The notes below the pieces were generated by a model that saw nothing but the letters and a program-made list of their open reading frames with translations, was not told the DNA's origin and did not search any database. Both the position numbers and the translations under genes were made by a program. Positions 1-64,000 of a DNA stretch of 64,000 nt are shown in pieces (positions within the stretch are counted from its first letter, which is position 1; each line of letters opens with the position of its first letter). Source of the stretch: Chloroflexota bacterium (GTDB lineage Bacteria; Chloroflexota; UBA11872; VXOZ01); NCBI GenBank assembly GCA_963663275.1, contig OY760183.1, positions 768,001-832,000 of the forward strand, read 5' to 3'.

Positions 1-34
1 TAGTATGCGGATTCGCTTTTTGGCGCTAGTTCGT

Positions 35-64
35 TTGACAGAGGCGGAAATCTCACCCTATACT
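35..64 (+). promoter_or_regulatory. sigma70-like promoter upstream of tRNA-Val
   Basis: TTGACA (35-40), 18-nt spacer, TATACT (59-64). Confidence 0.6.
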
Positions 65-146
65 TACGGGGGATTCGACCGCATTGCCAGTGGAAGCAAG
101 GCGCTTGTCTTTGTCCATGCCGGCAAGGTTCGGCATCTCAATCTTG

Positions 147-220
<74 letters not shown>

Positions 221-266
221 CCGCTGCGGTATCGCGTTCAGCAGAGAGTTTGGGAGGGTGGAAAGC

Positions 267-2003
267 ATGGCTGCGGTAGCCGGCAACGACAACGTCCGCT
301 ACGAACCGGATGAGAATCCTCCCCGGCTCATAACCCTTGGCGCCGGTGTGCAGGCGGCCATGGTCACGGTGTCGTCGATCGTGCTGGCCGTGGTCATCGT
401 AGGGCGCATAGCCGGGCAACCGGAAAGCTACATAACCTGGGCCGTCTTTGCGGCCCTGCTCGTCAGCGGCGCGGCGACGATTCTCCAGGCGGTGCGCGTG
501 GGCAGGTTTGGCGCCGGGCACGTGCTGATGATGGGCACGTCGGGCGCGTTCATTGCCGTCTGCGTGGGGGCGTTGCAGATGGGCGGCCCCGCCACCTTAG
601 CCAGCCTGGTCGTGGTGTCGTCGCTCTTCCAGTTTCTCCTGGCGGCGCGTCTCTCGCTGCTGCGGCGCATCTTTACGCCGGTCGTCACCGGCACGGTCAT
701 CATGTTGATTGCGGCCACGGTCATGCCGCTCGTGTTCGGTTCGCTGACGGAGGTGCCCGAGGGCGTGCCGCAGGCCGCCGCCCCGCTCACGGCGCTGGCA
801 ACCACGGCGGCCGTCGCCGTGCTGGTGATGCGCGGCTCCCCCACGTGGCGGCTCTGGTCGCCGCTCATCGGCATCGTCGTCGGCTGTCTGGTGGCAATTC
901 CCTTCGGCCTCTTCGACGCGCAGCCGGTGCTGGACGCGCCGTGGCTGTCCGTTCCCTTCGCCTCGTGGCCGGGCTTCGACCTCAGCCCGGGCGTGGAGTT
1001 CTGGGCGCTGCTGCCGGCGTTCGTGGTGGTGACCCTGGTCGGCGCGATCGAGACCATAGGCGACGGCGTCGCCATCCAGCGGGTTTCCCGGCGCAAGCCG
1101 CAGTCAACCGACTTCCGGGTCGTGCAGGGCGCGCTGAACGCCGACGGCGTGGGCAATCTGTTCTCCGGCATTCTGGCAACCGTGCCCAATACCACGTATT
1201 CGTCCAGCATCGCGCTGGTTGAAGTCACCGGCATTGCCGCGCGGCGCGTGGGTGTGGTCATCGGCGCGGTTTTCGTGGTACTGGCGTTCCTGCCCAAGGC
1301 TGCGGCGTTGTTGATCGCCATTCCCGGTCCGGTGGCGGCTTCCTACATCACCGTGCTGGTGGTGCTGCTCTTCGTGCAAGGCATGCGCATCGTCATTCAA
1401 GACGGGATCGACCATCGCAAGGCCGCGATTGTGGGCCTGTCGTTCTGGATCGGCGCCGGCTTCCAGAACCAATGGATCTTCCCGAACCTCATCGGGGACG
1501 GCTTTCTGGGCGTGCTGCTGGGCAACGGCATGACGTCCGGCGCGATCGTCGCCATCATCCTGATGGTCTTCCTGGAGTTGACCAGCCCCCGGCGCCGGCG
1601 GCTGCACGTGGCTTTGGATAACGACGCTCTGCCCAAGGTGGAGCAATTCCTGATGGCGTTCGCGGCGCGGCTCAAGTGGAATGACTCCTCCACGGAACGG
1701 CTGACCTCCGTGGGCGAAGAGACGCTGGCGATCCTCTTGCAGGAGAGCGGCGACGCTGAGAATACGGGACGGCGCTTGACCGTGAACGCCCGCATGGAGG
1801 GCGGCGCGGCGGAACTGGAGTTCGTAACCTCACTGGAGGGCGAAAACCTGGAAGACCACCTGGACTACCTCAACGAACTGCCGCCCGCCCCGGACGAGCG
1901 CGAGGTCTCGTTCCGGCTGCTCTGGCACTACGCTTCTTCCGTGCGCCACCAGAAGTACCACGGCCTGGACATCCTGACCGTGACCGTCGATGGCTCGCGC
2001 TGA
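267..2003 (+). CDS. NCS2 (xanthine/uracil/vitamin C) family permease with a C-terminal soluble extension
   Basis: About 13-14 hydrophobic segments with FTPVVTGTVI, IETIGD and ADGVGN motifs; ~135-aa hydrophilic tail; GGAGG precedes ATG 267. Confidence 0.85.
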   Translation: MAAVAGNDNVRYEPDENPPRLITLGAGVQAAMVTVSSIVLAVVIVGRIAGQPESYITWAVFAALLVSGAATILQAVRVGRFGAGHVLMMGTSGAFIAVCVGALQMGGPATLASLVVVSSLFQFLLAARLSLLRRIFTPVVTGTVIMLIAATVMPLVFGSLTEVPEGVPQAAAPLTALATTAAVAVLVMRGSPTWRLWSPLIGIVVGCLVAIPFGLFDAQPVLDAPWLSVPFASWPGFDLSPGVEFWALLPAFVVVTLVGAIETIGDGVAIQRVSRRKPQSTDFRVVQGALNADGVGNLFSGILATVPNTTYSSSIALVEVTGIAARRVGVVIGAVFVVLAFLPKAAALLIAIPGPVAASYITVLVVLLFVQGMRIVIQDGIDHRKAAIVGLSFWIGAGFQNQWIFPNLIGDGFLGVLLGNGMTSGAIVAIILMVFLELTSPRRRRLHVALDNDALPKVEQFLMAFAARLKWNDSSTERLTSVGEETLAILLQESGDAENTGRRLTVNARMEGGAAELEFVTSLEGENLEDHLDYLNELPPAPDEREVSFRLLWHYASSVRHQKYHGLDILTVTVDGSR

Positions 2004-2069
2004 CGGCCCCTGCGAACAACGGGAGCCTGGCCCGCTCTGCGCGCGCTGCGTCGATTTGCCCGCGCTTGC

Positions 2070-2618
2070 TCAAGCGCACGTGTCGTGCTCGAAAACGAGC
2101 GCTGCCGTGTCTCTCCAGCCGTATGCCACTTCTACGAGAGCCGTGCCGCCGATGGTGATGGCCTTCTCAGCGACGAATTCGCCGCCCAGCGCTGCGTAGA
2201 AGCGGCGCGCCGCGTGGTTGTCCCGCAAGACCCACAGCAGCATGGATTCCATGCTCGCCGCGCGCAGCCGCCGGGCGACGCCCGCCAAGAGTCGCTGTCC
2301 GACGCCCTTGCGCTGGTACGCCGCCAGGACGTATAGGGCGAAAACCTCACCGCGGTATACCGGATTGCCTTCACGCTCCGGCGCGCCAAAGGCGAAGCCT
2401 ACGACCTCGCCCGCAGCGGTCTCCGCCACGACCATGCAGGTGTCCGGCCGGTTTGCCGTAAGCGCTTGACTCCAATTGGACTCGCTATCCGCATACGCGA
2501 GGCTGGCCAAGAACTCGGCCGGCAATATGCCGGCATACGTAGACCGCCACGTGTCCACGTGCACCCTCGCTATGCCGTTGGCGTCCGACGGGGTTGCCTT
2601 GCGTATGCGAATCTTCAT
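2070..2618 (-). CDS. GNAT family N-acetyltransferase
   Basis: IRKATPSDA start, motif A LYV...YQRKGVGQRL, NHAARRFY. Confidence 0.9.
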   Translation of the reverse strand: MKIRIRKATPSDANGIARVHVDTWRSTYAGILPAEFLASLAYADSESNWSQALTANRPDTCMVVAETAAGEVVGFAFGAPEREGNPVYRGEVFALYVLAAYQRKGVGQRLLAGVARRLRAASMESMLLWVLRDNHAARRFYAALGGEFVAEKAITIGGTALVEVAYGWRDTAALVFEHDTCA

Positions 2619-2673
2619 GTTACTTTCATCTACTTACAGTACCGATAATCAATGATCCAGACCAGATTCCCGT

Positions 2674-3219
2674 TCACGCGGTAACCAGATGGGCTATGTC
2701 CTTCCAGCCGTAGGACACCATCACAAGATCTGTACCGCTGATCGTGACAGTCTTTTGATCGAGATATGCGCCTCCCATCGATTCGTAGACGCGGCGGGCC
2801 GGATGGTTGTCCTTGAATACCCACAATAGCATCGAGTCAATTCCGTGCCTAAGAAAGTGCTGGGCTACTGCTGAGAAGAGACGTCGACCGACCCCAAGGC
2901 GCTGATACTGGTCAAGAACGTAGATGGCGACAATTTCCCCACGGTAGACTTGGCTGCCTTCTCGTTCCGGAATTCCAAGCGCGAAGCCAATGACCTCAGC
3001 CTCTTGGGTTTCAGCAACAAGCATGCTCGTAGCGGGCTGGTCTTTCTTGAGAGCCTCATTCCAAATCTGCTCGCTATCCGCATACGAGAAATCAGCTAAG
3101 TTCTCGTCTGTAAGTATGCCGGCATATGAAGTTCGCCGCGTGTCAACGTGCACGCGCGCGATGGCACCGGCATCAGCCGGATTGGCCTTTCGAATGTTGA
3201 TTCTCGCTTCAGAATTCAT
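2674..3219 (-). CDS. GNAT family N-acetyltransferase, paralog of the downstream gene
   Basis: IRKANPADA, IYV...YQRLGVGRRL, NHPARRVY; ATG overlaps the upstream TGA (ATGA); visibly more AT-rich than neighbours. Confidence 0.9.
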   Translation of the reverse strand: MNSEARINIRKANPADAGAIARVHVDTRRTSYAGILTDENLADFSYADSEQIWNEALKKDQPATSMLVAETQEAEVIGFALGIPEREGSQVYRGEIVAIYVLDQYQRLGVGRRLFSAVAQHFLRHGIDSMLLWVFKDNHPARRVYESMGGAYLDQKTVTISGTDLVMVSYGWKDIAHLVTA

Positions 3220-6200
3220 TCCGTCACGATCAGTGCGCCGCCGAGCGTTTCGCCGCGATGCTCGGGACGGTAATAGGAGTACACCTGGGACACAACCTCT
3301 TTCGCCCGCACCGGGTACTTGGCGCGCGCCTGGAAGGCAAAGCTGACGGTTTGTCCGGCGTGCAGGTTGTCGATGTAGAGAATCACCTTGCGCCCGGCGA
3401 TCTCGAACCGCTTGAAGTCGGCGTACTCTTCAACCAAGGCCGCGATTGTCTCGCGCACCGGCTCGAATCCCGTCGGCACGGCCACGTCGAGCACCACCAT
3501 GCCGGCTTCGATTGCCTCGGGAGGATTGAAGGTGACGCTGGTGTGCACGGTGATGAGATCATCCACCGCGACGTGTTCGGTGCCGTAGTCCACCGTAATC
3601 TCGAACACGTCCGGAACCTCGGTCTCCCTCTCGGGCATGTTGTAGCGCAGGACGGACTGGAGCACCACCGTGCCCCGGCCCGCGGACGTGATGACCAGTT
3701 GCGTGTCGAGCGGGACCTGCACGATTTGCAGCACGTCGGCGTTCTCCGGCGTGATGCGCACCACTTTGCGCCACTCGCCGCTTGCCATGCGCACGGTCAT
3801 GTCCACGTCCGCGCGCACCCGCGTGGAGTAGGCCGCGAGCGCCTGGAGGCCGACCACCGTATCCTGGGTGGAGCCAAAGCCGCCCAGGGCGTTGCGCTGG
3901 CCGGCCAGCCACTTGGCCGCTTGCGCGGCGTTTGCCAGGTCGTCGTGGGCCATCAGAGCGAGCAGCGCATACCCGGTTGTCTCCACGGCGGCGCTGTGGT
4001 GTCCCAGCCCGCCGCCCCAGTAGAGGCCGCCGGTGGCGTCTTCATTAGCCATGGACATCAGCTTGGCGTGCGCTTCGGCGCGCAGGCCGCTGCCGTCCAG
4101 TTGCAGAGCATAGGCCGTGATGGCCATGGTGTACGGGTCCTGGATGCCTTCCAGCCGGCTTTCCAGGTAATGCATAGCGCGCGCGGCCCCAAAGTCGCGC
4201 CCGGCTTCCAGCAGCGCGATCGCCACGTAGGCCGTCAGCGCGTCCCGCCCTTGCAAGCCGCCCAGCAGTTCCTGGTGGTGCAGGAAGCCGACGTTCTCGA
4301 ACGAGCCGTCGCTCAGTTGATGTTCCACGATCCAGGATGACGCGCGGTCTAATACTGTTGGGTCGATGTAGATGATCTCCCGCGACTCGGCGAAGGTCTT
4401 GAGCACGAACGCCGTCAGCCACAGGCTGCCTTGGGCGTCGCTATCGCCGAACGCGGAAAAGCTGCCGTCGCGCCGCATGTACGTCAGTTCACGCTGGTAG
4501 CCGACCAGCATGAGGTGTTCGGCCTTGGCCATGATTTCGGGCTTGAGTTGCGCGGTTTCCTTTAAATAGCGCGTGACGTACACGTTCGGCGCGAACAGGA
4601 TCATGTTCTGCTCGCCGCAGCCGAACGGCATCTGCAAGAGTTGATCGAGACCCTCGATGCTCTGGGTCATCAGGCTGCCGGTCAGCGCCACGTACGCGCG
4701 GGCGGAACCGGCGATGGCGCCGAAGGGCACGTCCGGCAGGAACTCATGGCGGAACACGCCCGTCAGGAGGTGGTTGCCGACGACTTCCACGGGGATGCCC
4801 TCCGGCTCCACGCGCAGGTTCCTGATGACGGCGTCCGCGGTCTCCGCGCTGCGCGCCGTGATTTTGATGGGATTGCCGCCCAGTCCCGTGGGCCGGATCA
4901 TGAACGCAACGCCGCCGATATCGTTGGCGGCGACGGTTACCGACTTGACCGGCTCGTCCAGCAGGTCGAACCATTCGGCTTCCTCGATCTCCACGAAGAA
5001 CTCCTGAGCGGTCTCACGGTAATTGAAGAGCGCGATCTTGACCGGCAATTCTTCGCCCCGGATGGCGGAAACCGGCAGGTCCACGGTCAGGAAGAAGGGC
5101 TGGAAGACCCGCAGCGTGTCCTCGCCCATGCCCAGGCCGCGCTCCTTGGAGATGCCGACGCCGCGCAGCGCCCAGGTGGTGATGCTGTCGGGCGCTTCCA
5201 CCGTCAGCGCGGCGCGGCCGTTCGCGTCGGTTTGAACGTCCTGCCAAATCCAGGTTTCGGGGAAGAACTGGCGCACGCGCCGGACTTCCGCGAGGTTTTC
5301 GGGTGCGGCGGCTGCGGCGGATACGGGCTCAGACGCCATTTCCTGCGCCACTGCCATCTCTGCCTCCTCCGCTGCCGCGCTTTCATCCACCGGGGCGTAG
5401 TGCCTCTCGCCTGCCGGCACGTTCTTGTTGGTCAGCACGACCGTGCCGGCGGCTGTGAAGGTATCGGAGGCGCCGCGCGTGTCGATGGTGTACGAGAAGT
5501 CGATTTCGTGGAGTTCCGCTTGCGGCTCCTGGTAGAGGCGTTCCAGTTCATTGAAGATCTGCTGGAGGTTCAGCCGGTTTTCGGCCAGGATGAAGACCGA
5601 CCGGTCAACGGCCACCAGCCCCACGCGGGACTCGCCTTCCGTTTGGACATCGATGTCAACGGAATCGCCCGGCCTGACCTCCTCCTCGCTAAAGCCGACC
5701 CGCACGTCGTGCGCATACGCCGCTTCCACGCTGAACGGCAGGTAGTCGGCGGCAATCTCGTTATTCGGCAGAATCTGATACACCAGCAGGCGCGCGGACG
5801 GCGCCATCAACTGCGTTGCCGTAAAGGATATGTCCGGGCCGGAACTCACGTCCGTAAAGACCACCGCGCCTCTGGAGAGCACCTCGTAGTAGAAGTTGCG
5901 CGCTTCACGGGTGGCATTGACGCGGAACTGCACGGTATCGCCGACCCCGATGTCGCTTTGCGTCACCTGCTCGAGGTGAATGAAACTGTCGGAGGGCGAG
6001 TGACCTGATTCCAGTGCGAGGAAGCCACGAGCGTGCGTACTCCGCGCATACACCTTAACGGCAGCGGCGTACGCGGGCGCGGTGGCGCGGATGATTGCTT
6101 TACCGTTTTCGGTCGCTACCCTGACTGTCTCGGAGGAACCCACCCGGAAAGACGGGGTTAGGTAATCGAAACTCACCACAACGTCAGTGTCAATTGGCGC

Positions 6201-7358
6201 GCCGTCGGGCGCCTGGGCGATGATGAGGTAACTCAGCGGCAAACAGGGCTTCAGAATGCGGCTTTCCGGTATCACCGTGAGCGTCGCGGCCGTTTCCGCA
6301 ACGGTAAGCAACTTGGTGGTCTTCTCCGCGTAGCCGGTGCTCTTCTCGCGCACGGTCACCTCCAGCGAGACGTTGCCCTGCCCGCCCGCCTGGGGCACGC
6401 CGGCCACGTATCCCACCGGCGGCAACTCGAAACGCGCCTCGCCGTCGATGGGCGCGCTGAACCGGGCGTACTCTTCCCACCGGCCGACGTAGCGCGACGC
6501 CACGATTTCAACCTCGCCCACCACCGGCTTGCCAAAGGCGTATTCGCCGGACACCGTCCCCGTGAGCGGATCGCCGGCCAGCACCCAGTCGCTCGCGGTG
6601 GTCACGTTCACCTCGTACTTGGGCAGCGCGTACCGCTCGACGCGCACGTCCAGTTGGGTTTCCTGGTCGCCCGCCAGCGCGGTGAGTTTCCACACCCCCA
6701 GGTTCGGTTCCACCGAGAGCGGCAGGTCCAGCGTCGCCATGCCGTACGCATCGGTGTCAACCGCTTTTCGAAACACTTTGATGCCTTTGGCGTCCCGCAT
6801 TTCGATAGTGGCGGCGGCAGGCCAGGGCTTGAGCGCCGCGTCCAAGGTCATCAGGCGCACGGGAATAGTCTGGCCGGGTTGGTAGATGGGCTTGTCGGTC
6901 TCGACGAAGAGGAGCAGGCCGTCCACGACCGCCACGAACGCCGCGCGGGCCTCCGGCACGTTCTCCACCCGCACGGACACCTGGAGTTGCGAACGCTCCA
7001 CCCGCGGCACGGGCAGCATGACGTTGGCCGTCCCGTCCACCTTTGCGTTAACCGTTTGGACAATCGTGCCGCCGTCGAGGAGCGTCACCCAGACGTTGCC
7101 CGCGGCGGGACGGTCGCCCTTGAAGAGCGATACGGAGATTTGCTCGGTGTAGCCCCGGCGCAGTCGCTTGGGCACAATCGCCACGAAGCTGTCCGGCGCG
7201 GGCAGATTCTCCGCCGCTGCCGGGGAGGATGCGGCGGCGGACGCGGCTTCCCGGGGGCATTCCTTATCGAGATAGAGAATCTCCTCCGGGCCGTCGCCGC
7301 AGCCGGCGAGCGCCAGCGCGAGCAGCGCCAGGATGGCAAACGTGGCGTATTTCCGCAT
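3216..7358 (-). CDS. Alpha-2-macroglobulin / thioester-containing lipoprotein
   Basis: Lipobox LALAGC after MRKY...; TDKPIYQPG, FPETWIW, thioester GCGEQNM, GGFGSTQDTVVGLQAL, C-terminal VYSYY; GGAG SD before ATG 7358. Confidence 0.92.
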   Translation of the reverse strand: MRKYATFAILALLALALAGCGDGPEEILYLDKECPREAASAAASSPAAAENLPAPDSFVAIVPKRLRRGYTEQISVSLFKGDRPAAGNVWVTLLDGGTIVQTVNAKVDGTANVMLPVPRVERSQLQVSVRVENVPEARAAFVAVVDGLLLFVETDKPIYQPGQTIPVRLMTLDAALKPWPAAATIEMRDAKGIKVFRKAVDTDAYGMATLDLPLSVEPNLGVWKLTALAGDQETQLDVRVERYALPKYEVNVTTASDWVLAGDPLTGTVSGEYAFGKPVVGEVEIVASRYVGRWEEYARFSAPIDGEARFELPPVGYVAGVPQAGGQGNVSLEVTVREKSTGYAEKTTKLLTVAETAATLTVIPESRILKPCLPLSYLIIAQAPDGAPIDTDVVVSFDYLTPSFRVGSSETVRVATENGKAIIRATAPAYAAAVKVYARSTHARGFLALESGHSPSDSFIHLEQVTQSDIGVGDTVQFRVNATREARNFYYEVLSRGAVVFTDVSSGPDISFTATQLMAPSARLLVYQILPNNEIAADYLPFSVEAAYAHDVRVGFSEEEVRPGDSVDIDVQTEGESRVGLVAVDRSVFILAENRLNLQQIFNELERLYQEPQAELHEIDFSYTIDTRGASDTFTAAGTVVLTNKNVPAGERHYAPVDESAAAEEAEMAVAQEMASEPVSAAAAAPENLAEVRRVRQFFPETWIWQDVQTDANGRAALTVEAPDSITTWALRGVGISKERGLGMGEDTLRVFQPFFLTVDLPVSAIRGEELPVKIALFNYRETAQEFFVEIEEAEWFDLLDEPVKSVTVAANDIGGVAFMIRPTGLGGNPIKITARSAETADAVIRNLRVEPEGIPVEVVGNHLLTGVFRHEFLPDVPFGAIAGSARAYVALTGSLMTQSIEGLDQLLQMPFGCGEQNMILFAPNVYVTRYLKETAQLKPEIMAKAEHLMLVGYQRELTYMRRDGSFSAFGDSDAQGSLWLTAFVLKTFAESREIIYIDPTVLDRASSWIVEHQLSDGSFENVGFLHHQELLGGLQGRDALTAYVAIALLEAGRDFGAARAMHYLESRLEGIQDPYTMAITAYALQLDGSGLRAEAHAKLMSMANEDATGGLYWGGGLGHHSAAVETTGYALLALMAHDDLANAAQAAKWLAGQRNALGGFGSTQDTVVGLQALAAYSTRVRADVDMTVRMASGEWRKVVRITPENADVLQIVQVPLDTQLVITSAGRGTVVLQSVLRYNMPERETEVPDVFEITVDYGTEHVAVDDLITVHTSVTFNPPEAIEAGMVVLDVAVPTGFEPVRETIAALVEEYADFKRFEIAGRKVILYIDNLHAGQTVSFAFQARAKYPVRAKEVVSQVYSYYRPEHRGETLGGALIVTE

Positions 7359-7494
7359 TGGTCGCTCACTCCAGTGTTGAGGCGTACGTCCTCTTGCTCT
7401 CAATGGAGACCTTTGCGTAACATGGTGACTTTTGCGCAACATAGGTCGGCTGCGTACCATAGGTCGGCGCGCGCTCAGACTCCCTCTCCCCCAG

Positions 7495-7634
7495 GAGACC
7501 TTTGCATAACTCCGTCATTCCGGTGAAAACCGGAATCCAGAGCGGTGTTACACCTACAGATTGCATGATGTCAATCCATTTCACCCCCCATCCCAACCTT
7601 CCCCCCAATGGGGAAGGGGTTACGCAATGGTCTC
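7495..7634. mobile_element. MITE with GAGACC-type terminal inverted repeats
   Basis: GAGACCTTTGCATAAC ... GTTACGCAATGGTCTC (14/16 inverted match), flanked by CCCAG direct repeats; an extra end copy at 7406-7421. Confidence 0.6.
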
Positions 7635-7668
7635 CCCAGGGAGAGAGGACAAGAGGCGCGTGCCCAGA

Positions 7669-7803
7669 CTCCCTCTCCCTGGGGAGAGGGCCGGGGTGGG
7701 GGGGAATCCTCGTCGGTTCCGCCCTATCTCGCAAGAATTGGATATGGTTCGCCGCGAAATCTCCCCCCTCACCCTAACCCTCTCCCCCAGGAGAGGGGAT
7801 AAG
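7669..7803. repeat. REP-like CCCTCTCCC/GGGAGAGGG palindrome doublet
   Basis: Reverse-complement homolog at about 51162-51296; related units at 18620-18955, 28700-28740 and 51050-51085. Confidence 0.75.
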
Positions 7804-7838
7804 AGGCGCGTGCCCAGACTCCCTCTCCCCCAGGAGAG

Positions 7839-8056
7839 CTGACAGGGGTAGGCAACTGTCATTCCGAGCGGAGCGAGGAATCTAGAACTGCTGGATTTGC
7901 GGCTCTCCGCTCTAGATTCCTCTCTCCGCTGCGCTCCGCTCGGAATGACAAGCGATGCGCCCCTCGCCCTTCCTCGTCACCCTCCCCTATTTCTCCGCCT
8001 TTTACAACTATACAAATGACACGTTAAGCCGATTCAAGAGTGCCTACCCCTGTCAG
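7839..8056. mobile_element. MITE (CTGACAGGGGTAGGCA TIRs) carrying a GTCATTCCGAGCGGAGC palindrome
   Basis: Perfect 16-bp TIRs; flanking direct repeat CCCAGGAGAG. Confidence 0.75.
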
Positions 8057-8175
8057 CCCAGGAGAGGGGACAAGAGGCGCGTGCTCAAACTCCCTCTCCC
8101 CCAGGAGAGGGGATAAGAGGCGCGCGCCGCCGGACGCTCCCTTTTCGCCGCGCGCTACCGCTATCGCCGGCTCGC

Positions 8176-9792
8176 TTACCGCTCCAGCAGCCGTTGGGCG
8201 ATTGCCTTCGCCTCGTCGAGGCTTGTAGCGAACTGAGCGGCGGGAACGTGCTGCAGGACGTTGAGCGCGCCCAAAGAAGAGGCGGGTTGGCCGGTGAGGC
8301 TCATGATAATGCACTCGGTCTCTTCCGCTTTGGCGGTGTCGATCATCTGTTCCACCACCAGCGCCGCGCTGTCGTCCATGTAGACCGTCTCCGAGAAGTC
8401 CAGGATCACCACCTCGTGGTCGCGGATGTCCACGCTGATGGTGTTGATCAGCTTATTCGAGGAGGCGACGGAGAAACTGCCGCGCAGCGCCACCAGGCCC
8501 ACCCGCGCCGAGAACGTGTCCGCCGCTGCCACTTCTTCCTCACTCCCCAGGAAACTCTGGTCCAGCAGCGGCGCGGAGACCACGCGATCCAGTTCCAGGC
8601 GCTCGAACTGGCGCGCGCTCGCCATGCCCGCGGCGATCAGGCCGATGGCCACGGCGGTAACCAGATCCACGAATACGGTCAGCCCCATCGTAATCAGCAT
8701 CACCAGCAGGTGCTCGCGCTGCACCCGGTGGATGCGCGTGATGAACCGCCAGTCCACGATGTCCCAGCCGACCTTCATTAATATACCGGCCAGCACCGCG
8801 TGGGGAATCGCCTCCACGTACCGGCCCAGGCCCAGCACCAGCGCCAGCAGGATGGCCGCCCGCAGCGCGCCGGATACCTGCGTCTGGCCGCCGGCGCGGA
8901 TGTTCACCACCGTTCCCATGGTGGCCCCGGCCCCCGGCAGGCCGCCAATGAACCCGGCCACCATATTGCCGATGCCCTGCCCGACCAGTTCGCGGTTCGG
9001 ATTGTGGCGCGTGCGCGTTATGGCGTCGGCGATCAGGGAGGTGAGCAGGCTGTCGATCGAGCCGAGCAGCGCCAGGATCAGGGCGGGCTGGATGGCCTTC
9101 ACCAGCAGGCCCAGGGAGAGCATCGGCAACGCGATCTCCGGCAGACCCGTGGGCACCTCGCCAATCACCGGCACGCCGGTCAGCCACAGCACGCCCAGCA
9201 GTGTGCCCGCCACCAGCGCCGCCAGCGTGGGCGGAAAGTAGCGCCGCAACTGCTGGGGCCACAGGATGCCCACCACCAGCGTTACGGCGGCAATGGCGAA
9301 CGCGCTGAAGTTTACGTTGCCGAGCGCCTGCGGCCAGGCGCGCACCACGCCCACCGGCCCGCCCGTTGCGCCCGCCGCGCCCAGAAACGGCAGGGTCTGC
9401 AAGAGCATGATGATGATGCCGATGCCGGACATGAAGCCGGAAATCACCGAATAGGGCGTAAAGGCCACGAAGCGGCCAATGCGCAGCACGCCCAGCAGGA
9501 TTTGAATCAGGCCCGCCAGGATGACGATGGTGAAGGCCTCGGCCAGAGTGTCGGCGTGGGTGGTGACGATCACCGCCATTGCCACGGCCATGGGGCCGGT
9601 GGGACCGGAAATCTGCGAGCGCGTGCCGCCAAAGACCGCCGCGAAGAAGCCGACCGCGATCGCGCCGTAGATGCCCGCCAGCGCCCCCAGGCCGGAGGCC
9701 ACGCCAAAGGCCAACGACACCGGCAGTCCCACGACCGCCGCCGTGACGCCGCCAAAGACGTCCCCTCGGAGTGTCTGCAAATTGTAGTTCAC
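8176..9792 (-). CDS. SulP family inorganic anion transporter (BicA-like) with C-terminal STAS domain
   Basis: GDVFGGVTAAVVGLP, QISGPTGPM, NRELVGQGIGN, C-terminal VILDFSETVYMDDSA. Confidence 0.92.
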   Translation of the reverse strand: MNYNLQTLRGDVFGGVTAAVVGLPVSLAFGVASGLGALAGIYGAIAVGFFAAVFGGTRSQISGPTGPMAVAMAVIVTTHADTLAEAFTIVILAGLIQILLGVLRIGRFVAFTPYSVISGFMSGIGIIIMLLQTLPFLGAAGATGGPVGVVRAWPQALGNVNFSAFAIAAVTLVVGILWPQQLRRYFPPTLAALVAGTLLGVLWLTGVPVIGEVPTGLPEIALPMLSLGLLVKAIQPALILALLGSIDSLLTSLIADAITRTRHNPNRELVGQGIGNMVAGFIGGLPGAGATMGTVVNIRAGGQTQVSGALRAAILLALVLGLGRYVEAIPHAVLAGILMKVGWDIVDWRFITRIHRVQREHLLVMLITMGLTVFVDLVTAVAIGLIAAGMASARQFERLELDRVVSAPLLDQSFLGSEEEVAAADTFSARVGLVALRGSFSVASSNKLINTISVDIRDHEVVILDFSETVYMDDSAALVVEQMIDTAKAEETECIIMSLTGQPASSLGALNVLQHVPAAQFATSLDEAKAIAQRLLER

Positions 9793-10160
9793 GTGGCGTG
9801 TTTGCTTTGCTGGCGCGGAGCGCGGCGGTTGCGCTCGCCGGCGCCCCTTCCTGGCGGCGGCAGCCCCGGGCGCGCGCCCCGGAGCCGTGCCGTCCGCCGC
9901 GCGTAGTCATGCTACCACACGAGAGTCGGCGTGTCAGAATGAAGCGCGGCCTACCCCGCCGCGCTGCTCCTACACTGCCAACCGCCTGGCAAATTCACCC
10001 AAAGGTCTCCCCCGGCGGCAGTAGGCGCAATGGCGCGTCACGAACGCCCGGGGTGAGCCAGCGCTTCCTTTAATTAAGAGAACAGCATTTAGAGTGGCGG
10101 CCGCATCTCGCCGCGCGTCCGCCGTTGGCCGCGGTGGGGGCCGTTATCCCCCGCGCGGGA

Positions 10161-10332
10161 CTGACAGGGGTAGGCATTCCACATCCGACTTCACGTGTCA
10201 TTCCGAGCGGAGCGCAGCGGAGAGTCGCTAAGAGCGCGGAATCTAAGGCTTTCGCTGCAAAGACATCGGTTCTAGATTCCGCGAACCCTGTTCGACGCTC
10301 CGCTCGGAATGACACTTGCCTACCCCTGGCAG
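10161..10332. mobile_element. MITE, CTGACAGGGGTAGGCA family
   Basis: TIRs (15/16), internal GTCATTCCGAGCGGAGC palindrome, CCCGCGCGGG on both flanks. Confidence 0.7.
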
Positions 10333-10376
10333 TCCCGCGCGGGGGCGGAGAGCGGGAGCGGATCGGATTCCCCCGA

Positions 10377-10453
10377 TTTTCTCCAGTTTTCTCGAATTTT
10401 CTCTGATTTTCGCCCTCAAATCCCTTGCACTATCTTTTCCTGCATGATATTTT
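10377..10453 (+). promoter_or_regulatory. Phased T-tracts plus sigma70-like promoter of adhesin cassette 1
   Basis: TTTT at 10377, 10387, 10397, 10407; TTGCAC (10425-10430), 17 nt, TATTTT (10448-10453). Confidence 0.65.
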
Positions 10454-10571
10454 GTCTAGTGAAAATAGTTGGGCTGTGAAACTAATTCATGATGGTACGA
10501 AAGCACATTAGAGTGAACAGTATCCGATGCGCTACAGTACAGCGCAAGCAACAGATGGGCAACAAGATTAT

Positions 10572-10919
10572 ATCGCGCATGGCCGAGAGGATCGGGACAC
10601 CGCTCCCGCCTCTCGCCTTGCCGTCCTCCATCCCCGCACGGGCTGCTCCGTCCTCTGGCCAGGACGGAGCGCCAGTGTTTGGCGGTTGGAGAACGGACGC
10701 GGCATCGAGCATGAGCATAGGCAAGGAAGCAGCCGGCGCTAGCCAGCCGGCTACAGAGGTGAGTCCGCGAGGCCACTTGATGACGGAGCGGACGTAAGCA
10801 GGAATGGCGGAGCGTTGCCGCGGAAAAGGACGGCACGCTCGCAGGTAGCGCCGCCAGCGCGCGCCGGCCGGAGAGCGCGGCAAGCCGAAGCGAAGCAGCA
10901 GATTGCGAGAGGGCTTGCC
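10572..10919 (+). ncRNA. Candidate structured cis-regulatory leader RNA, copy 1
   Basis: Homologous to 19182-19518 and 28954-29289; about five stems retained across copies with G-U and compensatory changes. Confidence 0.6.
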
Positions 10920-10996
10920 AGCGGGATTGCGGTCGAGAGCGAACGCGGCGGTAGGGGATAGAGTTCGGTAGTAGCAGGACAGCTATGGAGCGTGTC

Positions 10997-13900
10997 ATGA
11001 GCGGGACGGTTTCGGTAGGACGGCAGAACGCGCGCAAGCGCAATATCGGATGGCTGGCCTTGGCGCTGGCCCTGTTCACGGTAAGTTTTCTCATTTCTCC
11101 CATTGCCTCCGCGCAGGCGGCGGGCGTAAGCGGTTGGGCGGAGTCCGAGTCCGTCCAGACGCGACCGGAAGCGACCCCCACACCTAAGCCGGTTCCAACG
11201 CCAACGCCTGAACCGACAGCCACACCGACGCCGGAACCGACGGCCACACCGACGCCGGAACCCACGGCCACACCGACGCCGGAACCCACGGCCACACCGA
11301 CGCCGGAACCGACAGCGATACCGACGCCTGAACCAACGGCCACGCCGACCCCGGAACCGACAGCGATACCGACGCCGGAACCGACGCCTGAACCCACGGC
11401 CACACCGACCCCTGAGCCCACCGCAACGCCGACCCCTGAGCCGACTCCGGAACCCAAGGCGACCCCGACGCCTGTGCCGGCGCCGCAAGCGCCAAACGGC
11501 GTGAAAGCCACCCGGGGCAGCGGGACGCTGACGGTCAGTTGGAGCGCCGTAGATGGCGCGACCGGCTACAACGTCAATTGGACGGACGATAACAGGACTA
11601 GCTGGAACCGCGGCGCGAGCGACGTGAGCGGCACGAGCGTGACGCTCAAGAACGTGGACGATAGCAAAGACTACTACGTCTCCGTGCAGGCGGTGAACGC
11701 CGGCGGCGCCAGCGGCTGGACGGATTCCAGCCTCATACCGGCCGACCAGCCCTCCATCCAACCGACCGCGACACCGGCCCCGGCGGACCTCAGCTTCAGC
11801 GTCAACGACATTGCCGACCAGGACTACACCAAGGACGTCGCCTTCGTTACGCTGAACCTGCCTGAGGCCAGCGGCGGCAGCGGCGCGCTCACCTACAGCC
11901 TCTCCGGGACGCTGCCCGCGGGACTGAGCTTCGACGCCTCGGCGCGCACCATCAGCGGCACGCCTACGGAGGCCAAGGGCACGGTTGCCCTGACGTACAC
12001 GGCTACCGACGGCACGGACACCGCTTCCATCATGTTCAACCTGCGGGAGGCCTCGGAATACGCCCAGGCGGCGGCAAACCAAGCGCCCCAAACGATAGCC
12101 ACCACCCACAATACCCATCACCGGATATCGCCCTCGAGTGACCCCCCAGGCAGTGACAACGAGTGCTACCACAACCACGGGGTGTCGTACCCATCCGGCG
12201 AGAATAGCTATTTCAGTGACCCGGACGGCGACACGCTTACCATCACGTCGACCAGCTCGCATCCCGGGCTGGCAGCCATCACGCAGAACACCCCGGTCAG
12301 GATTCGCGCCAACCACCCCGCCGACACCTGGATAACCATAACCACCACGGCAACGGACCCCGGCGGCCTCTCCGCGAACTTCACCTGGCAGTACAAGATG
12401 ACCTGCACCACCGCCCTGTCGGTGAACGAGAACTCCGCCGCCGGCACCGACGTGGGCTCGGTGGGCAGAAAAGGTAATGGTAACGCCGCGGCCAGCAGCT
12501 ATACCATCGAAGGGGATGCCGCCAACGCTTTCACCATTAACAGCAGCAGCGGCCTGATCGAGGTGAAGTCCGGGGCGAGCCTGGACTACGAGACCAAGAC
12601 CAGCTACAGCGGCACGGTCAAGTACAAGGCATCCAAAACAGTGGATGGCACCAGCCACACCAACGATTCTGCCCGCAGCGTGACAATCAACATCAACAAC
12701 GTGGGCCCGCCGTCCATGAACGCGCCCACGGTGGCAGCGGACTCCTCAAATCCGACCGTCCAGCTGCTTGTGTCCTGGACGGCCCCGACCTCTACCCACC
12801 CCAACGGCATCACCGGCTACAATATACAGCACAGGCTGACCGGGGCCAGCAGTTGGACGAGCCTGAGTTTCAGCGGCACGGGAACCAGCAAGGAACTGAA
12901 CTGGCGCACCGCCGGCAAAAGCTACGACGTGCAGGTGCGGGCCATCGACGGCGAGGGCACCGGCGCCTGGTCCGCCTCCGGCACCGGCACCACCCAGTAC
13001 ACCACGCAGACGCGCGACATCGCCGAGAACTCGGCGGCGAACACCAACGTGGGCGCGGCAGTGGATGCCGATTCCAACCCCAACGGCTACACCCTGAGCT
13101 ACGCGCTGAGCGGAACCGACGCCAGCAGTTTCAACATCAACTCGTCCACCGGGCAAATCACGGTGAAGTCGGGAACCAACCTGGACTACGAAACCAAGTC
13201 GTCTTACAGCGTCATCGTCACCATGACGGCCTCCGGGGGCAGCGGCACCGGCACCGGCAGCACCGGCCTCAGCCCCAACGGGACGGGCGATTACGTCATC
13301 CCGGTAACCATCGACGTAACCGACGTGAACGAAACGCCCCAGTTTCCGACTGGCCCGCTAACCCGCAGCATCGCCGAAAACTCGGCGGCGGGCACCAACA
13401 TCGGCACGGCGGTTACCGCCAGCGCCGGCCAGGCCGCGTTGACCTACTCGCTTACGGGAACCAACGCCAGCGACTTCGACATCGTATCAACCACCGGACA
13501 AATACAAGTCAAGTCGGCCCTGAACTACGAATCCAAGACCTCGTACACCGTGACGGTGAACGTAACCGACGGCAAGGACAGCATGAACGATGACGACAAC
13601 AGCATCGACGACACCGTCACCGTAACCATCAACGTGACGGACGTGAACGAGCCGCCGGCCAAGCCGGCCGCGCCGTCGGTGTCGGTGAACAGCACGACGC
13701 CGACCAGCAAGCTGGACGCGAGTTGGACGGCGCCGGACATGACCGGCAAGCCGGCGATAACCGACTACGACGTGCAGTACCGGCAGGTGGGCGCTACTAA
13801 CTGGACGGACGCTTCGTTCACGGGCACGGGCACGAGCACGACCCTGAGCAGCCTGACCGCGAGCAAGAGCTACGAGGTGCAGGTGCGGGCCACGAACGAC

Positions 13901-16900
13901 GAAGGGACGAGCGCCTGGTCGGATTCGGGCACGGCGATCACCGACGGCAGCGCGGTGACCCGCAGCATCGCGGAGAATTCGCCGGCGGGGACGGCCGTAG
14001 GGGCCGCGGTAACGGCGAGTTCCAACCCGAACAGCTACACCTTGACGCACAGTCTGAGCGGAACGGACGCCGGCAGCTTTACGATCGAGAGCGGGACCGG
14101 GCAGATAAAGGTGAAGACGGGCACGAACCTGGACTACGAGACGAAGAAGAGCTACAGCGTGACGGTGACGGTGAAGGCGGCGGTGGCGCAGACCCAAGGC
14201 GCAAGCGAGTCGTCGGTGGCGCCCAACAATCCCGGCAATTACGTGATACCGGTGACGATCAACGTGACCGACGTGAACGAAAAGCCGGAGTTTACCGACG
14301 ACACGGCCACGCGGAGCATCGCCGAGAATTCGGCGGTAGGGACGAACGTGGGCGCGGTAGTGACGGCGAGCGACGTGGACGGCGACACGCTGGAGTATTC
14401 GCTGACGGGCACCGACGCCGGGAAGTTCGACATTGGGTCGGGCACGGGCCAGATCACGGTGAAGACGGGCTACGTGCCCGACTACGAGGCAAAGACCTCG
14501 TACAGCGTGACGGTGAACGTGAGCGACAAGAAGAACGCGAGCGGCACGGCGGACACGGTAATCGACGATACGATTGCGGTGACGATCAACGTGACGGACG
14601 TGAACGAGCCGCCGGCCAAGCCGGCCGCGCCGACGGTGACGATCCATTCCACCTCGCCCACGTCGAAGCTGGACGTAAGCTGGACGGCGCCGGACATGAC
14701 CGGCAAGCCGGCCATCAGCGACTACGACGTGCAGTACCGGCAGGTGGGCGCTGCTAGCTGGACGGACGCCTCGCACAGCGGAACGGGCACGAGCCTGACG
14801 TTGAGCAGCCTGACGGCGGGCAAGACCTACGAGGTGCAGGTGCGCGCCACGAATGATGAAGGGACGAGCCCCTGGTCGGATTCGGGCACGGCGATTACCG
14901 ACGGGAACGCGGTGAGCCGCAGCATCGCCGAGAACTCGGCGGCGGGCACGGCGGTAGGCGCGGCGGTAACGGCGACGTCCAATCCGAACAACTACACCTT
15001 GACGCACACGATGAGTGGGACGGACGCCGGGAAGTTCAGCATCGATAGCGGGACGGGTCAGATCAGCGTGGGTACGGGTACGACTCTGGACTACGAGACG
15101 AAGACGAGTTACAGCGTGACGGTGACGGTAGCGGCGGCGAGTAGCGGCGGCGGCGCCCAGGGCGCGTCGGTGTCGCCGAACAATCCCGGCAACTACGTGA
15201 TACCGGTGACGATCAATGTGACGGACGTGAATGAAGGGCCGGAGTTTTCCGACGACACGGCCACGCGGAGCATCGCCGAGAACTCGGCGGTGGGGACGAA
15301 CGTGGGCGCGGTAGTGACGGCGACCGACCCTGAGGGCGATACGATTACCTATTCGCTGACGGGAACCGACGCGGCCAAGTTCAGCATCGATAGCGCGACG
15401 GGCCAGATCAGCGTGGGCACGGGCACGACGCTGGACTACGAGAGCAAGACCTCGTACAGCGTGACGGTGAACGCGACCGATAAGAAGAAGGCGGACGGCA
15501 CGGCGGACACGGCGATCGACGACACGATCGCGGTGACGATCAACGTAACGGACGTGAACGAACCGCCGGCCAAGCCGGCCGCGCCGAGGGTGGCGGTCAA
15601 CGCCGCCTCTCCGGAAACGAAGCTGGACGTGAGTTGGACGGCGCCGACGATGACCGGCAAGCCGGCCATAACCGACTACGATGTGCAGTACCGGAAGCAC
15701 GGTGACGCGAACTGGACGGACGCCTCGTTCACAGGCGCGGGCACGAGCACGACGCTGACGGGCTTGACGTCCGGCAAGAGCTATGAGGTGCAGGTGCGGG
15801 CCACGAATGATGAAGGGACGAGCCCCTGGTCGGATTCTGGCACGGCGATTACCGACGCGAACGCGGTGAGCCGCAGTGTGCCGGAGAACTCTGCGGCGGG
15901 CACGAACGTGGGCGCGGCGGTAACGGCGAGTTCCAACCCGAACGGCTATACCCTGACGCACAGTTTGAGCGGCACGGACGCCGGCAAGTTCACGATTGAG
16001 AGCGGCAGCGGCCAGATAAAGGTAAAGACGGGCACGAACCTGGACTACGAGACGAAGAATTCGTACAGCGTGATCGTGACGATAGCGGCGGCCTCGGGCG
16101 GCGGCGCCCAGGGCGCGTCGGTGACGCCGAACAATCCGGGTAACTACGTGATCCCGGTGACGATCAACGTGACGGACGTGAATGAAGCGCCGGAGTTTAC
16201 CGACGACACGGCCACGCGGAGCATCGCCGAGAACTCGGCGGTGGGTACGAACGTGGGGGCCGTGGTGACGGCGAGCGACGTGGACGGCGATACGCTGGAG
16301 TATTCGCTGACGGGAACCGACGCGGCTAAGTTCGACATTGGGTCGGGCACGGGCCAGATCACGGTGAAGACGGGCTACGTGCCCGACTATGAGGCGAAGA
16401 CCTCGTACAGCGTGACGGTGAACGTGAGCGATAAGAAGAATGCGAGCGGCACGGCGGACACGGTGATCGACGACACGATCGCGGTGACGATCAACGTCAC
16501 GGACGTGAACGAGCCGCCGGGCAAGCCGGCCGCGCCGACGGTGACCATCCATTCCACCTCGCCGGAAACCAAGCTGGACGTGAGTTGGACGGCGCCGGAC
16601 ATGACGGGCAAGCCGGCGATCAGCGACTACGACGTGCAGTATCGGCAGGTGGGCGCTGCTAACTGGACGGACGCCTGGCACAGCGGGACGGGCACGAGCC
16701 TGACGCTGAGCGGCCTGACCGCGGGCAAGACCTACGAGGTGCAGGTGCGGGCCACGAACGATGAGGGCGCCGGGCCCTGGTCGGATTCGGGCTCGGCCAT
16801 AACCGACGGGGACGCGATCACGCGCAACATCGCCGAGAATTCACCGGCGGGTACGGCGGTAGGGGCGGCGGTGACGGCCAGTTCCAATCCGAACAACTAT

Positions 16901-18433
16901 ACCTTGACGCACACGATGAGCGGCACGGACGCCGGCAAGTTCAGCATCGATAGCGGGACGGGTCAGATAAGCGTGGGTACAGGGACGGTGCTGGACTACG
17001 AGACCAAGAATTCGTACAGCGTAATCGTGACGGTCGCGGCGGCGCAGAGCCAGAGCCAAGGCGCCCAGGGCGCATCGGTGTCGCCGAACAATCCCGGTAG
17101 TTACGTGATACCGGTGACGATCAACGTGACGGACGTGAACGAAAAGCCGGAATTTACGGATGGGACGTCAACCACGCGCAGCATCGCCGAGAACTCGCCG
17201 GTAGGGACGAACGTGGGCGCGGCGGTGGCCGCTACGGACGTAGACGGCGACACGCTGACCTATTCGCTGGCGGGGACGGACGCGGACTCGTTTACAATCG
17301 TAGCGTCCACCGGCCAGATACAGGTGAAGGACGTTCCCGACTACGAGGCGAAGACCTCGTACAGCGTGACGGTAGGCGTGAGCGACGGCAAGGACTCTCA
17401 AGGCAACGCGGACACGGCGATCGACGCGACGATTGCGGTGACGATCAACGTGACGGACGTGGATGAGCCGCCGGACGCGCCGGACGCGCCGGCGGTGTCG
17501 GGGCACGACACGTCGCCGAGGAGGAAGCTGAACGTGAAGTGGAAAGCGCCGGACATGACGGGCAAGCCGCCGATCACCGACTACGACGTGCGGTACCGCA
17601 TAGAGAACTCCGGCACGTGGATGGACGCGTCGTTCAGCGGGACGGGCACGAGCACGACGCTGACCGGCCTGTCCGAGGACACCACGTATGAGGTGCAGGT
17701 GAAGGCCTGGAACGACGAGGGCGAGAGCGGATGGTCGACGATGGGCCGGGGCAGGACGGATCTGTATGTAGCGCCGAACGTGCAAGCAACGCCGACGCCG
17801 GTGCTAGACCCCTCGGCGCCGCACGTGCCGGGGCCGAATTCCCCCGTCGTCTTGGGCAAGAGCGCGTGCGCGACAGCCTATGACTTTGGGAAGACGATGC
17901 ACGTGGACCGGCACGACGGCGGAGCGGACCTGGACATCGAGATAGGCTCCATCTCGGCCGACGGCAGCAAGATTGTGGTGGCGGGCTTCATCCGGGACGG
18001 CGACCTGGGTCAGACCTATAGCGTGGTGCGCTACGAGGCCGACGGCCGCGTGGTGCGGGTGTGGGTGGATCCGGACGACCCGTTGATCCGTGAAATCCCC
18101 TGGGCAGAGGTGAACACGAAGTACACGGTGCCGGTCTGCGTGGTGGTGTCGATACCGCTGGACGACCAGTTCCCGGCTCTGGGGCAGATGGTGCGGCGCT
18201 TCGACGGCCAGGACGACCGCATCTTCCGCCACGTGGGCAACCTGGTGTGGCGTCACATACCGGACGAAGGCACGTTCCAGTCGCTGGGGTACTACTGGTG
18301 CAACGTGACGGCGGCCAATGCGGGCTACTTCAAGAATATCAACATTGGCGAGCCGCTCCCCAGCAGCGGGACGGCGCCGCAGGGCGACTACCCAAGTTGT
18401 TGGGTCTGGGGAGAGGAGCCTCGCTCCAGGTAA
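10997..18433 (+). CDS. Giant secreted surface protein 1: signal peptide, PT repeats, FN3, putative Ig, repeated cadherin-cadherin-FN3 units, conserved C-terminal domain
   Basis: Sec signal ending ASA-Q; cadherin motifs AENS, LDYE, VTDVNE; FN3 motifs VSWTAP, YDVQYR, YEVQVRA; GGAG SD 6 nt before ATG 10997 (ORF track starts at 10985). Confidence 0.88.
11164..11478 (+). repeat. PTATPTPE coding tandem repeat (mostly 24-bp units)
   Basis: About a dozen imperfect PEPTATPT units. Confidence 0.85.
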
Positions 18434-18513
18434 CGCCGGGCCGCCGGACGTAGGGTGACGGCGTCCGCACAGAAGAAGAGGTTGGCCGACGGCGTACGTA
18501 GAGAAGAAGCGAT

Positions 18514-18555
18514 GAGGCCGTCCCGCGGAGACACATCCGCGGGACGGCCTCTCTT
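18514..18555 (+). terminator. Terminator-like hairpin after adhesin 1
   Basis: GAGGCCGTCCCGCGGA / TCCGCGGGACGGCCTC 16-bp stem followed by TCTT; homolog after gene 2. Confidence 0.65.
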
Positions 18556-18688
18556 CGCGTGCCGCACTCCCCCCCCCCCCCCCATGCCGCCGCGCCCCTG
18601 AACCCCCTCGCGTAATCTCCCCCTCACCCTAACCCTCTCCCCCAGGGAGAGGGGACAGGAGGCGCTCCTTTAACTCCCTCTCCCCCAG

Positions 18689-18834
18689 CTGACAGGGGTA
18701 GGCAAGTGTCATTCCGAGCGGAGCGAGGAATCTAGGACCGACGTTTTTGCAGCGAAAGCCTTAGATTCCTCTCTCCGCTGCGCTCCGCTCGGAATGACAC
18801 GTGAAGTCGGATGTAGAATGCCTACCCCTGTCAG
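18689..18834. mobile_element. MITE, CTGACAGGGGTAGGCA family, inserted in a REP cluster
   Basis: Perfect 16-bp TIRs; flanking direct repeat CTCTCCCCCAG. Confidence 0.75.
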
Positions 18835-18977
18835 CTCTCCCCCAGGGAGAGGGGACAGGAGGCACTCCTTTTACTCCCTCTCCCCCAGGGAGAGGGGACA
18901 GGAGGCGCTCCTTTTACTCCCTCTCCCCCAGGGAGAGGGCCGGGGTGAGGGGGGCGCGCAGGGTGGGATATACCCAA

Positions 18978-19063
18978 TTTTCTCGGTTTTTCCAGGTTTT
19001 CTCGGATTTTCTCCCATTTTCTTGCCAAAACCGCTTGCACTGCTTTTGTGCGTTGTGTATTAT
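18978..19063 (+). promoter_or_regulatory. Phased T-tracts plus sigma70-like promoter of adhesin cassette 2
   Basis: Five T-tracts at ~10-bp period ending at 19020; TTGCAC (19035-19040), 17 nt, TATTAT (19058-19063). Confidence 0.7.
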
Positions 19064-19181
19064 CTGTGTATGTCATTAGATGCAAACGCAACTGATGAAG
19101 GACGGTAGGACAGCACATAGTATGAACCAGTATCCTGTTGCGCTCACTGTGTGTGAAAAGGCACAGGAACAAGCGGACTGT

Positions 19182-19518
19182 ATCGCGCATGGCCGAGAGG
19201 TTCGGGGGACGCCCCCGCCTTTCGCCGTGCCGTCCTCCATCCCCGCACAGGCTGCTCCGTCCTCGACCCAGGGCGGAGCGCCGGTGTTTACCGGATGGAG
19301 CGCAGCCGCCAAGCGGGTCACTAGTAGTGTAGCAGGCGCTAGCCGGCCGGCTACAGCGGAGGCAAGCAGAAAAATGGAGGAAGCAGCCAAGTAGGTCTTA
19401 GCCTGAGTGGAGCCGGCGCGGGACGCCAGCACGCTTACAGGCAACGCCGCCAGCGCGCGCCGACCGGCAACGCGGCAAGCCGGAGAGAGTAGCCAGAGTT
19501 TTGACGGAGAGGGTTTGC
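19182..19518 (+). ncRNA. Candidate structured cis-regulatory leader RNA, copy 2
   Basis: Same conserved blocks and stems as copies 1 and 3. Confidence 0.6.
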
Positions 19519-19596
19519 GGCAGGGTTGCGGTCGGGAACGGGCGCTGCGGTCAGGGGACAGAGTTCGGTGACGGCAGGAAAGCTTTGGAGCGTGTC

Positions 19597-22500
19597 ATGA
19601 GCGGGACGGTTTCTCGTTACTCGTTAGCACGGCAGAACGCGCGGAAGCGCAGTATCGGGTGGCTGGCCTTGGCGCTGGCCCTGTTCGCGGTAAGTTTCCT
19701 CATTTCCCCCATCGCCTCCGCGCAGGCGGCGAGCGTCAGCGGTTGGGCGGAGTCCGAGTCCGTCCAGGCGCAATCGGATCCGACCCCCACGCCCGAACCC
19801 ACCGCAACCCCGACCCCGGCGCCCCTCGCCTTCAACGTCACCGGCATTAGCGACCAGCAGTACATGAAGGGCGTTTCCTTCGGTACGTTGAACTTGCCGG
19901 CGGCCACCGGCGGCAGCGGTTCGCTCACCTACAGCCTGTCCGGCACGCTGCCCGCGGGCCTGACTTTCAGCGCCTCGGCGCGCACCATCAGCGGCACGCC
20001 CACGGAGTCCAGGGGCACAGTCTCCCTGGCGTACGCGGCTACCGACGGCACGGACACCGCTTTCATCAGGTTCAGCCTGCTGGAGGCGATGGAACAAAAG
20101 ACCCCCACCCCGGTTCCGGTCCCGCCAGCGCCCGGCGGCGTCAGCGCGATCCGCGGCACTGGCACGTTGACCGTCAGTTGGAACGCCGCCGCGGGCGCGA
20201 CCGGCTACAACGTTAATTGGACGGACGATCACAAGTCCAGTTGGAAGCGCGGCGCCAGCAACGAGAGTGGCACGAGCGTAACGCTCAGCGACATCGACGA
20301 CAGCAAAGACTACTATGTGGCCGTGCAGGCCGTGAACGGCAGCGGCGCCAGCGGCTGGACGGACTCCGGCCTCATCAAGGCCGCGCCGCAACCCACGCCC
20401 ACGCCGAAGCCGGTGCCGACGGCGACCCCCACACCGGTTCCGGCCCCGCCAGCGCCCAGCGGCGTCAGCGCCAGCCGCGGCGTCGGCACGCTCAACGTCA
20501 GTTGGAACGCGGCGGCCGGCGCGACCGGCTACAACGTCAATTGGACGGACGACGGCAAGGCCAGTTGGAACCGCGGCGCGAGCAACGTCAGCGGCACGAG
20601 CGTGACGCTCAACAACATCGACGCCACCAAAGACTACTACGTCTCCGTGCAGGCGGTGAACGCCGGCGGCGCCAGCGGCTGGACGGATTCCAGCCTCATA
20701 ACGGCCGGGCAGCCCTCGCTCCAAGCGACCCCGACCCCGGCGGACCTCAGCTTCAGCGTCAACGACATTGCCGACCGGAACTACACCAGCGGCGTCGCCT
20801 TCGGTACGTTGAACCTGCCTGAGGCCACCGGCGGCAGCGGTTCGCTCACCTACAGCCTCTCCGGGACGCTGCCCGCGGGCCTCAGCTTCGATTCGTCGGC
20901 GCGCACCATCAGCGGCACGCCCACGGAAGGCAAGGGCACGGTCGCCCTGACGTACCAGGTTACCGACGGCACGGACACCGCTTCCATCAAGTTCAACCTG
21001 CTGGAGGCCCAGGAAGAAGCCCGGGCGCAGAACAACCAAGCGCCCGAAACGATAGCCAGCACCCACGATACCCATCACCAGATAAACCCCTCGAGCGACC
21101 CCCCAGGCGGTGACAACCAGTGCTACCACAACCACGGGGTGTCGTACCCATCCGGCGAGAGTAGCTATTTCAGTGACCCGGACGGCGACACGCTTACCAT
21201 CACGTCGACCAGCTCGCATCCCGCGCTGGCAGCCATCACGCAGGTCACCCCGGTCAGGATTCGCGCCAACCATCCCGCCGACACCTGGGTGACCATAACC
21301 ACCACGGCAACGGACCCCGGCGGCCTCTCCGCGAACTTCACCTGGAAGTACAAGATGACCTGCACCACCGCCCTGTCGGTGAACGAGAACAGCGCCGCCG
21401 GCACCGACGTGGGCTCGGTGGGCAGAAAAGGGAATTCTAACGCCGCGGCCAGCCAATATACCATCGAAGGGGACGCCGCCAACGCTTTCACCATTAACAG
21501 CAGCAGCGGCCTGATCGAGGTGAAGTCCGGGGCCAGCCTGGACTACGAGACCAAGAGCAGCTACAGCGGCACGGTCAAGTACAAGGCATCCAAGACAGTG
21601 GATGGCACCAGCTACACCAACGATTCTGCCCGCAGCGTGACAATCAACATCAATAACGTAGGCGGGCCTTCGGCGAACACGCCCACGGTGACCCGGGACG
21701 CCACCACGCCGACCACCAAGCTGGACGTGTCCTGGACTGCATCGACGTCCACGCACGCCAACGGCGTCACCGACTACGACGTGCAATACCGGCTGACCGG
21801 GGCCAGCAGTTGGACCAGCAAGTCCCACACCGGAACGACCACCAGCACGGAGCTTACGGGCCTCACCGCGGGCAAGAGCTACGAGGTGCAGGTGCGGGCC
21901 ACCGACGGCGAAGGCACCGGCTCCTGGTCATCCTCCGGCACGGCCATCACCCAATACACCACGCAGACCCGCAGCATCGCCGAAAACTCGACCGGCAATG
22001 TTGGCGCGGCGGTGGACGCCGATTCCAACCCCAAAGGCTACACCCTGTCCTACTCCCTGGGCGGAACCGACGCCAGCAGCTTCGACATCAGCTCCTCCAC
22101 CGGCCAAATCACGGTGGCAACGGGAACCACGCTGGACTACGAAACCAAGAAGTCCTACAGCGTCACCGTGACCATGGCGGTGTCCGGAACGACCAGTGTC
22201 ACCGGCACCGGCAACACCGGCCTCAGCCCCAACGGGACGGGCAACTACCTCATCCCGGTGACCATCAACATAACCGACGTGAACGAAACGCCCCAGTTCC
22301 CGAAGGACACGGACACCCGCAGCATCGCCGAAAACTCGGCGGCGGGCACCAACATCGGCGCGGCGGTTACCGCCAGCGCCGGCCAGGCCGCGTTGACCTA
22401 CTCGCTTACGGGAACCAACGCCAGCGACTTCGACATCGTATCAACCAGCGGACAAATACGAGTCAAGTCGGCCCTGAACTACGAATCCAAGACCTCGTAC

Positions 22501-25500
22501 AGCGTGACGGTGAACGTAACCGACGGCAAGGACAGCAGCAACAATGACGACAGCAGCATCGACGACACCATCACCGTAACCATCAACGTGACGGACGTGA
22601 ACGAGCCGCCGGCCAAGCCGGCCGCACCGACGGTGTCGGCCAACAGCACGACGCCGACGAGCAAGCTGGACGTAAGCTGGACGGCGCCGACGATGACCGG
22701 CAAGCCGGCCATAACCGACTACGACGTGCAGTACCGCAAGCACGGCGAGTCCTCGTGGACGGACGCCTCCTTCACGGGCACGGGCACGAGCACGACCCTG
22801 AGCAGCCTGACCGCGAGCAAGAGCTACGAGGTGCAGGTGCGCGCCACGAACGACGAAGGGACGAGCGACTGGTCGGATTCGGGCACGGCGATCACCGACG
22901 GGAACGCGGTGACCCGCAGCATTGCCGAGAACTCGGCGGCGGGCACGGCGGTAGGGGCCGCGGTGACCGCCAGTTCCAACCCGAACGACTACACCCTGAC
23001 GCACAGTCTGGGCGGGACGGACGCCGGCAAGTTCACGATCGAGAGCGGCAGCGGCCAGATAAAGGTGAAGACGGGCACGAACCTGGACTACGAGACGAAG
23101 ACCAGTTACAGCGTGACGGTGACGGTCGCGGCGGCGGTGGCGCAGAGCGAAGGCGCTAACAGTCAATCGGTGTCGCCGAACAACCCCGGCAACTACGTGA
23201 TACCGGTGACGATCAACGTAACCGACGTGAACGAAGCGCCGGAGTTTACCGGCAGCACGGCCACGCGGAGCATCGCCGAGAACTCGGCGGTAGGGACCAA
23301 CGTGGGCGCGGCGGTGACGGCGACCGACGTGGACGGCGATACGCTGGAGTATTCGCTGACGGGCACCGACGCGGGTAAGTTCGACATCAGCTCGAGCACG
23401 GGCCAGATCACGGTAAAGACGGGCCACGTGCCCAACTACGAAGCCAAGACCTCGTACAGCGTGACGGTGAACGTGAGCGACAAGAAGAACGCGAGCGGCA
23501 CGGCGGACACGGCGATCGACGACACGATTGCGGTGACGATCAACGTGACGGACGTGGACGAGCCGCCGGATGCGCCGGCCGCGCCGACGGTGTCGGCCAA
23601 CAGCACAACGCCGACCAGCAAGCTGGACGTAAGCTGGACCGCGCCGACGATGACCGGCAAGCCGGCAATCAGCGACTACGACGTGCAGTACCGCAAGCAC
23701 GGAGATTCGTCATGGACGGACGCCTCGTTCACGGGCACGGGCACGAGCACCACGCTGACGGGTCTGACCGCGGGCAAGAGCTACGAGGTGCAGGTGCGGG
23801 CCACGAACGATGAAGGCACGAGCGCTTGGTCGGATTCGGGCACGGCCATTACCGACGGCAGCGGCGTGACCCGCAGCATCGCCGAGAATTCGGCGGCGGG
23901 CACGGCGGTAGGCGCGGCGGTGACGGCCAGTTCCAACCCGAACGACTACACGCTGACGCACAGTCTGAGCGGAACGGACGCCGGCAAGTTCACGATTGAG
24001 AGCGGCAGCGGCCAGATTAAGGTGAAGACCGGCACGAACCTGGACTACGAGACGAAGAAGAGCTACAGCGTGACGGTGACGGTGGCGGCGACGGTGGCGC
24101 AAAGCGAAGGCGCTAACAGTCAGTCGGTCGCGCCGAACAACCCCGGCAGTTACGTGATACCGGTGACGATCAACGTGACCGACGTGAACGAGAAGCCGGA
24201 ACTCTCGGATGGGACGTCGGCGACGCGCAGCATCGCCGAGAACTCGGCGGTGGGGACGAACGTGGGCGCGGCGGTGGCCGCGACCGACCAGGACGGCGAT
24301 ACGCTGACCTATTCGCTGACGGGTACCGACGCGGGTAAGTTCGACATCAGCTCGAGCACGGGCCAGATCACGGTGAAGACGGGGCACGTGCCCAACTATG
24401 AAGCCAAGACCTCGTACAGCGTGACGGTGAACGTGACCGATAAGAAGAAGCCGGACGGCACGGCGGACACGGCAATCGACGATACGATTGCGGTGACGAT
24501 CAACGTGACGGACGTCGATGAGCCGCCGGATGCGCCGGCCGCGCCGACGGTGTCGGCCAACAGCACAACGCCGACCAGCAAGCTGGACGTAAGCTGGACG
24601 GCGCCGACGATGACCGGCAAGCCGGCGATCAGCGACTACGACGTGCAGTACCGCAAGCACGGGGATTCCTCCTGGACGGACGCCTCGTTCACGGGCACGG
24701 GCACCAGCACGACGCTGACGGGCCTGACCGCGGGCAAGAGCTACGAGGTGCAGGTGCGGGCCACGAACGATGAAGGCACGAGCGCCTGGTCGGATTCGGG
24801 CACGGCCATTACCGAAGGCAGTGGGGTGACCCGCAGCATCGCCGAGAACTCGGCGGCGGGCACTGCGGTAGGCGCGGCGGTGACGGCGTCGTCGAACCCG
24901 AATAGCTACACCTTGACCCACAGTTTGAGCGGCACGGACGCCGGCAGCTTTACGATCGACAGCGGCAGCGGCCAGATAAAGGTGAAGACCGGGACGAACC
25001 TGGACTACGAGACGAAGAAGAGCTACAGCGTGACGGTGACGGTGGCGGCGTCGGTGGCGCAGAGCGAAGGCGCTAACAGTCAGTCGGTCGCGCCGAACAA
25101 TCCCGGCAACTACATGATCCCGGTGACGATCAACGTGACCGACGTGAACGAGAAGCCGGAACTGACGGACGGGACGTCGGCCACGCGGAGCATCGCCGAG
25201 AACTCGGCGGTGGGCACGAACGTGGGCGCGGCGGTGGCCGCGACCGACCAGGACGGCGATACGCTGACCTATTCGCTGACCGGTACCGACGCGGCGAAGT
25301 TCGACATCAGCTCGACCACGGGCCAGATCACGGTGAAGACGGGCCACGTGCCCAATTACGAGGCCAAGACCTCGTACAGCGTGACGGTGAACGTGACCGA
25401 TAAGAAGAAGCCCGACGGCACGGCGGACACGGCGATCGACGACACGATCGCGGTGACGATCAACGTGACGGACGTGAATGAGCCGCCGGCGGCCCCGGAC

Positions 25501-28428
25501 GCGCCGACGGTGACGATCCATGCCACCTCGCCGGAAACGAAGCTCGACGTAAGCTGGACGGCGCCGGACATGACGGGCAAACCGGCCATCAGCGACTACG
25601 ACGTGCAGTACCGGAAGCATGGCGATTCCTCCTGGTCGGACGCCTCGTTCACGGGCACGGGCACGAGCACGACGTTGACGGGCCTGACCGCGGGCAAGAG
25701 CTACGAGGTGCAGGTGCGCGCCACGAACAACGAAGGCACCGGCCCTTGGTCGGCTTCGGGTTCGGCGATCACCGACGGAAACGCGGTGAGCCGCAGTGTG
25801 CCGGAGAACTCCGCGGCGGGCACGAACGTGGGCGCGGCGGTGACGGCCAGTTCCAATCCGAACAACTACACCTTGACGCACACGATGAGCGGCACGGACG
25901 CCGGCAAATTCACGATTGACAGCGGCACCGGCCAAATCAAGGTGAAGAGCGGCACGAACTTGGACTACGAGACGAAGAACAGCTACAGCGTGACGGTGAC
26001 GGTGAAGGCGGCGGTGGCGCAGACCCAAGGCGCAAAAAAGCAGTCGGTGGCGCCGAACAATCCCGGCAACTACGTGATCCCGGTGACGATCAAGGTGACC
26101 GACGTGAACGAGAAGCCGGAACTGTCGGAGGGGACGTCGGCGACGCGGAGCATCGCCGAGAACTCGCCGGTAGGGACGAACGTGGGCGCGGCGGTGACGG
26201 CAACCGACGTTGACGGCGATACGCTGACCTATTCGCTGACGGGCACCGACGCTGGGAAGTTCGACATCGGGTCGGGCACGGGCCAGATCACGGTGAAGAC
26301 GGGCCACGTGCCCAACTATGAAGCCAAGACTTCGTACAGCGTGACGGTGAACGTGACCGATAAGAAGAAACCCGACGGCACGGCGGACACGGCAATCGAC
26401 GACACGATCGCGGTGACGATCAACGTGACGGACGTGAACGAGCCGCCGCCGCAATTGGCCGCGCCGACGGTGACGACGAATGCCGCCTCGCCGACGGGCA
26501 AGCTGGACGTGAGTTGGGCAGCGCCGACGACCCAGCAGATGGCCGGCAAGCCGGCCGTGAACGACTACGACGTGCGCTACCGGAAACACGGCGACGCCAA
26601 CTGGACGGACGCCTCGTTCAGCGGCACGGGCACGAGCACTACCCTGGTAGGTGTGACGGCCAGCAAGAGCTATGAGGTGCAGGTGCGCGCCGGAAACGTG
26701 GAAGGAGAGGGCGCTTGGTCGCCTTCGGGCTCGGCCATAACCGACGGGGACGCGGTCACGCGCAGCATCGCCGAGAATTCGCCGGCGGGCACGGCGGTAG
26801 GCGCGGCGGTGACGGCCAGTTCCAACCCGAACAACTACACCTTGACGCACTCGTTGAGCGGAACGGACGCCGGGAAGTTCAGCATCGATAGCGGGACGGG
26901 TCAGATAAAGGTAGGGACGGGCACGTCGCTGGACTACGAGACGAAGACAAGCTACAGCGTAGTCGTGACGATAGCGGCGGCGAGTAGCGGCGGCGGAGCA
27001 TCGGCTAATTCGGTGGCGCCGAACAATCCCGGCAACTACGTGGTGCCGGTGACGATCAGAGTGACGGACGTGAATGAAATATCGGAGTTCACGGACGGGA
27101 CCACGGCCACGCGGAGCATAGTGGAGAACGCGTCGGTGGGGACGAACGTGGGCGCGGTAGTGACGGCGACGGACGTTGACGGCGATACGCTGACGTATTC
27201 GCTGCTGGGGACGGACGCGGACTCGTTCACCATCGTAGCGTCCACTGGGCAGATAAAGGTGAAGGCGGGCCACGTGCCCGACTACGAGACGAAGAATTCG
27301 TACAGTCTGTCGGTAGGCGCGAGCGACGGCAAGGACGCTAACGACAATCCGGATAACGCGGTGGACACCACGATACCGGTGAAGATCACGGTGACGGACG
27401 TCGATGAGCCGCCGGACGCGCCGGCCGCGCCGACGGTGACGACCAATGCGACGACGCCGACGAGCAAGTTGGACGTGAGTTGGACGGCGCCGGACACGAC
27501 CGGGAAGACGGCGATACACGACTACGACGTGCGCTACCGTGCGGATGGCGCTTCCGGCTGGACGGACGCATCGTTCAGCGGGACGGGCACGAGCACGACG
27601 CTGACCGGGCTGGACGCGGGCACCACGTATGCGGTGCAGGTGAGGGCCCGGAACTACGAGGGCGTAAGCGGCTGGTCGCCCTCGGGTAAAGGCAAGACGG
27701 ATCAGTCCAAGAATAAGGCCCCTCGGCAATTGCTGCCGCTGACGCCGACTCCGACGCCGTCGCTAGACCCATCGACGCCGCTATTGCAGGCGACGCCGGT
27801 GCTAGACCCCTCGGCGCCGCGCGTGCCGGGACCGACTACCCCCATCTTCTTGGGCAAGAGCGCGTGCGCGTCGGCCTATGACTTTGGGAAGACGATGCAC
27901 CTGGATCGACACGACGGCGGGGCTGACCTGGATATCGAGATTGGCTCGATCTCGGCCGACGGCAGCATAGAGGTAAAGGGCTTCATCCGGGACAGCGACC
28001 TGGGCCAGACCTATAGCATCGTGCGCTACGAGGCCGATGGCCGCGTGGTGCGGGTGTGGGTGGATCCGGACGACCCGTTGATCCATGAAATCCCCTGGGA
28101 AGAGGTGAACACGAAGTTCACGGTGCCGGTCTGCGTGGTGGTGGCGATCCCGCTGGACGACCAGTTCCCGGCTGTGGGGCAAATGGTGAGGCGGTTCGAC
28201 GGCCAGGACGACCGGATCTTCCGGCACGTGGGCAACCTGGTGTGGCGTCACATACCGGACGAAGGCACATTCCAGTCGCTGGGTTACCACTGGTGCAACG
28301 TGACAGCGGCCAACGCGGGCTACTTCGACCAGATCAACATCGGCGAGCCGCTTCCCAGCAGCGGGACGGCGCCGAAGGACGACTACCCAAGTTGTTGGGT
28401 CTGGGGAGAGGAGCCTCGCTCCCGGTAA
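19597..28428 (+). CDS. Giant secreted surface protein 2 (Ig/FN3/cadherin repeats, conserved C-terminal domain)
   Basis: Paralog of gene 1 with a near-identical signal peptide and one more ~320-aa repeat unit; GGAG SD before ATG 19597 (ORF track starts at 19501). Confidence 0.88.
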   Translation: MSGTVSRYSLARQNARKRSIGWLALALALFAVSFLISPIASAQAASVSGWAESESVQAQSDPTPTPEPTATPTPAPLAFNVTGISDQQYMKGVSFGTLNLPAATGGSGSLTYSLSGTLPAGLTFSASARTISGTPTESRGTVSLAYAATDGTDTAFIRFSLLEAMEQKTPTPVPVPPAPGGVSAIRGTGTLTVSWNAAAGATGYNVNWTDDHKSSWKRGASNESGTSVTLSDIDDSKDYYVAVQAVNGSGASGWTDSGLIKAAPQPTPTPKPVPTATPTPVPAPPAPSGVSASRGVGTLNVSWNAAAGATGYNVNWTDDGKASWNRGASNVSGTSVTLNNIDATKDYYVSVQAVNAGGASGWTDSSLITAGQPSLQATPTPADLSFSVNDIADRNYTSGVAFGTLNLPEATGGSGSLTYSLSGTLPAGLSFDSSARTISGTPTEGKGTVALTYQVTDGTDTASIKFNLLEAQEEARAQNNQAPETIASTHDTHHQINPSSDPPGGDNQCYHNHGVSYPSGESSYFSDPDGDTLTITSTSSHPALAAITQVTPVRIRANHPADTWVTITTTATDPGGLSANFTWKYKMTCTTALSVNENSAAGTDVGSVGRKGNSNAAASQYTIEGDAANAFTINSSSGLIEVKSGASLDYETKSSYSGTVKYKASKTVDGTSYTNDSARSVTININNVGGPSANTPTVTRDATTPTTKLDVSWTASTSTHANGVTDYDVQYRLTGASSWTSKSHTGTTTSTELTGLTAGKSYEVQVRATDGEGTGSWSSSGTAITQYTTQTRSIAENSTGNVGAAVDADSNPKGYTLSYSLGGTDASSFDISSSTGQITVATGTTLDYETKKSYSVTVTMAVSGTTSVTGTGNTGLSPNGTGNYLIPVTINITDVNETPQFPKDTDTRSIAENSAAGTNIGAAVTASAGQAALTYSLTGTNASDFDIVSTSGQIRVKSALNYESKTSYSVTVNVTDGKDSSNNDDSSIDDTITVTINVTDVNEPPAKPAAPTVSANSTTPTSKLDVSWTAPTMTGKPAITDYDVQYRKHGESSWTDASFTGTGTSTTLSSLTASKSYEVQVRATNDEGTSDWSDSGTAITDGNAVTRSIAENSAAGTAVGAAVTASSNPNDYTLTHSLGGTDAGKFTIESGSGQIKVKTGTNLDYETKTSYSVTVTVAAAVAQSEGANSQSVSPNNPGNYVIPVTINVTDVNEAPEFTGSTATRSIAENSAVGTNVGAAVTATDVDGDTLEYSLTGTDAGKFDISSSTGQITVKTGHVPNYEAKTSYSVTVNVSDKKNASGTADTAIDDTIAVTINVTDVDEPPDAPAAPTVSANSTTPTSKLDVSWTAPTMTGKPAISDYDVQYRKHGDSSWTDASFTGTGTSTTLTGLTAGKSYEVQVRATNDEGTSAWSDSGTAITDGSGVTRSIAENSAAGTAVGAAVTASSNPNDYTLTHSLSGTDAGKFTIESGSGQIKVKTGTNLDYETKKSYSVTVTVAATVAQSEGANSQSVAPNNPGSYVIPVTINVTDVNEKPELSDGTSATRSIAENSAVGTNVGAAVAATDQDGDTLTYSLTGTDAGKFDISSSTGQITVKTGHVPNYEAKTSYSVTVNVTDKKKPDGTADTAIDDTIAVTINVTDVDEPPDAPAAPTVSANSTTPTSKLDVSWTAPTMTGKPAISDYDVQYRKHGDSSWTDASFTGTGTSTTLTGLTAGKSYEVQVRATNDEGTSAWSDSGTAITEGSGVTRSIAENSAAGTAVGAAVTASSNPNSYTLTHSLSGTDAGSFTIDSGSGQIKVKTGTNLDYETKKSYSVTVTVAASVAQSEGANSQSVAPNNPGNYMIPVTINVTDVNEKPELTDGTSATRSIAENSAVGTNVGAAVAATDQDGDTLTYSLTGTDAAKFDISSTTGQITVKTGHVPNYEAKTSYSVTVNVTDKKKPDGTADTAIDDTIAVTINVTDVNEPPAAPDAPTVTIHATSPETKLDVSWTAPDMTGKPAISDYDVQYRKHGDSSWSDASFTGTGTSTTLTGLTAGKSYEVQVRATNNEGTGPWSASGSAITDGNAVSRSVPENSAAGTNVGAAVTASSNPNNYTLTHTMSGTDAGKFTIDSGTGQIKVKSGTNLDYETKNSYSVTVTVKAAVAQTQGAKKQSVAPNNPGNYVIPVTIKVTDVNEKPELSEGTSATRSIAENSPVGTNVGAAVTATDVDGDTLTYSLTGTDAGKFDIGSGTGQITVKTGHVPNYEAKTSYSVTVNVTDKKKPDGTADTAIDDTIAVTINVTDVNEPPPQLAAPTVTTNAASPTGKLDVSWAAPTTQQMAGKPAVNDYDVRYRKHGDANWTDASFSGTGTSTTLVGVTASKSYEVQVRAGNVEGEGAWSPSGSAITDGDAVTRSIAENSPAGTAVGAAVTASSNPNNYTLTHSLSGTDAGKFSIDSGTGQIKVGTGTSLDYETKTSYSVVVTIAAASSGGGASANSVAPNNPGNYVVPVTIRVTDVNEISEFTDGTTATRSIVENASVGTNVGAVVTATDVDGDTLTYSLLGTDADSFTIVASTGQIKVKAGHVPDYETKNSYSLSVGASDGKDANDNPDNAVDTTIPVKITVTDVDEPPDAPAAPTVTTNATTPTSKLDVSWTAPDTTGKTAIHDYDVRYRADGASGWTDASFSGTGTSTTLTGLDAGTTYAVQVRARNYEGVSGWSPSGKGKTDQSKNKAPRQLLPLTPTPTPSLDPSTPLLQATPVLDPSAPRVPGPTTPIFLGKSACASAYDFGKTMHLDRHDGGADLDIEIGSISADGSIEVKGFIRDSDLGQTYSIVRYEADGRVVRVWVDPDDPLIHEIPWEEVNTKFTVPVCVVVAIPLDDQFPAVGQMVRRFDGQDDRIFRHVGNLVWRHIPDEGTFQSLGYHWCNVTAANAGYFDQINIGEPLPSSGTAPKDDYPSCWVWGEEPRSR

Positions 28429-28476
28429 CGCCGGGCCGCTTGAGGTAGGGCTTTCGGCGTAAGCAGAGACAAAGTG

Positions 28477-28520
28477 GAGAGGCCGTCCCGCGGAGTGAAA
28501 TCCGCGGGGCGGCCTCTCTG
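28477..28520 (+). terminator. Terminator-like hairpin after adhesin 2
   Basis: GAGAGGCCGTCCCGCGGA / TCCGCGGGGCGGCCTCTC stem; weak U-tract. Confidence 0.6.
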
Positions 28521-28769
28521 CGCGTGCCCGGTTCCAACGGCGAAAACCCGGAAGCCACACCCCCGCGATGCAGGCTTGGCGGCAGTTTCTCGCGCTCCGG
28601 CGGGGGACAAGCCCCCGCGCTACGTTAACGCGACAGCATTGGGGACAAGCCCCCGGGCTACGCTAATGCGACGGCATGGGGGTGAGGTGGGAGAATGAGA
28701 CTCCCTCTCCCTGGGGAGAGGGCCGGGGTGAGGGGGGAGAGCAGGGGGAGATACCCGGAACTTCCCCGG

Positions 28770-28835
28770 TTTTTTCCGGTTTCTCCTATTTTACCCCCAG
28801 AATCGCTTGCGCCGTTTAGATGCGTCGTGTATTAT
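28770..28835 (+). promoter_or_regulatory. T-tracts plus sigma70-like promoter of adhesin cassette 3
   Basis: T-tracts ending at 28792; TTGCGC (28807-28812), 17 nt, TATTAT (28830-28835). Confidence 0.65.
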
Positions 28836-28953
28836 CTGTCTGTAACATTAGAGGCATACACAACGAATGTAGGATGATAGCAGATAGCATCAGATGAATC
28901 GGAATTATGTCTTGCACAGTGTATTGGGAACGTCACACAAGCAAGCGGAATTC

Positions 28954-29289
28954 ATCGCGCATGGCCGAGAGGTACGGGGGGCGCTCCCGCCTCTCGTCCT
29001 GCCGTCCTCCATCCCCGCACAGGCTGCTCCGTCCCTTGGCCGGGACGGAGCGCCAGTGTTCGCCGGGTGGAGGGCAGCGCAGATGGGCGTGAGCAGTAGC
29101 GTAGCGGGCGTTCGCCGGCCGGCTACAGCGGATGTAGTGAGCGAAACGGAGGGCGCGGAGATTTAGGTTCATTCTGAGCGAGGCCGTTCACCAAAAGCGG
29201 CACGCTCACAGGTAGCGCCGCCAGCGCGCGGCCGCCGGAGAACGTGGCAAGCCAGAGACCGAGTGAGGAGTTTGTCGAGAGCGCTTGCC
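28954..29289 (+). ncRNA. Candidate structured cis-regulatory leader RNA, copy 3
   Basis: Same conserved blocks and stems, although the downstream signal peptide has diverged. Confidence 0.6.
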
Positions 29290-29364
29290 GATGGGTTTCG
29301 GCGCGATTGTGCGCAGCGGTCGGGATGAGGGATCGGTTTTTCTAGCAATGCTATGGAGCGTGTC

Positions 29365-36243
<6,879 letters not shown>

Positions 36244-36272
36244 GCAAAGACGCGCTCCGCGCGCTGAACAGG

Positions 36273-36297
36273 GGGTGACCGGCCGGAGCGGTCACCC
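36273..36297. terminator. Hairpin between convergent genes
   Basis: GGGTGACCG / CGGTCACCC 9-bp stem, no U-tract. Confidence 0.35.
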
Positions 36298-36406
36298 GCC
36301 GAGAAGCCTCCCCAAGGCAAGCCTGGCGCAAGAAGAGGCAAGCCTGGGGAGGTTCTCTTGTGGGTTGCGTGGGCGGGTCGCGGAGAGCGTGATAGGAATG
36401 GTCTCC

Positions 36407-36850
36407 TCAGGAAGAGGGGGCGCTCTCCGCGCCGGCCGGCGTCTCCGCGCGCTGGATGGCGGTGCTGCCTTCTTTGGTGAGGATCATGGCCGCGGTTTCC
36501 AGGTCGATGCCCTGGACCACCACCAGCGCCTGCACGCTGGTATCGGCCACCTCCAGCGGCAGCGGCCGCGGCCGGGTGAGCCGAATGTTGAGAAACGCGC
36601 CGGCCGCGCCGGTCAGGACGGCAATGGGCAGCAGAAACTCGCCCGGCGCCACGAAGACGGCGGTCAGGCCCAAGGCCGCGCCGATCACGCCGCCTTGCGC
36701 CCCGCGCAGCGCGCGCCGGAAGAGAGCGGCGCGCGGTCCGGCGTGGTCTACCTTCAGCATCTCCACGTCGAAACCCTGCGCCGCCAGTTCCTCCACCGCC
36801 TGCAGCGCCGCGTTCCGCGTGTGAAACGAGCCGATAAGTTTGCTTGCCAT
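36407..36850 (-). CDS. Hypothetical membrane protein (general-stress/glycine-zipper-like)
   Basis: LIGSF...ALQAVEELAAQGF N-terminus, then GAQGGVIGAALG hydrophobic hairpin. Confidence 0.6.
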   Translation of the reverse strand: MASKLIGSFHTRNAALQAVEELAAQGFDVEMLKVDHAGPRAALFRRALRGAQGGVIGAALGLTAVFVAPGEFLLPIAVLTGAAGAFLNIRLTRPRPLPLEVADTSVQALVVVQGIDLETAAMILTKEGSTAIQRAETPAGAESAPSS

Positions 36851-36867
36851 CGTGGCACTCCTATTGG

Positions 36868-37065
36868 CTAGCGGGCGCGGCGCATCCATTGCGACACGTG
36901 GTGGGCGGTAGCTTGGATGAACGTGTCGCGGCGCCGCTGCCACTGCCGCAGGCTAACGTTGGGCGGAGGTGTGGTAGCCCGCAGCAGCGCCGCGGTTTCG
37001 CGCAAGGTGTACGCTCCCCCGAAGAGAGCGGCTTCAGGGTGTTCCAGTCTCGCGACTTGCGCCAT
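36868..37065 (-). pseudogene. Short HTH-like ORF, possibly a truncated antitoxin or DNA-binding protein
   Basis: GAYTLRETAALL...HVSQWMRR resembles an N-terminal MerR/excisionase-type HTH; stops after 65 aa. Confidence 0.3.
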
Positions 37066-37179
37066 GGCGCGCTGCCTTTGTTATGAACGAGAGGGCGTAT
37101 GCAACCGGCGGAGGAATGATGCGAGCGCACGCGGCCCCGCTGCGAAGCGCGCCGCTCTTGCCGCGCCGGTGGTGCGGTT

Positions 37180-37208
37180 TTGGATGCGTTACGGCGCTCT
37201 GGTATAAT
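37180..37208 (+). promoter_or_regulatory. sigma70-like promoter of the EF-G-like gene
   Basis: TTGGAT, 17 nt, extended -10 TGgTATAAT. Confidence 0.6.
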
Positions 37209-37258
37209 GCCAAACTTAAGTGCACTATACCTCTTTCTCCAGTAAGGGTACAAACCGT

Positions 37259-39340
37259 ATGAAGGCGTATGCGACGGATTCGATTCGTAATGTCGGGCTC
37301 TTCTCCCACGTCGGCGCGGGCAAGACCTCGCTCGCGGAAGCCATGCTCTTCGCCACCGGCGCCATCAGCCGACTGGGTTCCGTGGATAACGGCAGCACGG
37401 TTTCGGACTACGATCCGGACGAGGTCAAGCGCCAGATATCCATCAACCTTTCGCTGGTTCCCGTGGAGTGGGACGGTGCCAAGCTCAATCTGCTCGACGC
37501 GCCGGGCTACGCCGATTTCTCCGGAGAGGTCGCCAGCGCGCTCCGCGTCGCGGACGGCGCGGTGCTGGTCGTGGACGTAGCCAGCGGCGTGCAGGTCGGC
37601 ACGGAAGAGGCGTGGGAACGCATCACCGCACATGAACTCCCCCGCTTGATCTTCGTCAATCGCATGGACCGGGAGAACGCCGACTACTTCAGCACCGTGG
37701 AAAGCCTGCGCGAGTACTTTGGCAACAGCGTCGCGCCGCTGCACGTTCCCATTGGCGCCGAGGACGACTTCAACGGCGTGGTGGACGTGCTGGCGAACAC
37801 GGCGTACCTCTTCGCCGATAACGCCATGACGGAAGCGCCGGTGCCCGCCGACCTGGAAGATACGGTGGAAGAATACCGCATGACCCTGATCGAAAACGTG
37901 GTGGAACTGGACGACGACCTGACGGAGAAATACCTGGAAGGCGAAGACATTGCGCCGGAAGAGCTTCAGGCCGCGCTGCACGATGGCGTGCGCGCCGGGC
38001 AACTGACGCCGGTGCTCTGCGGCTCGGCGACCCGCAACGTGGGCGTGCAGGCGCTCATGGACGCGCTCGTGCGCTATCTTCCCTCACCGGCCGAGACCGC
38101 GGCGGCCACGGCAACGCAGGCGGGCGCGGAGCAGGAGCTTGCCGCCGACGCCGAAGGGCCGCTGGCGGCGTTCGTCTACAAGACCCTGGCCGACCCCTAC
38201 GTGGGCAAACTCTCGTTCATCCGCGTCTATTCGGGCACGCTGCGCTCGGATTCCCGCGTGTGGAACGCCAATACCGAGAGCGAGGAGCGCATCGGCCAGT
38301 TGCTCTTCGCGCGCGGCCGGGAGCAGGAAAACACGGACCACATCGCCGCCGGCGACATTGGCGCGGTGGCCAAGCTGGCGGAAACGCTCACCAGCCACTC
38401 GCTGAGCGAGCGCAAACAGGCCCTGACGCTGCCGGCCGTGACCTTCCCGCCCTGGCTCTTCACCGCCGCCATCGAACCCACGTCGAAGGAAGACCTGGAG
38501 AAACTCAGCAACGCGCTGGCGCGGGTGACCGAGGAAGACCCCAGCCTGCACGTGGAACGGCAGCAAATCACCGGCCAGACGCTCTTCTCCGGCATCGGGG
38601 AAACCCACATCAACGTGGCGCTGGAACGCATGAAACGCAAGTTCGGCGCGGACGTGAAGACGGTGCCGGTCAAGGTGCCGTACAAGGAGACGATCACCGG
38701 CAGCGCGGCGGCGGAAGGCCGCTTCGTGCGCCAGACCGGCGGCCACGGGCAGTACGCCGTGTGCAACATCGAGATCGAACCGGCGGAGAGAGGCGAAGGC
38801 TTCGAGTTTGTGGACAAGATCTTCGGCGGCGCGATTTCGGCCCCATTCCGCGAGGCGGTGCACAAGGGCATCCGCGAAGCGATGAAAGAGGGCACCCTGG
38901 CCGGCGGCGAGGTGGTGGACCTGCGCGTGAATCTGGTGGACGGCAAGGAACATACGGTCGATTCCTCCGACCTAGCCTTCCAGATCGCCGGTTCCATGGC
39001 CCTGGGTGAAGCCATGGCCAGGGCGAAAGCGGTGCTCCTGGAGCCGGTATTGCAGATGAAGGTGCGCGTGCCGGAAGACCGCATGGGCGACGTGATTGGC
39101 GATCTCACCAGCCGCCGCGCCCGGGTGCACAACATGGACATGATCTCCCCAGGCACGATGGAGGTGGAAGCGGAGGTGCCCCACGCCGAGGTGCTGCGCT
39201 ACGCTACCGATCTGCGCTCCCTCACCCAAGGCCGCGCAACGTTTTCCGCCGAGTTCCTGGGCTATGAACAGGTGCCCGCCAGCACCCAGGAACAGGTGGT
39301 GGAGGCGCATAAGCGCGAGAAGGAAGAAGCCTCGGCGTAA
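37259..39340 (+). CDS. fusA: Elongation factor G-like protein (EF-G II type)
   Basis: G1 SHVGAGKT, RQISI, DAPG, NRMD; QTGGHGQY, LLEPV, LRSLTQGR; not in a str operon. Confidence 0.9.
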   Translation: MKAYATDSIRNVGLFSHVGAGKTSLAEAMLFATGAISRLGSVDNGSTVSDYDPDEVKRQISINLSLVPVEWDGAKLNLLDAPGYADFSGEVASALRVADGAVLVVDVASGVQVGTEEAWERITAHELPRLIFVNRMDRENADYFSTVESLREYFGNSVAPLHVPIGAEDDFNGVVDVLANTAYLFADNAMTEAPVPADLEDTVEEYRMTLIENVVELDDDLTEKYLEGEDIAPEELQAALHDGVRAGQLTPVLCGSATRNVGVQALMDALVRYLPSPAETAAATATQAGAEQELAADAEGPLAAFVYKTLADPYVGKLSFIRVYSGTLRSDSRVWNANTESEERIGQLLFARGREQENTDHIAAGDIGAVAKLAETLTSHSLSERKQALTLPAVTFPPWLFTAAIEPTSKEDLEKLSNALARVTEEDPSLHVERQQITGQTLFSGIGETHINVALERMKRKFGADVKTVPVKVPYKETITGSAAAEGRFVRQTGGHGQYAVCNIEIEPAERGEGFEFVDKIFGGAISAPFREAVHKGIREAMKEGTLAGGEVVDLRVNLVDGKEHTVDSSDLAFQIAGSMALGEAMARAKAVLLEPVLQMKVRVPEDRMGDVIGDLTSRRARVHNMDMISPGTMEVEAEVPHAEVLRYATDLRSLTQGRATFSAEFLGYEQVPASTQEQVVEAHKREKEEASA

Positions 39341-39400
39341 CACCGCCAAACCCTCCTGGCGCTTCCCCTTCTAAACGCATAGGACACGCGGGAACGGTCC

Positions 39401-39593
39401 GGTAGCGCAGGTTTGTAACCTGCGCGGTCGCGGGAACGGCCCGGTAGCGTAGGTTTGCAACCTGCGCGGTCGCGAGGACGGCCCGGCAGCGCAGGTTTTC
39501 AACCTGCGCGGTCGCGGGAACAGTCCGGCAGCGCAGGTCTGCAACCTGCGCGGTCGCGAGGACGGCCCGGCAGCGCAGGTTTTCAACCTGCGC
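39401..39593. repeat. 42-bp tandem array of REP-like palindromes
   Basis: Units start at 39401, 39443, 39485, 39527, 39569; core GCGCAGGTT-nnn-AACCTGCGC. Confidence 0.9.
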
Positions 39594-39728
39594 CCGTGTG
39601 CATTCCCCGCCCCGTATCGTGTTCTTAGCACACGCTCGGCGGGAATCACGGCTGGCTGCCAGGAGCGTTTGCCAACGGCATTGAAGAACCCCTGAGCCTG
39701 GAGACATTCAACCTTGGGAGGCACGGCT

Positions 39729-40049
39729 ATGAAACCGGTCAACGTCGCACCGCTGCTGTCAGAAGACTCGCTCTTTCGCATCGTCTCCGGCACCGCGCGG
39801 AGCCAGGTCGGCATCCTGATACTTGCGCCCGGCGAGAAGACCGGCGGCCTCCACGCCAGCGACCACCCCCAGTCCGACCAAGTGGTCTACGTCGTCTCCG
39901 GCCGCGGCCAGGCCACCGTGCGCGACCAAACCGCGCCCCTAACCCCCGGCGACGTGCTCACCATCGAAGCCGGCGACCCCCACGAACTCCGCTGCACCGG
40001 CGAGGAGCCACTCCGCACGCTGAACGTGTATGCTCCTGCCGCATATTGA
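39729..40049 (+). CDS. Cupin domain protein
   Basis: DHPQSDQVVYVVSGRG and GDVLTIEAGDPHELR cupin motifs. Confidence 0.85.
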   Translation: MKPVNVAPLLSEDSLFRIVSGTARSQVGILILAPGEKTGGLHASDHPQSDQVVYVVSGRGQATVRDQTAPLTPGDVLTIEAGDPHELRCTGEEPLRTLNVYAPAAY

Positions 40050-40116
40050 AGGGTAAGACCTCGATTGTCCGCTGTTTGCGGTATCCTTGAAGTGTGGTTC
40101 AATGAAGGGGAGTGTC

Positions 40117-41706
40117 ATGCGGGACACCTCAGCGATCATGCGAAGGGTGAAGTCGCGCGACACTGCGCCTGAAATGGCCGTCAGACGAGCGCTCTGGCAG
40201 CAAGGGATACGGTACCGTCTCCACGTCCGCAACCTGCCCGGCAAACCGGACTTGGCGCTGCTCAAGAAGAGGATTGCCATCTTCATTGACGGTGACTTCT
40301 GGCATGGCGGACAATGGCGTAAGCGTAATCTTACGGGCCTGCAAGAGCAGTTCCGCGCCACTCCATCGAAAAGCTATTGGATGAGCAAGATCCGGCGCAA
40401 CATGGAGCGAGACGCCAAGAACACAGCATCTCTGTTGGATGAGGGGTGGACCGTTTTGCGACTATGGGAAAGCGACATCGAGAACGACCTCGCGCAATCA
40501 GTCCAGGCAACCGTGGATCTCTCCCGGAACGGCGTAGAACCGTCGAGCTTGGCGCTACTGCCGCAACGAACGGTCGCTGAGTTCTTTGCGGGCATCGGGT
40601 TGGTACGCTTGGGACTTGAGCGTCAAGGATGGTCGGTCAAGTACGCTAATGACATTGACCCTGACAAGATTGAGATGTACGCTACGCACTTTGCGGGCGA
40701 TGCCGGCTGCCTCCACATGGGCGACGTCCATGAGATCGATCCAGGGACTCTGCCGTCGGTAACACTCGCCACCGCCTCATTCCCGTGCAACGACTTGTCA
40801 CTGGCGGGCGCGAGAAAGGGCCTTGCGGGTAAGCAATCGTCAGCATTTTGGGGATTCGTGCGCGTTCTGGAACAGATGGGAAGCCGGAAACCGCCACTAG
40901 TCCTTATTGAGAATGTGCCCGGCTTCCTCACGTCGCGGCAAGGCGAGGATTTCAGGCAGGCGCTCGCGGCGCTCAATGGACTCGGCTACGCGGTTGACCC
41001 GTTTATCGTAGACGCCGCGCATTTCGTGCCCCAGAGCCGCGCGCGGCTCTTTGTGGTCGGTCAACTATGGGACGAAGGCCGGAAGCAGGAAACGGACGTT
41101 TTCCAAGAAGGGGCCCTTGCCGCTCTGCGGCCAAAGCAGATGCTTGCTTTCATCGCGGCGCATCCTGAAATCACATGGTCTCTGCGTCCGCTACCGACAT
41201 TGCCGCAACGTACGCAGGACCTTGAAGCTATTCTGGAAGACCTGCCGGATGACGCGCCGGAATGGTGGAGCGCGGAGCGGGCAACGTACTTGCTCAACCA
41301 GATGAGCGAGCGTCACCGCGCGACAGCGGAGCGCATGATAGATGATGAACGGTGGTCTTATGGAACGGTATTCCGCCGTGTGCGCTATGGCCGGTCGATG
41401 GCGGAATTGCGCACGGACGGCATTGCCGGCTGCCTGCGGACGCCGCTTGGCGGGAGCGGCCGGCAAATCCTCTTCAAGGCCGGCCACGGGGGCTACTATG
41501 CCCGCTTGCTGACCCCGCGCGAGTGCGCCCGGCTCATGGGAGCGGATGATTTCACCATCGAGGCGCCGCTCAACCAGGCGCTCTACGCCTTTGGGGACGC
41601 GGTGTGCGTGCCGGTGATCGACTGGATTGCGGAACACTACCTGAATCCGATGGTAAATGAGCGCATTCGCGGCTATCCGCTGCGGCTTACTCCGGAGCCA
41701 CGATGA
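40117..41706 (+). CDS. Fusion of Vsr very-short-patch repair endonuclease and C5 cytosine DNA methyltransferase
   Basis: N-terminal SRDTAPE, LPGKPD, FIDGDFWHG, GWTVLRLWE; then FFAGIG, SFPCNDLS, IENVPG, PQSRARLF, LTPRECARLMG, GDAV in one frame. Confidence 0.9.
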   Translation: MRDTSAIMRRVKSRDTAPEMAVRRALWQQGIRYRLHVRNLPGKPDLALLKKRIAIFIDGDFWHGGQWRKRNLTGLQEQFRATPSKSYWMSKIRRNMERDAKNTASLLDEGWTVLRLWESDIENDLAQSVQATVDLSRNGVEPSSLALLPQRTVAEFFAGIGLVRLGLERQGWSVKYANDIDPDKIEMYATHFAGDAGCLHMGDVHEIDPGTLPSVTLATASFPCNDLSLAGARKGLAGKQSSAFWGFVRVLEQMGSRKPPLVLIENVPGFLTSRQGEDFRQALAALNGLGYAVDPFIVDAAHFVPQSRARLFVVGQLWDEGRKQETDVFQEGALAALRPKQMLAFIAAHPEITWSLRPLPTLPQRTQDLEAILEDLPDDAPEWWSAERATYLLNQMSERHRATAERMIDDERWSYGTVFRRVRYGRSMAELRTDGIAGCLRTPLGGSGRQILFKAGHGGYYARLLTPRECARLMGADDFTIEAPLNQALYAFGDAVCVPVIDWIAEHYLNPMVNERIRGYPLRLTPEPR

Positions 41707-42674
41707 GCGCCAGCGCCGAGCAGGCAGCTCTTACCGCGATCAAAGCATGGCATGACGCGCTGCCCAATTATTCAGGCGGCAAGGCGCGCGGCAGCATCGC
41801 CGCCGCGCTAGTCGTGATCGAGCGCTTGAAAGATAGCTTTGACCTTGACGTAGACGCCCATACCGCAAGAGGCGGCGCGCAGGTCAGCGGCCTTACCCCA
41901 GGCAGGGTCACGGAGATCCTCGCGCGGTTCGATGAAGAGAGACCCTTCTTGCGCGAAGGTGGACGAACCAATCGCGGCGCGCGCGGCGCCGTGGCAAGCC
42001 TGCTCATTGTGCTACGCCCTTTAGCACTGGAAAACCTGCGTAAAACAGAGCGTGAGTGCGTCTTGGAAGCAATGCAGGGGTTCCTCGCGGAGCGCGTTGT
42101 GGAGTATTTTAACCGCCAGCGCTTAGATCCTCCCTACGACCCGGCGGCGAGCACCTGGCAATCAGTCCACGAGATACTGCTGAAGGCCGCGGAAGCGGGC
42201 AAGTCCGGGCCGGTGGCGCAGCATCTGGTGGGCGCGAAACTGCAACTGCGCTTTCCTGACATTGCGGTGGCGAACAACCCCGCCAGCGCCGCCGACCAAC
42301 AGACGGGCCGGGCCGGCGACTTTCAGATTGGCGACACCGCGTTCCACGTCACTGTTGCTCCCACGAGGGACAACCTCTTCGATCGGGTGAAGGAAAACAT
42401 CCGGCAGGGGCTCCGAGTCTACGTCCTGGTTCCTGATGAGAAAGTGATGACCGCGCGGGGATACGCGGAAGAGCAACTTCTCGGCCAAGCGTCGCAGATC
42501 GCGGTGTGCGCGATCGAGTCGTTCGTGGCGCATAACATAGACGAAATTGCTGTGTTCGCCCAGGGTCGGCTGCTGCAAGGATTTCGCGCGCTCTTGGAGA
42601 TGTACAATCAACGCGCGGACGCGGTGGAAACGGATAAGTCCGTACTCATCGACATCCCGGCGATATTGTCCTAG
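41703..42674 (+). CDS. Methyltransferase-coupled protein, DUF4928-like, putative restriction endonuclease
   Basis: ATGA overlap with the MTase; EGGRTNRG, VAQHLVGAKLQLRFP, ADQQTGRAGDF, FHVTVAP motifs recalled for DUF4928. Confidence 0.65.
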   Translation: MSASAEQAALTAIKAWHDALPNYSGGKARGSIAAALVVIERLKDSFDLDVDAHTARGGAQVSGLTPGRVTEILARFDEERPFLREGGRTNRGARGAVASLLIVLRPLALENLRKTERECVLEAMQGFLAERVVEYFNRQRLDPPYDPAASTWQSVHEILLKAAEAGKSGPVAQHLVGAKLQLRFPDIAVANNPASAADQQTGRAGDFQIGDTAFHVTVAPTRDNLFDRVKENIRQGLRVYVLVPDEKVMTARGYAEEQLLGQASQIAVCAIESFVAHNIDEIAVFAQGRLLQGFRALLEMYNQRADAVETDKSVLIDIPAILS

Positions 42675-42720
42675 CAAGTAAGCACTGGATTGCTATCGAT
42701 CCACTTGTCGGAGTAGGAAC

Positions 42721-43410
42721 ATGGCGCCAGACGCTACCGTCAAGCGCATTGTATGCCTTGCCAACTCGCGCAAAGAGGGTGACCGTTGCATCGCCGGCAG
42801 GGAACTGGTGGCGGATGGACGCCCCGGCGGGTGGGTGCGGCCCGTGAGCGACCGCGAGGATGAGGGGGTCAATGAGCGCGAACGGCAGTATGCGGACGGC
42901 GGCGAGCCGGTCGTGCTCGACGTTATCGACGTGCCGCTGCGGGAGGCGCGGCCGAAAGGCTATCAAAAAGAGAATTGGCTGCTCGACCCGCGGCGTCGTT
43001 GGCGGAGAGTGGAGCGGGTCGCGCCGCATGAACTCCGGCGGTTTGCCGACCCTGGTGCGCCGCTCTGGGTCAACGGCCACCACACGCAGCACGGACGGAA
43101 CGATCGGCTGCCGCTGGAACGCGCCCGGTCCCTGCGCAGTTCGCTGCGCTTGGTCGGCGTCGACGCGCTGGAACTCGACGTTTTCGCGCCCAGAGCCGAG
43201 TATGGCGACTTCAAGCGGCGCATCAAGGGACAGTTTCGTCATGCCGGCGCGGAGTACCGGCTCTGGGTCACCGATCCCGCCTACGAAGCGACGTATCTCA
43301 ACCGGCCAAACGCTTCCTATACGCTGGGCGCATGTTACCTGACTGTCAGTCTGGGCGAGCCGTACCAGGGTTACGCCTACAAGCTCATCGCCGCCATCAT
43401 CGAACTCTAG
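42721..43410 (+). CDS. Dual-OB domain protein
   Basis: IVCLANSRK...CIAG...WVRPV, YQKENW, LWVTDP, LTVSLGEPY...YKLIAAII. Confidence 0.7.
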   Translation: MAPDATVKRIVCLANSRKEGDRCIAGRELVADGRPGGWVRPVSDREDEGVNERERQYADGGEPVVLDVIDVPLREARPKGYQKENWLLDPRRRWRRVERVAPHELRRFADPGAPLWVNGHHTQHGRNDRLPLERARSLRSSLRLVGVDALELDVFAPRAEYGDFKRRIKGQFRHAGAEYRLWVTDPAYEATYLNRPNASYTLGACYLTVSLGEPYQGYAYKLIAAIIEL

Positions 43411-43424
43411 CGGAGAATGCTTAC

Positions 43425-44138
43425 GTGACGACAGCGCGCTATCCGGTGCTCACCATCGGGCACTCCAATCACGAGCCGCAAGCGTTCGTGTCGTTGTTGC
43501 GGACGCACGGCGTGGACGCGATAGTGGACGTGCGCTCCGCGCCGTACAGCCGCTACCTGCCCCACTTCAATAAGGAACACCTGGAGAGGATTTTGCGGGA
43601 AGGCGGCATCCGCTACGCTTTCAAAGGCAAAGAGCTTGGCGGCCAGCCGGCGGATCGCGGCTGCTACGACGCCGACGGGCGCGTTCTGTATGACGCGCTG
43701 GCGGAGACGGACGCTTTCAAAGAGGGTATTGCGTACGTGCTGGAGGCTGCGGCCGCTCAGCCTGCGGCAGGCTCAGACTCCGCAGCCGTTCATCCTTCGA
43801 CAAGCTCAGGACGAACGGGTGCTGGGCGCGATGCGGGACGAACGGCCGCTTCCCCGGCGGGTGGTCTGGCTCTGATGTGCAGCGAGAAGGAGCCGCTGGA
43901 GTGCCACCGCACGCTGCTGATCAGCCGGACGCTGGCCGAGCGTGGCGTGGCCGTGGCCCACGTCCACGCCGACGGTAGCCTGGAAAGCCACGAGGAGGCG
44001 ATGAACCGGCTGCTGGATCTATTCAAGCTGCCGCACCACGGCGACCTCTTTCGCCCCAGGGAAGCGGTGATCGACGACGCGGCGGCGCGCCAGGCGCGGC
44101 GCGTGGGCGCTCGCTGGCGCGAAGACCCCACGTATTGA
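43425..44138 (+). CDS. DUF488 domain protein with an internal repeat-derived insertion
   Basis: LTIGHSNH, VDVRSAPYSR, ELGG, LMCSE...CHR; GGAGA SD before GTG 43425. Confidence 0.85.
   Translation: MTTARYPVLTIGHSNHEPQAFVSLLRTHGVDAIVDVRSAPYSRYLPHFNKEHLERILREGGIRYAFKGKELGGQPADRGCYDADGRVLYDALAETDAFKEGIAYVLEAAAAQPAAGSDSAAVHPSTSSGRTGAGRDAGRTAASPAGGLALMCSEKEPLECHRTLLISRTLAERGVAVAHVHADGSLESHEEAMNRLLDLFKLPHHGDLFRPREAVIDDAAARQARRVGARWREDPTY
43786..43818. repeat. REP-like palindrome inside the CDS
   Basis: CCGTTCATCCTTCGACAAGCTCAGGACGAACGG; intergenic relatives at 46621, 49746, 62339 and 62399. Confidence 0.75.
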
Positions 44139-44256
44139 ACGTGCCGTAACTACTATGTACATAGCGGGCGCAGGCTCCGTCATTCCCGCGCAGGCGGGAA
44201 GCCGGAGCGGACAACACTGAATTCTTCAAGACAGCGTTGACTGGGAGCAGGATCGT

Positions 44257-44730
44257 TTGAAGATACACACCATCGGCTTTACGAAGAAGTCCGCCGCTCA
44301 ATTCTTTGGCTTGCTGCGAGAGTCGGGCGCTAAACGCCTGGTAGACGTGCGCCTGAACAACGCCTCGCAACTGGCGCGCTTTGCCCACGGCGCGGACCTG
44401 CCGTACTTCCTGCAAGAGCTTTGCGGCGCGGAGTACACCCACGCGCCGGACCTCGCGCCCACCAAGGACCTGCTGGACGGCTACCGCAAGGGCGAAATCG
44501 ACTGGGCAACCTACGAGCGTGACTTTCTGGCCCTGCTGGACGCGCGGCGCATCCTCACGGAGGGCATACGGCCTACCGGGGGCCGGCGTATCGTCAAGAG
44601 GCTGCGCGCGGCCATCGTCGATAGTTGCCTGCTGTGCAGCGAGCACGAGCCGGACCACTGCCACCGCCGGCTGGTGGCGGAGTACTTCCAGCGGCACTGG
44701 GGCGACGTTGAAATCGTGCATCTCACGTGA
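44257..44730 (+). CDS. DUF488 domain protein (TIGFT subtype)
   Basis: IHTIGFTKKSA, VDVRLNN, LAPT, LLCSE...CHRR. Confidence 0.85.
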   Translation: MKIHTIGFTKKSAAQFFGLLRESGAKRLVDVRLNNASQLARFAHGADLPYFLQELCGAEYTHAPDLAPTKDLLDGYRKGEIDWATYERDFLALLDARRILTEGIRPTGGRRIVKRLRAAIVDSCLLCSEHEPDHCHRRLVAEYFQRHWGDVEIVHLT

Positions 44731-44747
44731 GAAGAAGACTCTAGACC

Positions 44748-45365
44748 TTGTTTGAATTGCTTCACGACCTGGTAGATTGGGTGCTCGCCTGGGCGGATTC
44801 GCCCTATGGCGGCTTGGCGCTGTTTGTGCTGTCGGCGGCGGAGTCGATCATCTTTCCCGTGCCGCCGGACCCGTTGCTGATCGCGCTGGGCGTGGGCAAG
44901 CCGAGCTTTGCGCTGGTCTTTGCCGCCGTCTGCCTTGCCGGTTCGCTGCTCGGCGCCAGCGTCGGCTACGTGATCGGCATGTGGGGCGGCCGCCCGGTTG
45001 TCGATCGGCTCTTTTCGCAAGACAAGATTGCCTTCGTCGAGCAAAAGTACCAACGCTGGGACGTGTGGGCAATCCTCATTGCCGCGCTCACGCCCATTCC
45101 CTACAAGGTGTTCACGGTCACGGCCGGCATGTTCCGCCTGAACTTTGGCCGCTTCATGCTGGCGTCGCTGCTGGGCCGCGGCGCGCGCTTCTTTGCCGTC
45201 GGCCTGCTCATCGCCCTCTTTGGCGAACCGATTAAGGCCTTCATCGATCAGTACCTCGACATCCTCTTCATCGTCTTCATGATTCTGCTCGTCGGCGGCT
45301 TCTTTGTGATCAGGCTCCTGACACGCGCGGGAAAGGACTCGAAGCCGGATGAGGCCGCGCCATAA
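44748..45365 (+). CDS. YqaA/DedA (VTT domain) membrane protein
   Basis: AESIIFPVPPD, TPIPYKVFT, GRGARFF. Confidence 0.88.
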   Translation: MFELLHDLVDWVLAWADSPYGGLALFVLSAAESIIFPVPPDPLLIALGVGKPSFALVFAAVCLAGSLLGASVGYVIGMWGGRPVVDRLFSQDKIAFVEQKYQRWDVWAILIAALTPIPYKVFTVTAGMFRLNFGRFMLASLLGRGARFFAVGLLIALFGEPIKAFIDQYLDILFIVFMILLVGGFFVIRLLTRAGKDSKPDEAAP

Positions 45366-45495
45366 GCGGTCGCGACACGTGTGTTCCGGCAAAGATTGGT
45401 ACAATTGCCGTTGGACAAACCGATGGCATATTGTAGGGCCATGAACCGGAGAATAGCGATGGGAGAGACACTCCTTGCCTTCAATCCCGCTAAGC

Positions 45496-45830
45496 GTAGC
45501 GCGGGGGCTTGTCTGTCGCGCGAGTCGTTCCGGTAGGGGCGGTTCGCGAACCGCCCCTACCTGCGTGCAGCGGGATACGTTGTGGCGGGGACGGTTCGCG
45601 AACCGCCCCTACCCGGTCGAATTGCCGCTAGCGTGGGAATGACCATGGCTTTGCCTGGGCCACATGGAAGGCTAAGAAATGGCGGCTGACATCCCAACGG
45701 TTACGCCGGCGCAACTGTAGCGCGGGGGCTTGTCCCCCGCCTCTGGATTTCCGTTCGCGCTTGCATGGCGGCAGCGGACGCAGGTTACGAACCTACGCTG
45801 CCTGCGCAGGTTACAAACCTACGCTACCGG
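45496..45830. repeat. Mixed REP cluster
   Basis: GTAGCGCGGGGGCTTGTC, GTAGGGGCGGTTCGCGAACCGCCCCTAC and GCAGGTTACAAACCTACGC units. Confidence 0.75.
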
Positions 45831-45943
45831 AACGGAACCGCCTGAATCAGCTAATCTTAATAGCAAGACGATAGCGGACACGCCCCGTTCTCATGGGGAA
45901 ACGACTCTTGCGAGAAGACGATGAGCAGCGAGCATTCTTGATC

Positions 45944-46354
45944 ATGCCAAGTTACTATGACGTGCTCGGCGTCGCGGAAGACGCCGACACGGAAGAGATA
46001 GCGGCGGCGTTTCGGCGCGCGCTGGCGGCCGCCCAGGCGGATGCGGCGCAATGCGAGACCGCGGATCTCGCCGCGGGGGTGCGGACGCTGGTGGAGGCCT
46101 ATGACGTGCTTTCCAATCCCGCCTACCGCGCCGCCTACGACGTGAAGCGGGCGGAGAAGAAGCCTCTGCCCGTGCCGGAGCCGGTTGCCGGGTCCAAGCT
46201 CTTTCGCGCGCTCAAAGCGGGCGGCTCCACCCTCGTCAAGGACGTAAAGGAGCAGTACGAGAACGACCCCACCATCAAGGAAGACCTCGACCGCTCCATC
46301 CAACTGGGACGCAAAGTGGCGCGGGCGGCGCGGTTTCTGCGCTTCTTGCGGTAG
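45944..46354 (+). CDS. J-like (DnaJ domain) protein lacking HPD
   Basis: SYYDVLGV...EEIAAAFRR...EAYDVLSNP..RAAYD. Confidence 0.75.
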   Translation: MPSYYDVLGVAEDADTEEIAAAFRRALAAAQADAAQCETADLAAGVRTLVEAYDVLSNPAYRAAYDVKRAEKKPLPVPEPVAGSKLFRALKAGGSTLVKDVKEQYENDPTIKEDLDRSIQLGRKVARAARFLRFLR

Positions 46355-46399
46355 GCAGAGCGTGGGGACGCGGCAAGTGAAAGGGAATCCAGCCGGTGT

Positions 46400-46653
46400 C
46401 GGCGGGGGACAAGCCCCCGCGCTACAGTGCTGGCGTCCGCCGTCAGATGATGACGGACGAGTGCGCATTGGGGCTGGCGCCGCCGCCGTTCACCGTTCGA
46501 CACGCCGCAGGTGAAAGGGATTCCACCCGGTATCGAGCGGGGGACAAGCCCCCGCGCTACGATGCTAGTGTTCGCCGTAGTGTGATGATGGACGAGTGCG
46601 CGCGGGGGCTGGCGCCGCCGCCGTTCACCCTTCGACACGCTCAGGGCGAACGG
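46400..46653. repeat. Duplicated ~136-bp REP-containing unit
   Basis: GGGGGACAAGCCCCCGCGCTAC...CCGTTCACC..TCGACACGC occurs twice. Confidence 0.75.
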
Positions 46654-46827
46654 CGTAGATGCGAAGTCCGTGCGAACGGGACAGGAACGAAACCTGTGCG
46701 AACGGCATAGGTACGAAACCTGTACAAACGTCGCTTGTACGATCGTTGCTTGTGCGGACAAGACGATCGTAAACAGGTACATAGCACGAACGGATGGTCG
46801 CGCTCATCCCTCTTGTGAACCGCCCGC

Positions 46828-47385
46828 TCAGTCTAAAGTGATCACGCCGCAGGCGATGCGGGCGCCGGCCGCGGGGTCCGCGCCGTAAGTATCGGGCTTC
46901 TCATGGATGATGATCGCGGAGCCGTCCTCGTCGAAGAGCGAGTGGGGCAGGTCCGCCGTCAGCGTCACGGCGCCGGTGAAGACGTCCGCGCGGGCCGTGC
47001 CGTCGGCCGCCGCGAAGATATTGGGCAGATCGCCGGCGTGGACGCCGCCTTCATGCTGATACCCGTGGCCGATTCCTCTGGGCGCGAAGTGCCCGCCGGC
47101 CGCCGTAAAGTCCGGCGCGCAACTGCCCGTCTCGTGAATGTGGAAGCCGTGGCCGCCCGGCGCCAGGCCGCTCACGTCCGCCGCGATGATGACCCCGTGC
47201 GGCGTTTGGGTCAGCGTGACCGTGCCCACGGCGGTACCGTCCGGTGCGGCCATCATAGCCGTGGCCGTCGCGCCTACGTCCAAAGGCGCGGCCGGCGCTT
47301 CCTGCACCTGTACCGAGCAACCGGCCAGGAGCAGCAGCGCCCCGGCGGCGAGTAGCGGAGGAATAACCCTTCTGAATAGACTCAC
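46828..47385 (-). CDS. sodC: Cu/Zn superoxide dismutase lipoprotein
   Basis: Lipobox LLAGC; HGFHIH, GGHF, VHAGDLPN, IIHE, RIACGVI. Confidence 0.88.
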   Translation of the reverse strand: MSLFRRVIPPLLAAGALLLLAGCSVQVQEAPAAPLDVGATATAMMAAPDGTAVGTVTLTQTPHGVIIAADVSGLAPGGHGFHIHETGSCAPDFTAAGGHFAPRGIGHGYQHEGGVHAGDLPNIFAAADGTARADVFTGAVTLTADLPHSLFDEDGSAIIIHEKPDTYGADPAAGARIACGVITLD

Positions 47386-47569
47386 GTCGTTCTCCTTTCA
47401 CGCATTGCACATACCAGTACCCATGTTACAAGATAGAGTATAGCAACAACACTGCCAACGCCCTCCGGGAGAAGTGGAATCCGTCAACGGAATACGCAAC
47501 CCGCACAGGAATCACAGCTTGGCTCCTGAAAGATCATCACAACCTCGCAGCGAAGGGACGGCGCGCACC

Positions 47570-48901
47570 ATGACGCGGAGCAAAGTCCAGCGGTCGCTTG
47601 ACCTCTACCAAAAGGCCGACCGGCTCATTCCCGGCAGAACGCAACTCATCAGCCGCCGGGCGAGCGGTTTCGCCCATCCCGTCAGTCCCATCTACGCCGC
47701 CCACGCCAAGGGCTCGCGCTTTACGGACGTGGACGGCAACGAATACATCGATTGGGCGAACGCCGTAACGGCCATCATCCTGGGCCACGCCGACGACGTG
47801 GTGGATAGCGCCGTGAAAGCGCAGATCGACAAGGGCAGCCTCTACAGCCTGAACAGTCCGCTGGAGATCGAGCTTGCCGAACTGCTGGTGGACACCATCC
47901 CCAGCGCGGAGATGGTGCGCTACACCAAAGGCGGCGGCGAGGCGTGCGCCGTGGCCGTGCGCATCGCCCGGGGCACCACCGGCAAGGACACGATCCTCTT
48001 TTCCGGCTACCACGGCTGGCACGATTGGTACCAATCGGCCAACTACCTGGTGGATCCGGAGTCCGGGGAGTTTCCGTTCGCGGGTATCGAGCCGATCGGC
48101 GTGCCGAAGGCGCTGGCGGGCACGGCGCTGCCGTTCACCTACGGCGACCTGGACGGCCTGGAGCAACTGTTTGCGGCAAACGAGGGCGAGGTAGCGGCGG
48201 TGATGATGGAGCCGATGCGCTCCCAGCCGCCGGCGCCGGGCTACCTGGAGGCGGTGCAGGCGCTCTGCCGGGCCCATGACGCGCTCTTCATCCTGGACGA
48301 GGTCTCGTCCGGCTGGCGGCTGGCGCTGGGCAGCGCGCAGGAGTGGCTCGGCGTCACGCCCGACATGTCCACCTTCGCTAAGTCCATGTCAAACGGCTAC
48401 GCCATGGGCTGCGTAGTCGGTTCCCGCGCGGCCATGGAGCCGGCCGGGCGCATGTTCGTCTCGAGTTCGTACTGGAGCGAGGCCGTGGGCCTGGCGGCGT
48501 CGATCGCCACTATCACCGAACTGAAGCGGCGCGACGGGCCGGCGCGCTTCAAGGAGATTGGCGAAAAGGTGCGGAAGGCGCTGCAAGACGCCATCGAATC
48601 GGCTGGCGTCGCGGCCGCGGTCACCGGCGTCCACACCATGCCGACGCTGGTATTCGACCTGCCGGACCCGGCGTTGAAGAAGCCCATCGAGACGCTCTTC
48701 ATTCAAGAGATGATAAAGCGCGGCGTCTTCTGCCTGATGGCGTTCACGGCCACGTTGGCCCACACCGACGAGGACATCGCCATCACCGCCGCGGCCGCTG
48801 AAGAGTCGCTGTGCATTGTCAAACGCGCTCTGGCGGGAGAACTCGACGACCTGCTGGAAGCCGAGACCAAGCGCGAGCCGTTCCGGCGTCTGGTGCGGTA
48901 G
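47570..48901 (+). CDS. Class III PLP aminotransferase (GSA aminomutase-like)
   Basis: DVDGNEYID, GYHGWHDW, ILDEV, TFAKSMSNG. Confidence 0.88.
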   Translation: MTRSKVQRSLDLYQKADRLIPGRTQLISRRASGFAHPVSPIYAAHAKGSRFTDVDGNEYIDWANAVTAIILGHADDVVDSAVKAQIDKGSLYSLNSPLEIELAELLVDTIPSAEMVRYTKGGGEACAVAVRIARGTTGKDTILFSGYHGWHDWYQSANYLVDPESGEFPFAGIEPIGVPKALAGTALPFTYGDLDGLEQLFAANEGEVAAVMMEPMRSQPPAPGYLEAVQALCRAHDALFILDEVSSGWRLALGSAQEWLGVTPDMSTFAKSMSNGYAMGCVVGSRAAMEPAGRMFVSSSYWSEAVGLAASIATITELKRRDGPARFKEIGEKVRKALQDAIESAGVAAAVTGVHTMPTLVFDLPDPALKKPIETLFIQEMIKRGVFCLMAFTATLAHTDEDIAITAAAAEESLCIVKRALAGELDDLLEAETKREPFRRLVR

Positions 48902-48913
48902 GGCGCTGCCGGC

Positions 48914-49558
48914 ATGAACGGCGCAAACCGGAGAGCGCCCGGCGGGCTACTGGAAACAGCGGAGATGACCGCCTCGGCCGCAACGCGTGCGCAACGCCTG
49001 AAGCGCCGGCTCGGGCCGGCCCTGCCGCGCGCCGCCGCGTTCCTGCCGCTCATCGCGCTTACCGTTGCTTTCATCGTCTACCGGGACCGGCTGGAAGCGT
49101 TGCCGGCGGCCGGGTACGTGGGCATATTCGTCTTGAACATGATCGGCAGCGGCACGTACGTGCTGCCGGTGCCGGGCATGGCGGCGGTGATTGCGGGCGC
49201 GGCGGTCTGGAACCCGCTGCCGGTAGCCATGGCGGCCGCCGCCGGCTCTACCGTCGGTGAGGTGGCGGGCTACCTGGCCGGCGTGGGTTCCCACACCGTC
49301 GTCGAGCGGTTTATCGGCGGCAGCGCGTGGTATGATCGAGTCAAGCGGTGGATGCGCAAGCGCGGCGGCCTTACGCTCTTCGTCTTCGCGGCCATTCCCA
49401 ACCCATTCTTCGACGTGGCCGGGTTTGCCGCCGGTTCCATGCAGTACCCGGTCAGCCGCTTCTTCATGGCGTGCTTGCTTGGCAATATGGTCAAGTTTGT
49501 CACCGTGGCGCACGCGGCGGCCTGGGGCGCGGACGTGTTCCGGGGATGGTTTGGCTGA
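48914..49558 (+). CDS. VTT/SNARE-associated (DedA superfamily) membrane protein
   Basis: LPVPG, GSTVGEVAGYLAG, IPNPFFDVAG. Confidence 0.8.
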   Translation: MNGANRRAPGGLLETAEMTASAATRAQRLKRRLGPALPRAAAFLPLIALTVAFIVYRDRLEALPAAGYVGIFVLNMIGSGTYVLPVPGMAAVIAGAAVWNPLPVAMAAAAGSTVGEVAGYLAGVGSHTVVERFIGGSAWYDRVKRWMRKRGGLTLFVFAAIPNPFFDVAGFAAGSMQYPVSRFFMACLLGNMVKFVTVAHAAAWGADVFRGWFG

Positions 49559-49933
49559 AATTACAGCGGGAACGCTCTCTGAGTAAGGAAATCGTCCTGT
49601 GACGGCCTTGCAGGCCGCTCCCGCCAGCCGGTTGCGCGGGGCAACCCGGTTGCGCATGTCCGCCGCAGGCCGTTTTCACGCAGCATTGCCATGGCCCTAT
49701 TGCCATGAGAGTGGCCGTTTCGTACCGTGAAATCAGGCAAGCAAACCGTTCGCCCTGAGCATCGTCGAAGGGTGAACGGTGCGGTGGCAAATGGGAAACG
49801 GTTTTCACCGCACACTTTGCCGTTCATGCTTCGACGCGGCTCAGCACGAACGGCAAGGTGTGTTTGGGTTAGGCAGGCACCGAGCACAAACGAAGAGTGA
49901 ACGGTGCGAAGGGAGAATGGTGTGGAGGGAGAC

Positions 49934-50893
49934 ATGGACGTGGACGCGGCACGGCCTACCGTCTCGGTAATCATCGTCTCGTACAACACGCGCGCACTGC
50001 TGGCGCGCTGTTTGGCGTCCATCGCGGCGGAGCCGCGCCCCCCGGACGAGATAATCGTGGTAGACAATGCCTCCGCCGACGACAGCGCGGCAATGGCGCG
50101 GGAGCGGTTTCCCCAGGCGCGGTTGATCGCCAATAGCGAGAACCGCGGCTTTGCCGCCGCCGCCAACCAGGGATTGCGCGCCGCCACCGGCGACTTCCTC
50201 TGCCTGCTCAACCCGGATACCTGGCTCTTCCCCGGCGCGCTGGCGGCGCTGGCGGCCTTCCTGGAAGCGCAGCCGGCGGTCGGTCTGATCGGGCCGACGC
50301 TCCTGCACAGCGACGGCGCGTACCAACACGCGGCCTTCCGCTTTCCCACGCTGGCCATGGCTTTCTTCGACTTCTTCCCGCTCCATCACCGTCTGTTCAA
50401 CTCGCGTTTGAACGGGCGCTATTCGTTCGGCCTTTACGAGCGCCCGTTCGCCATGGATCACCCGCTGGGCGCCTGCATGATGGCGCGGCGGGAGGTGTGC
50501 GCGGACGTTGGGTTGTTGGACGAGAGGTTCTTCATGTACTGCGAGGAGATCGACTGGTGCCGCCGCATCAAGCAGGCGGGCTGGGAGATCATGCACGTGC
50601 CCGGCGCGCGGGTGGTGCATCACGGCGGCCGCAGCACGCGGCAGCAGGCCGGACGCATGTTCGTGGAACTGCACCGCAGCCGCTTCCGCCTCTTTGCCAA
50701 GCACCACGGCCGGCGCTACCAATGGGCCGCCCGCGGCATCGTGGCGGCGGGCACCCTGCGGCAACTGCTCGCGCTGCTCCCCCAACGGCTGCGCCGCGCG
50801 GACAGCCAGGAGCGCCAAGAACGCTGGCAGAGTCGTATCCGTGTGCTAGCATTGGCACTCAGGGGCGAACACGAGGCGCCTGGCCTCGGCTGA
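49934..50893 (+). CDS. GT2 glycosyltransferase (WbbL-like)
   Basis: VSVIIVSYN, VVDNASAD, NRGFAAAANQG, LLNPD, FFMYCEEIDWC. Confidence 0.9.
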   Translation: MDVDAARPTVSVIIVSYNTRALLARCLASIAAEPRPPDEIIVVDNASADDSAAMARERFPQARLIANSENRGFAAAANQGLRAATGDFLCLLNPDTWLFPGALAALAAFLEAQPAVGLIGPTLLHSDGAYQHAAFRFPTLAMAFFDFFPLHHRLFNSRLNGRYSFGLYERPFAMDHPLGACMMARREVCADVGLLDERFFMYCEEIDWCRRIKQAGWEIMHVPGARVVHHGGRSTRQQAGRMFVELHRSRFRLFAKHHGRRYQWAARGIVAAGTLRQLLALLPQRLRRADSQERQERWQSRIRVLALALRGEHEAPGLG

Positions 50894-51111
50894 TGCGCTC
50901 TTGCCAGTGCGCGCGCGCTCTATCGATCGCGTTTCATCAACAAGCCGTAGCGCGGGGGCTTGTCCCCCGCCTCTGCGCGTCGGGGCACGGGGCATGCTTT
51001 GCGTAGCCTGGCCAAGCAAGCGGGAGCGGGCGGAAACGACCCGGATTCACCCTCACCCCGGCCCTCTCCCTGAGGGAGAGGGAGACTTATACGCGCGGCC
51101 CTCTCCCTGGG

Positions 51112-51332
51112 GAGACCCTTGCGTAACCGGAAAGGGAACAGGCTGAGCCCAGCACGTGCGTCTTATCCCCTCTCCAGTGGGAGAGGGTTAGGGTGAGGGG
51201 AAATTATGCGGCGACTCATACCCAAGTCTTGCGAAATGGGGCGGAAACGACCCGGATTCACCCTCACCCCGGCCCTCTCCCTCAGGGAGAGGGAGACTTC
51301 TCGCCTGCCAGGTCTCGTTCTGCAAGGGTCTC
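51112..51332. mobile_element. MITE with GAGACC-type TIRs overlapping the 5' end of the next ORF
   Basis: GAGACCCTTGCGTAAC ... GTTCTGCAAGGGTCTC (14/16); interior homologous to 7669-7803. Confidence 0.6.
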
Positions 51333-53101
51333 TACAGGGAGAGGGGGTTCCAAGTTCGCCGGCTTCCCCCACCGGCATCACCGCCGCCGTGCTCACGCGC
51401 AACGTGGAGAGCGAGATAGAGGCGTGCCTCACCGCCCTTGCCTGGACCGACGGCATCGTGGTGGTGGATGACTTCAGCACGGACGACACCCGCGCGATCT
51501 GCCAGCGCTACGGCGCGCGCGTCTGGCAGCGCCGGCTGGAGAGTTTCGCCGCGCAGCGCAATTTCGCCTTGACGCGCGTGCGGACGCCGTGGGCGCTCTT
51601 CATCGACGCCGATGAGCGTGTGACTGCGGCCCTGGCAGACGAAATCCGCGCGGCGGTGAACGACGAGACGATTGCCGGATATTGGATTCCGCGCAAGAAC
51701 CTCTTCAAAGGACGCTGGGTGAAGCACGCCGGCTGGAGTCCCGATTACCAACTCCGGCTGTTTCAGGTGGCGAAAGGCCGCTACGACCCGTCCCGCTTCG
51801 CCCACGAAACCGTGCTGCTGGACGGCCCCGACGCCCATCTGACCGAACTGCTTACCCATTACAACTACGCCTCGGCGCGGCAGTTTCTGAGCAAGCAGCG
51901 GCGCTACGCCCAACTGGAAGCGCGCCGCCTGTGGCTGGACGGGCAGCGGGCGCGCTGGCGCAACCAGATTCTGCAACCGCTGCGGGCCTTCCACCGCCGT
52001 TTCTTTACCTGGCGGGGCTACGCCGAGGGCTGGCTGGGTTTGGCGCTGAGCGCGGCCATGGCCTATTTCGAATGGCGCGCCTACCGGCATCTCGCCGCTT
52101 TGGAGAGAGACCCCACCACGCACGTTTGGCGGCAGTTTCGGGAACTGCCCGCGGCAACCTGTGACGTCTCGGTCGTGATTGTCTCGTACAACGTGGCCGC
52201 GTTGCTCGCGACCGCTATCGATTCGGTGTTGGCCGACCTGGAGCGCGCCGGTGTACGTGGTGAAGTAGTCGTGGTGGATAACGCCTCGGCGGACGGCAGC
52301 GCGGCAACGGTGCGTGCGCGCTTTCCCGACGCGCGCCTGATTGCGAATATGACGAACGAGGGCTTTGGCCGGGCGGCGAACCAAGGCATGATGGCGGCCG
52401 CGGGCGAAACGGTGGTCGTCTTGAATCCCGACGCCAGCGTGGAACCCGGCTTCTTCAAGGCTGTGCGCGAGTATCTGGACCGGCAGCCGCGCGTAGGGCT
52501 GCTCGGGCCGCACGTCGTCCAAGCGGACGGCACTACCCAGCCGTCATGCCGCCGGTCGTATACACTGGTCACGGCGTTTCTGGAGAGCACACCGCTCCAG
52601 TGGTGGTTTGGCGAAACTCCCGCTTTGCGGCGCTTCTACTGCCGCGACCTGGACGAGACACAGGCGGCGCGGGTTGACTGGGTGGAAGGCGCGTGCTTGG
52701 TCGCCCGGCGGGCGGCGCTGCGGGCCGTGGGCGGTTTCGACCCCCGCTTCTTCATGTACTTCGAGGAGACCGATTGGTGCCGGCGCATCCGGGAGGCGGG
52801 TTGGGATGTCGCTTACTTCCCCGGCGCGCGCGTGGTGCACCACCGCAGCCAAAGCGCCGACCAAGACCTCAGCGCCCGCGCCCTGAACTTCCACCGCAGC
52901 CGCCACACGTTCATGGTTAAGGAACGTGGACGTGTGGCCGCTTGGCTCATTCGGATCGTCGTCGGTCTCCTGTTTGCCGTTTACACCGCGCAGCAGGCGG
53001 TGAAAGCCCTGGTGAAGCGACGCAACCGCGATTTGCGGCAGAACGTGAACGTGCTGGCGCGCGTGACAGCGTGGTACCTTACCGGCTCTTCCGGCCGGTG
53101 A
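51206..53101 (+). CDS. Two-domain GT2-GT2 glycosyltransferase (WaaE/KdtX-like plus WbbL-like); start uncertain
   Basis: VDDFSTD, FAAQRN, IDADE, PDYQLRLF; second domain VSVVIVSYN, LNPD, FFMYFEETDWC. Confidence 0.85.
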   Translation: MRRLIPKSCEMGRKRPGFTLTPALSLRERETSRLPGLVLQGSLQGEGVPSSPASPTGITAAVLTRNVESEIEACLTALAWTDGIVVVDDFSTDDTRAICQRYGARVWQRRLESFAAQRNFALTRVRTPWALFIDADERVTAALADEIRAAVNDETIAGYWIPRKNLFKGRWVKHAGWSPDYQLRLFQVAKGRYDPSRFAHETVLLDGPDAHLTELLTHYNYASARQFLSKQRRYAQLEARRLWLDGQRARWRNQILQPLRAFHRRFFTWRGYAEGWLGLALSAAMAYFEWRAYRHLAALERDPTTHVWRQFRELPAATCDVSVVIVSYNVAALLATAIDSVLADLERAGVRGEVVVVDNASADGSAATVRARFPDARLIANMTNEGFGRAANQGMMAAAGETVVVLNPDASVEPGFFKAVREYLDRQPRVGLLGPHVVQADGTTQPSCRRSYTLVTAFLESTPLQWWFGETPALRRFYCRDLDETQAARVDWVEGACLVARRAALRAVGGFDPRFFMYFEETDWCRRIREAGWDVAYFPGARVVHHRSQSADQDLSARALNFHRSRHTFMVKERGRVAAWLIRIVVGLLFAVYTAQQAVKALVKRRNRDLRQNVNVLARVTAWYLTGSSGR

Positions 53102-53127
53102 CGGCGTCCCACATAAGGTAAAGTCGC

Positions 53128-53535
53128 TACCATGGGAATACAGAATACCATGGGAATACAGAATACCGTGGGATTACAGAATACCGTAGCGCGGGGGCTT
53201 GTCCCCCGCCGGAGTACGCGGCGCGGCAGGCGGTATCCGGCAACGTCGCAAGAGGAGCCTACGCTCACATCCTGACCCTACGTTGGCGCAGGTTACAAAC
53301 CTACGCTACCGGGGGTGTGAGGCGCAGGTTACAAACCTACGCTACCGGGCGGGGATGTGAGGCGGAGGTTGCAGGACCAGGGAATAGAGAACACCGTAGC
53401 GCGGGGGCTTGTCCCCCGCCGGAGTACGCGGCGCCGCAGGCGGTATCCGGCAACATTGCAAGAGGAGACGACGCTCACACCCTGACCCTACGTTGGCGCA
53501 GGTTACAAACCTACGCTACTGGACGGGGATGTGAG
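53128..53535. repeat. 18-bp tandem repeat followed by a duplicated REP composite (~210-bp period)
   Basis: TACCATGGGAATACAGAA x3; GTAGCGCGGGGGCTTGTCCCCCGCCGGAGTACG... at 53186 and 53396. Confidence 0.8.
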
Positions 53536-53587
53536 GCGGGGTGTTCTTTTTCATCCGGCGGGCAGCGGTCGCAAGCGACAGGAGAAT

Positions 53588-54784
53588 ATGCGCGTTCTCT
53601 TCATCACAGGCGAGTATCCGCCGCTGCAAGGCGGCATTGCCGACTACACGGCGGCATTGCGGGCGGAACTGCGCGCCTTGGACGTCACCAGCGAGGTGCT
53701 GACCGGCGCCGCGTGCGCCAGCACGGAGCGCAGCGTGCATCCCGTGGTGGGCACGTGGGGCTTTCCCTTCTGGGGCGTGGCGCGGCAGATCATCGAGGAG
53801 CGGCGGATTGACGTGGTGCACGTCCAGTACCAGACCGCCGCGTTCGACCTGAAACCGGCCGTCAACCTGCTGCCCTGGTATCTCCGCCGCCGCGCGCCGC
53901 GCCCGGCCGTGGTCACCACGTTTCACGACCTGCGCGAGCCGTACCTCTTTCCCAAAGCGGGCCCGCTGCGCCGTTGGGTGACGCACGTGCTGGGCCGCCA
54001 CAGCGACGCGCTCATCTTTACCACGGCTGAAGACCGGGAGCGGTGGGAGGCCGCGGTCGCGGCGCGGCTGCCCGCCGCGGCGCGTCCGCCGGCGCATCAC
54101 GTCGGCGTGGGCCCCGCCGTCCCCATTGCGCCGATCACCGCCGACCGGCGGCAGGCGCTCCGCGCGGACTGCGGCGTAGCGCCGGACGCATTTCTGGTTG
54201 GGTTCTTCGGCTTCGTCAATCTCACCAAAGGGTTGGATACGCTCTTCCAGGCGGTGCGCCTGCTGCGCGACCAGGGAATCCCCGCCCAGGCGCTCATCAT
54301 TGGCGGCAGCCTCGGCGAGAGCGATCCCTACAACGCGGTCTACAAGGAGCACCTGGAGCGCCTCATCCGCCGGCTGGACCTGGACATGGGGGATATCCTG
54401 CTCAGCACGGGCTACCTGGAAGCGGCGGACGCTTCCCGCGCCTTGGCCACCTGCGACGCGCTGGCACTGCCTTTCACGGACGGGGCGTCGCTGCGCCGCA
54501 CCAGCCTGCTCACGGCGCTGGCCCACGGCCTGCCGGTGGTGACGACCTATCCCAAGCGGCCCACGCCGGAGATTCAGGAGAGCGACGCCCTGCTGCTCGT
54601 GCCCCCGGACGACCCAGCGGCGCTGAGCGGCGCGCTGCGCGGCCTCTATGAAGACCGCGCGCTGGCGCAGACCCTCAGCGGCGCGGCCCGGCAATTCGCC
54701 CATCGCTTCTCCTGGCCGCGCATCGCGGAACACACCCTGGCGGTGTATGTGGAAGCCTGCCGCCGGCGCGAGCAGTCCGCGTAG
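53588..54784 (+). CDS. GT4 glycosyltransferase
   Basis: MRVLFITGEYPP..GGIADY, FFGFV..TKG, ALAHGLPVVT, FSWPRIA. Confidence 0.9.
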   Translation: MRVLFITGEYPPLQGGIADYTAALRAELRALDVTSEVLTGAACASTERSVHPVVGTWGFPFWGVARQIIEERRIDVVHVQYQTAAFDLKPAVNLLPWYLRRRAPRPAVVTTFHDLREPYLFPKAGPLRRWVTHVLGRHSDALIFTTAEDRERWEAAVAARLPAAARPPAHHVGVGPAVPIAPITADRRQALRADCGVAPDAFLVGFFGFVNLTKGLDTLFQAVRLLRDQGIPAQALIIGGSLGESDPYNAVYKEHLERLIRRLDLDMGDILLSTGYLEAADASRALATCDALALPFTDGASLRRTSLLTALAHGLPVVTTYPKRPTPEIQESDALLLVPPDDPAALSGALRGLYEDRALAQTLSGAARQFAHRFSWPRIAEHTLAVYVEACRRREQSA

Positions 54785-54794
54785 CCGCGTTATT

Positions 54795-55712
54795 TCAGGC
54801 GATGGCCGTAATGCGGCGCAGGGCTTCCTGGTATTTCGCGCTGGTCTTTTGGATGATGTCGTCCGGCAGCGGGGGCGCGGGCGGTTCCATGTTCCAGCCG
54901 CTTTCGCGCAGCCACGCGCGCACGAACTCTTTGTCATAACTGGGCTGCGGGCGGCCCGGCGCGTAGACGTCGATGTCCCAGTAGCGGGACGAGTCCGGCG
55001 TAAACGCCTCGTCGATCAGCATCAGTTCGCCCTCGTAGAGGCCGAACTCGAATTTCGTATCCGCCACGATGAGGCCGGCCTTTTGGGCCTCGGCGCGCCC
55101 GAAGTTGTAGATGGCGATAGACACCGCTTCCAGCTTTGCCGCCAGGTCCGCGCCGATTTGCGCCGCCAGTTCTTCGCGCGAGATGTTCACGTCGTGGCCG
55201 GTCTCGGCCTTGGTGGCGGGCGTGAAGAGCGGCTCCGGCAACTCCTGGCTTTCCACCAGGCCCGGCGGCAGTCTGTGGCCGCAGACCTCGCCCGTGGCCG
55301 CGTAATCGCGCCAGCCGGAACCGGCCAGATAGCCGCGCACGACGCACTCGGCGTCGATGCGCTCCGCCTTATGTACCACCATGCTGCGCCCGGCCAGCAT
55401 CTCGCGGTCGTTCTGCAATGCGGCGGGGTACTCAGAGACGTCGGCGCTGATCAGGTGGTTTGGGACGAGGCGCCCCATGCGCCGGAACCAGAACGCCGAG
55501 AGTTGATTGAGCACCCGGCCCTTGGCGGGAATCCCCATGGGCAGCACCACGTCGAAGGCCGAGATGCGGTCGGTGGTGACGATGAGCAACCGGTCGCCCA
55601 GGTCGTACATGTCGCGCACCTTGCCGCGCGCGTAGCGGGGCGCGGGCAGCGCCGTTTCCAGGATTACGTCGTCCGTGTTGGCGGCGTGCTTGCGATGGTT
55701 TGTGCCTTGCAT
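54795..55712 (-). CDS. purC: SAICAR synthetase
   Basis: GKVRDMY, TDRISAFD, ECVVRGY, DTKFEFG, TPDSSRYW. Confidence 0.95.
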   Translation of the reverse strand: MQGTNHRKHAANTDDVILETALPAPRYARGKVRDMYDLGDRLLIVTTDRISAFDVVLPMGIPAKGRVLNQLSAFWFRRMGRLVPNHLISADVSEYPAALQNDREMLAGRSMVVHKAERIDAECVVRGYLAGSGWRDYAATGEVCGHRLPPGLVESQELPEPLFTPATKAETGHDVNISREELAAQIGADLAAKLEAVSIAIYNFGRAEAQKAGLIVADTKFEFGLYEGELMLIDEAFTPDSSRYWDIDVYAPGRPQPSYDKEFVRAWLRESGWNMEPPAPPLPDDIIQKTSAKYQEALRRITAIA

Positions 55713-55944
55713 GATTGCTCCTGCCCCGTGCCAATATCGAGGATGGCGGGGATTACCCACCTGGGCTACGCCCCACCGGTAGGGGCACGACATGTCGTGC
55801 CCCTACCGGTGGGAGGCCGCGCGTGGAGACGCGGCCTTTGTCCCGTTCCCGTTTCGTTGCCTGTTTTCGCGTTCTCCCTCTACTATATACTGTGTGAGTT
55901 CTTTAAGCGTTCGTGATGATACGCGCAGCCAAATAGAGGTGACA

Positions 55945-56739
55945 ATGGACGTAACGCAGCATGAAGCAGGCATGTTCAGTTGGGCGGACCTGGGCACGCC
56001 GGACCTCGCGGGATCCAAGCAATTCTATACCACGCTCCTGGGGCTGGAAGCGTTCGACGTGCCGATGGGAGATAGCATGGGCTACAGCATCCTGCAGAAG
56101 CGGGGCCGGAACGTGTTTGCGCTCTACGACATGCCGGAGGACATGAAGCGGATGACCGGCGGGCGGCCGGTGTGGCAAAGCTACTTCACCGTGGCCGACG
56201 CCGGCGCGACCGCGGCGCGCGTCCGTGAGTTGGGCGGCACGGTGGCGCGGGAGCCGATCGACGTCATGGACGCGGGCCGGATGGTTGCCGTGCAGGACCC
56301 TACCGGCGGGTTCTTTGCCGTCTGGCAGCCGAACACCCAGATCGGCGCGGAGGTCTTCGGCGAACCGGGCGCGCTGGCGTGGAACGAACTCTACACCCAC
56401 GATACCGCCGCGGCCGCGCAATTCTACACGGGTCTCTTCGGCTGGGACATGGAGAAAACGCAAAGCGGCGACGGCGGCGAGTACAATCTGTTTAGTATCG
56501 GCGGCAAGCCAGCGGCCGGCATGATGGCGATTCGGGAGGAATGGGGGCCGATGCCGCCTAACTGGTCGATCTACCTCGCCGTGGCAGACCTGGACGCCTC
56601 TCTGGCGCAGTTGCAGAGCCTCGGCGGACAGCAGATCTCTCCGGCCATGGCGGTGGACGGCGTCGGGCGGTTCGCCTTCACGTGCGATCCGCAAGGGGCC
56701 TACTGCACCATCATCGAGCCGGAGCCTCACGCAGGCTAG
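55945..56739 (+). CDS. Two-domain VOC/glyoxalase family protein
   Basis: FSWADL...WQSYF...DPTGG and LAWNEL...WSIY...DPQGA repeats. Confidence 0.88.
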   Translation: MDVTQHEAGMFSWADLGTPDLAGSKQFYTTLLGLEAFDVPMGDSMGYSILQKRGRNVFALYDMPEDMKRMTGGRPVWQSYFTVADAGATAARVRELGGTVAREPIDVMDAGRMVAVQDPTGGFFAVWQPNTQIGAEVFGEPGALAWNELYTHDTAAAAQFYTGLFGWDMEKTQSGDGGEYNLFSIGGKPAAGMMAIREEWGPMPPNWSIYLAVADLDASLAQLQSLGGQQISPAMAVDGVGRFAFTCDPQGAYCTIIEPEPHAG

Positions 56740-56932
56740 AGACGGCTCAGCAATTCTCGAGACCACCGTAGCGCGGGGGCTTGTCCCCCGCCTCTGGATT
56801 CTGGTTTGCGTTGACGTGACGACGGCGTACGCAGGTTACAAACCTGCGCTACCGGAGGGGAACCGCCTAAGTCGGCTATCTTCATGGCAATGACGGCGGC
56901 TTCAGTTTACGCGACGCTGCCGACAGAAATCT

Positions 56933-58228
56933 CTACGCCAACCCCATCCGCTTAAATGAGGCATCGACGTGGCGCAGGTGGCGGCGCGCGTCGAAGAGCG
57001 CGTCGATCTCCGCCTCGTCGAGGTGCGCCCGCACCCGCGGATCGCCTTTTAGGAGAGCGCCGAAGTCCCCGCCCGTTTCCCACGCGGCGGTGGCGTGTTC
57101 CTGCACAATGGCGTACGCCTCCTGGCGCGTCAGTCCCTTATCGATCAGGGCCAGCAGCGCCGCCTCGCTGAAGACCAGGCCGCGCGTTTGTTCGAGGTTG
57201 CGCGCCATGTTCTCCGGGTACACGCGCAGGTCGGCCATGACGCGGCTGAAGAGGTCGAGCATGTAGTCGAGGATGACGCAAGAATCGGGCAGAATAACCC
57301 GTTCGGGCGCGGAGTTGGTGATGTCGCGCTCGTGCCAGAGCGCCACGTTCTCCAGGGCCGTGAGCGCGTAGGAGCGCAGCAGGCGGGCGAGGCCGCAGAT
57401 GCGCTCGCAGCGGGCGGGGTTGCGCTTGTGGGGCATAGCGGACGACCCCACGCGCCCGCGCTCGAACGGCTCCTCCACCTCCAAGACCTCGGTGCGCTGG
57501 AGGTTGCGGATTTCAGTGGCGAACTTATCGAGTGACGCGCCGATCACCGCCAACGTGGTGACGAAGTCGGCGTGGCGGTCGCGCTGGATGATCTGCGTCG
57601 AGGTGGGCGCCACCGCGAGACCGAGCATAGCGCACACCCGGTCTTCGATTGCCGGCGGCACGTTGGCGTGGGTGCCCACCGCGCCGGAAACCTTACCCAC
57701 CGCCACCTGCGCCCGCGCCGCCGCCAGCCGCGCTCGGTTGCGGCGCATCTCGTCCACCCACACCAGCAGCTTGTAGCCGAACGTAATCGGCTCGGCCTGG
57801 ACGCCGTGAGTGCGCCCAATCTGCGGCAGATCCTTATAACGAACGGCCGCTTCTTCCAGCACCCGGCTCAGCGCGTCGATGCCCTCCAGCAGCACGTCGG
57901 CGGCGTCCCGCAAACGCAAACCGGTGGCCGTATCCTCCACGTCGTAGGAGGTCAAGCCCAGGTGGAGGAAGCGGCTCTCGTCGCCCAATTGCTCGGCGAC
58001 CGCCATGAGAAAGGCGTTCAGGTCGTGGTCGATCTCCCGCTCGATGGCCGCGATGCGTTCCAGGGACGGGTTCTGCGCCTGCCGCAGCTTGGCCATAGCG
58101 TCCGCCGGAACCTTGCCGTGCTCCGTCCACGCCTCGCACACGGCAAGTTCCACCCGGAGCCACGTGCCAAATTTGTGCTCCTCAGACCAAATCGCGCCCA
58201 TCGCCGGGCGCGTGTAGCGGGGAATCAT
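56933..58228 (-). CDS. purB: Adenylosuccinate lyase
   Basis: MIPRY, HLGLTS, GRTHG, GSSAMPHKRNP, LWHERDI. Confidence 0.95.
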   Translation of the reverse strand: MIPRYTRPAMGAIWSEEHKFGTWLRVELAVCEAWTEHGKVPADAMAKLRQAQNPSLERIAAIEREIDHDLNAFLMAVAEQLGDESRFLHLGLTSYDVEDTATGLRLRDAADVLLEGIDALSRVLEEAAVRYKDLPQIGRTHGVQAEPITFGYKLLVWVDEMRRNRARLAAARAQVAVGKVSGAVGTHANVPPAIEDRVCAMLGLAVAPTSTQIIQRDRHADFVTTLAVIGASLDKFATEIRNLQRTEVLEVEEPFERGRVGSSAMPHKRNPARCERICGLARLLRSYALTALENVALWHERDITNSAPERVILPDSCVILDYMLDLFSRVMADLRVYPENMARNLEQTRGLVFSEAALLALIDKGLTRQEAYAIVQEHATAAWETGGDFGALLKGDPRVRAHLDEAEIDALFDARRHLRHVDASFKRMGLA

Positions 58229-58358
58229 CGCTGCACGCCTAGAATCTTGAGACAATTACACGAGCGGTAGGGAATCTGCGAAACCACTTGCCATTCTAGG
58301 AGAAGGCCCGTGCCTTGTCCAACAACGACCGCCGGGCAAAAAGCTCCCTCTCCCTGGG

Positions 58359-58504
58359 CTGACTAGGGTGTGTAAATGTCATTCCGAGCGGAGCGAGGAA
58401 TCTAGAATCCTGGACTTTTGGGCCCCCTCCCTAGATTCCTCTCTCCGCTGCGCTCCGCTCGGAATGACACGTTAAGCCGATTCAAGACTGCCTACCTCTG
58501 TCAG
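58359..58504. mobile_element. Degenerate MITE, CTGAC...GTCAG family
   Basis: Imperfect TIRs; same internal GTCATTCCGAGCGGAGC palindrome; right part matches 8017-8056. Confidence 0.55.
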
Positions 58505-58722
58505 CAGCTCCCTGGTGAGAGGGGAAATTCCGGTTGTTTTCGTCCGACCTTACGGGCTTAGCAGCATTGGGCAAAGGGCACCCCGCGCCCCAATTGGCGC
58601 CAGCCTTCCCAAAATTAGCCCCCACAATCCGTAGCTTGTCCCGCACACCCGTAGACTAGCCCCACATCCGCTCGCACTGAGCCTGTCGAAGTGCGAACGG
58701 ATGGATTGCAACGCGCAATGCG

Positions 58723-59001
58723 TCACCGACCGCCGGCCATGGCGGGGATCACCGAAACCTCGTCGCCATCCGCGAGCGCGGTGTCCTTGCCCTGGAGCGT
58801 GCGCACTTCTTCCGAATTGACGTAGACGTTCAGGTAGCCGGGAATGTCGCCGTGTTCGTCGGCGATCTGCGCGCCGATGCCGGGGAAGCGCCGCTCGAGT
58901 TCCTGCAAGAGTTGCGCCACGGTCGCCGCTTCCAACTCGACCCGCGACTGGTTGCCGGTAAAGCGGCGGTACGGTGTGGGAATATAGACGTTCACACCCA
59001 T
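58723..59001 (-). CDS. MoaD/ThiS/CysO-family sulfur carrier
   Basis: VYIPTP, LNVYVN, DGDEVSVIPAMAGG followed by R. Confidence 0.9.
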   Translation of the reverse strand: MGVNVYIPTPYRRFTGNQSRVELEAATVAQLLQELERRFPGIGAQIADEHGDIPGYLNVYVNSEEVRTLQGKDTALADGDEVSVIPAMAGGR

Positions 59002-59265
59002 GGGGAGGGGCCCTCACTCACTCTTTCATGTTGGGTTACGATGCAACGGGAGAATGGTCTCATACACCATCATAAGCTATATCAGCGGCGCATCTCAACG
59101 TGCCGGCGGGTGCGCCGCGCGCGGCCCTCGCCAGGGGCGCTCCCCGCTAGGCAAGCGGCGCGCGGCAGCGGTAAGATGTAAGCGGATGTCGCTTACGTGT
59201 CCGCTCTCGCGCGGGCGCGTGTGCGCAATTAACCGTATGCCAAGACAATTCAGGAGACTCTCGCT

Positions 59266-60048
59266 ATGGCGGAAGGTAACGGGCGGCCGGAACTCTTCGA
59301 CGTGAACGTCTCGCTGGGGCCGCTGCCGCAGCGTCCGCCGGGCGCGCCGGTGGACGCTGCCAGCCTGCTGGCGCTGCTGGACGAATATGACATTGGGCGC
59401 GCGCTGGTGTCCCACACCGTCGCCAAGTGGCACCATCCAACGGACGGCAACCGGCGGCTGCTGGAGGCGATTGCCGGCGAACCGCGCCTGGCGCCCTGCT
59501 GGGTGGTGATGCCCGCCGCCACGGGCGAAGTTCCGCCGGAAACGGAACAGGTGGCCCAACTGCTGGCGGCCGGCGCGCGCGCCGCGCGGCTTTGTCCCAA
59601 GACGCACGGGCTGGTGCTGGAACCGTGGGTGATCGCGCCGCTGGCGGAGGCCCTGGCCGCGAAGCGCGTGCCGGTGCTGCTCGACTTCGACAACGCCCAC
59701 TACAGCGAACCCCGGCACTGGGACTTCATCGCCTGGCTGCTGGAGGCGTATCCCGACCTGCCGGTGATTCTCTTGCGGCAGTCCCACGCCGACTTCCGCG
59801 TGCTCTTTCCCTTGATGAACCGTTCGCCAAACCTCTACGTGGAGACCTCGTATCTGGGCGGCCACAGCGCCCTGATCGAACTGGTGGAACGGTACGGCGC
59901 GGAGCGCTTCATCTTCGGCACTGGCCTGCCGGTATTCGAACCGGCCCTGCCTATCACCACGCTCTCCTACGGCGGCCTGGACCCGGCGGCGCGCGCGGGC
60001 ATCGCGGGCAAGAGCCTGCAACGCCTCCTGGACGGCTGCCTGGTATAG
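59266..60048 (+). CDS. Amidohydrolase-2 fold protein with a degenerate metal motif
   Basis: PNLYVETS, GAERFIFGTGLP; N-terminal FDVNV instead of IDxHxH. Confidence 0.7.
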   Translation: MAEGNGRPELFDVNVSLGPLPQRPPGAPVDAASLLALLDEYDIGRALVSHTVAKWHHPTDGNRRLLEAIAGEPRLAPCWVVMPAATGEVPPETEQVAQLLAAGARAARLCPKTHGLVLEPWVIAPLAEALAAKRVPVLLDFDNAHYSEPRHWDFIAWLLEAYPDLPVILLRQSHADFRVLFPLMNRSPNLYVETSYLGGHSALIELVERYGAERFIFGTGLPVFEPALPITTLSYGGLDPAARAGIAGKSLQRLLDGCLV

Positions 60049-60257
60049 AGAACGAGCGGTGACACGTTCATGTGCCGCGTGGCGATAGATTCCCGCTATC
60101 CGGGGAACAACGGGATTTATGGCTCCTGCCGTAGCGCGGGGGCTTGTCCCCCGCTTGGGATGTAACCTACACCGCGCCGGAAGATAGATTCCGGTTTCCG
60201 CCGGAAGGACAGACGTAGGGTTAGCAGTTTCCATGGTATTGCTGGGGTAAGCGACAC

Positions 60258-60947
60258 ATGGGCAATGAAGAGCAGAACGACATCAGCAATGACTTGCACG
60301 ACGTTGCCGACGAGTTGCGGGCGATTGGGCAGACCGGGCTTTTCTACGCCCGGCGGGAGGATGACGAGTACGACGTTGCCCGCTACGAGCGGGTGTTGGC
60401 GTTGGCGGCGCGTGTGTTTGCGCTGACGGATACGCGCGCGGCGGCGGAGATTCTGGCGGTCTACAACGGCGACATCGACGTGCAGACGCCAAAAGTGGCG
60501 GCGTTTGGCGCGGTTTTCGATCCGCAGGGCCGGTTGCTGCTCATCCAACGGTCGGACAACCGGATGTGGGCGATGCCGGGCGGCATGGTGGAAGTGGGCG
60601 AGACGGCGGCCCAAGCGGCGGAACGCGAAATCTGGGAGGAAACCGGCGTGCGCGTGCGGGCTGAACGCCTGATCGGCATCTACGACAACCGCGCCTACGG
60701 CGGACGCGCGCCGTTTCAAACCTATTTGGTCGGCTTCCTGTGCGCGCACGTTGCCGGCGCGCCGCACCCCACCAGCGAAGCCCTGGACGTGGGGTATTTC
60801 CCCGAGGACGCGCTGCCGCCGCTGACGCCCGGCGCGCGCGACCGCGTGCCGCAGGCGTTCGCCTGGCAGCGCGGCGAGCGCACTGAACCGCACTTCGAAC
60901 GCGAGATTACGCTGCCGGGCGCGGCGGAGGCGCGGAGAGACGGTTAG
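60258..60947 (+). CDS. NUDIX hydrolase with N-terminal helical domain
   Basis: GGMVEVGETAAQAAEREIWEETG Nudix box; IGQTGL.Y...YD..RY, TPKV. Confidence 0.9.
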   Translation: MGNEEQNDISNDLHDVADELRAIGQTGLFYARREDDEYDVARYERVLALAARVFALTDTRAAAEILAVYNGDIDVQTPKVAAFGAVFDPQGRLLLIQRSDNRMWAMPGGMVEVGETAAQAAEREIWEETGVRVRAERLIGIYDNRAYGGRAPFQTYLVGFLCAHVAGAPHPTSEALDVGYFPEDALPPLTPGARDRVPQAFAWQRGERTEPHFEREITLPGAAEARRDG

Positions 60948-60975
60948 CGCGAGAACGTAGCGCGGGGGCTTGTCC

Positions 60976-61138
60976 CTAGTGTCGTCGCATTAACCCGATG
61001 AGAATGAAAACTACGCTCTTTTCTCCGGTAGCGCAGGTTTGTAACCTGCGTCTTCCGCAGGGTCAATCCATTCCGTCAACACTTTTTTTGTTCCGGCGGG
61101 GGACAAGCCCCCGCGCTACGTTAATGCGACAACATTAG
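60976..61138. mobile_element. MITE inserted into a REP palindrome
   Basis: TIRs CTAGTGTCGTCGCATTAAC / GTTAATGCGACAACATTAG (17/19); 9-bp direct repeat GGCTTGTCC. Confidence 0.65.
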
Positions 61139-61252
61139 GGCTTGTCCCCCGCCTCGCGGCCAGGAACGCAAACGCCATGCGGGCCTGCGCCGATGTCTTG
61201 TCCGTGGCCGCTTGCCAATGCTACAATGCAGGCAAGCCCACACTGCGCTTTC

Positions 61253-61325
<73 letters not shown>

Positions 61326-61529
61326 CCCAACAGTGCGCATAGCGAAACGCCTTGGCCGCGTGCGGGAATTTTCTAGACTCCGAGCCAAGAGGCGGGGGGC
61401 AAGCCCCCGCGCTACGGTCTGGCGAAGCGCCGAGAGGCGGGGGACAAGCCCCCGCGCTACGGTTCGGCGAAGCGGCCGACTGCAAGCGCACTATTCCTTG
61501 CGCGCACGAGGACACAAACGGCTCTATCC

Positions 61530-62312
61530 ATGCTGATTGACACCCACACCTGCATCGGTCATTGGGGGTTTCGTCCGTTGCCGTGGCGCGGGGCGGAAGG
61601 CCTCCTGCGCGCCATGGACCGCCACGGCATCGACCAGGCGTGGGTATCGTCCGCCAGCGCCATTCTCTACCGCAACGCCCACGCTGGCAACGAGGAACTC
61701 CACGCCGAGGCGCGCCAACACCGGGACCGCCTCGTGCCGTTCGCGGTCATCAATCCGACGTATGTCGATTGGGAACACGACCTTGCGGTCTGCCACGAGG
61801 AGTTCGGCTGCCGCGGCGTGCGGCTCTATCCGCCCTATCATCGCTACACCCTGCGCGATCCCGCCTGCCGCGAACTGGTGGAGGCGGCCATTGCCCGCGA
61901 TCTGGTGATTTCCGTGCCCCATTGGGTGGAGGACGACCGCGAACGCTCATGGCTCATCACCCAACCGGGCATCACGCCGGTGGCGGACATGGCGGACTTG
62001 GCGCGGGCGCATCCGGACGGACGCTTCGTCTTCCACTACGGCATTGGCTTTGAGGGGACGCTTCTCGGCCGGCGCGGCGGCGTGGAGGCCGATTACGGGC
62101 TGGACATCGCCCGGCTGCCGGTGTTCGTGAAAGAGGAGTTACCAACACTCATCGCAACCATCGGCCCGGAGCGGCTGGTCTTTGGCAGCGGCATGCCGCT
62201 CACGCCGGCCGACGTGCCGCTCTTCAAGCTGGAAGTCCTCGACGCGCCGGATGCGGTGAAGGAGCACATCCGCTGGCGCAACGCGCAGCGGCTGCTTGGT
62301 GAGCGAGACTAG
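61530..62312 (+). CDS. Amidohydrolase-2 family protein
   Basis: IDTHTC, GVRLYPPYH, GPERLVFGSGMP, NAQRLL. Confidence 0.85.
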   Translation: MLIDTHTCIGHWGFRPLPWRGAEGLLRAMDRHGIDQAWVSSASAILYRNAHAGNEELHAEARQHRDRLVPFAVINPTYVDWEHDLAVCHEEFGCRGVRLYPPYHRYTLRDPACRELVEAAIARDLVISVPHWVEDDRERSWLITQPGITPVADMADLARAHPDGRFVFHYGIGFEGTLLGRRGGVEADYGLDIARLPVFVKEELPTLIATIGPERLVFGSGMPLTPADVPLFKLEVLDAPDAVKEHIRWRNAQRLLGERD

Positions 62313-62587
62313 AGGGTGTGCGAGGAGCGTGCGCACAGCCGTTCGCCTTGAGCCTGTCGAAAGGTGAACGGCGGGTTGGTTGTGGCGCACTGTACTACCC
62401 GCTCATACTTCGACGGGCTCAGCACGAACGGGTAGTACAGTGCTGATTAGCTTTATGCGACAGTATTGGGGCTTGTCCCCCGCATCCGGCGGCGAACGTG
62501 TTGCGCGGCGTACACCGGTCCGTTAGCCCCCGGCGCGGGGTTGTCAAGAATACAAGCTCAAGCCATAGCGGCTGAAAGGTCATCGCG

Positions 62588-63361
62588 GTGGTAATCGACT
62601 GTCACGCGCATCTCTCCGGCGAGCACACCGGCCTCACGCGCATCTGGGGTTCCAGCGACGCCGCGCTCATCGCCGCCGCCGACCGGGTGGGCATCGACGT
62701 AAGCTGCGCCTCGATTCTCACCACCGCTTTGCCCGCCCCGCTGGCGGATTTCCAGGAGTGCAACCGCCAACTGGCCGCCGTCATCGAACGGTACCCCGCC
62801 AAAGTGCGCGGCTACTGCTACGTGAACCCCGGCTACACGCGGGAGGCGCTGCGGGAGATTCGCCACTACGTGGAGGAGCGCGGCTTCATCGGGATAAAAC
62901 TCTACAACGAGTACGTCTGCACCGATCCCATTCTCTATCCCATCGTCGAACTGGCGATCGAGCTTGGCGTGCCGATTCTCTACCACGCCAGCCACCAGCA
63001 CCGGCCCGTACCCGGGCAGCCCAACATCTCGGATAGCGGCGATCTGGCCGCGCTGGCCGCGCGCTACCCGGAGGCCATGCTGATCTGCGCCCACATCGGG
63101 GGCGGCGGCGACTGGGAGTGGACGATCAAAGCGGCGCGCAACACCCCGAACCTCTACCTCGACACCAGCGGCAGCGTCTTCGATAGCGGCATGGTCCAGA
63201 TGGCCGTGCGCGTCGTCGGCGCGGAGCGGGTGCTCTTCGGCTGCGACACGTCGTTCACCGCCGGCATCGGCAAACTGCGCGCCGCTTCCCTGAGTGATGA
63301 AGCGCGCGCGCTCATCATGGGCGGCAACATGGAGCGCATCCTGGCCATGCGGCGGGCCTGA
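62588..63361 (+). CDS. Amidohydrolase-2 family protein
   Basis: IDCHAH, GIKL, PILYH, AHIG, NLYLDTSG, RVLFGCD. Confidence 0.9.
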   Translation: MVIDCHAHLSGEHTGLTRIWGSSDAALIAAADRVGIDVSCASILTTALPAPLADFQECNRQLAAVIERYPAKVRGYCYVNPGYTREALREIRHYVEERGFIGIKLYNEYVCTDPILYPIVELAIELGVPILYHASHQHRPVPGQPNISDSGDLAALAARYPEAMLICAHIGGGGDWEWTIKAARNTPNLYLDTSGSVFDSGMVQMAVRVVGAERVLFGCDTSFTAGIGKLRAASLSDEARALIMGGNMERILAMRRA

Positions 63362-63471
63362 CGGCGCGGCGAGGTCGTACCGTTGGGCACAAACGACCGT
63401 AGCGCGGCGCGCAAACCTCGCGGCCTTCCGCCGACGCCTGCCTCAATCTCAATGCCGTTCATTATCTTGCG

Positions 63472-63501
63472 TTGACAGTAGGAAATAGTGAGGAGTACAC
63501 T
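63472..63501 (+). promoter_or_regulatory. sigma70-like promoter
   Basis: TTGACA, 18 nt, TACACT. Confidence 0.55.
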
Positions 63502-63582
63502 CTTTCCAGTAGCGGGAGCAGGCTGAGGTAAAGGCGAAGGCGCTCCCGAGGAGTGAGTAGCGGCACATTGAGGAGAGCAGAG

Positions 63583-64000
63583 ATGCAGAACGTACAACCC
63601 TTTACCAGACGTAGATTGCTGGGCGCGTCGGCGCTGGGTTCCGCCGGGCTGGTCCTGGCCGCCTGCGGCCAGGTGCAGACCACGGGAGCGCCGATGGAGC
63701 AGGACGCGGAGGCGCCGAAAGAGGAAGCCGAGCAGCCGCAGTTCGTGGAGCGCGCGCCGGTCATCGCGTTGCTGATCAGCCAGCGCGAGGACACGATCGC
63801 CAAGACCGCGGCCACGCTGGAGCTTTTCGATACGGAACATCCCGAAGTCAACATTGCCTGGAAGTTGGGCTACCCGCCCCGCGAGTTGCCGCCGCTGGTA
63901 GCGGCCGGCTCGCCGCCGGACGTCTGCTGGTGGGGCGTGGCGCCGCACCAGGTTGCGGACATGGTCAAGGACCACCGCCCCATTCTGGCGGCGCACGGCG
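63583..64000 (+). CDS. Tat-exported lipoprotein, probable ABC solute-binding protein (partial, runs off the window)
   Basis: MQNVQPFTRRRLLG...LVLAAC; later HPEVNI and VAAGSPPDV; AGGAG SD; absent from the ORF track because it has no stop. Confidence 0.8.
   Translation, partial: MQNVQPFTRRRLLGASALGSAGLVLAACGQVQTTGAPMEQDAEAPKEEAEQPQFVERAPVIALLISQREDTIAKTAATLELFDTEHPEVNIAWKLGYPPRELPPLVAAGSPPDVCWWGVAPHQVADMVKDHRPILAAHG

Follow-up and report, generated by a model that had tools for sequence, protein, structure and literature searches.

Among described systems, the closest to the locus analyzed here are the riboregulators that sequester the Shine-Dalgarno (SD) sequence (translational riboswitch platforms and RNA thermometers); the eps-associated RNA (EAR) of Bacillales, which acts by processive antitermination and which we take to be among the Rfam 15 families; the c-di-GMP riboswitches, which precede adhesin and pilus genes; the Rho-dependent leader attenuators of the mgtA/corA type; and pgaABCD, whose long leader is controlled by CsrA. 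We compared these systems with a conserved leader found before giant adhesin genes of a Chloroflexota bacterium, three of which lie within the window (the whole 64,000-nt stretch of DNA that was analyzed). The leader most likely folds as an RNA that would control the expression of these very large genes.

The genome carries four copies of the leader, each before a paralogous FN3/cadherin gene (4 out of 4 such paralogs), and the sister species G011 carries three further copies (G011a, G011b, and G011c) before syntenic FN3/cadherin giant genes; all seven lie directly 5' of the gene. The three conserved upstream regions from which the analysis started (Table 1) are present as originally described, with a mean column identity of 78% over 841 columns, and the stems named P1, P2, P3, and P4, the invariant block, and P5 (here Pc) were all found in the sequence. 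The original prediction had placed the leader upstream of all three adhesin genes, which is correct for the window and incomplete for the genome, where a fourth copy (G000:C1:938565-938984) precedes a fourth FN3/cadherin gene. Similarly, the proposed core of ~340 nt is real, but conservation goes further, in the 3' direction to the start codon and in the 5' direction to a promoter-like element and phased T-tracts; in copy 1, the conserved stretch runs from the promoter-like element to the start codon at 10997. The genes adjoining the adhesin genes encode SulP, alpha-2-macroglobulin, two GNATs, and an EF-G paralog, with no regulator among them.

Table 1. Positions of the adhesin genes, promoter-like elements, and predicted leader structures in the window.
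Feature	Positions	Strand	Remarks
Giant gene 1	10997-18433	+	cadherin, FN3, and Ig-like repeats
Giant gene 2	19597-28428	+	
Giant gene 3	29365-36243	+	
Conserved core, copy 1	10572-10919		
Conserved core, copy 2	19182-19518		
Conserved core, copy 3	28954-29289		
Phased T-tracts, copy 1	10376-10411	+	10-nt repeat, ATTTTCTCCA x3.6 (Tandem Repeats Finder); directly 5' of the -35 element
Phased T-tracts, copy 2	~18977-19025		same arrangement
Putative promoter-like element, copy 1	10425-10453	+	TTGCAC, 17-nt spacer, TG-extended TATTTT
Leader, copy 1	10461-10996	+	putative 5' UTR of ~536 nt, from alignments
Promoter-like element and leader, copy 2	19035-19596	+	TTGCAC 19035-19040, TATTAT 19058-19063
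Domains, copy 2	19178-19304 (5'); 19396-19596 (3')	+	
Promoter-like element and leader, copy 3	28807-29364	+	TTGCGC 28807-28812, TATTAT 28830-28835
Domains, copy 3	28950-29076 (5'); 29167-29364 (3')	+	
P1 hairpin	10577-10621	+	tip sequence and tip length differ among copies
C-rich linker	10621-10639	+	CCGTCCTCCATCCCCGCAC; invariant in all 6 copies with a 5' domain
P3 hairpin	10636-10678	+	17 pairs, GCAC.GGC.GCTCCGTCCT / AGGACGGAGC.GCC.GTGT
P2, 3' strand	10684-10695	+	partner 10622-10633
P4 hairpin	10731-10752	+	AGCCGGC ... GCCGGCT; within a variable-length linker; 83% of cells paired
H1 hairpin	10810-10840	+	GAGCG..GCCG / CGGC.CGCTC; 3' arm forms the proposed anti-SD block (GGCACGCTC, 10832-10840)
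Pa-Pb-Pc	10849-10952	+	long irregular hairpin (rod)
Pa	10850-10863 with 10940-10952	+	invariant
Pb	10865-10870 with 10930-10935	+	double-sided changes at 4 of 6 pairs
Pc	10879-10886 with 10912-10919	+	P5 of the original prediction
15-nt invariant run	10849-10863	+	CGCCGCCAGCGCGCG; covers the 5' strand of Pa
G-rich tail block	10954-10968	+	GGGGATAGAGTTCGG; paired with the C-rich linker in the consensus fold
SD and start codon	10987-10999	+	GGAG 10987-10990, 6-nt spacer, ATG 10997-10999; 14-nt invariant run; GAGCGTGTC (10988-10996) is complementary to 10832-10840

The promoter-like element is kept in all seven copies, and T-tracts are visible in the G011 copies too. Transcription of copy 1 would start near 10460, from a TTGCAC-17-TATTTT element preceded by the phased T-tracts, and the putative 5' UTR would be ~535 nt long (~530 nt in the original prediction). 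A consensus promoter scan of the leaders did not call this site on the + strand because TTGCAC agrees with TTGACA at only 3 of 6 positions. We also considered an invertible promoter and rejected it, since the three copies have no consistent inverted repeats flanking the promoter and thus nothing that points to an invertible switch. In the first 110 nt beyond the promoter, the sequence is conserved but the copies have no fold in common.

Conservation within the leader is block-wise: the invariant columns are grouped into runs of 15, 8, and 14 nt more than expected by chance (permutation p about 1e-4), and the loops and linkers between the blocks are saturated with change. In distant paralogs, the leader is more conserved than both flanks: among the four copies of this genome (own1 to own4), own1 and own3 are 64% identical in the leader, versus 50% in the upstream region and 50% in the first 450 nt of the coding sequence. 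Furthermore, own3 groups with G011c, so that orthology has been retained and the blocks are not merely homogenized. Such blocks are conserved across two species and three or more old paralog lineages. These observations bear on a DNA-level or historical explanation, in which the region would be a shared 5' cassette of a tandem-duplicated surface-protein family (reflecting protein binding close to the promoter, recombination, or a lack of decay) and the helices would be a by-product of DNA rich in G+C and palindromes. A single family supplies all copies, as paralogs or orthologs, and some copies are recent (own1 and own4 share 84% identity, and G011a and G011b do not differ in their 3' halves). 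The motifs (GCCGGC, GCGCGC) are themselves self-complementary and GC-rich, and the conserved 110 nt without a common fold also suit a cassette, but block-wise conservation that exceeds both flanks in old paralog pairs argues against it.

Base pairing across the seven copies bears on the same explanation. Counted on the same alignments from which the structures were derived, 92-95% of cells are paired in the local helices (P1, P3, H1, and Pa-Pb-Pc), versus 28-51% when the partners were slid; the corresponding values are 94.8% versus 28-44% for the 3' domain and 91.9% versus 36-46% for the whole leader. The same alignments contain 12 pairs with double-sided changes in the whole leader, compared to 2-8 in the slid controls and 4.8 +/- 1.6 in shuffles, and this number was reached by 0 out of 500 shuffles. 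Covariation in the 5' domain alone is not significant (two double-change pairs, reached by 156 out of 500 shuffles). Because some copies are recent duplicates and the set comprises seven related copies from two sister species, these changes amount to few independent events. The ratio of G-U to A-C cells (16:3, 22:3, and 25:8) favors the + strand, and the consensus energies are also better on that strand (-50.9 and -50.3) than on the - strand (-45.9 and -42.8). Folding z-scores were dropped as a strand test, as both strands are significant (-3.1 for + and -4.9 for -) and are therefore not separated. The better-than-shuffled folding of the - strand is what incidental helices in palindromic DNA would give; the concentration of double-sided changes in predicted helices, the excess of G-U cells, and the consensus energies speak against such helices, and we regard the DNA-level explanation as unlikely.

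An upstream open reading frame or leader peptide was rejected as well. A single open frame recurs, but a 1-nt indel in the loop of P1 throws it out of register, its starts and ends differ among copies, and the own1 and own2 frames differ in their aligned 5' part. The invariant blocks show no variation at any of the three codon positions, and no reading frame is conserved across copies.

The predicted helices differ in how well the copies preserve them. In the 5' domain, P1 is paired in 86-97% of cells, with G-U changes only and none that are double-sided, and P3 is paired in 98% of cells, with double-sided changes at two to three pairs. The compensatory change claimed for P3 was confirmed: GCTCCGTCCT/AGGACGGAGC in copy 1 becomes GCTCCGTCCC/GGGACGGAGC in copy 3, and copy 2 carries a U-G. 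P2 fared less well, as all four copies of this genome preserve it but the pairing is disrupted in G011a and G011c, the sister copies that have the 5' domain, and its duplex energy with the C-rich linker is no better than with shuffled targets. The arms of P4 are made of the self-complementary GCCGGC motif, and the evidence for this hairpin is therefore weak. In the 3' domain, H1 is paired in 98.4% of cells in the seven copies, and its extended helix has two pairs with double-sided changes. The helix between the G-rich tail and the C-rich linker is paired in 92% of cells, has no double-sided changes, and is no stronger than pairing with shuffled targets. G011b lacks the entire P1-P3 domain; its gene is nonetheless intact.

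From these patterns in the sequence, we tentatively propose that the conserved region is the long 5' UTR of each giant adhesin mRNA and that, folded in cis, it may set access to the ribosome-binding region. In this proposal, the invariant block GGCACGCUC (10832-10840) would pair with a sequence farther upstream that mimics the ribosome-binding site (GAGCG..GCC, in hairpin H1), which would leave the SD free. Alternatively, GGCACGCUC would pair with GAGCGUGUC (10988-10996, the SD and spacer next to the AUG), thereby closing the Pa-Pb-Pc rod and occluding initiation. A second clamp, on the start-codon region and the G-rich tail, may come from the 5' domain, and some trigger (ligand, protein, temperature, or co-transcriptional folding) would shift the balance between the two states. 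The predicted GGCACGCUC/GAGCGUGUC helix has nine pairs, with 98.4% of cells paired in the seven copies, and in six of the seven it is the longest that the translation-start region can form, at a constant position. Three single-sided substitutions in the shared block preserve both pairings, and the 14-nt invariant run from the SD to the AUG is longer than a ribosome-binding site alone requires. The minimum-energy fold takes the SD-occluding form in three copies and the H1 form in four, and the constrained energies of the two states differ by 0.1-8.0 kcal/mol. The anti-SD pairing has no double-sided changes, and a 9-bp helix between the start region and the 515-nt leader arises in 120-259 out of 300 dinucleotide shuffles for six copies (in G011b, the longest such helix is 11 bp and is reached in 30 out of 300). 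Since helices of this kind are common by chance, the pairing rests on position and invariance rather than on statistics. The full-length consensus fold favors other partners for the start region.

With SD-sequestering riboregulators, the leader thus shares a conserved block complementary to the SD and spacer, a competing upstream mimic whose pairing (H1) excludes the other, and near-isoenergetic folds. Unlike these riboregulators, it matches no known aptamer or thermometer family, its anti-SD lies 165 nt upstream across a 100-nt rod, and the pairing lacks single-sequence statistical support. A leader without any switching could also be envisaged, as a constitutive structure that stabilizes the long mRNA against decay dependent on the 5' end or keeps the output of a secreted giant protein that is costly to make permanently low. 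The structure is stable and conserved, and the translation-start region is partly occluded in three of the seven minimum-energy folds, as such a role would predict. However, stabilizers are usually short hairpins close to the 5' end, where the leader has its 110 nt without a shared fold, and the conserved triplet of mimic, anti-SD, and SD exceeds the needs of a static structure; we consider this explanation very unlikely.

If the leader switches access to the SD, the trigger could be a small molecule or second messenger bound by the Pa-Pb-Pc rod, whose strands are invariant and whose junctions are purine-rich and conserved, so that the leader would be a true riboswitch driving the anti-SD switch. 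Surface adhesins are typical second-messenger targets, and the leader resembles the c-di-GMP riboswitches in being a cis-acting leader of large surface adhesins. The invariant Pa strands (15 nt) beside a covarying Pb suggest sequence-specific recognition, although this invariance is equally compatible with protein binding, and the expression platform is bistable in the predicted folds. Against a riboswitch, no multi-helix junction or pseudoknot is backed by covariation, no Rfam riboswitch is matched, and, unlike c-di-GMP-I or c-di-GMP-II riboswitches, the leader has no covariance-model match even at permissive E-values. A search of the whole window with Rfam 15 (4227 models) at gathering thresholds returned two tRNAs only, consistent with the original failure to match the element to a known family, and permissive searches found nothing in the leaders (E-value limit of 10 for 10300-11100 and of 1 for 18400-29450). 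The element is also confined to one paralog family in 2 out of 98 genomes of the class, a range that does not resemble that of metabolite riboswitches. Taken together, we see a riboswitch as a long shot.

This narrow distribution was found consistently. With our covariance models, the known copies score 178-202 bits in the 3' half and 83-146 bits in the 5' half, and the next best match in 17 genomes of the genus reaches 21.7 bits (E 0.028); across the 98 genomes of the class, the two models (R1 and R2) recovered the known copies only. Neither blastn in 41 relatives nor a search with the adhesin N-terminus in the genus yielded copies beyond the four here and the three in G011. A pattern scan of genome contigs gave 31 loci, of which only three were real, on one Chloroflexota MAG contig, with no copy beyond the known seven, and the 91 loci from metagenome contigs were all chance matches limited to the pattern. 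The part of the literature covered by a full-text search contained no paper on such a leader. The element is therefore a lineage-specific leader of one paralog family and not a widespread RNA class. The claim of a new cis-regulatory RNA is partly supported, as an unmatched, cis-acting structured leader fits the Rfam result, the block-wise conservation, the compensatory changes, the + strand preference, and the lack of a reading frame.

Control could also act on transcription elongation, either by Rho loading at a C-rich island that P1, P2, and P3 mask or expose, or by an EAR-like resistance to termination in 7-9 kb genes. As an untranslated RNA of 535 nt, the leader would be exposed to Rho. 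Rho is encoded in the genome, the genes are very long, and the C-rich linker is the center of the leader's only C-rich, G-poor island (30-33 C and 11-14 G per 60 nt). In 6 out of 6 copies with the 5' domain, the 60-nt window richest in C falls on one and the same conserved segment, and G predominates in the last 300 nt of the leader (about 120 G and about 75 C). In having one such maskable island within a long untranslated region, in a genome with Rho, the leader resembles the mgtA/corA-type attenuators, but the island is absent from G011b, whose gene is intact. The likeness to EAR, already drawn in the original prediction, is that of a structured RNA tied to a long surface or biofilm gene cluster. 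In contrast to EAR, the leader belongs to another phylum, is 4-5 times larger, and has no Rfam EAR match (at E-value limits of 10 for copy 1 and 1 for copies 2 and 3); a terminator scan of the leaders found no intrinsic terminator-like sites in them for readthrough. The genome has one NusG-family gene only (G000:C1:861238-861555) and therefore no RfaH/LoaP-type partner, so that antitermination by a NusG paralog is not supported. Elongation control would also leave the invariance of the SD-AUG stretch and its complement unexplained, and we judge it improbable.

The remaining described system, pgaABCD, resembles this locus in that a surface or biofilm gene has a long leader in which a GGA-containing motif recurs, once at the SD. 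Here, CsrA control is not supported: unlike in that system, a CsrA gene is absent (PF02599 finds nothing in the 99.6%-complete genome, with positive controls), and the window shows no enrichment of GGAGCG (92 observed versus 84.6 expected), with only two sites conserved.

Giant cadherin/FN3 proteins are thought to attach uncultured symbionts to their hosts, and to our knowledge nothing is known about their regulation. The leader has been retained before every paralog since before the split of the two species, suggesting that these costly 7-9 kb genes are controlled after transcription starts, and it provides a defined RNA for probing (the 3' domain is about 170 nt). Its wider significance is limited by its narrow distribution (2 out of 98 genomes of the class and no metagenome matches), and at present it is an orphan candidate RNA motif rather than a new widespread class. 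A more far-reaching model, which we consider quite unlikely, is a new sensory leader of unusual size (~0.5 kb), reserved for eukaryote-like giant adhesins, in which the invariant rod would bind a ligand or protein and toggle the mimic, anti-SD, and SD, and the 5' domain would clamp the start codon and G-rich tail by long-range pairing. If this model were true, all four giant adhesins of these host-associated Chloroflexota would be coordinated post-transcriptionally by one signal.

The window (G000:C1:768001-832000) carries three tandem plus-strand ORFs of 2482, 2975 and 2296 aa, all made up of cadherin, FN3 and Ig-like repeats. Each giant ORF is its own unit, and gene 1 is followed, in order, by a GC-rich hairpin, a C-tract, dispersed repeats and an AT-rich promoter-like region. 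The surrounding genes encode a SulP permease, an alpha-2-macroglobulin, two GNAT acetyltransferases and an EF-G paralog, with no obvious regulator among these neighbors in the window. The original prediction of a conserved region upstream of each giant gene was borne out (78% mean column identity in the alignment), and the stems it named are present in the sequence. We found that a 1918-aa FN3/cadherin gene elsewhere in the genome has a copy too, the fourth, at 84% identity to copy 1, and that one sister species of the genus has three syntenic copies (G011a, G011b and G011c). In all seven copies, the conserved stretch runs from 10-nt phased T-tracts and a TTGCAC-17 nt-TATTTT/TATTAT element to the start codon, which for gene 1 is likely the second ATG. 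The GGAG 6 nt before this ATG is invariant, as is the whole of the 14-nt TGGAGCGTGTCATG. The plus-strand TTGCAC element was not called in a consensus promoter scan because it fits TTGACA at only 3 of 6 positions, and we therefore infer the transcription start from sequence. G011b has lost the entire 5' domain (helices P1-P3 and the C-rich linker) and keeps the promoter, the 3' domain (helices H1, Pa, Pb and Pc) and an open 2954-aa gene. From the anti-Shine-Dalgarno (anti-SD) block onward, the 3' halves of G011b and G011a are identical, suggestive of recent gene conversion.

Coordinates of leader elements and neighboring features (window positions unless a locus is named)
Feature	Position	Strand
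Leader of gene 1 (~535 nt)	10461-10996	+
Invariant block GGCACGCUC	10832-10840	+
Helix Pb	10865-10870 with 10930-10935	+
Likely start codon, gene 1	10997	+
G011b leader	L031:16186-16650
G011c gene	L032:6451-7500
Palindromic element (~190 nt)	10140-10350
Its arms	10148-10176/10317-10345; 10192-10214/10296-10318
Further copy of the element	18689-18834
15-C run	18569-18583
Short palindromic units	18636-18680; 18836-18940
Sponge-metagenome pieces	within 10400-11400
Coral-metagenome piece (151 nt)	10971-11121
Alpha-2-macroglobulin gene	3216-7460	-
Cache sensor gene	L211:7422-8996 (G000:C1:944921-946495)	-
Vsr/methyltransferase group	40087-43410

Several further features of these loci were observed. 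The palindromic element is a dispersed repeat with at least 40 genome copies (77-97% identity), lies just 5' of adhesin promoters 1, 2 and 4, and looks MITE- or REP-like and separate from the leader. Short palindromic units of the CTCTCCCCCAGGGAGAGGGGACAGGAGGCGCTCC type, repeated several times around its copy upstream of gene 2, show up in Rfam as weak noise of miRNA-like hairpins. The 15-C run lies outside the promoter spacer, past the hairpin that follows gene 1 and before the dispersed repeats that precede gene 2; the equivalent region of G011b holds a shorter C-run, and the run could differ in length among strains. The bacterial alpha-2-macroglobulin gene (1414 aa) is located a short way upstream of the adhesins, and the sister species has a matching gene order (large minus-strand ORF, permease-sized ORF, adhesins). 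In the G011c gene, the frame from the leader ATG ends after ~350 aa and a 2865-2924-aa frame resumes at ~7430, reflecting either a frameshift or stop in this third adhesin gene or an assembly error. A gene convergent to the fourth adhesin gene encodes 524 aa, with Cache sensor domains and a weak match to a winged helix; it is the sole sensor- or regulator-like gene seen adjoining any leader copy. Elsewhere in the window, a Vsr endonuclease-C-5 cytosine methyltransferase fusion (539 aa), a DUF4928 protein and a dual-OB (DuOB) protein, in that order, look like a restriction/modification or defence islet. In metagenome runs X3 and X6, contig pieces of a sponge run span the greater part of leader 1 at 0-28 differences and a piece of a coral run matches with 0 differences, a hint of host association for the organism or its close relatives; variant leader pieces in runs X2 and X3 (~91% identical) may be further alleles.

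The leader has no family match in Rfam at gathering thresholds or, over all three leaders, at permissive E-values, in line with the earlier statement that it could not be matched to a known riboswitch. Among 17 genomes of the genus, a covariance model of the 3' half gave seven matches (178-202 bits; next best 21.7 bits, E 0.028), and one of the 5' half gave six, all known copies. Each model matches 2 of 98 genomes of the class, where the two together found no further copies. Of 31 loci from a pattern scan of 185,579 species genomes, 3 were real, as were none of 91 in JGI metagenome contigs, and close homologues of the adhesin N-terminus occur only in the two species. A full-text literature search brought up no description of such a leader among the matches listed.

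In old paralog pairs, leader identity exceeds that of both flanks: copies 1 and 3 are 64% identical in the leader, and 50% both upstream and over the first 450 nt of the CDS. Copy 3 groups with G011c (CDS 78% identical), and since this orthologous grouping survives, the leaders are not merely homogenised within a genome. Within the 3' domain, 87 of 209 columns are invariant; they cluster (permutation p ~1e-4) into runs of 15, 8 and 14 nt, and the loops and linkers in between are saturated or vary in length. A protein-coding explanation was rejected: a 1-nt indel in the P1 loop throws the one open frame that recurs out of phase, its starts and ends differ from copy to copy, it lies in different frames in copies 1 and 2 over the aligned 5' part, and the conserved blocks do not vary at any of the three codon positions.

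Structure prediction and pair counting drew on the same alignments, of few and related sequences, and the pairing tests are to be read accordingly. Across seven copies, the four helices of the 3' domain are 94.8% paired, versus 28-44% with the partners slid; Pb has double-sided changes at 4 of 6 pairs (C-G/U-A, G-C/C-G, G-C/A-U, C-G/U-A), Pa is invariant, and Pc is undercounted due to a one-column misalignment of copy 1. For the 5' domain, six copies give 92.7% paired cells versus 42-51% slid, and its two double-sided pairs are not significant. P2 holds in this genome as predicted but fails in G011a and G011c. The consensus fold of six full-length leaders is 91.9% paired (36-46% slid), with 12 double-sided pairs versus 4.8 +/- 1.6 shuffled (0 of 500 reach 12) and 2-8 slid: three in P3, two in H1, one in Pa, four in Pb, one in Pc and one small hairpin. 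The plus strand is favored by G-U versus A-C cells (16:3, 22:3, 25:8) and consensus energies (-50.9 and -50.3 versus -45.9 and -42.8); single-sequence z-scores reach significance on both strands and do not tell the two apart. A DNA-level or historical cassette would fit the family-restricted distribution, recent copies (the pairs copy 1/copy 4 and G011a/G011b) and palindrome-rich composition, but is at odds with the compensatory changes, strand asymmetry and block pattern, and we consider it rather unlikely.

The invariant block GGCACGCUC forms the 3' arm of H1, pairing with an upstream SD look-alike (GAGCG..GCC), and is also fully complementary to GAGCGUGUC, the last three SD bases and whole spacer (9 pairs, one G-U). 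Each pairing is 98.4% intact across the seven copies, and the three single-sided substitutions in the block keep both. Without constraints, copies 1 and 3 and G011c fold into the SD-occluding form and the remaining four into the H1 form; the constrained energies of the two forms lie 0.1-8.0 kcal/mol apart. This mimic/anti-SD/SD arrangement looks like a putative expression platform of a translational riboregulator, for which the invariant Pa strands and purine-rich junctions would offer a candidate recognition site. A ligand-binding riboswitch, among the three mechanisms first proposed, is possible but improbable, as it would be atypical in an element limited to one gene family and 2 of 98 genomes. 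Against the mimic/anti-SD/SD scheme, helices as long as its 9 pairs between the start region and a 515-nt leader arose in 120-259 of 300 shuffles in six copies and in 30 of 300 in G011b, where the longest helix measures 11 bp, and neither alternative helix has a double-sided change in its core. The full-length consensus favors two other long-range helices, one joining the 5' flank of P1 (CGC.CAUGGC) to the start codon (GUCAUG.GCG) and one joining the C-rich linker to the G-rich tail; neither covaries, and the linker-tail duplex is no better than shuffled targets.

That linker bears on Rho-dependent attenuation or antitermination. Rho is encoded in the genome, and the otherwise G-rich leader has a sole C-rich, G-poor island (30-33 C and 11-14 G in 60 nt), which in six copies coincides with one and the same conserved 5' segment; G011b, however, does without it, the leaders lack terminator-like sites, NusG is a single gene and the EAR-like antitermination first suggested found no Rfam match, so that we regard this mechanism as quite unlikely. 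Control by CsrA is excluded, as the genome has no CsrA gene. In all pairing schemes, conserved upstream blocks complement the 60 conserved nt that surround the start, and control of access to the initiation site is therefore favored. We tentatively consider a functional cis-acting leader of this kind plausible, at somewhat less than even confidence, and hold the exact GGCACGCUC/GAGCGUGUC pairing more loosely still.

Overall, the interest of the candidate is moderate. The leader is so far an orphan that occurs in two uncultured species only, and its mechanism is a proposed one. It is an unrecognised sequence family of a familiar kind, a putative structured cis-acting 5' leader, and a credible candidate, well conserved and partly supported by covariation. 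The element is a lineage-specific leader of one paralog family.
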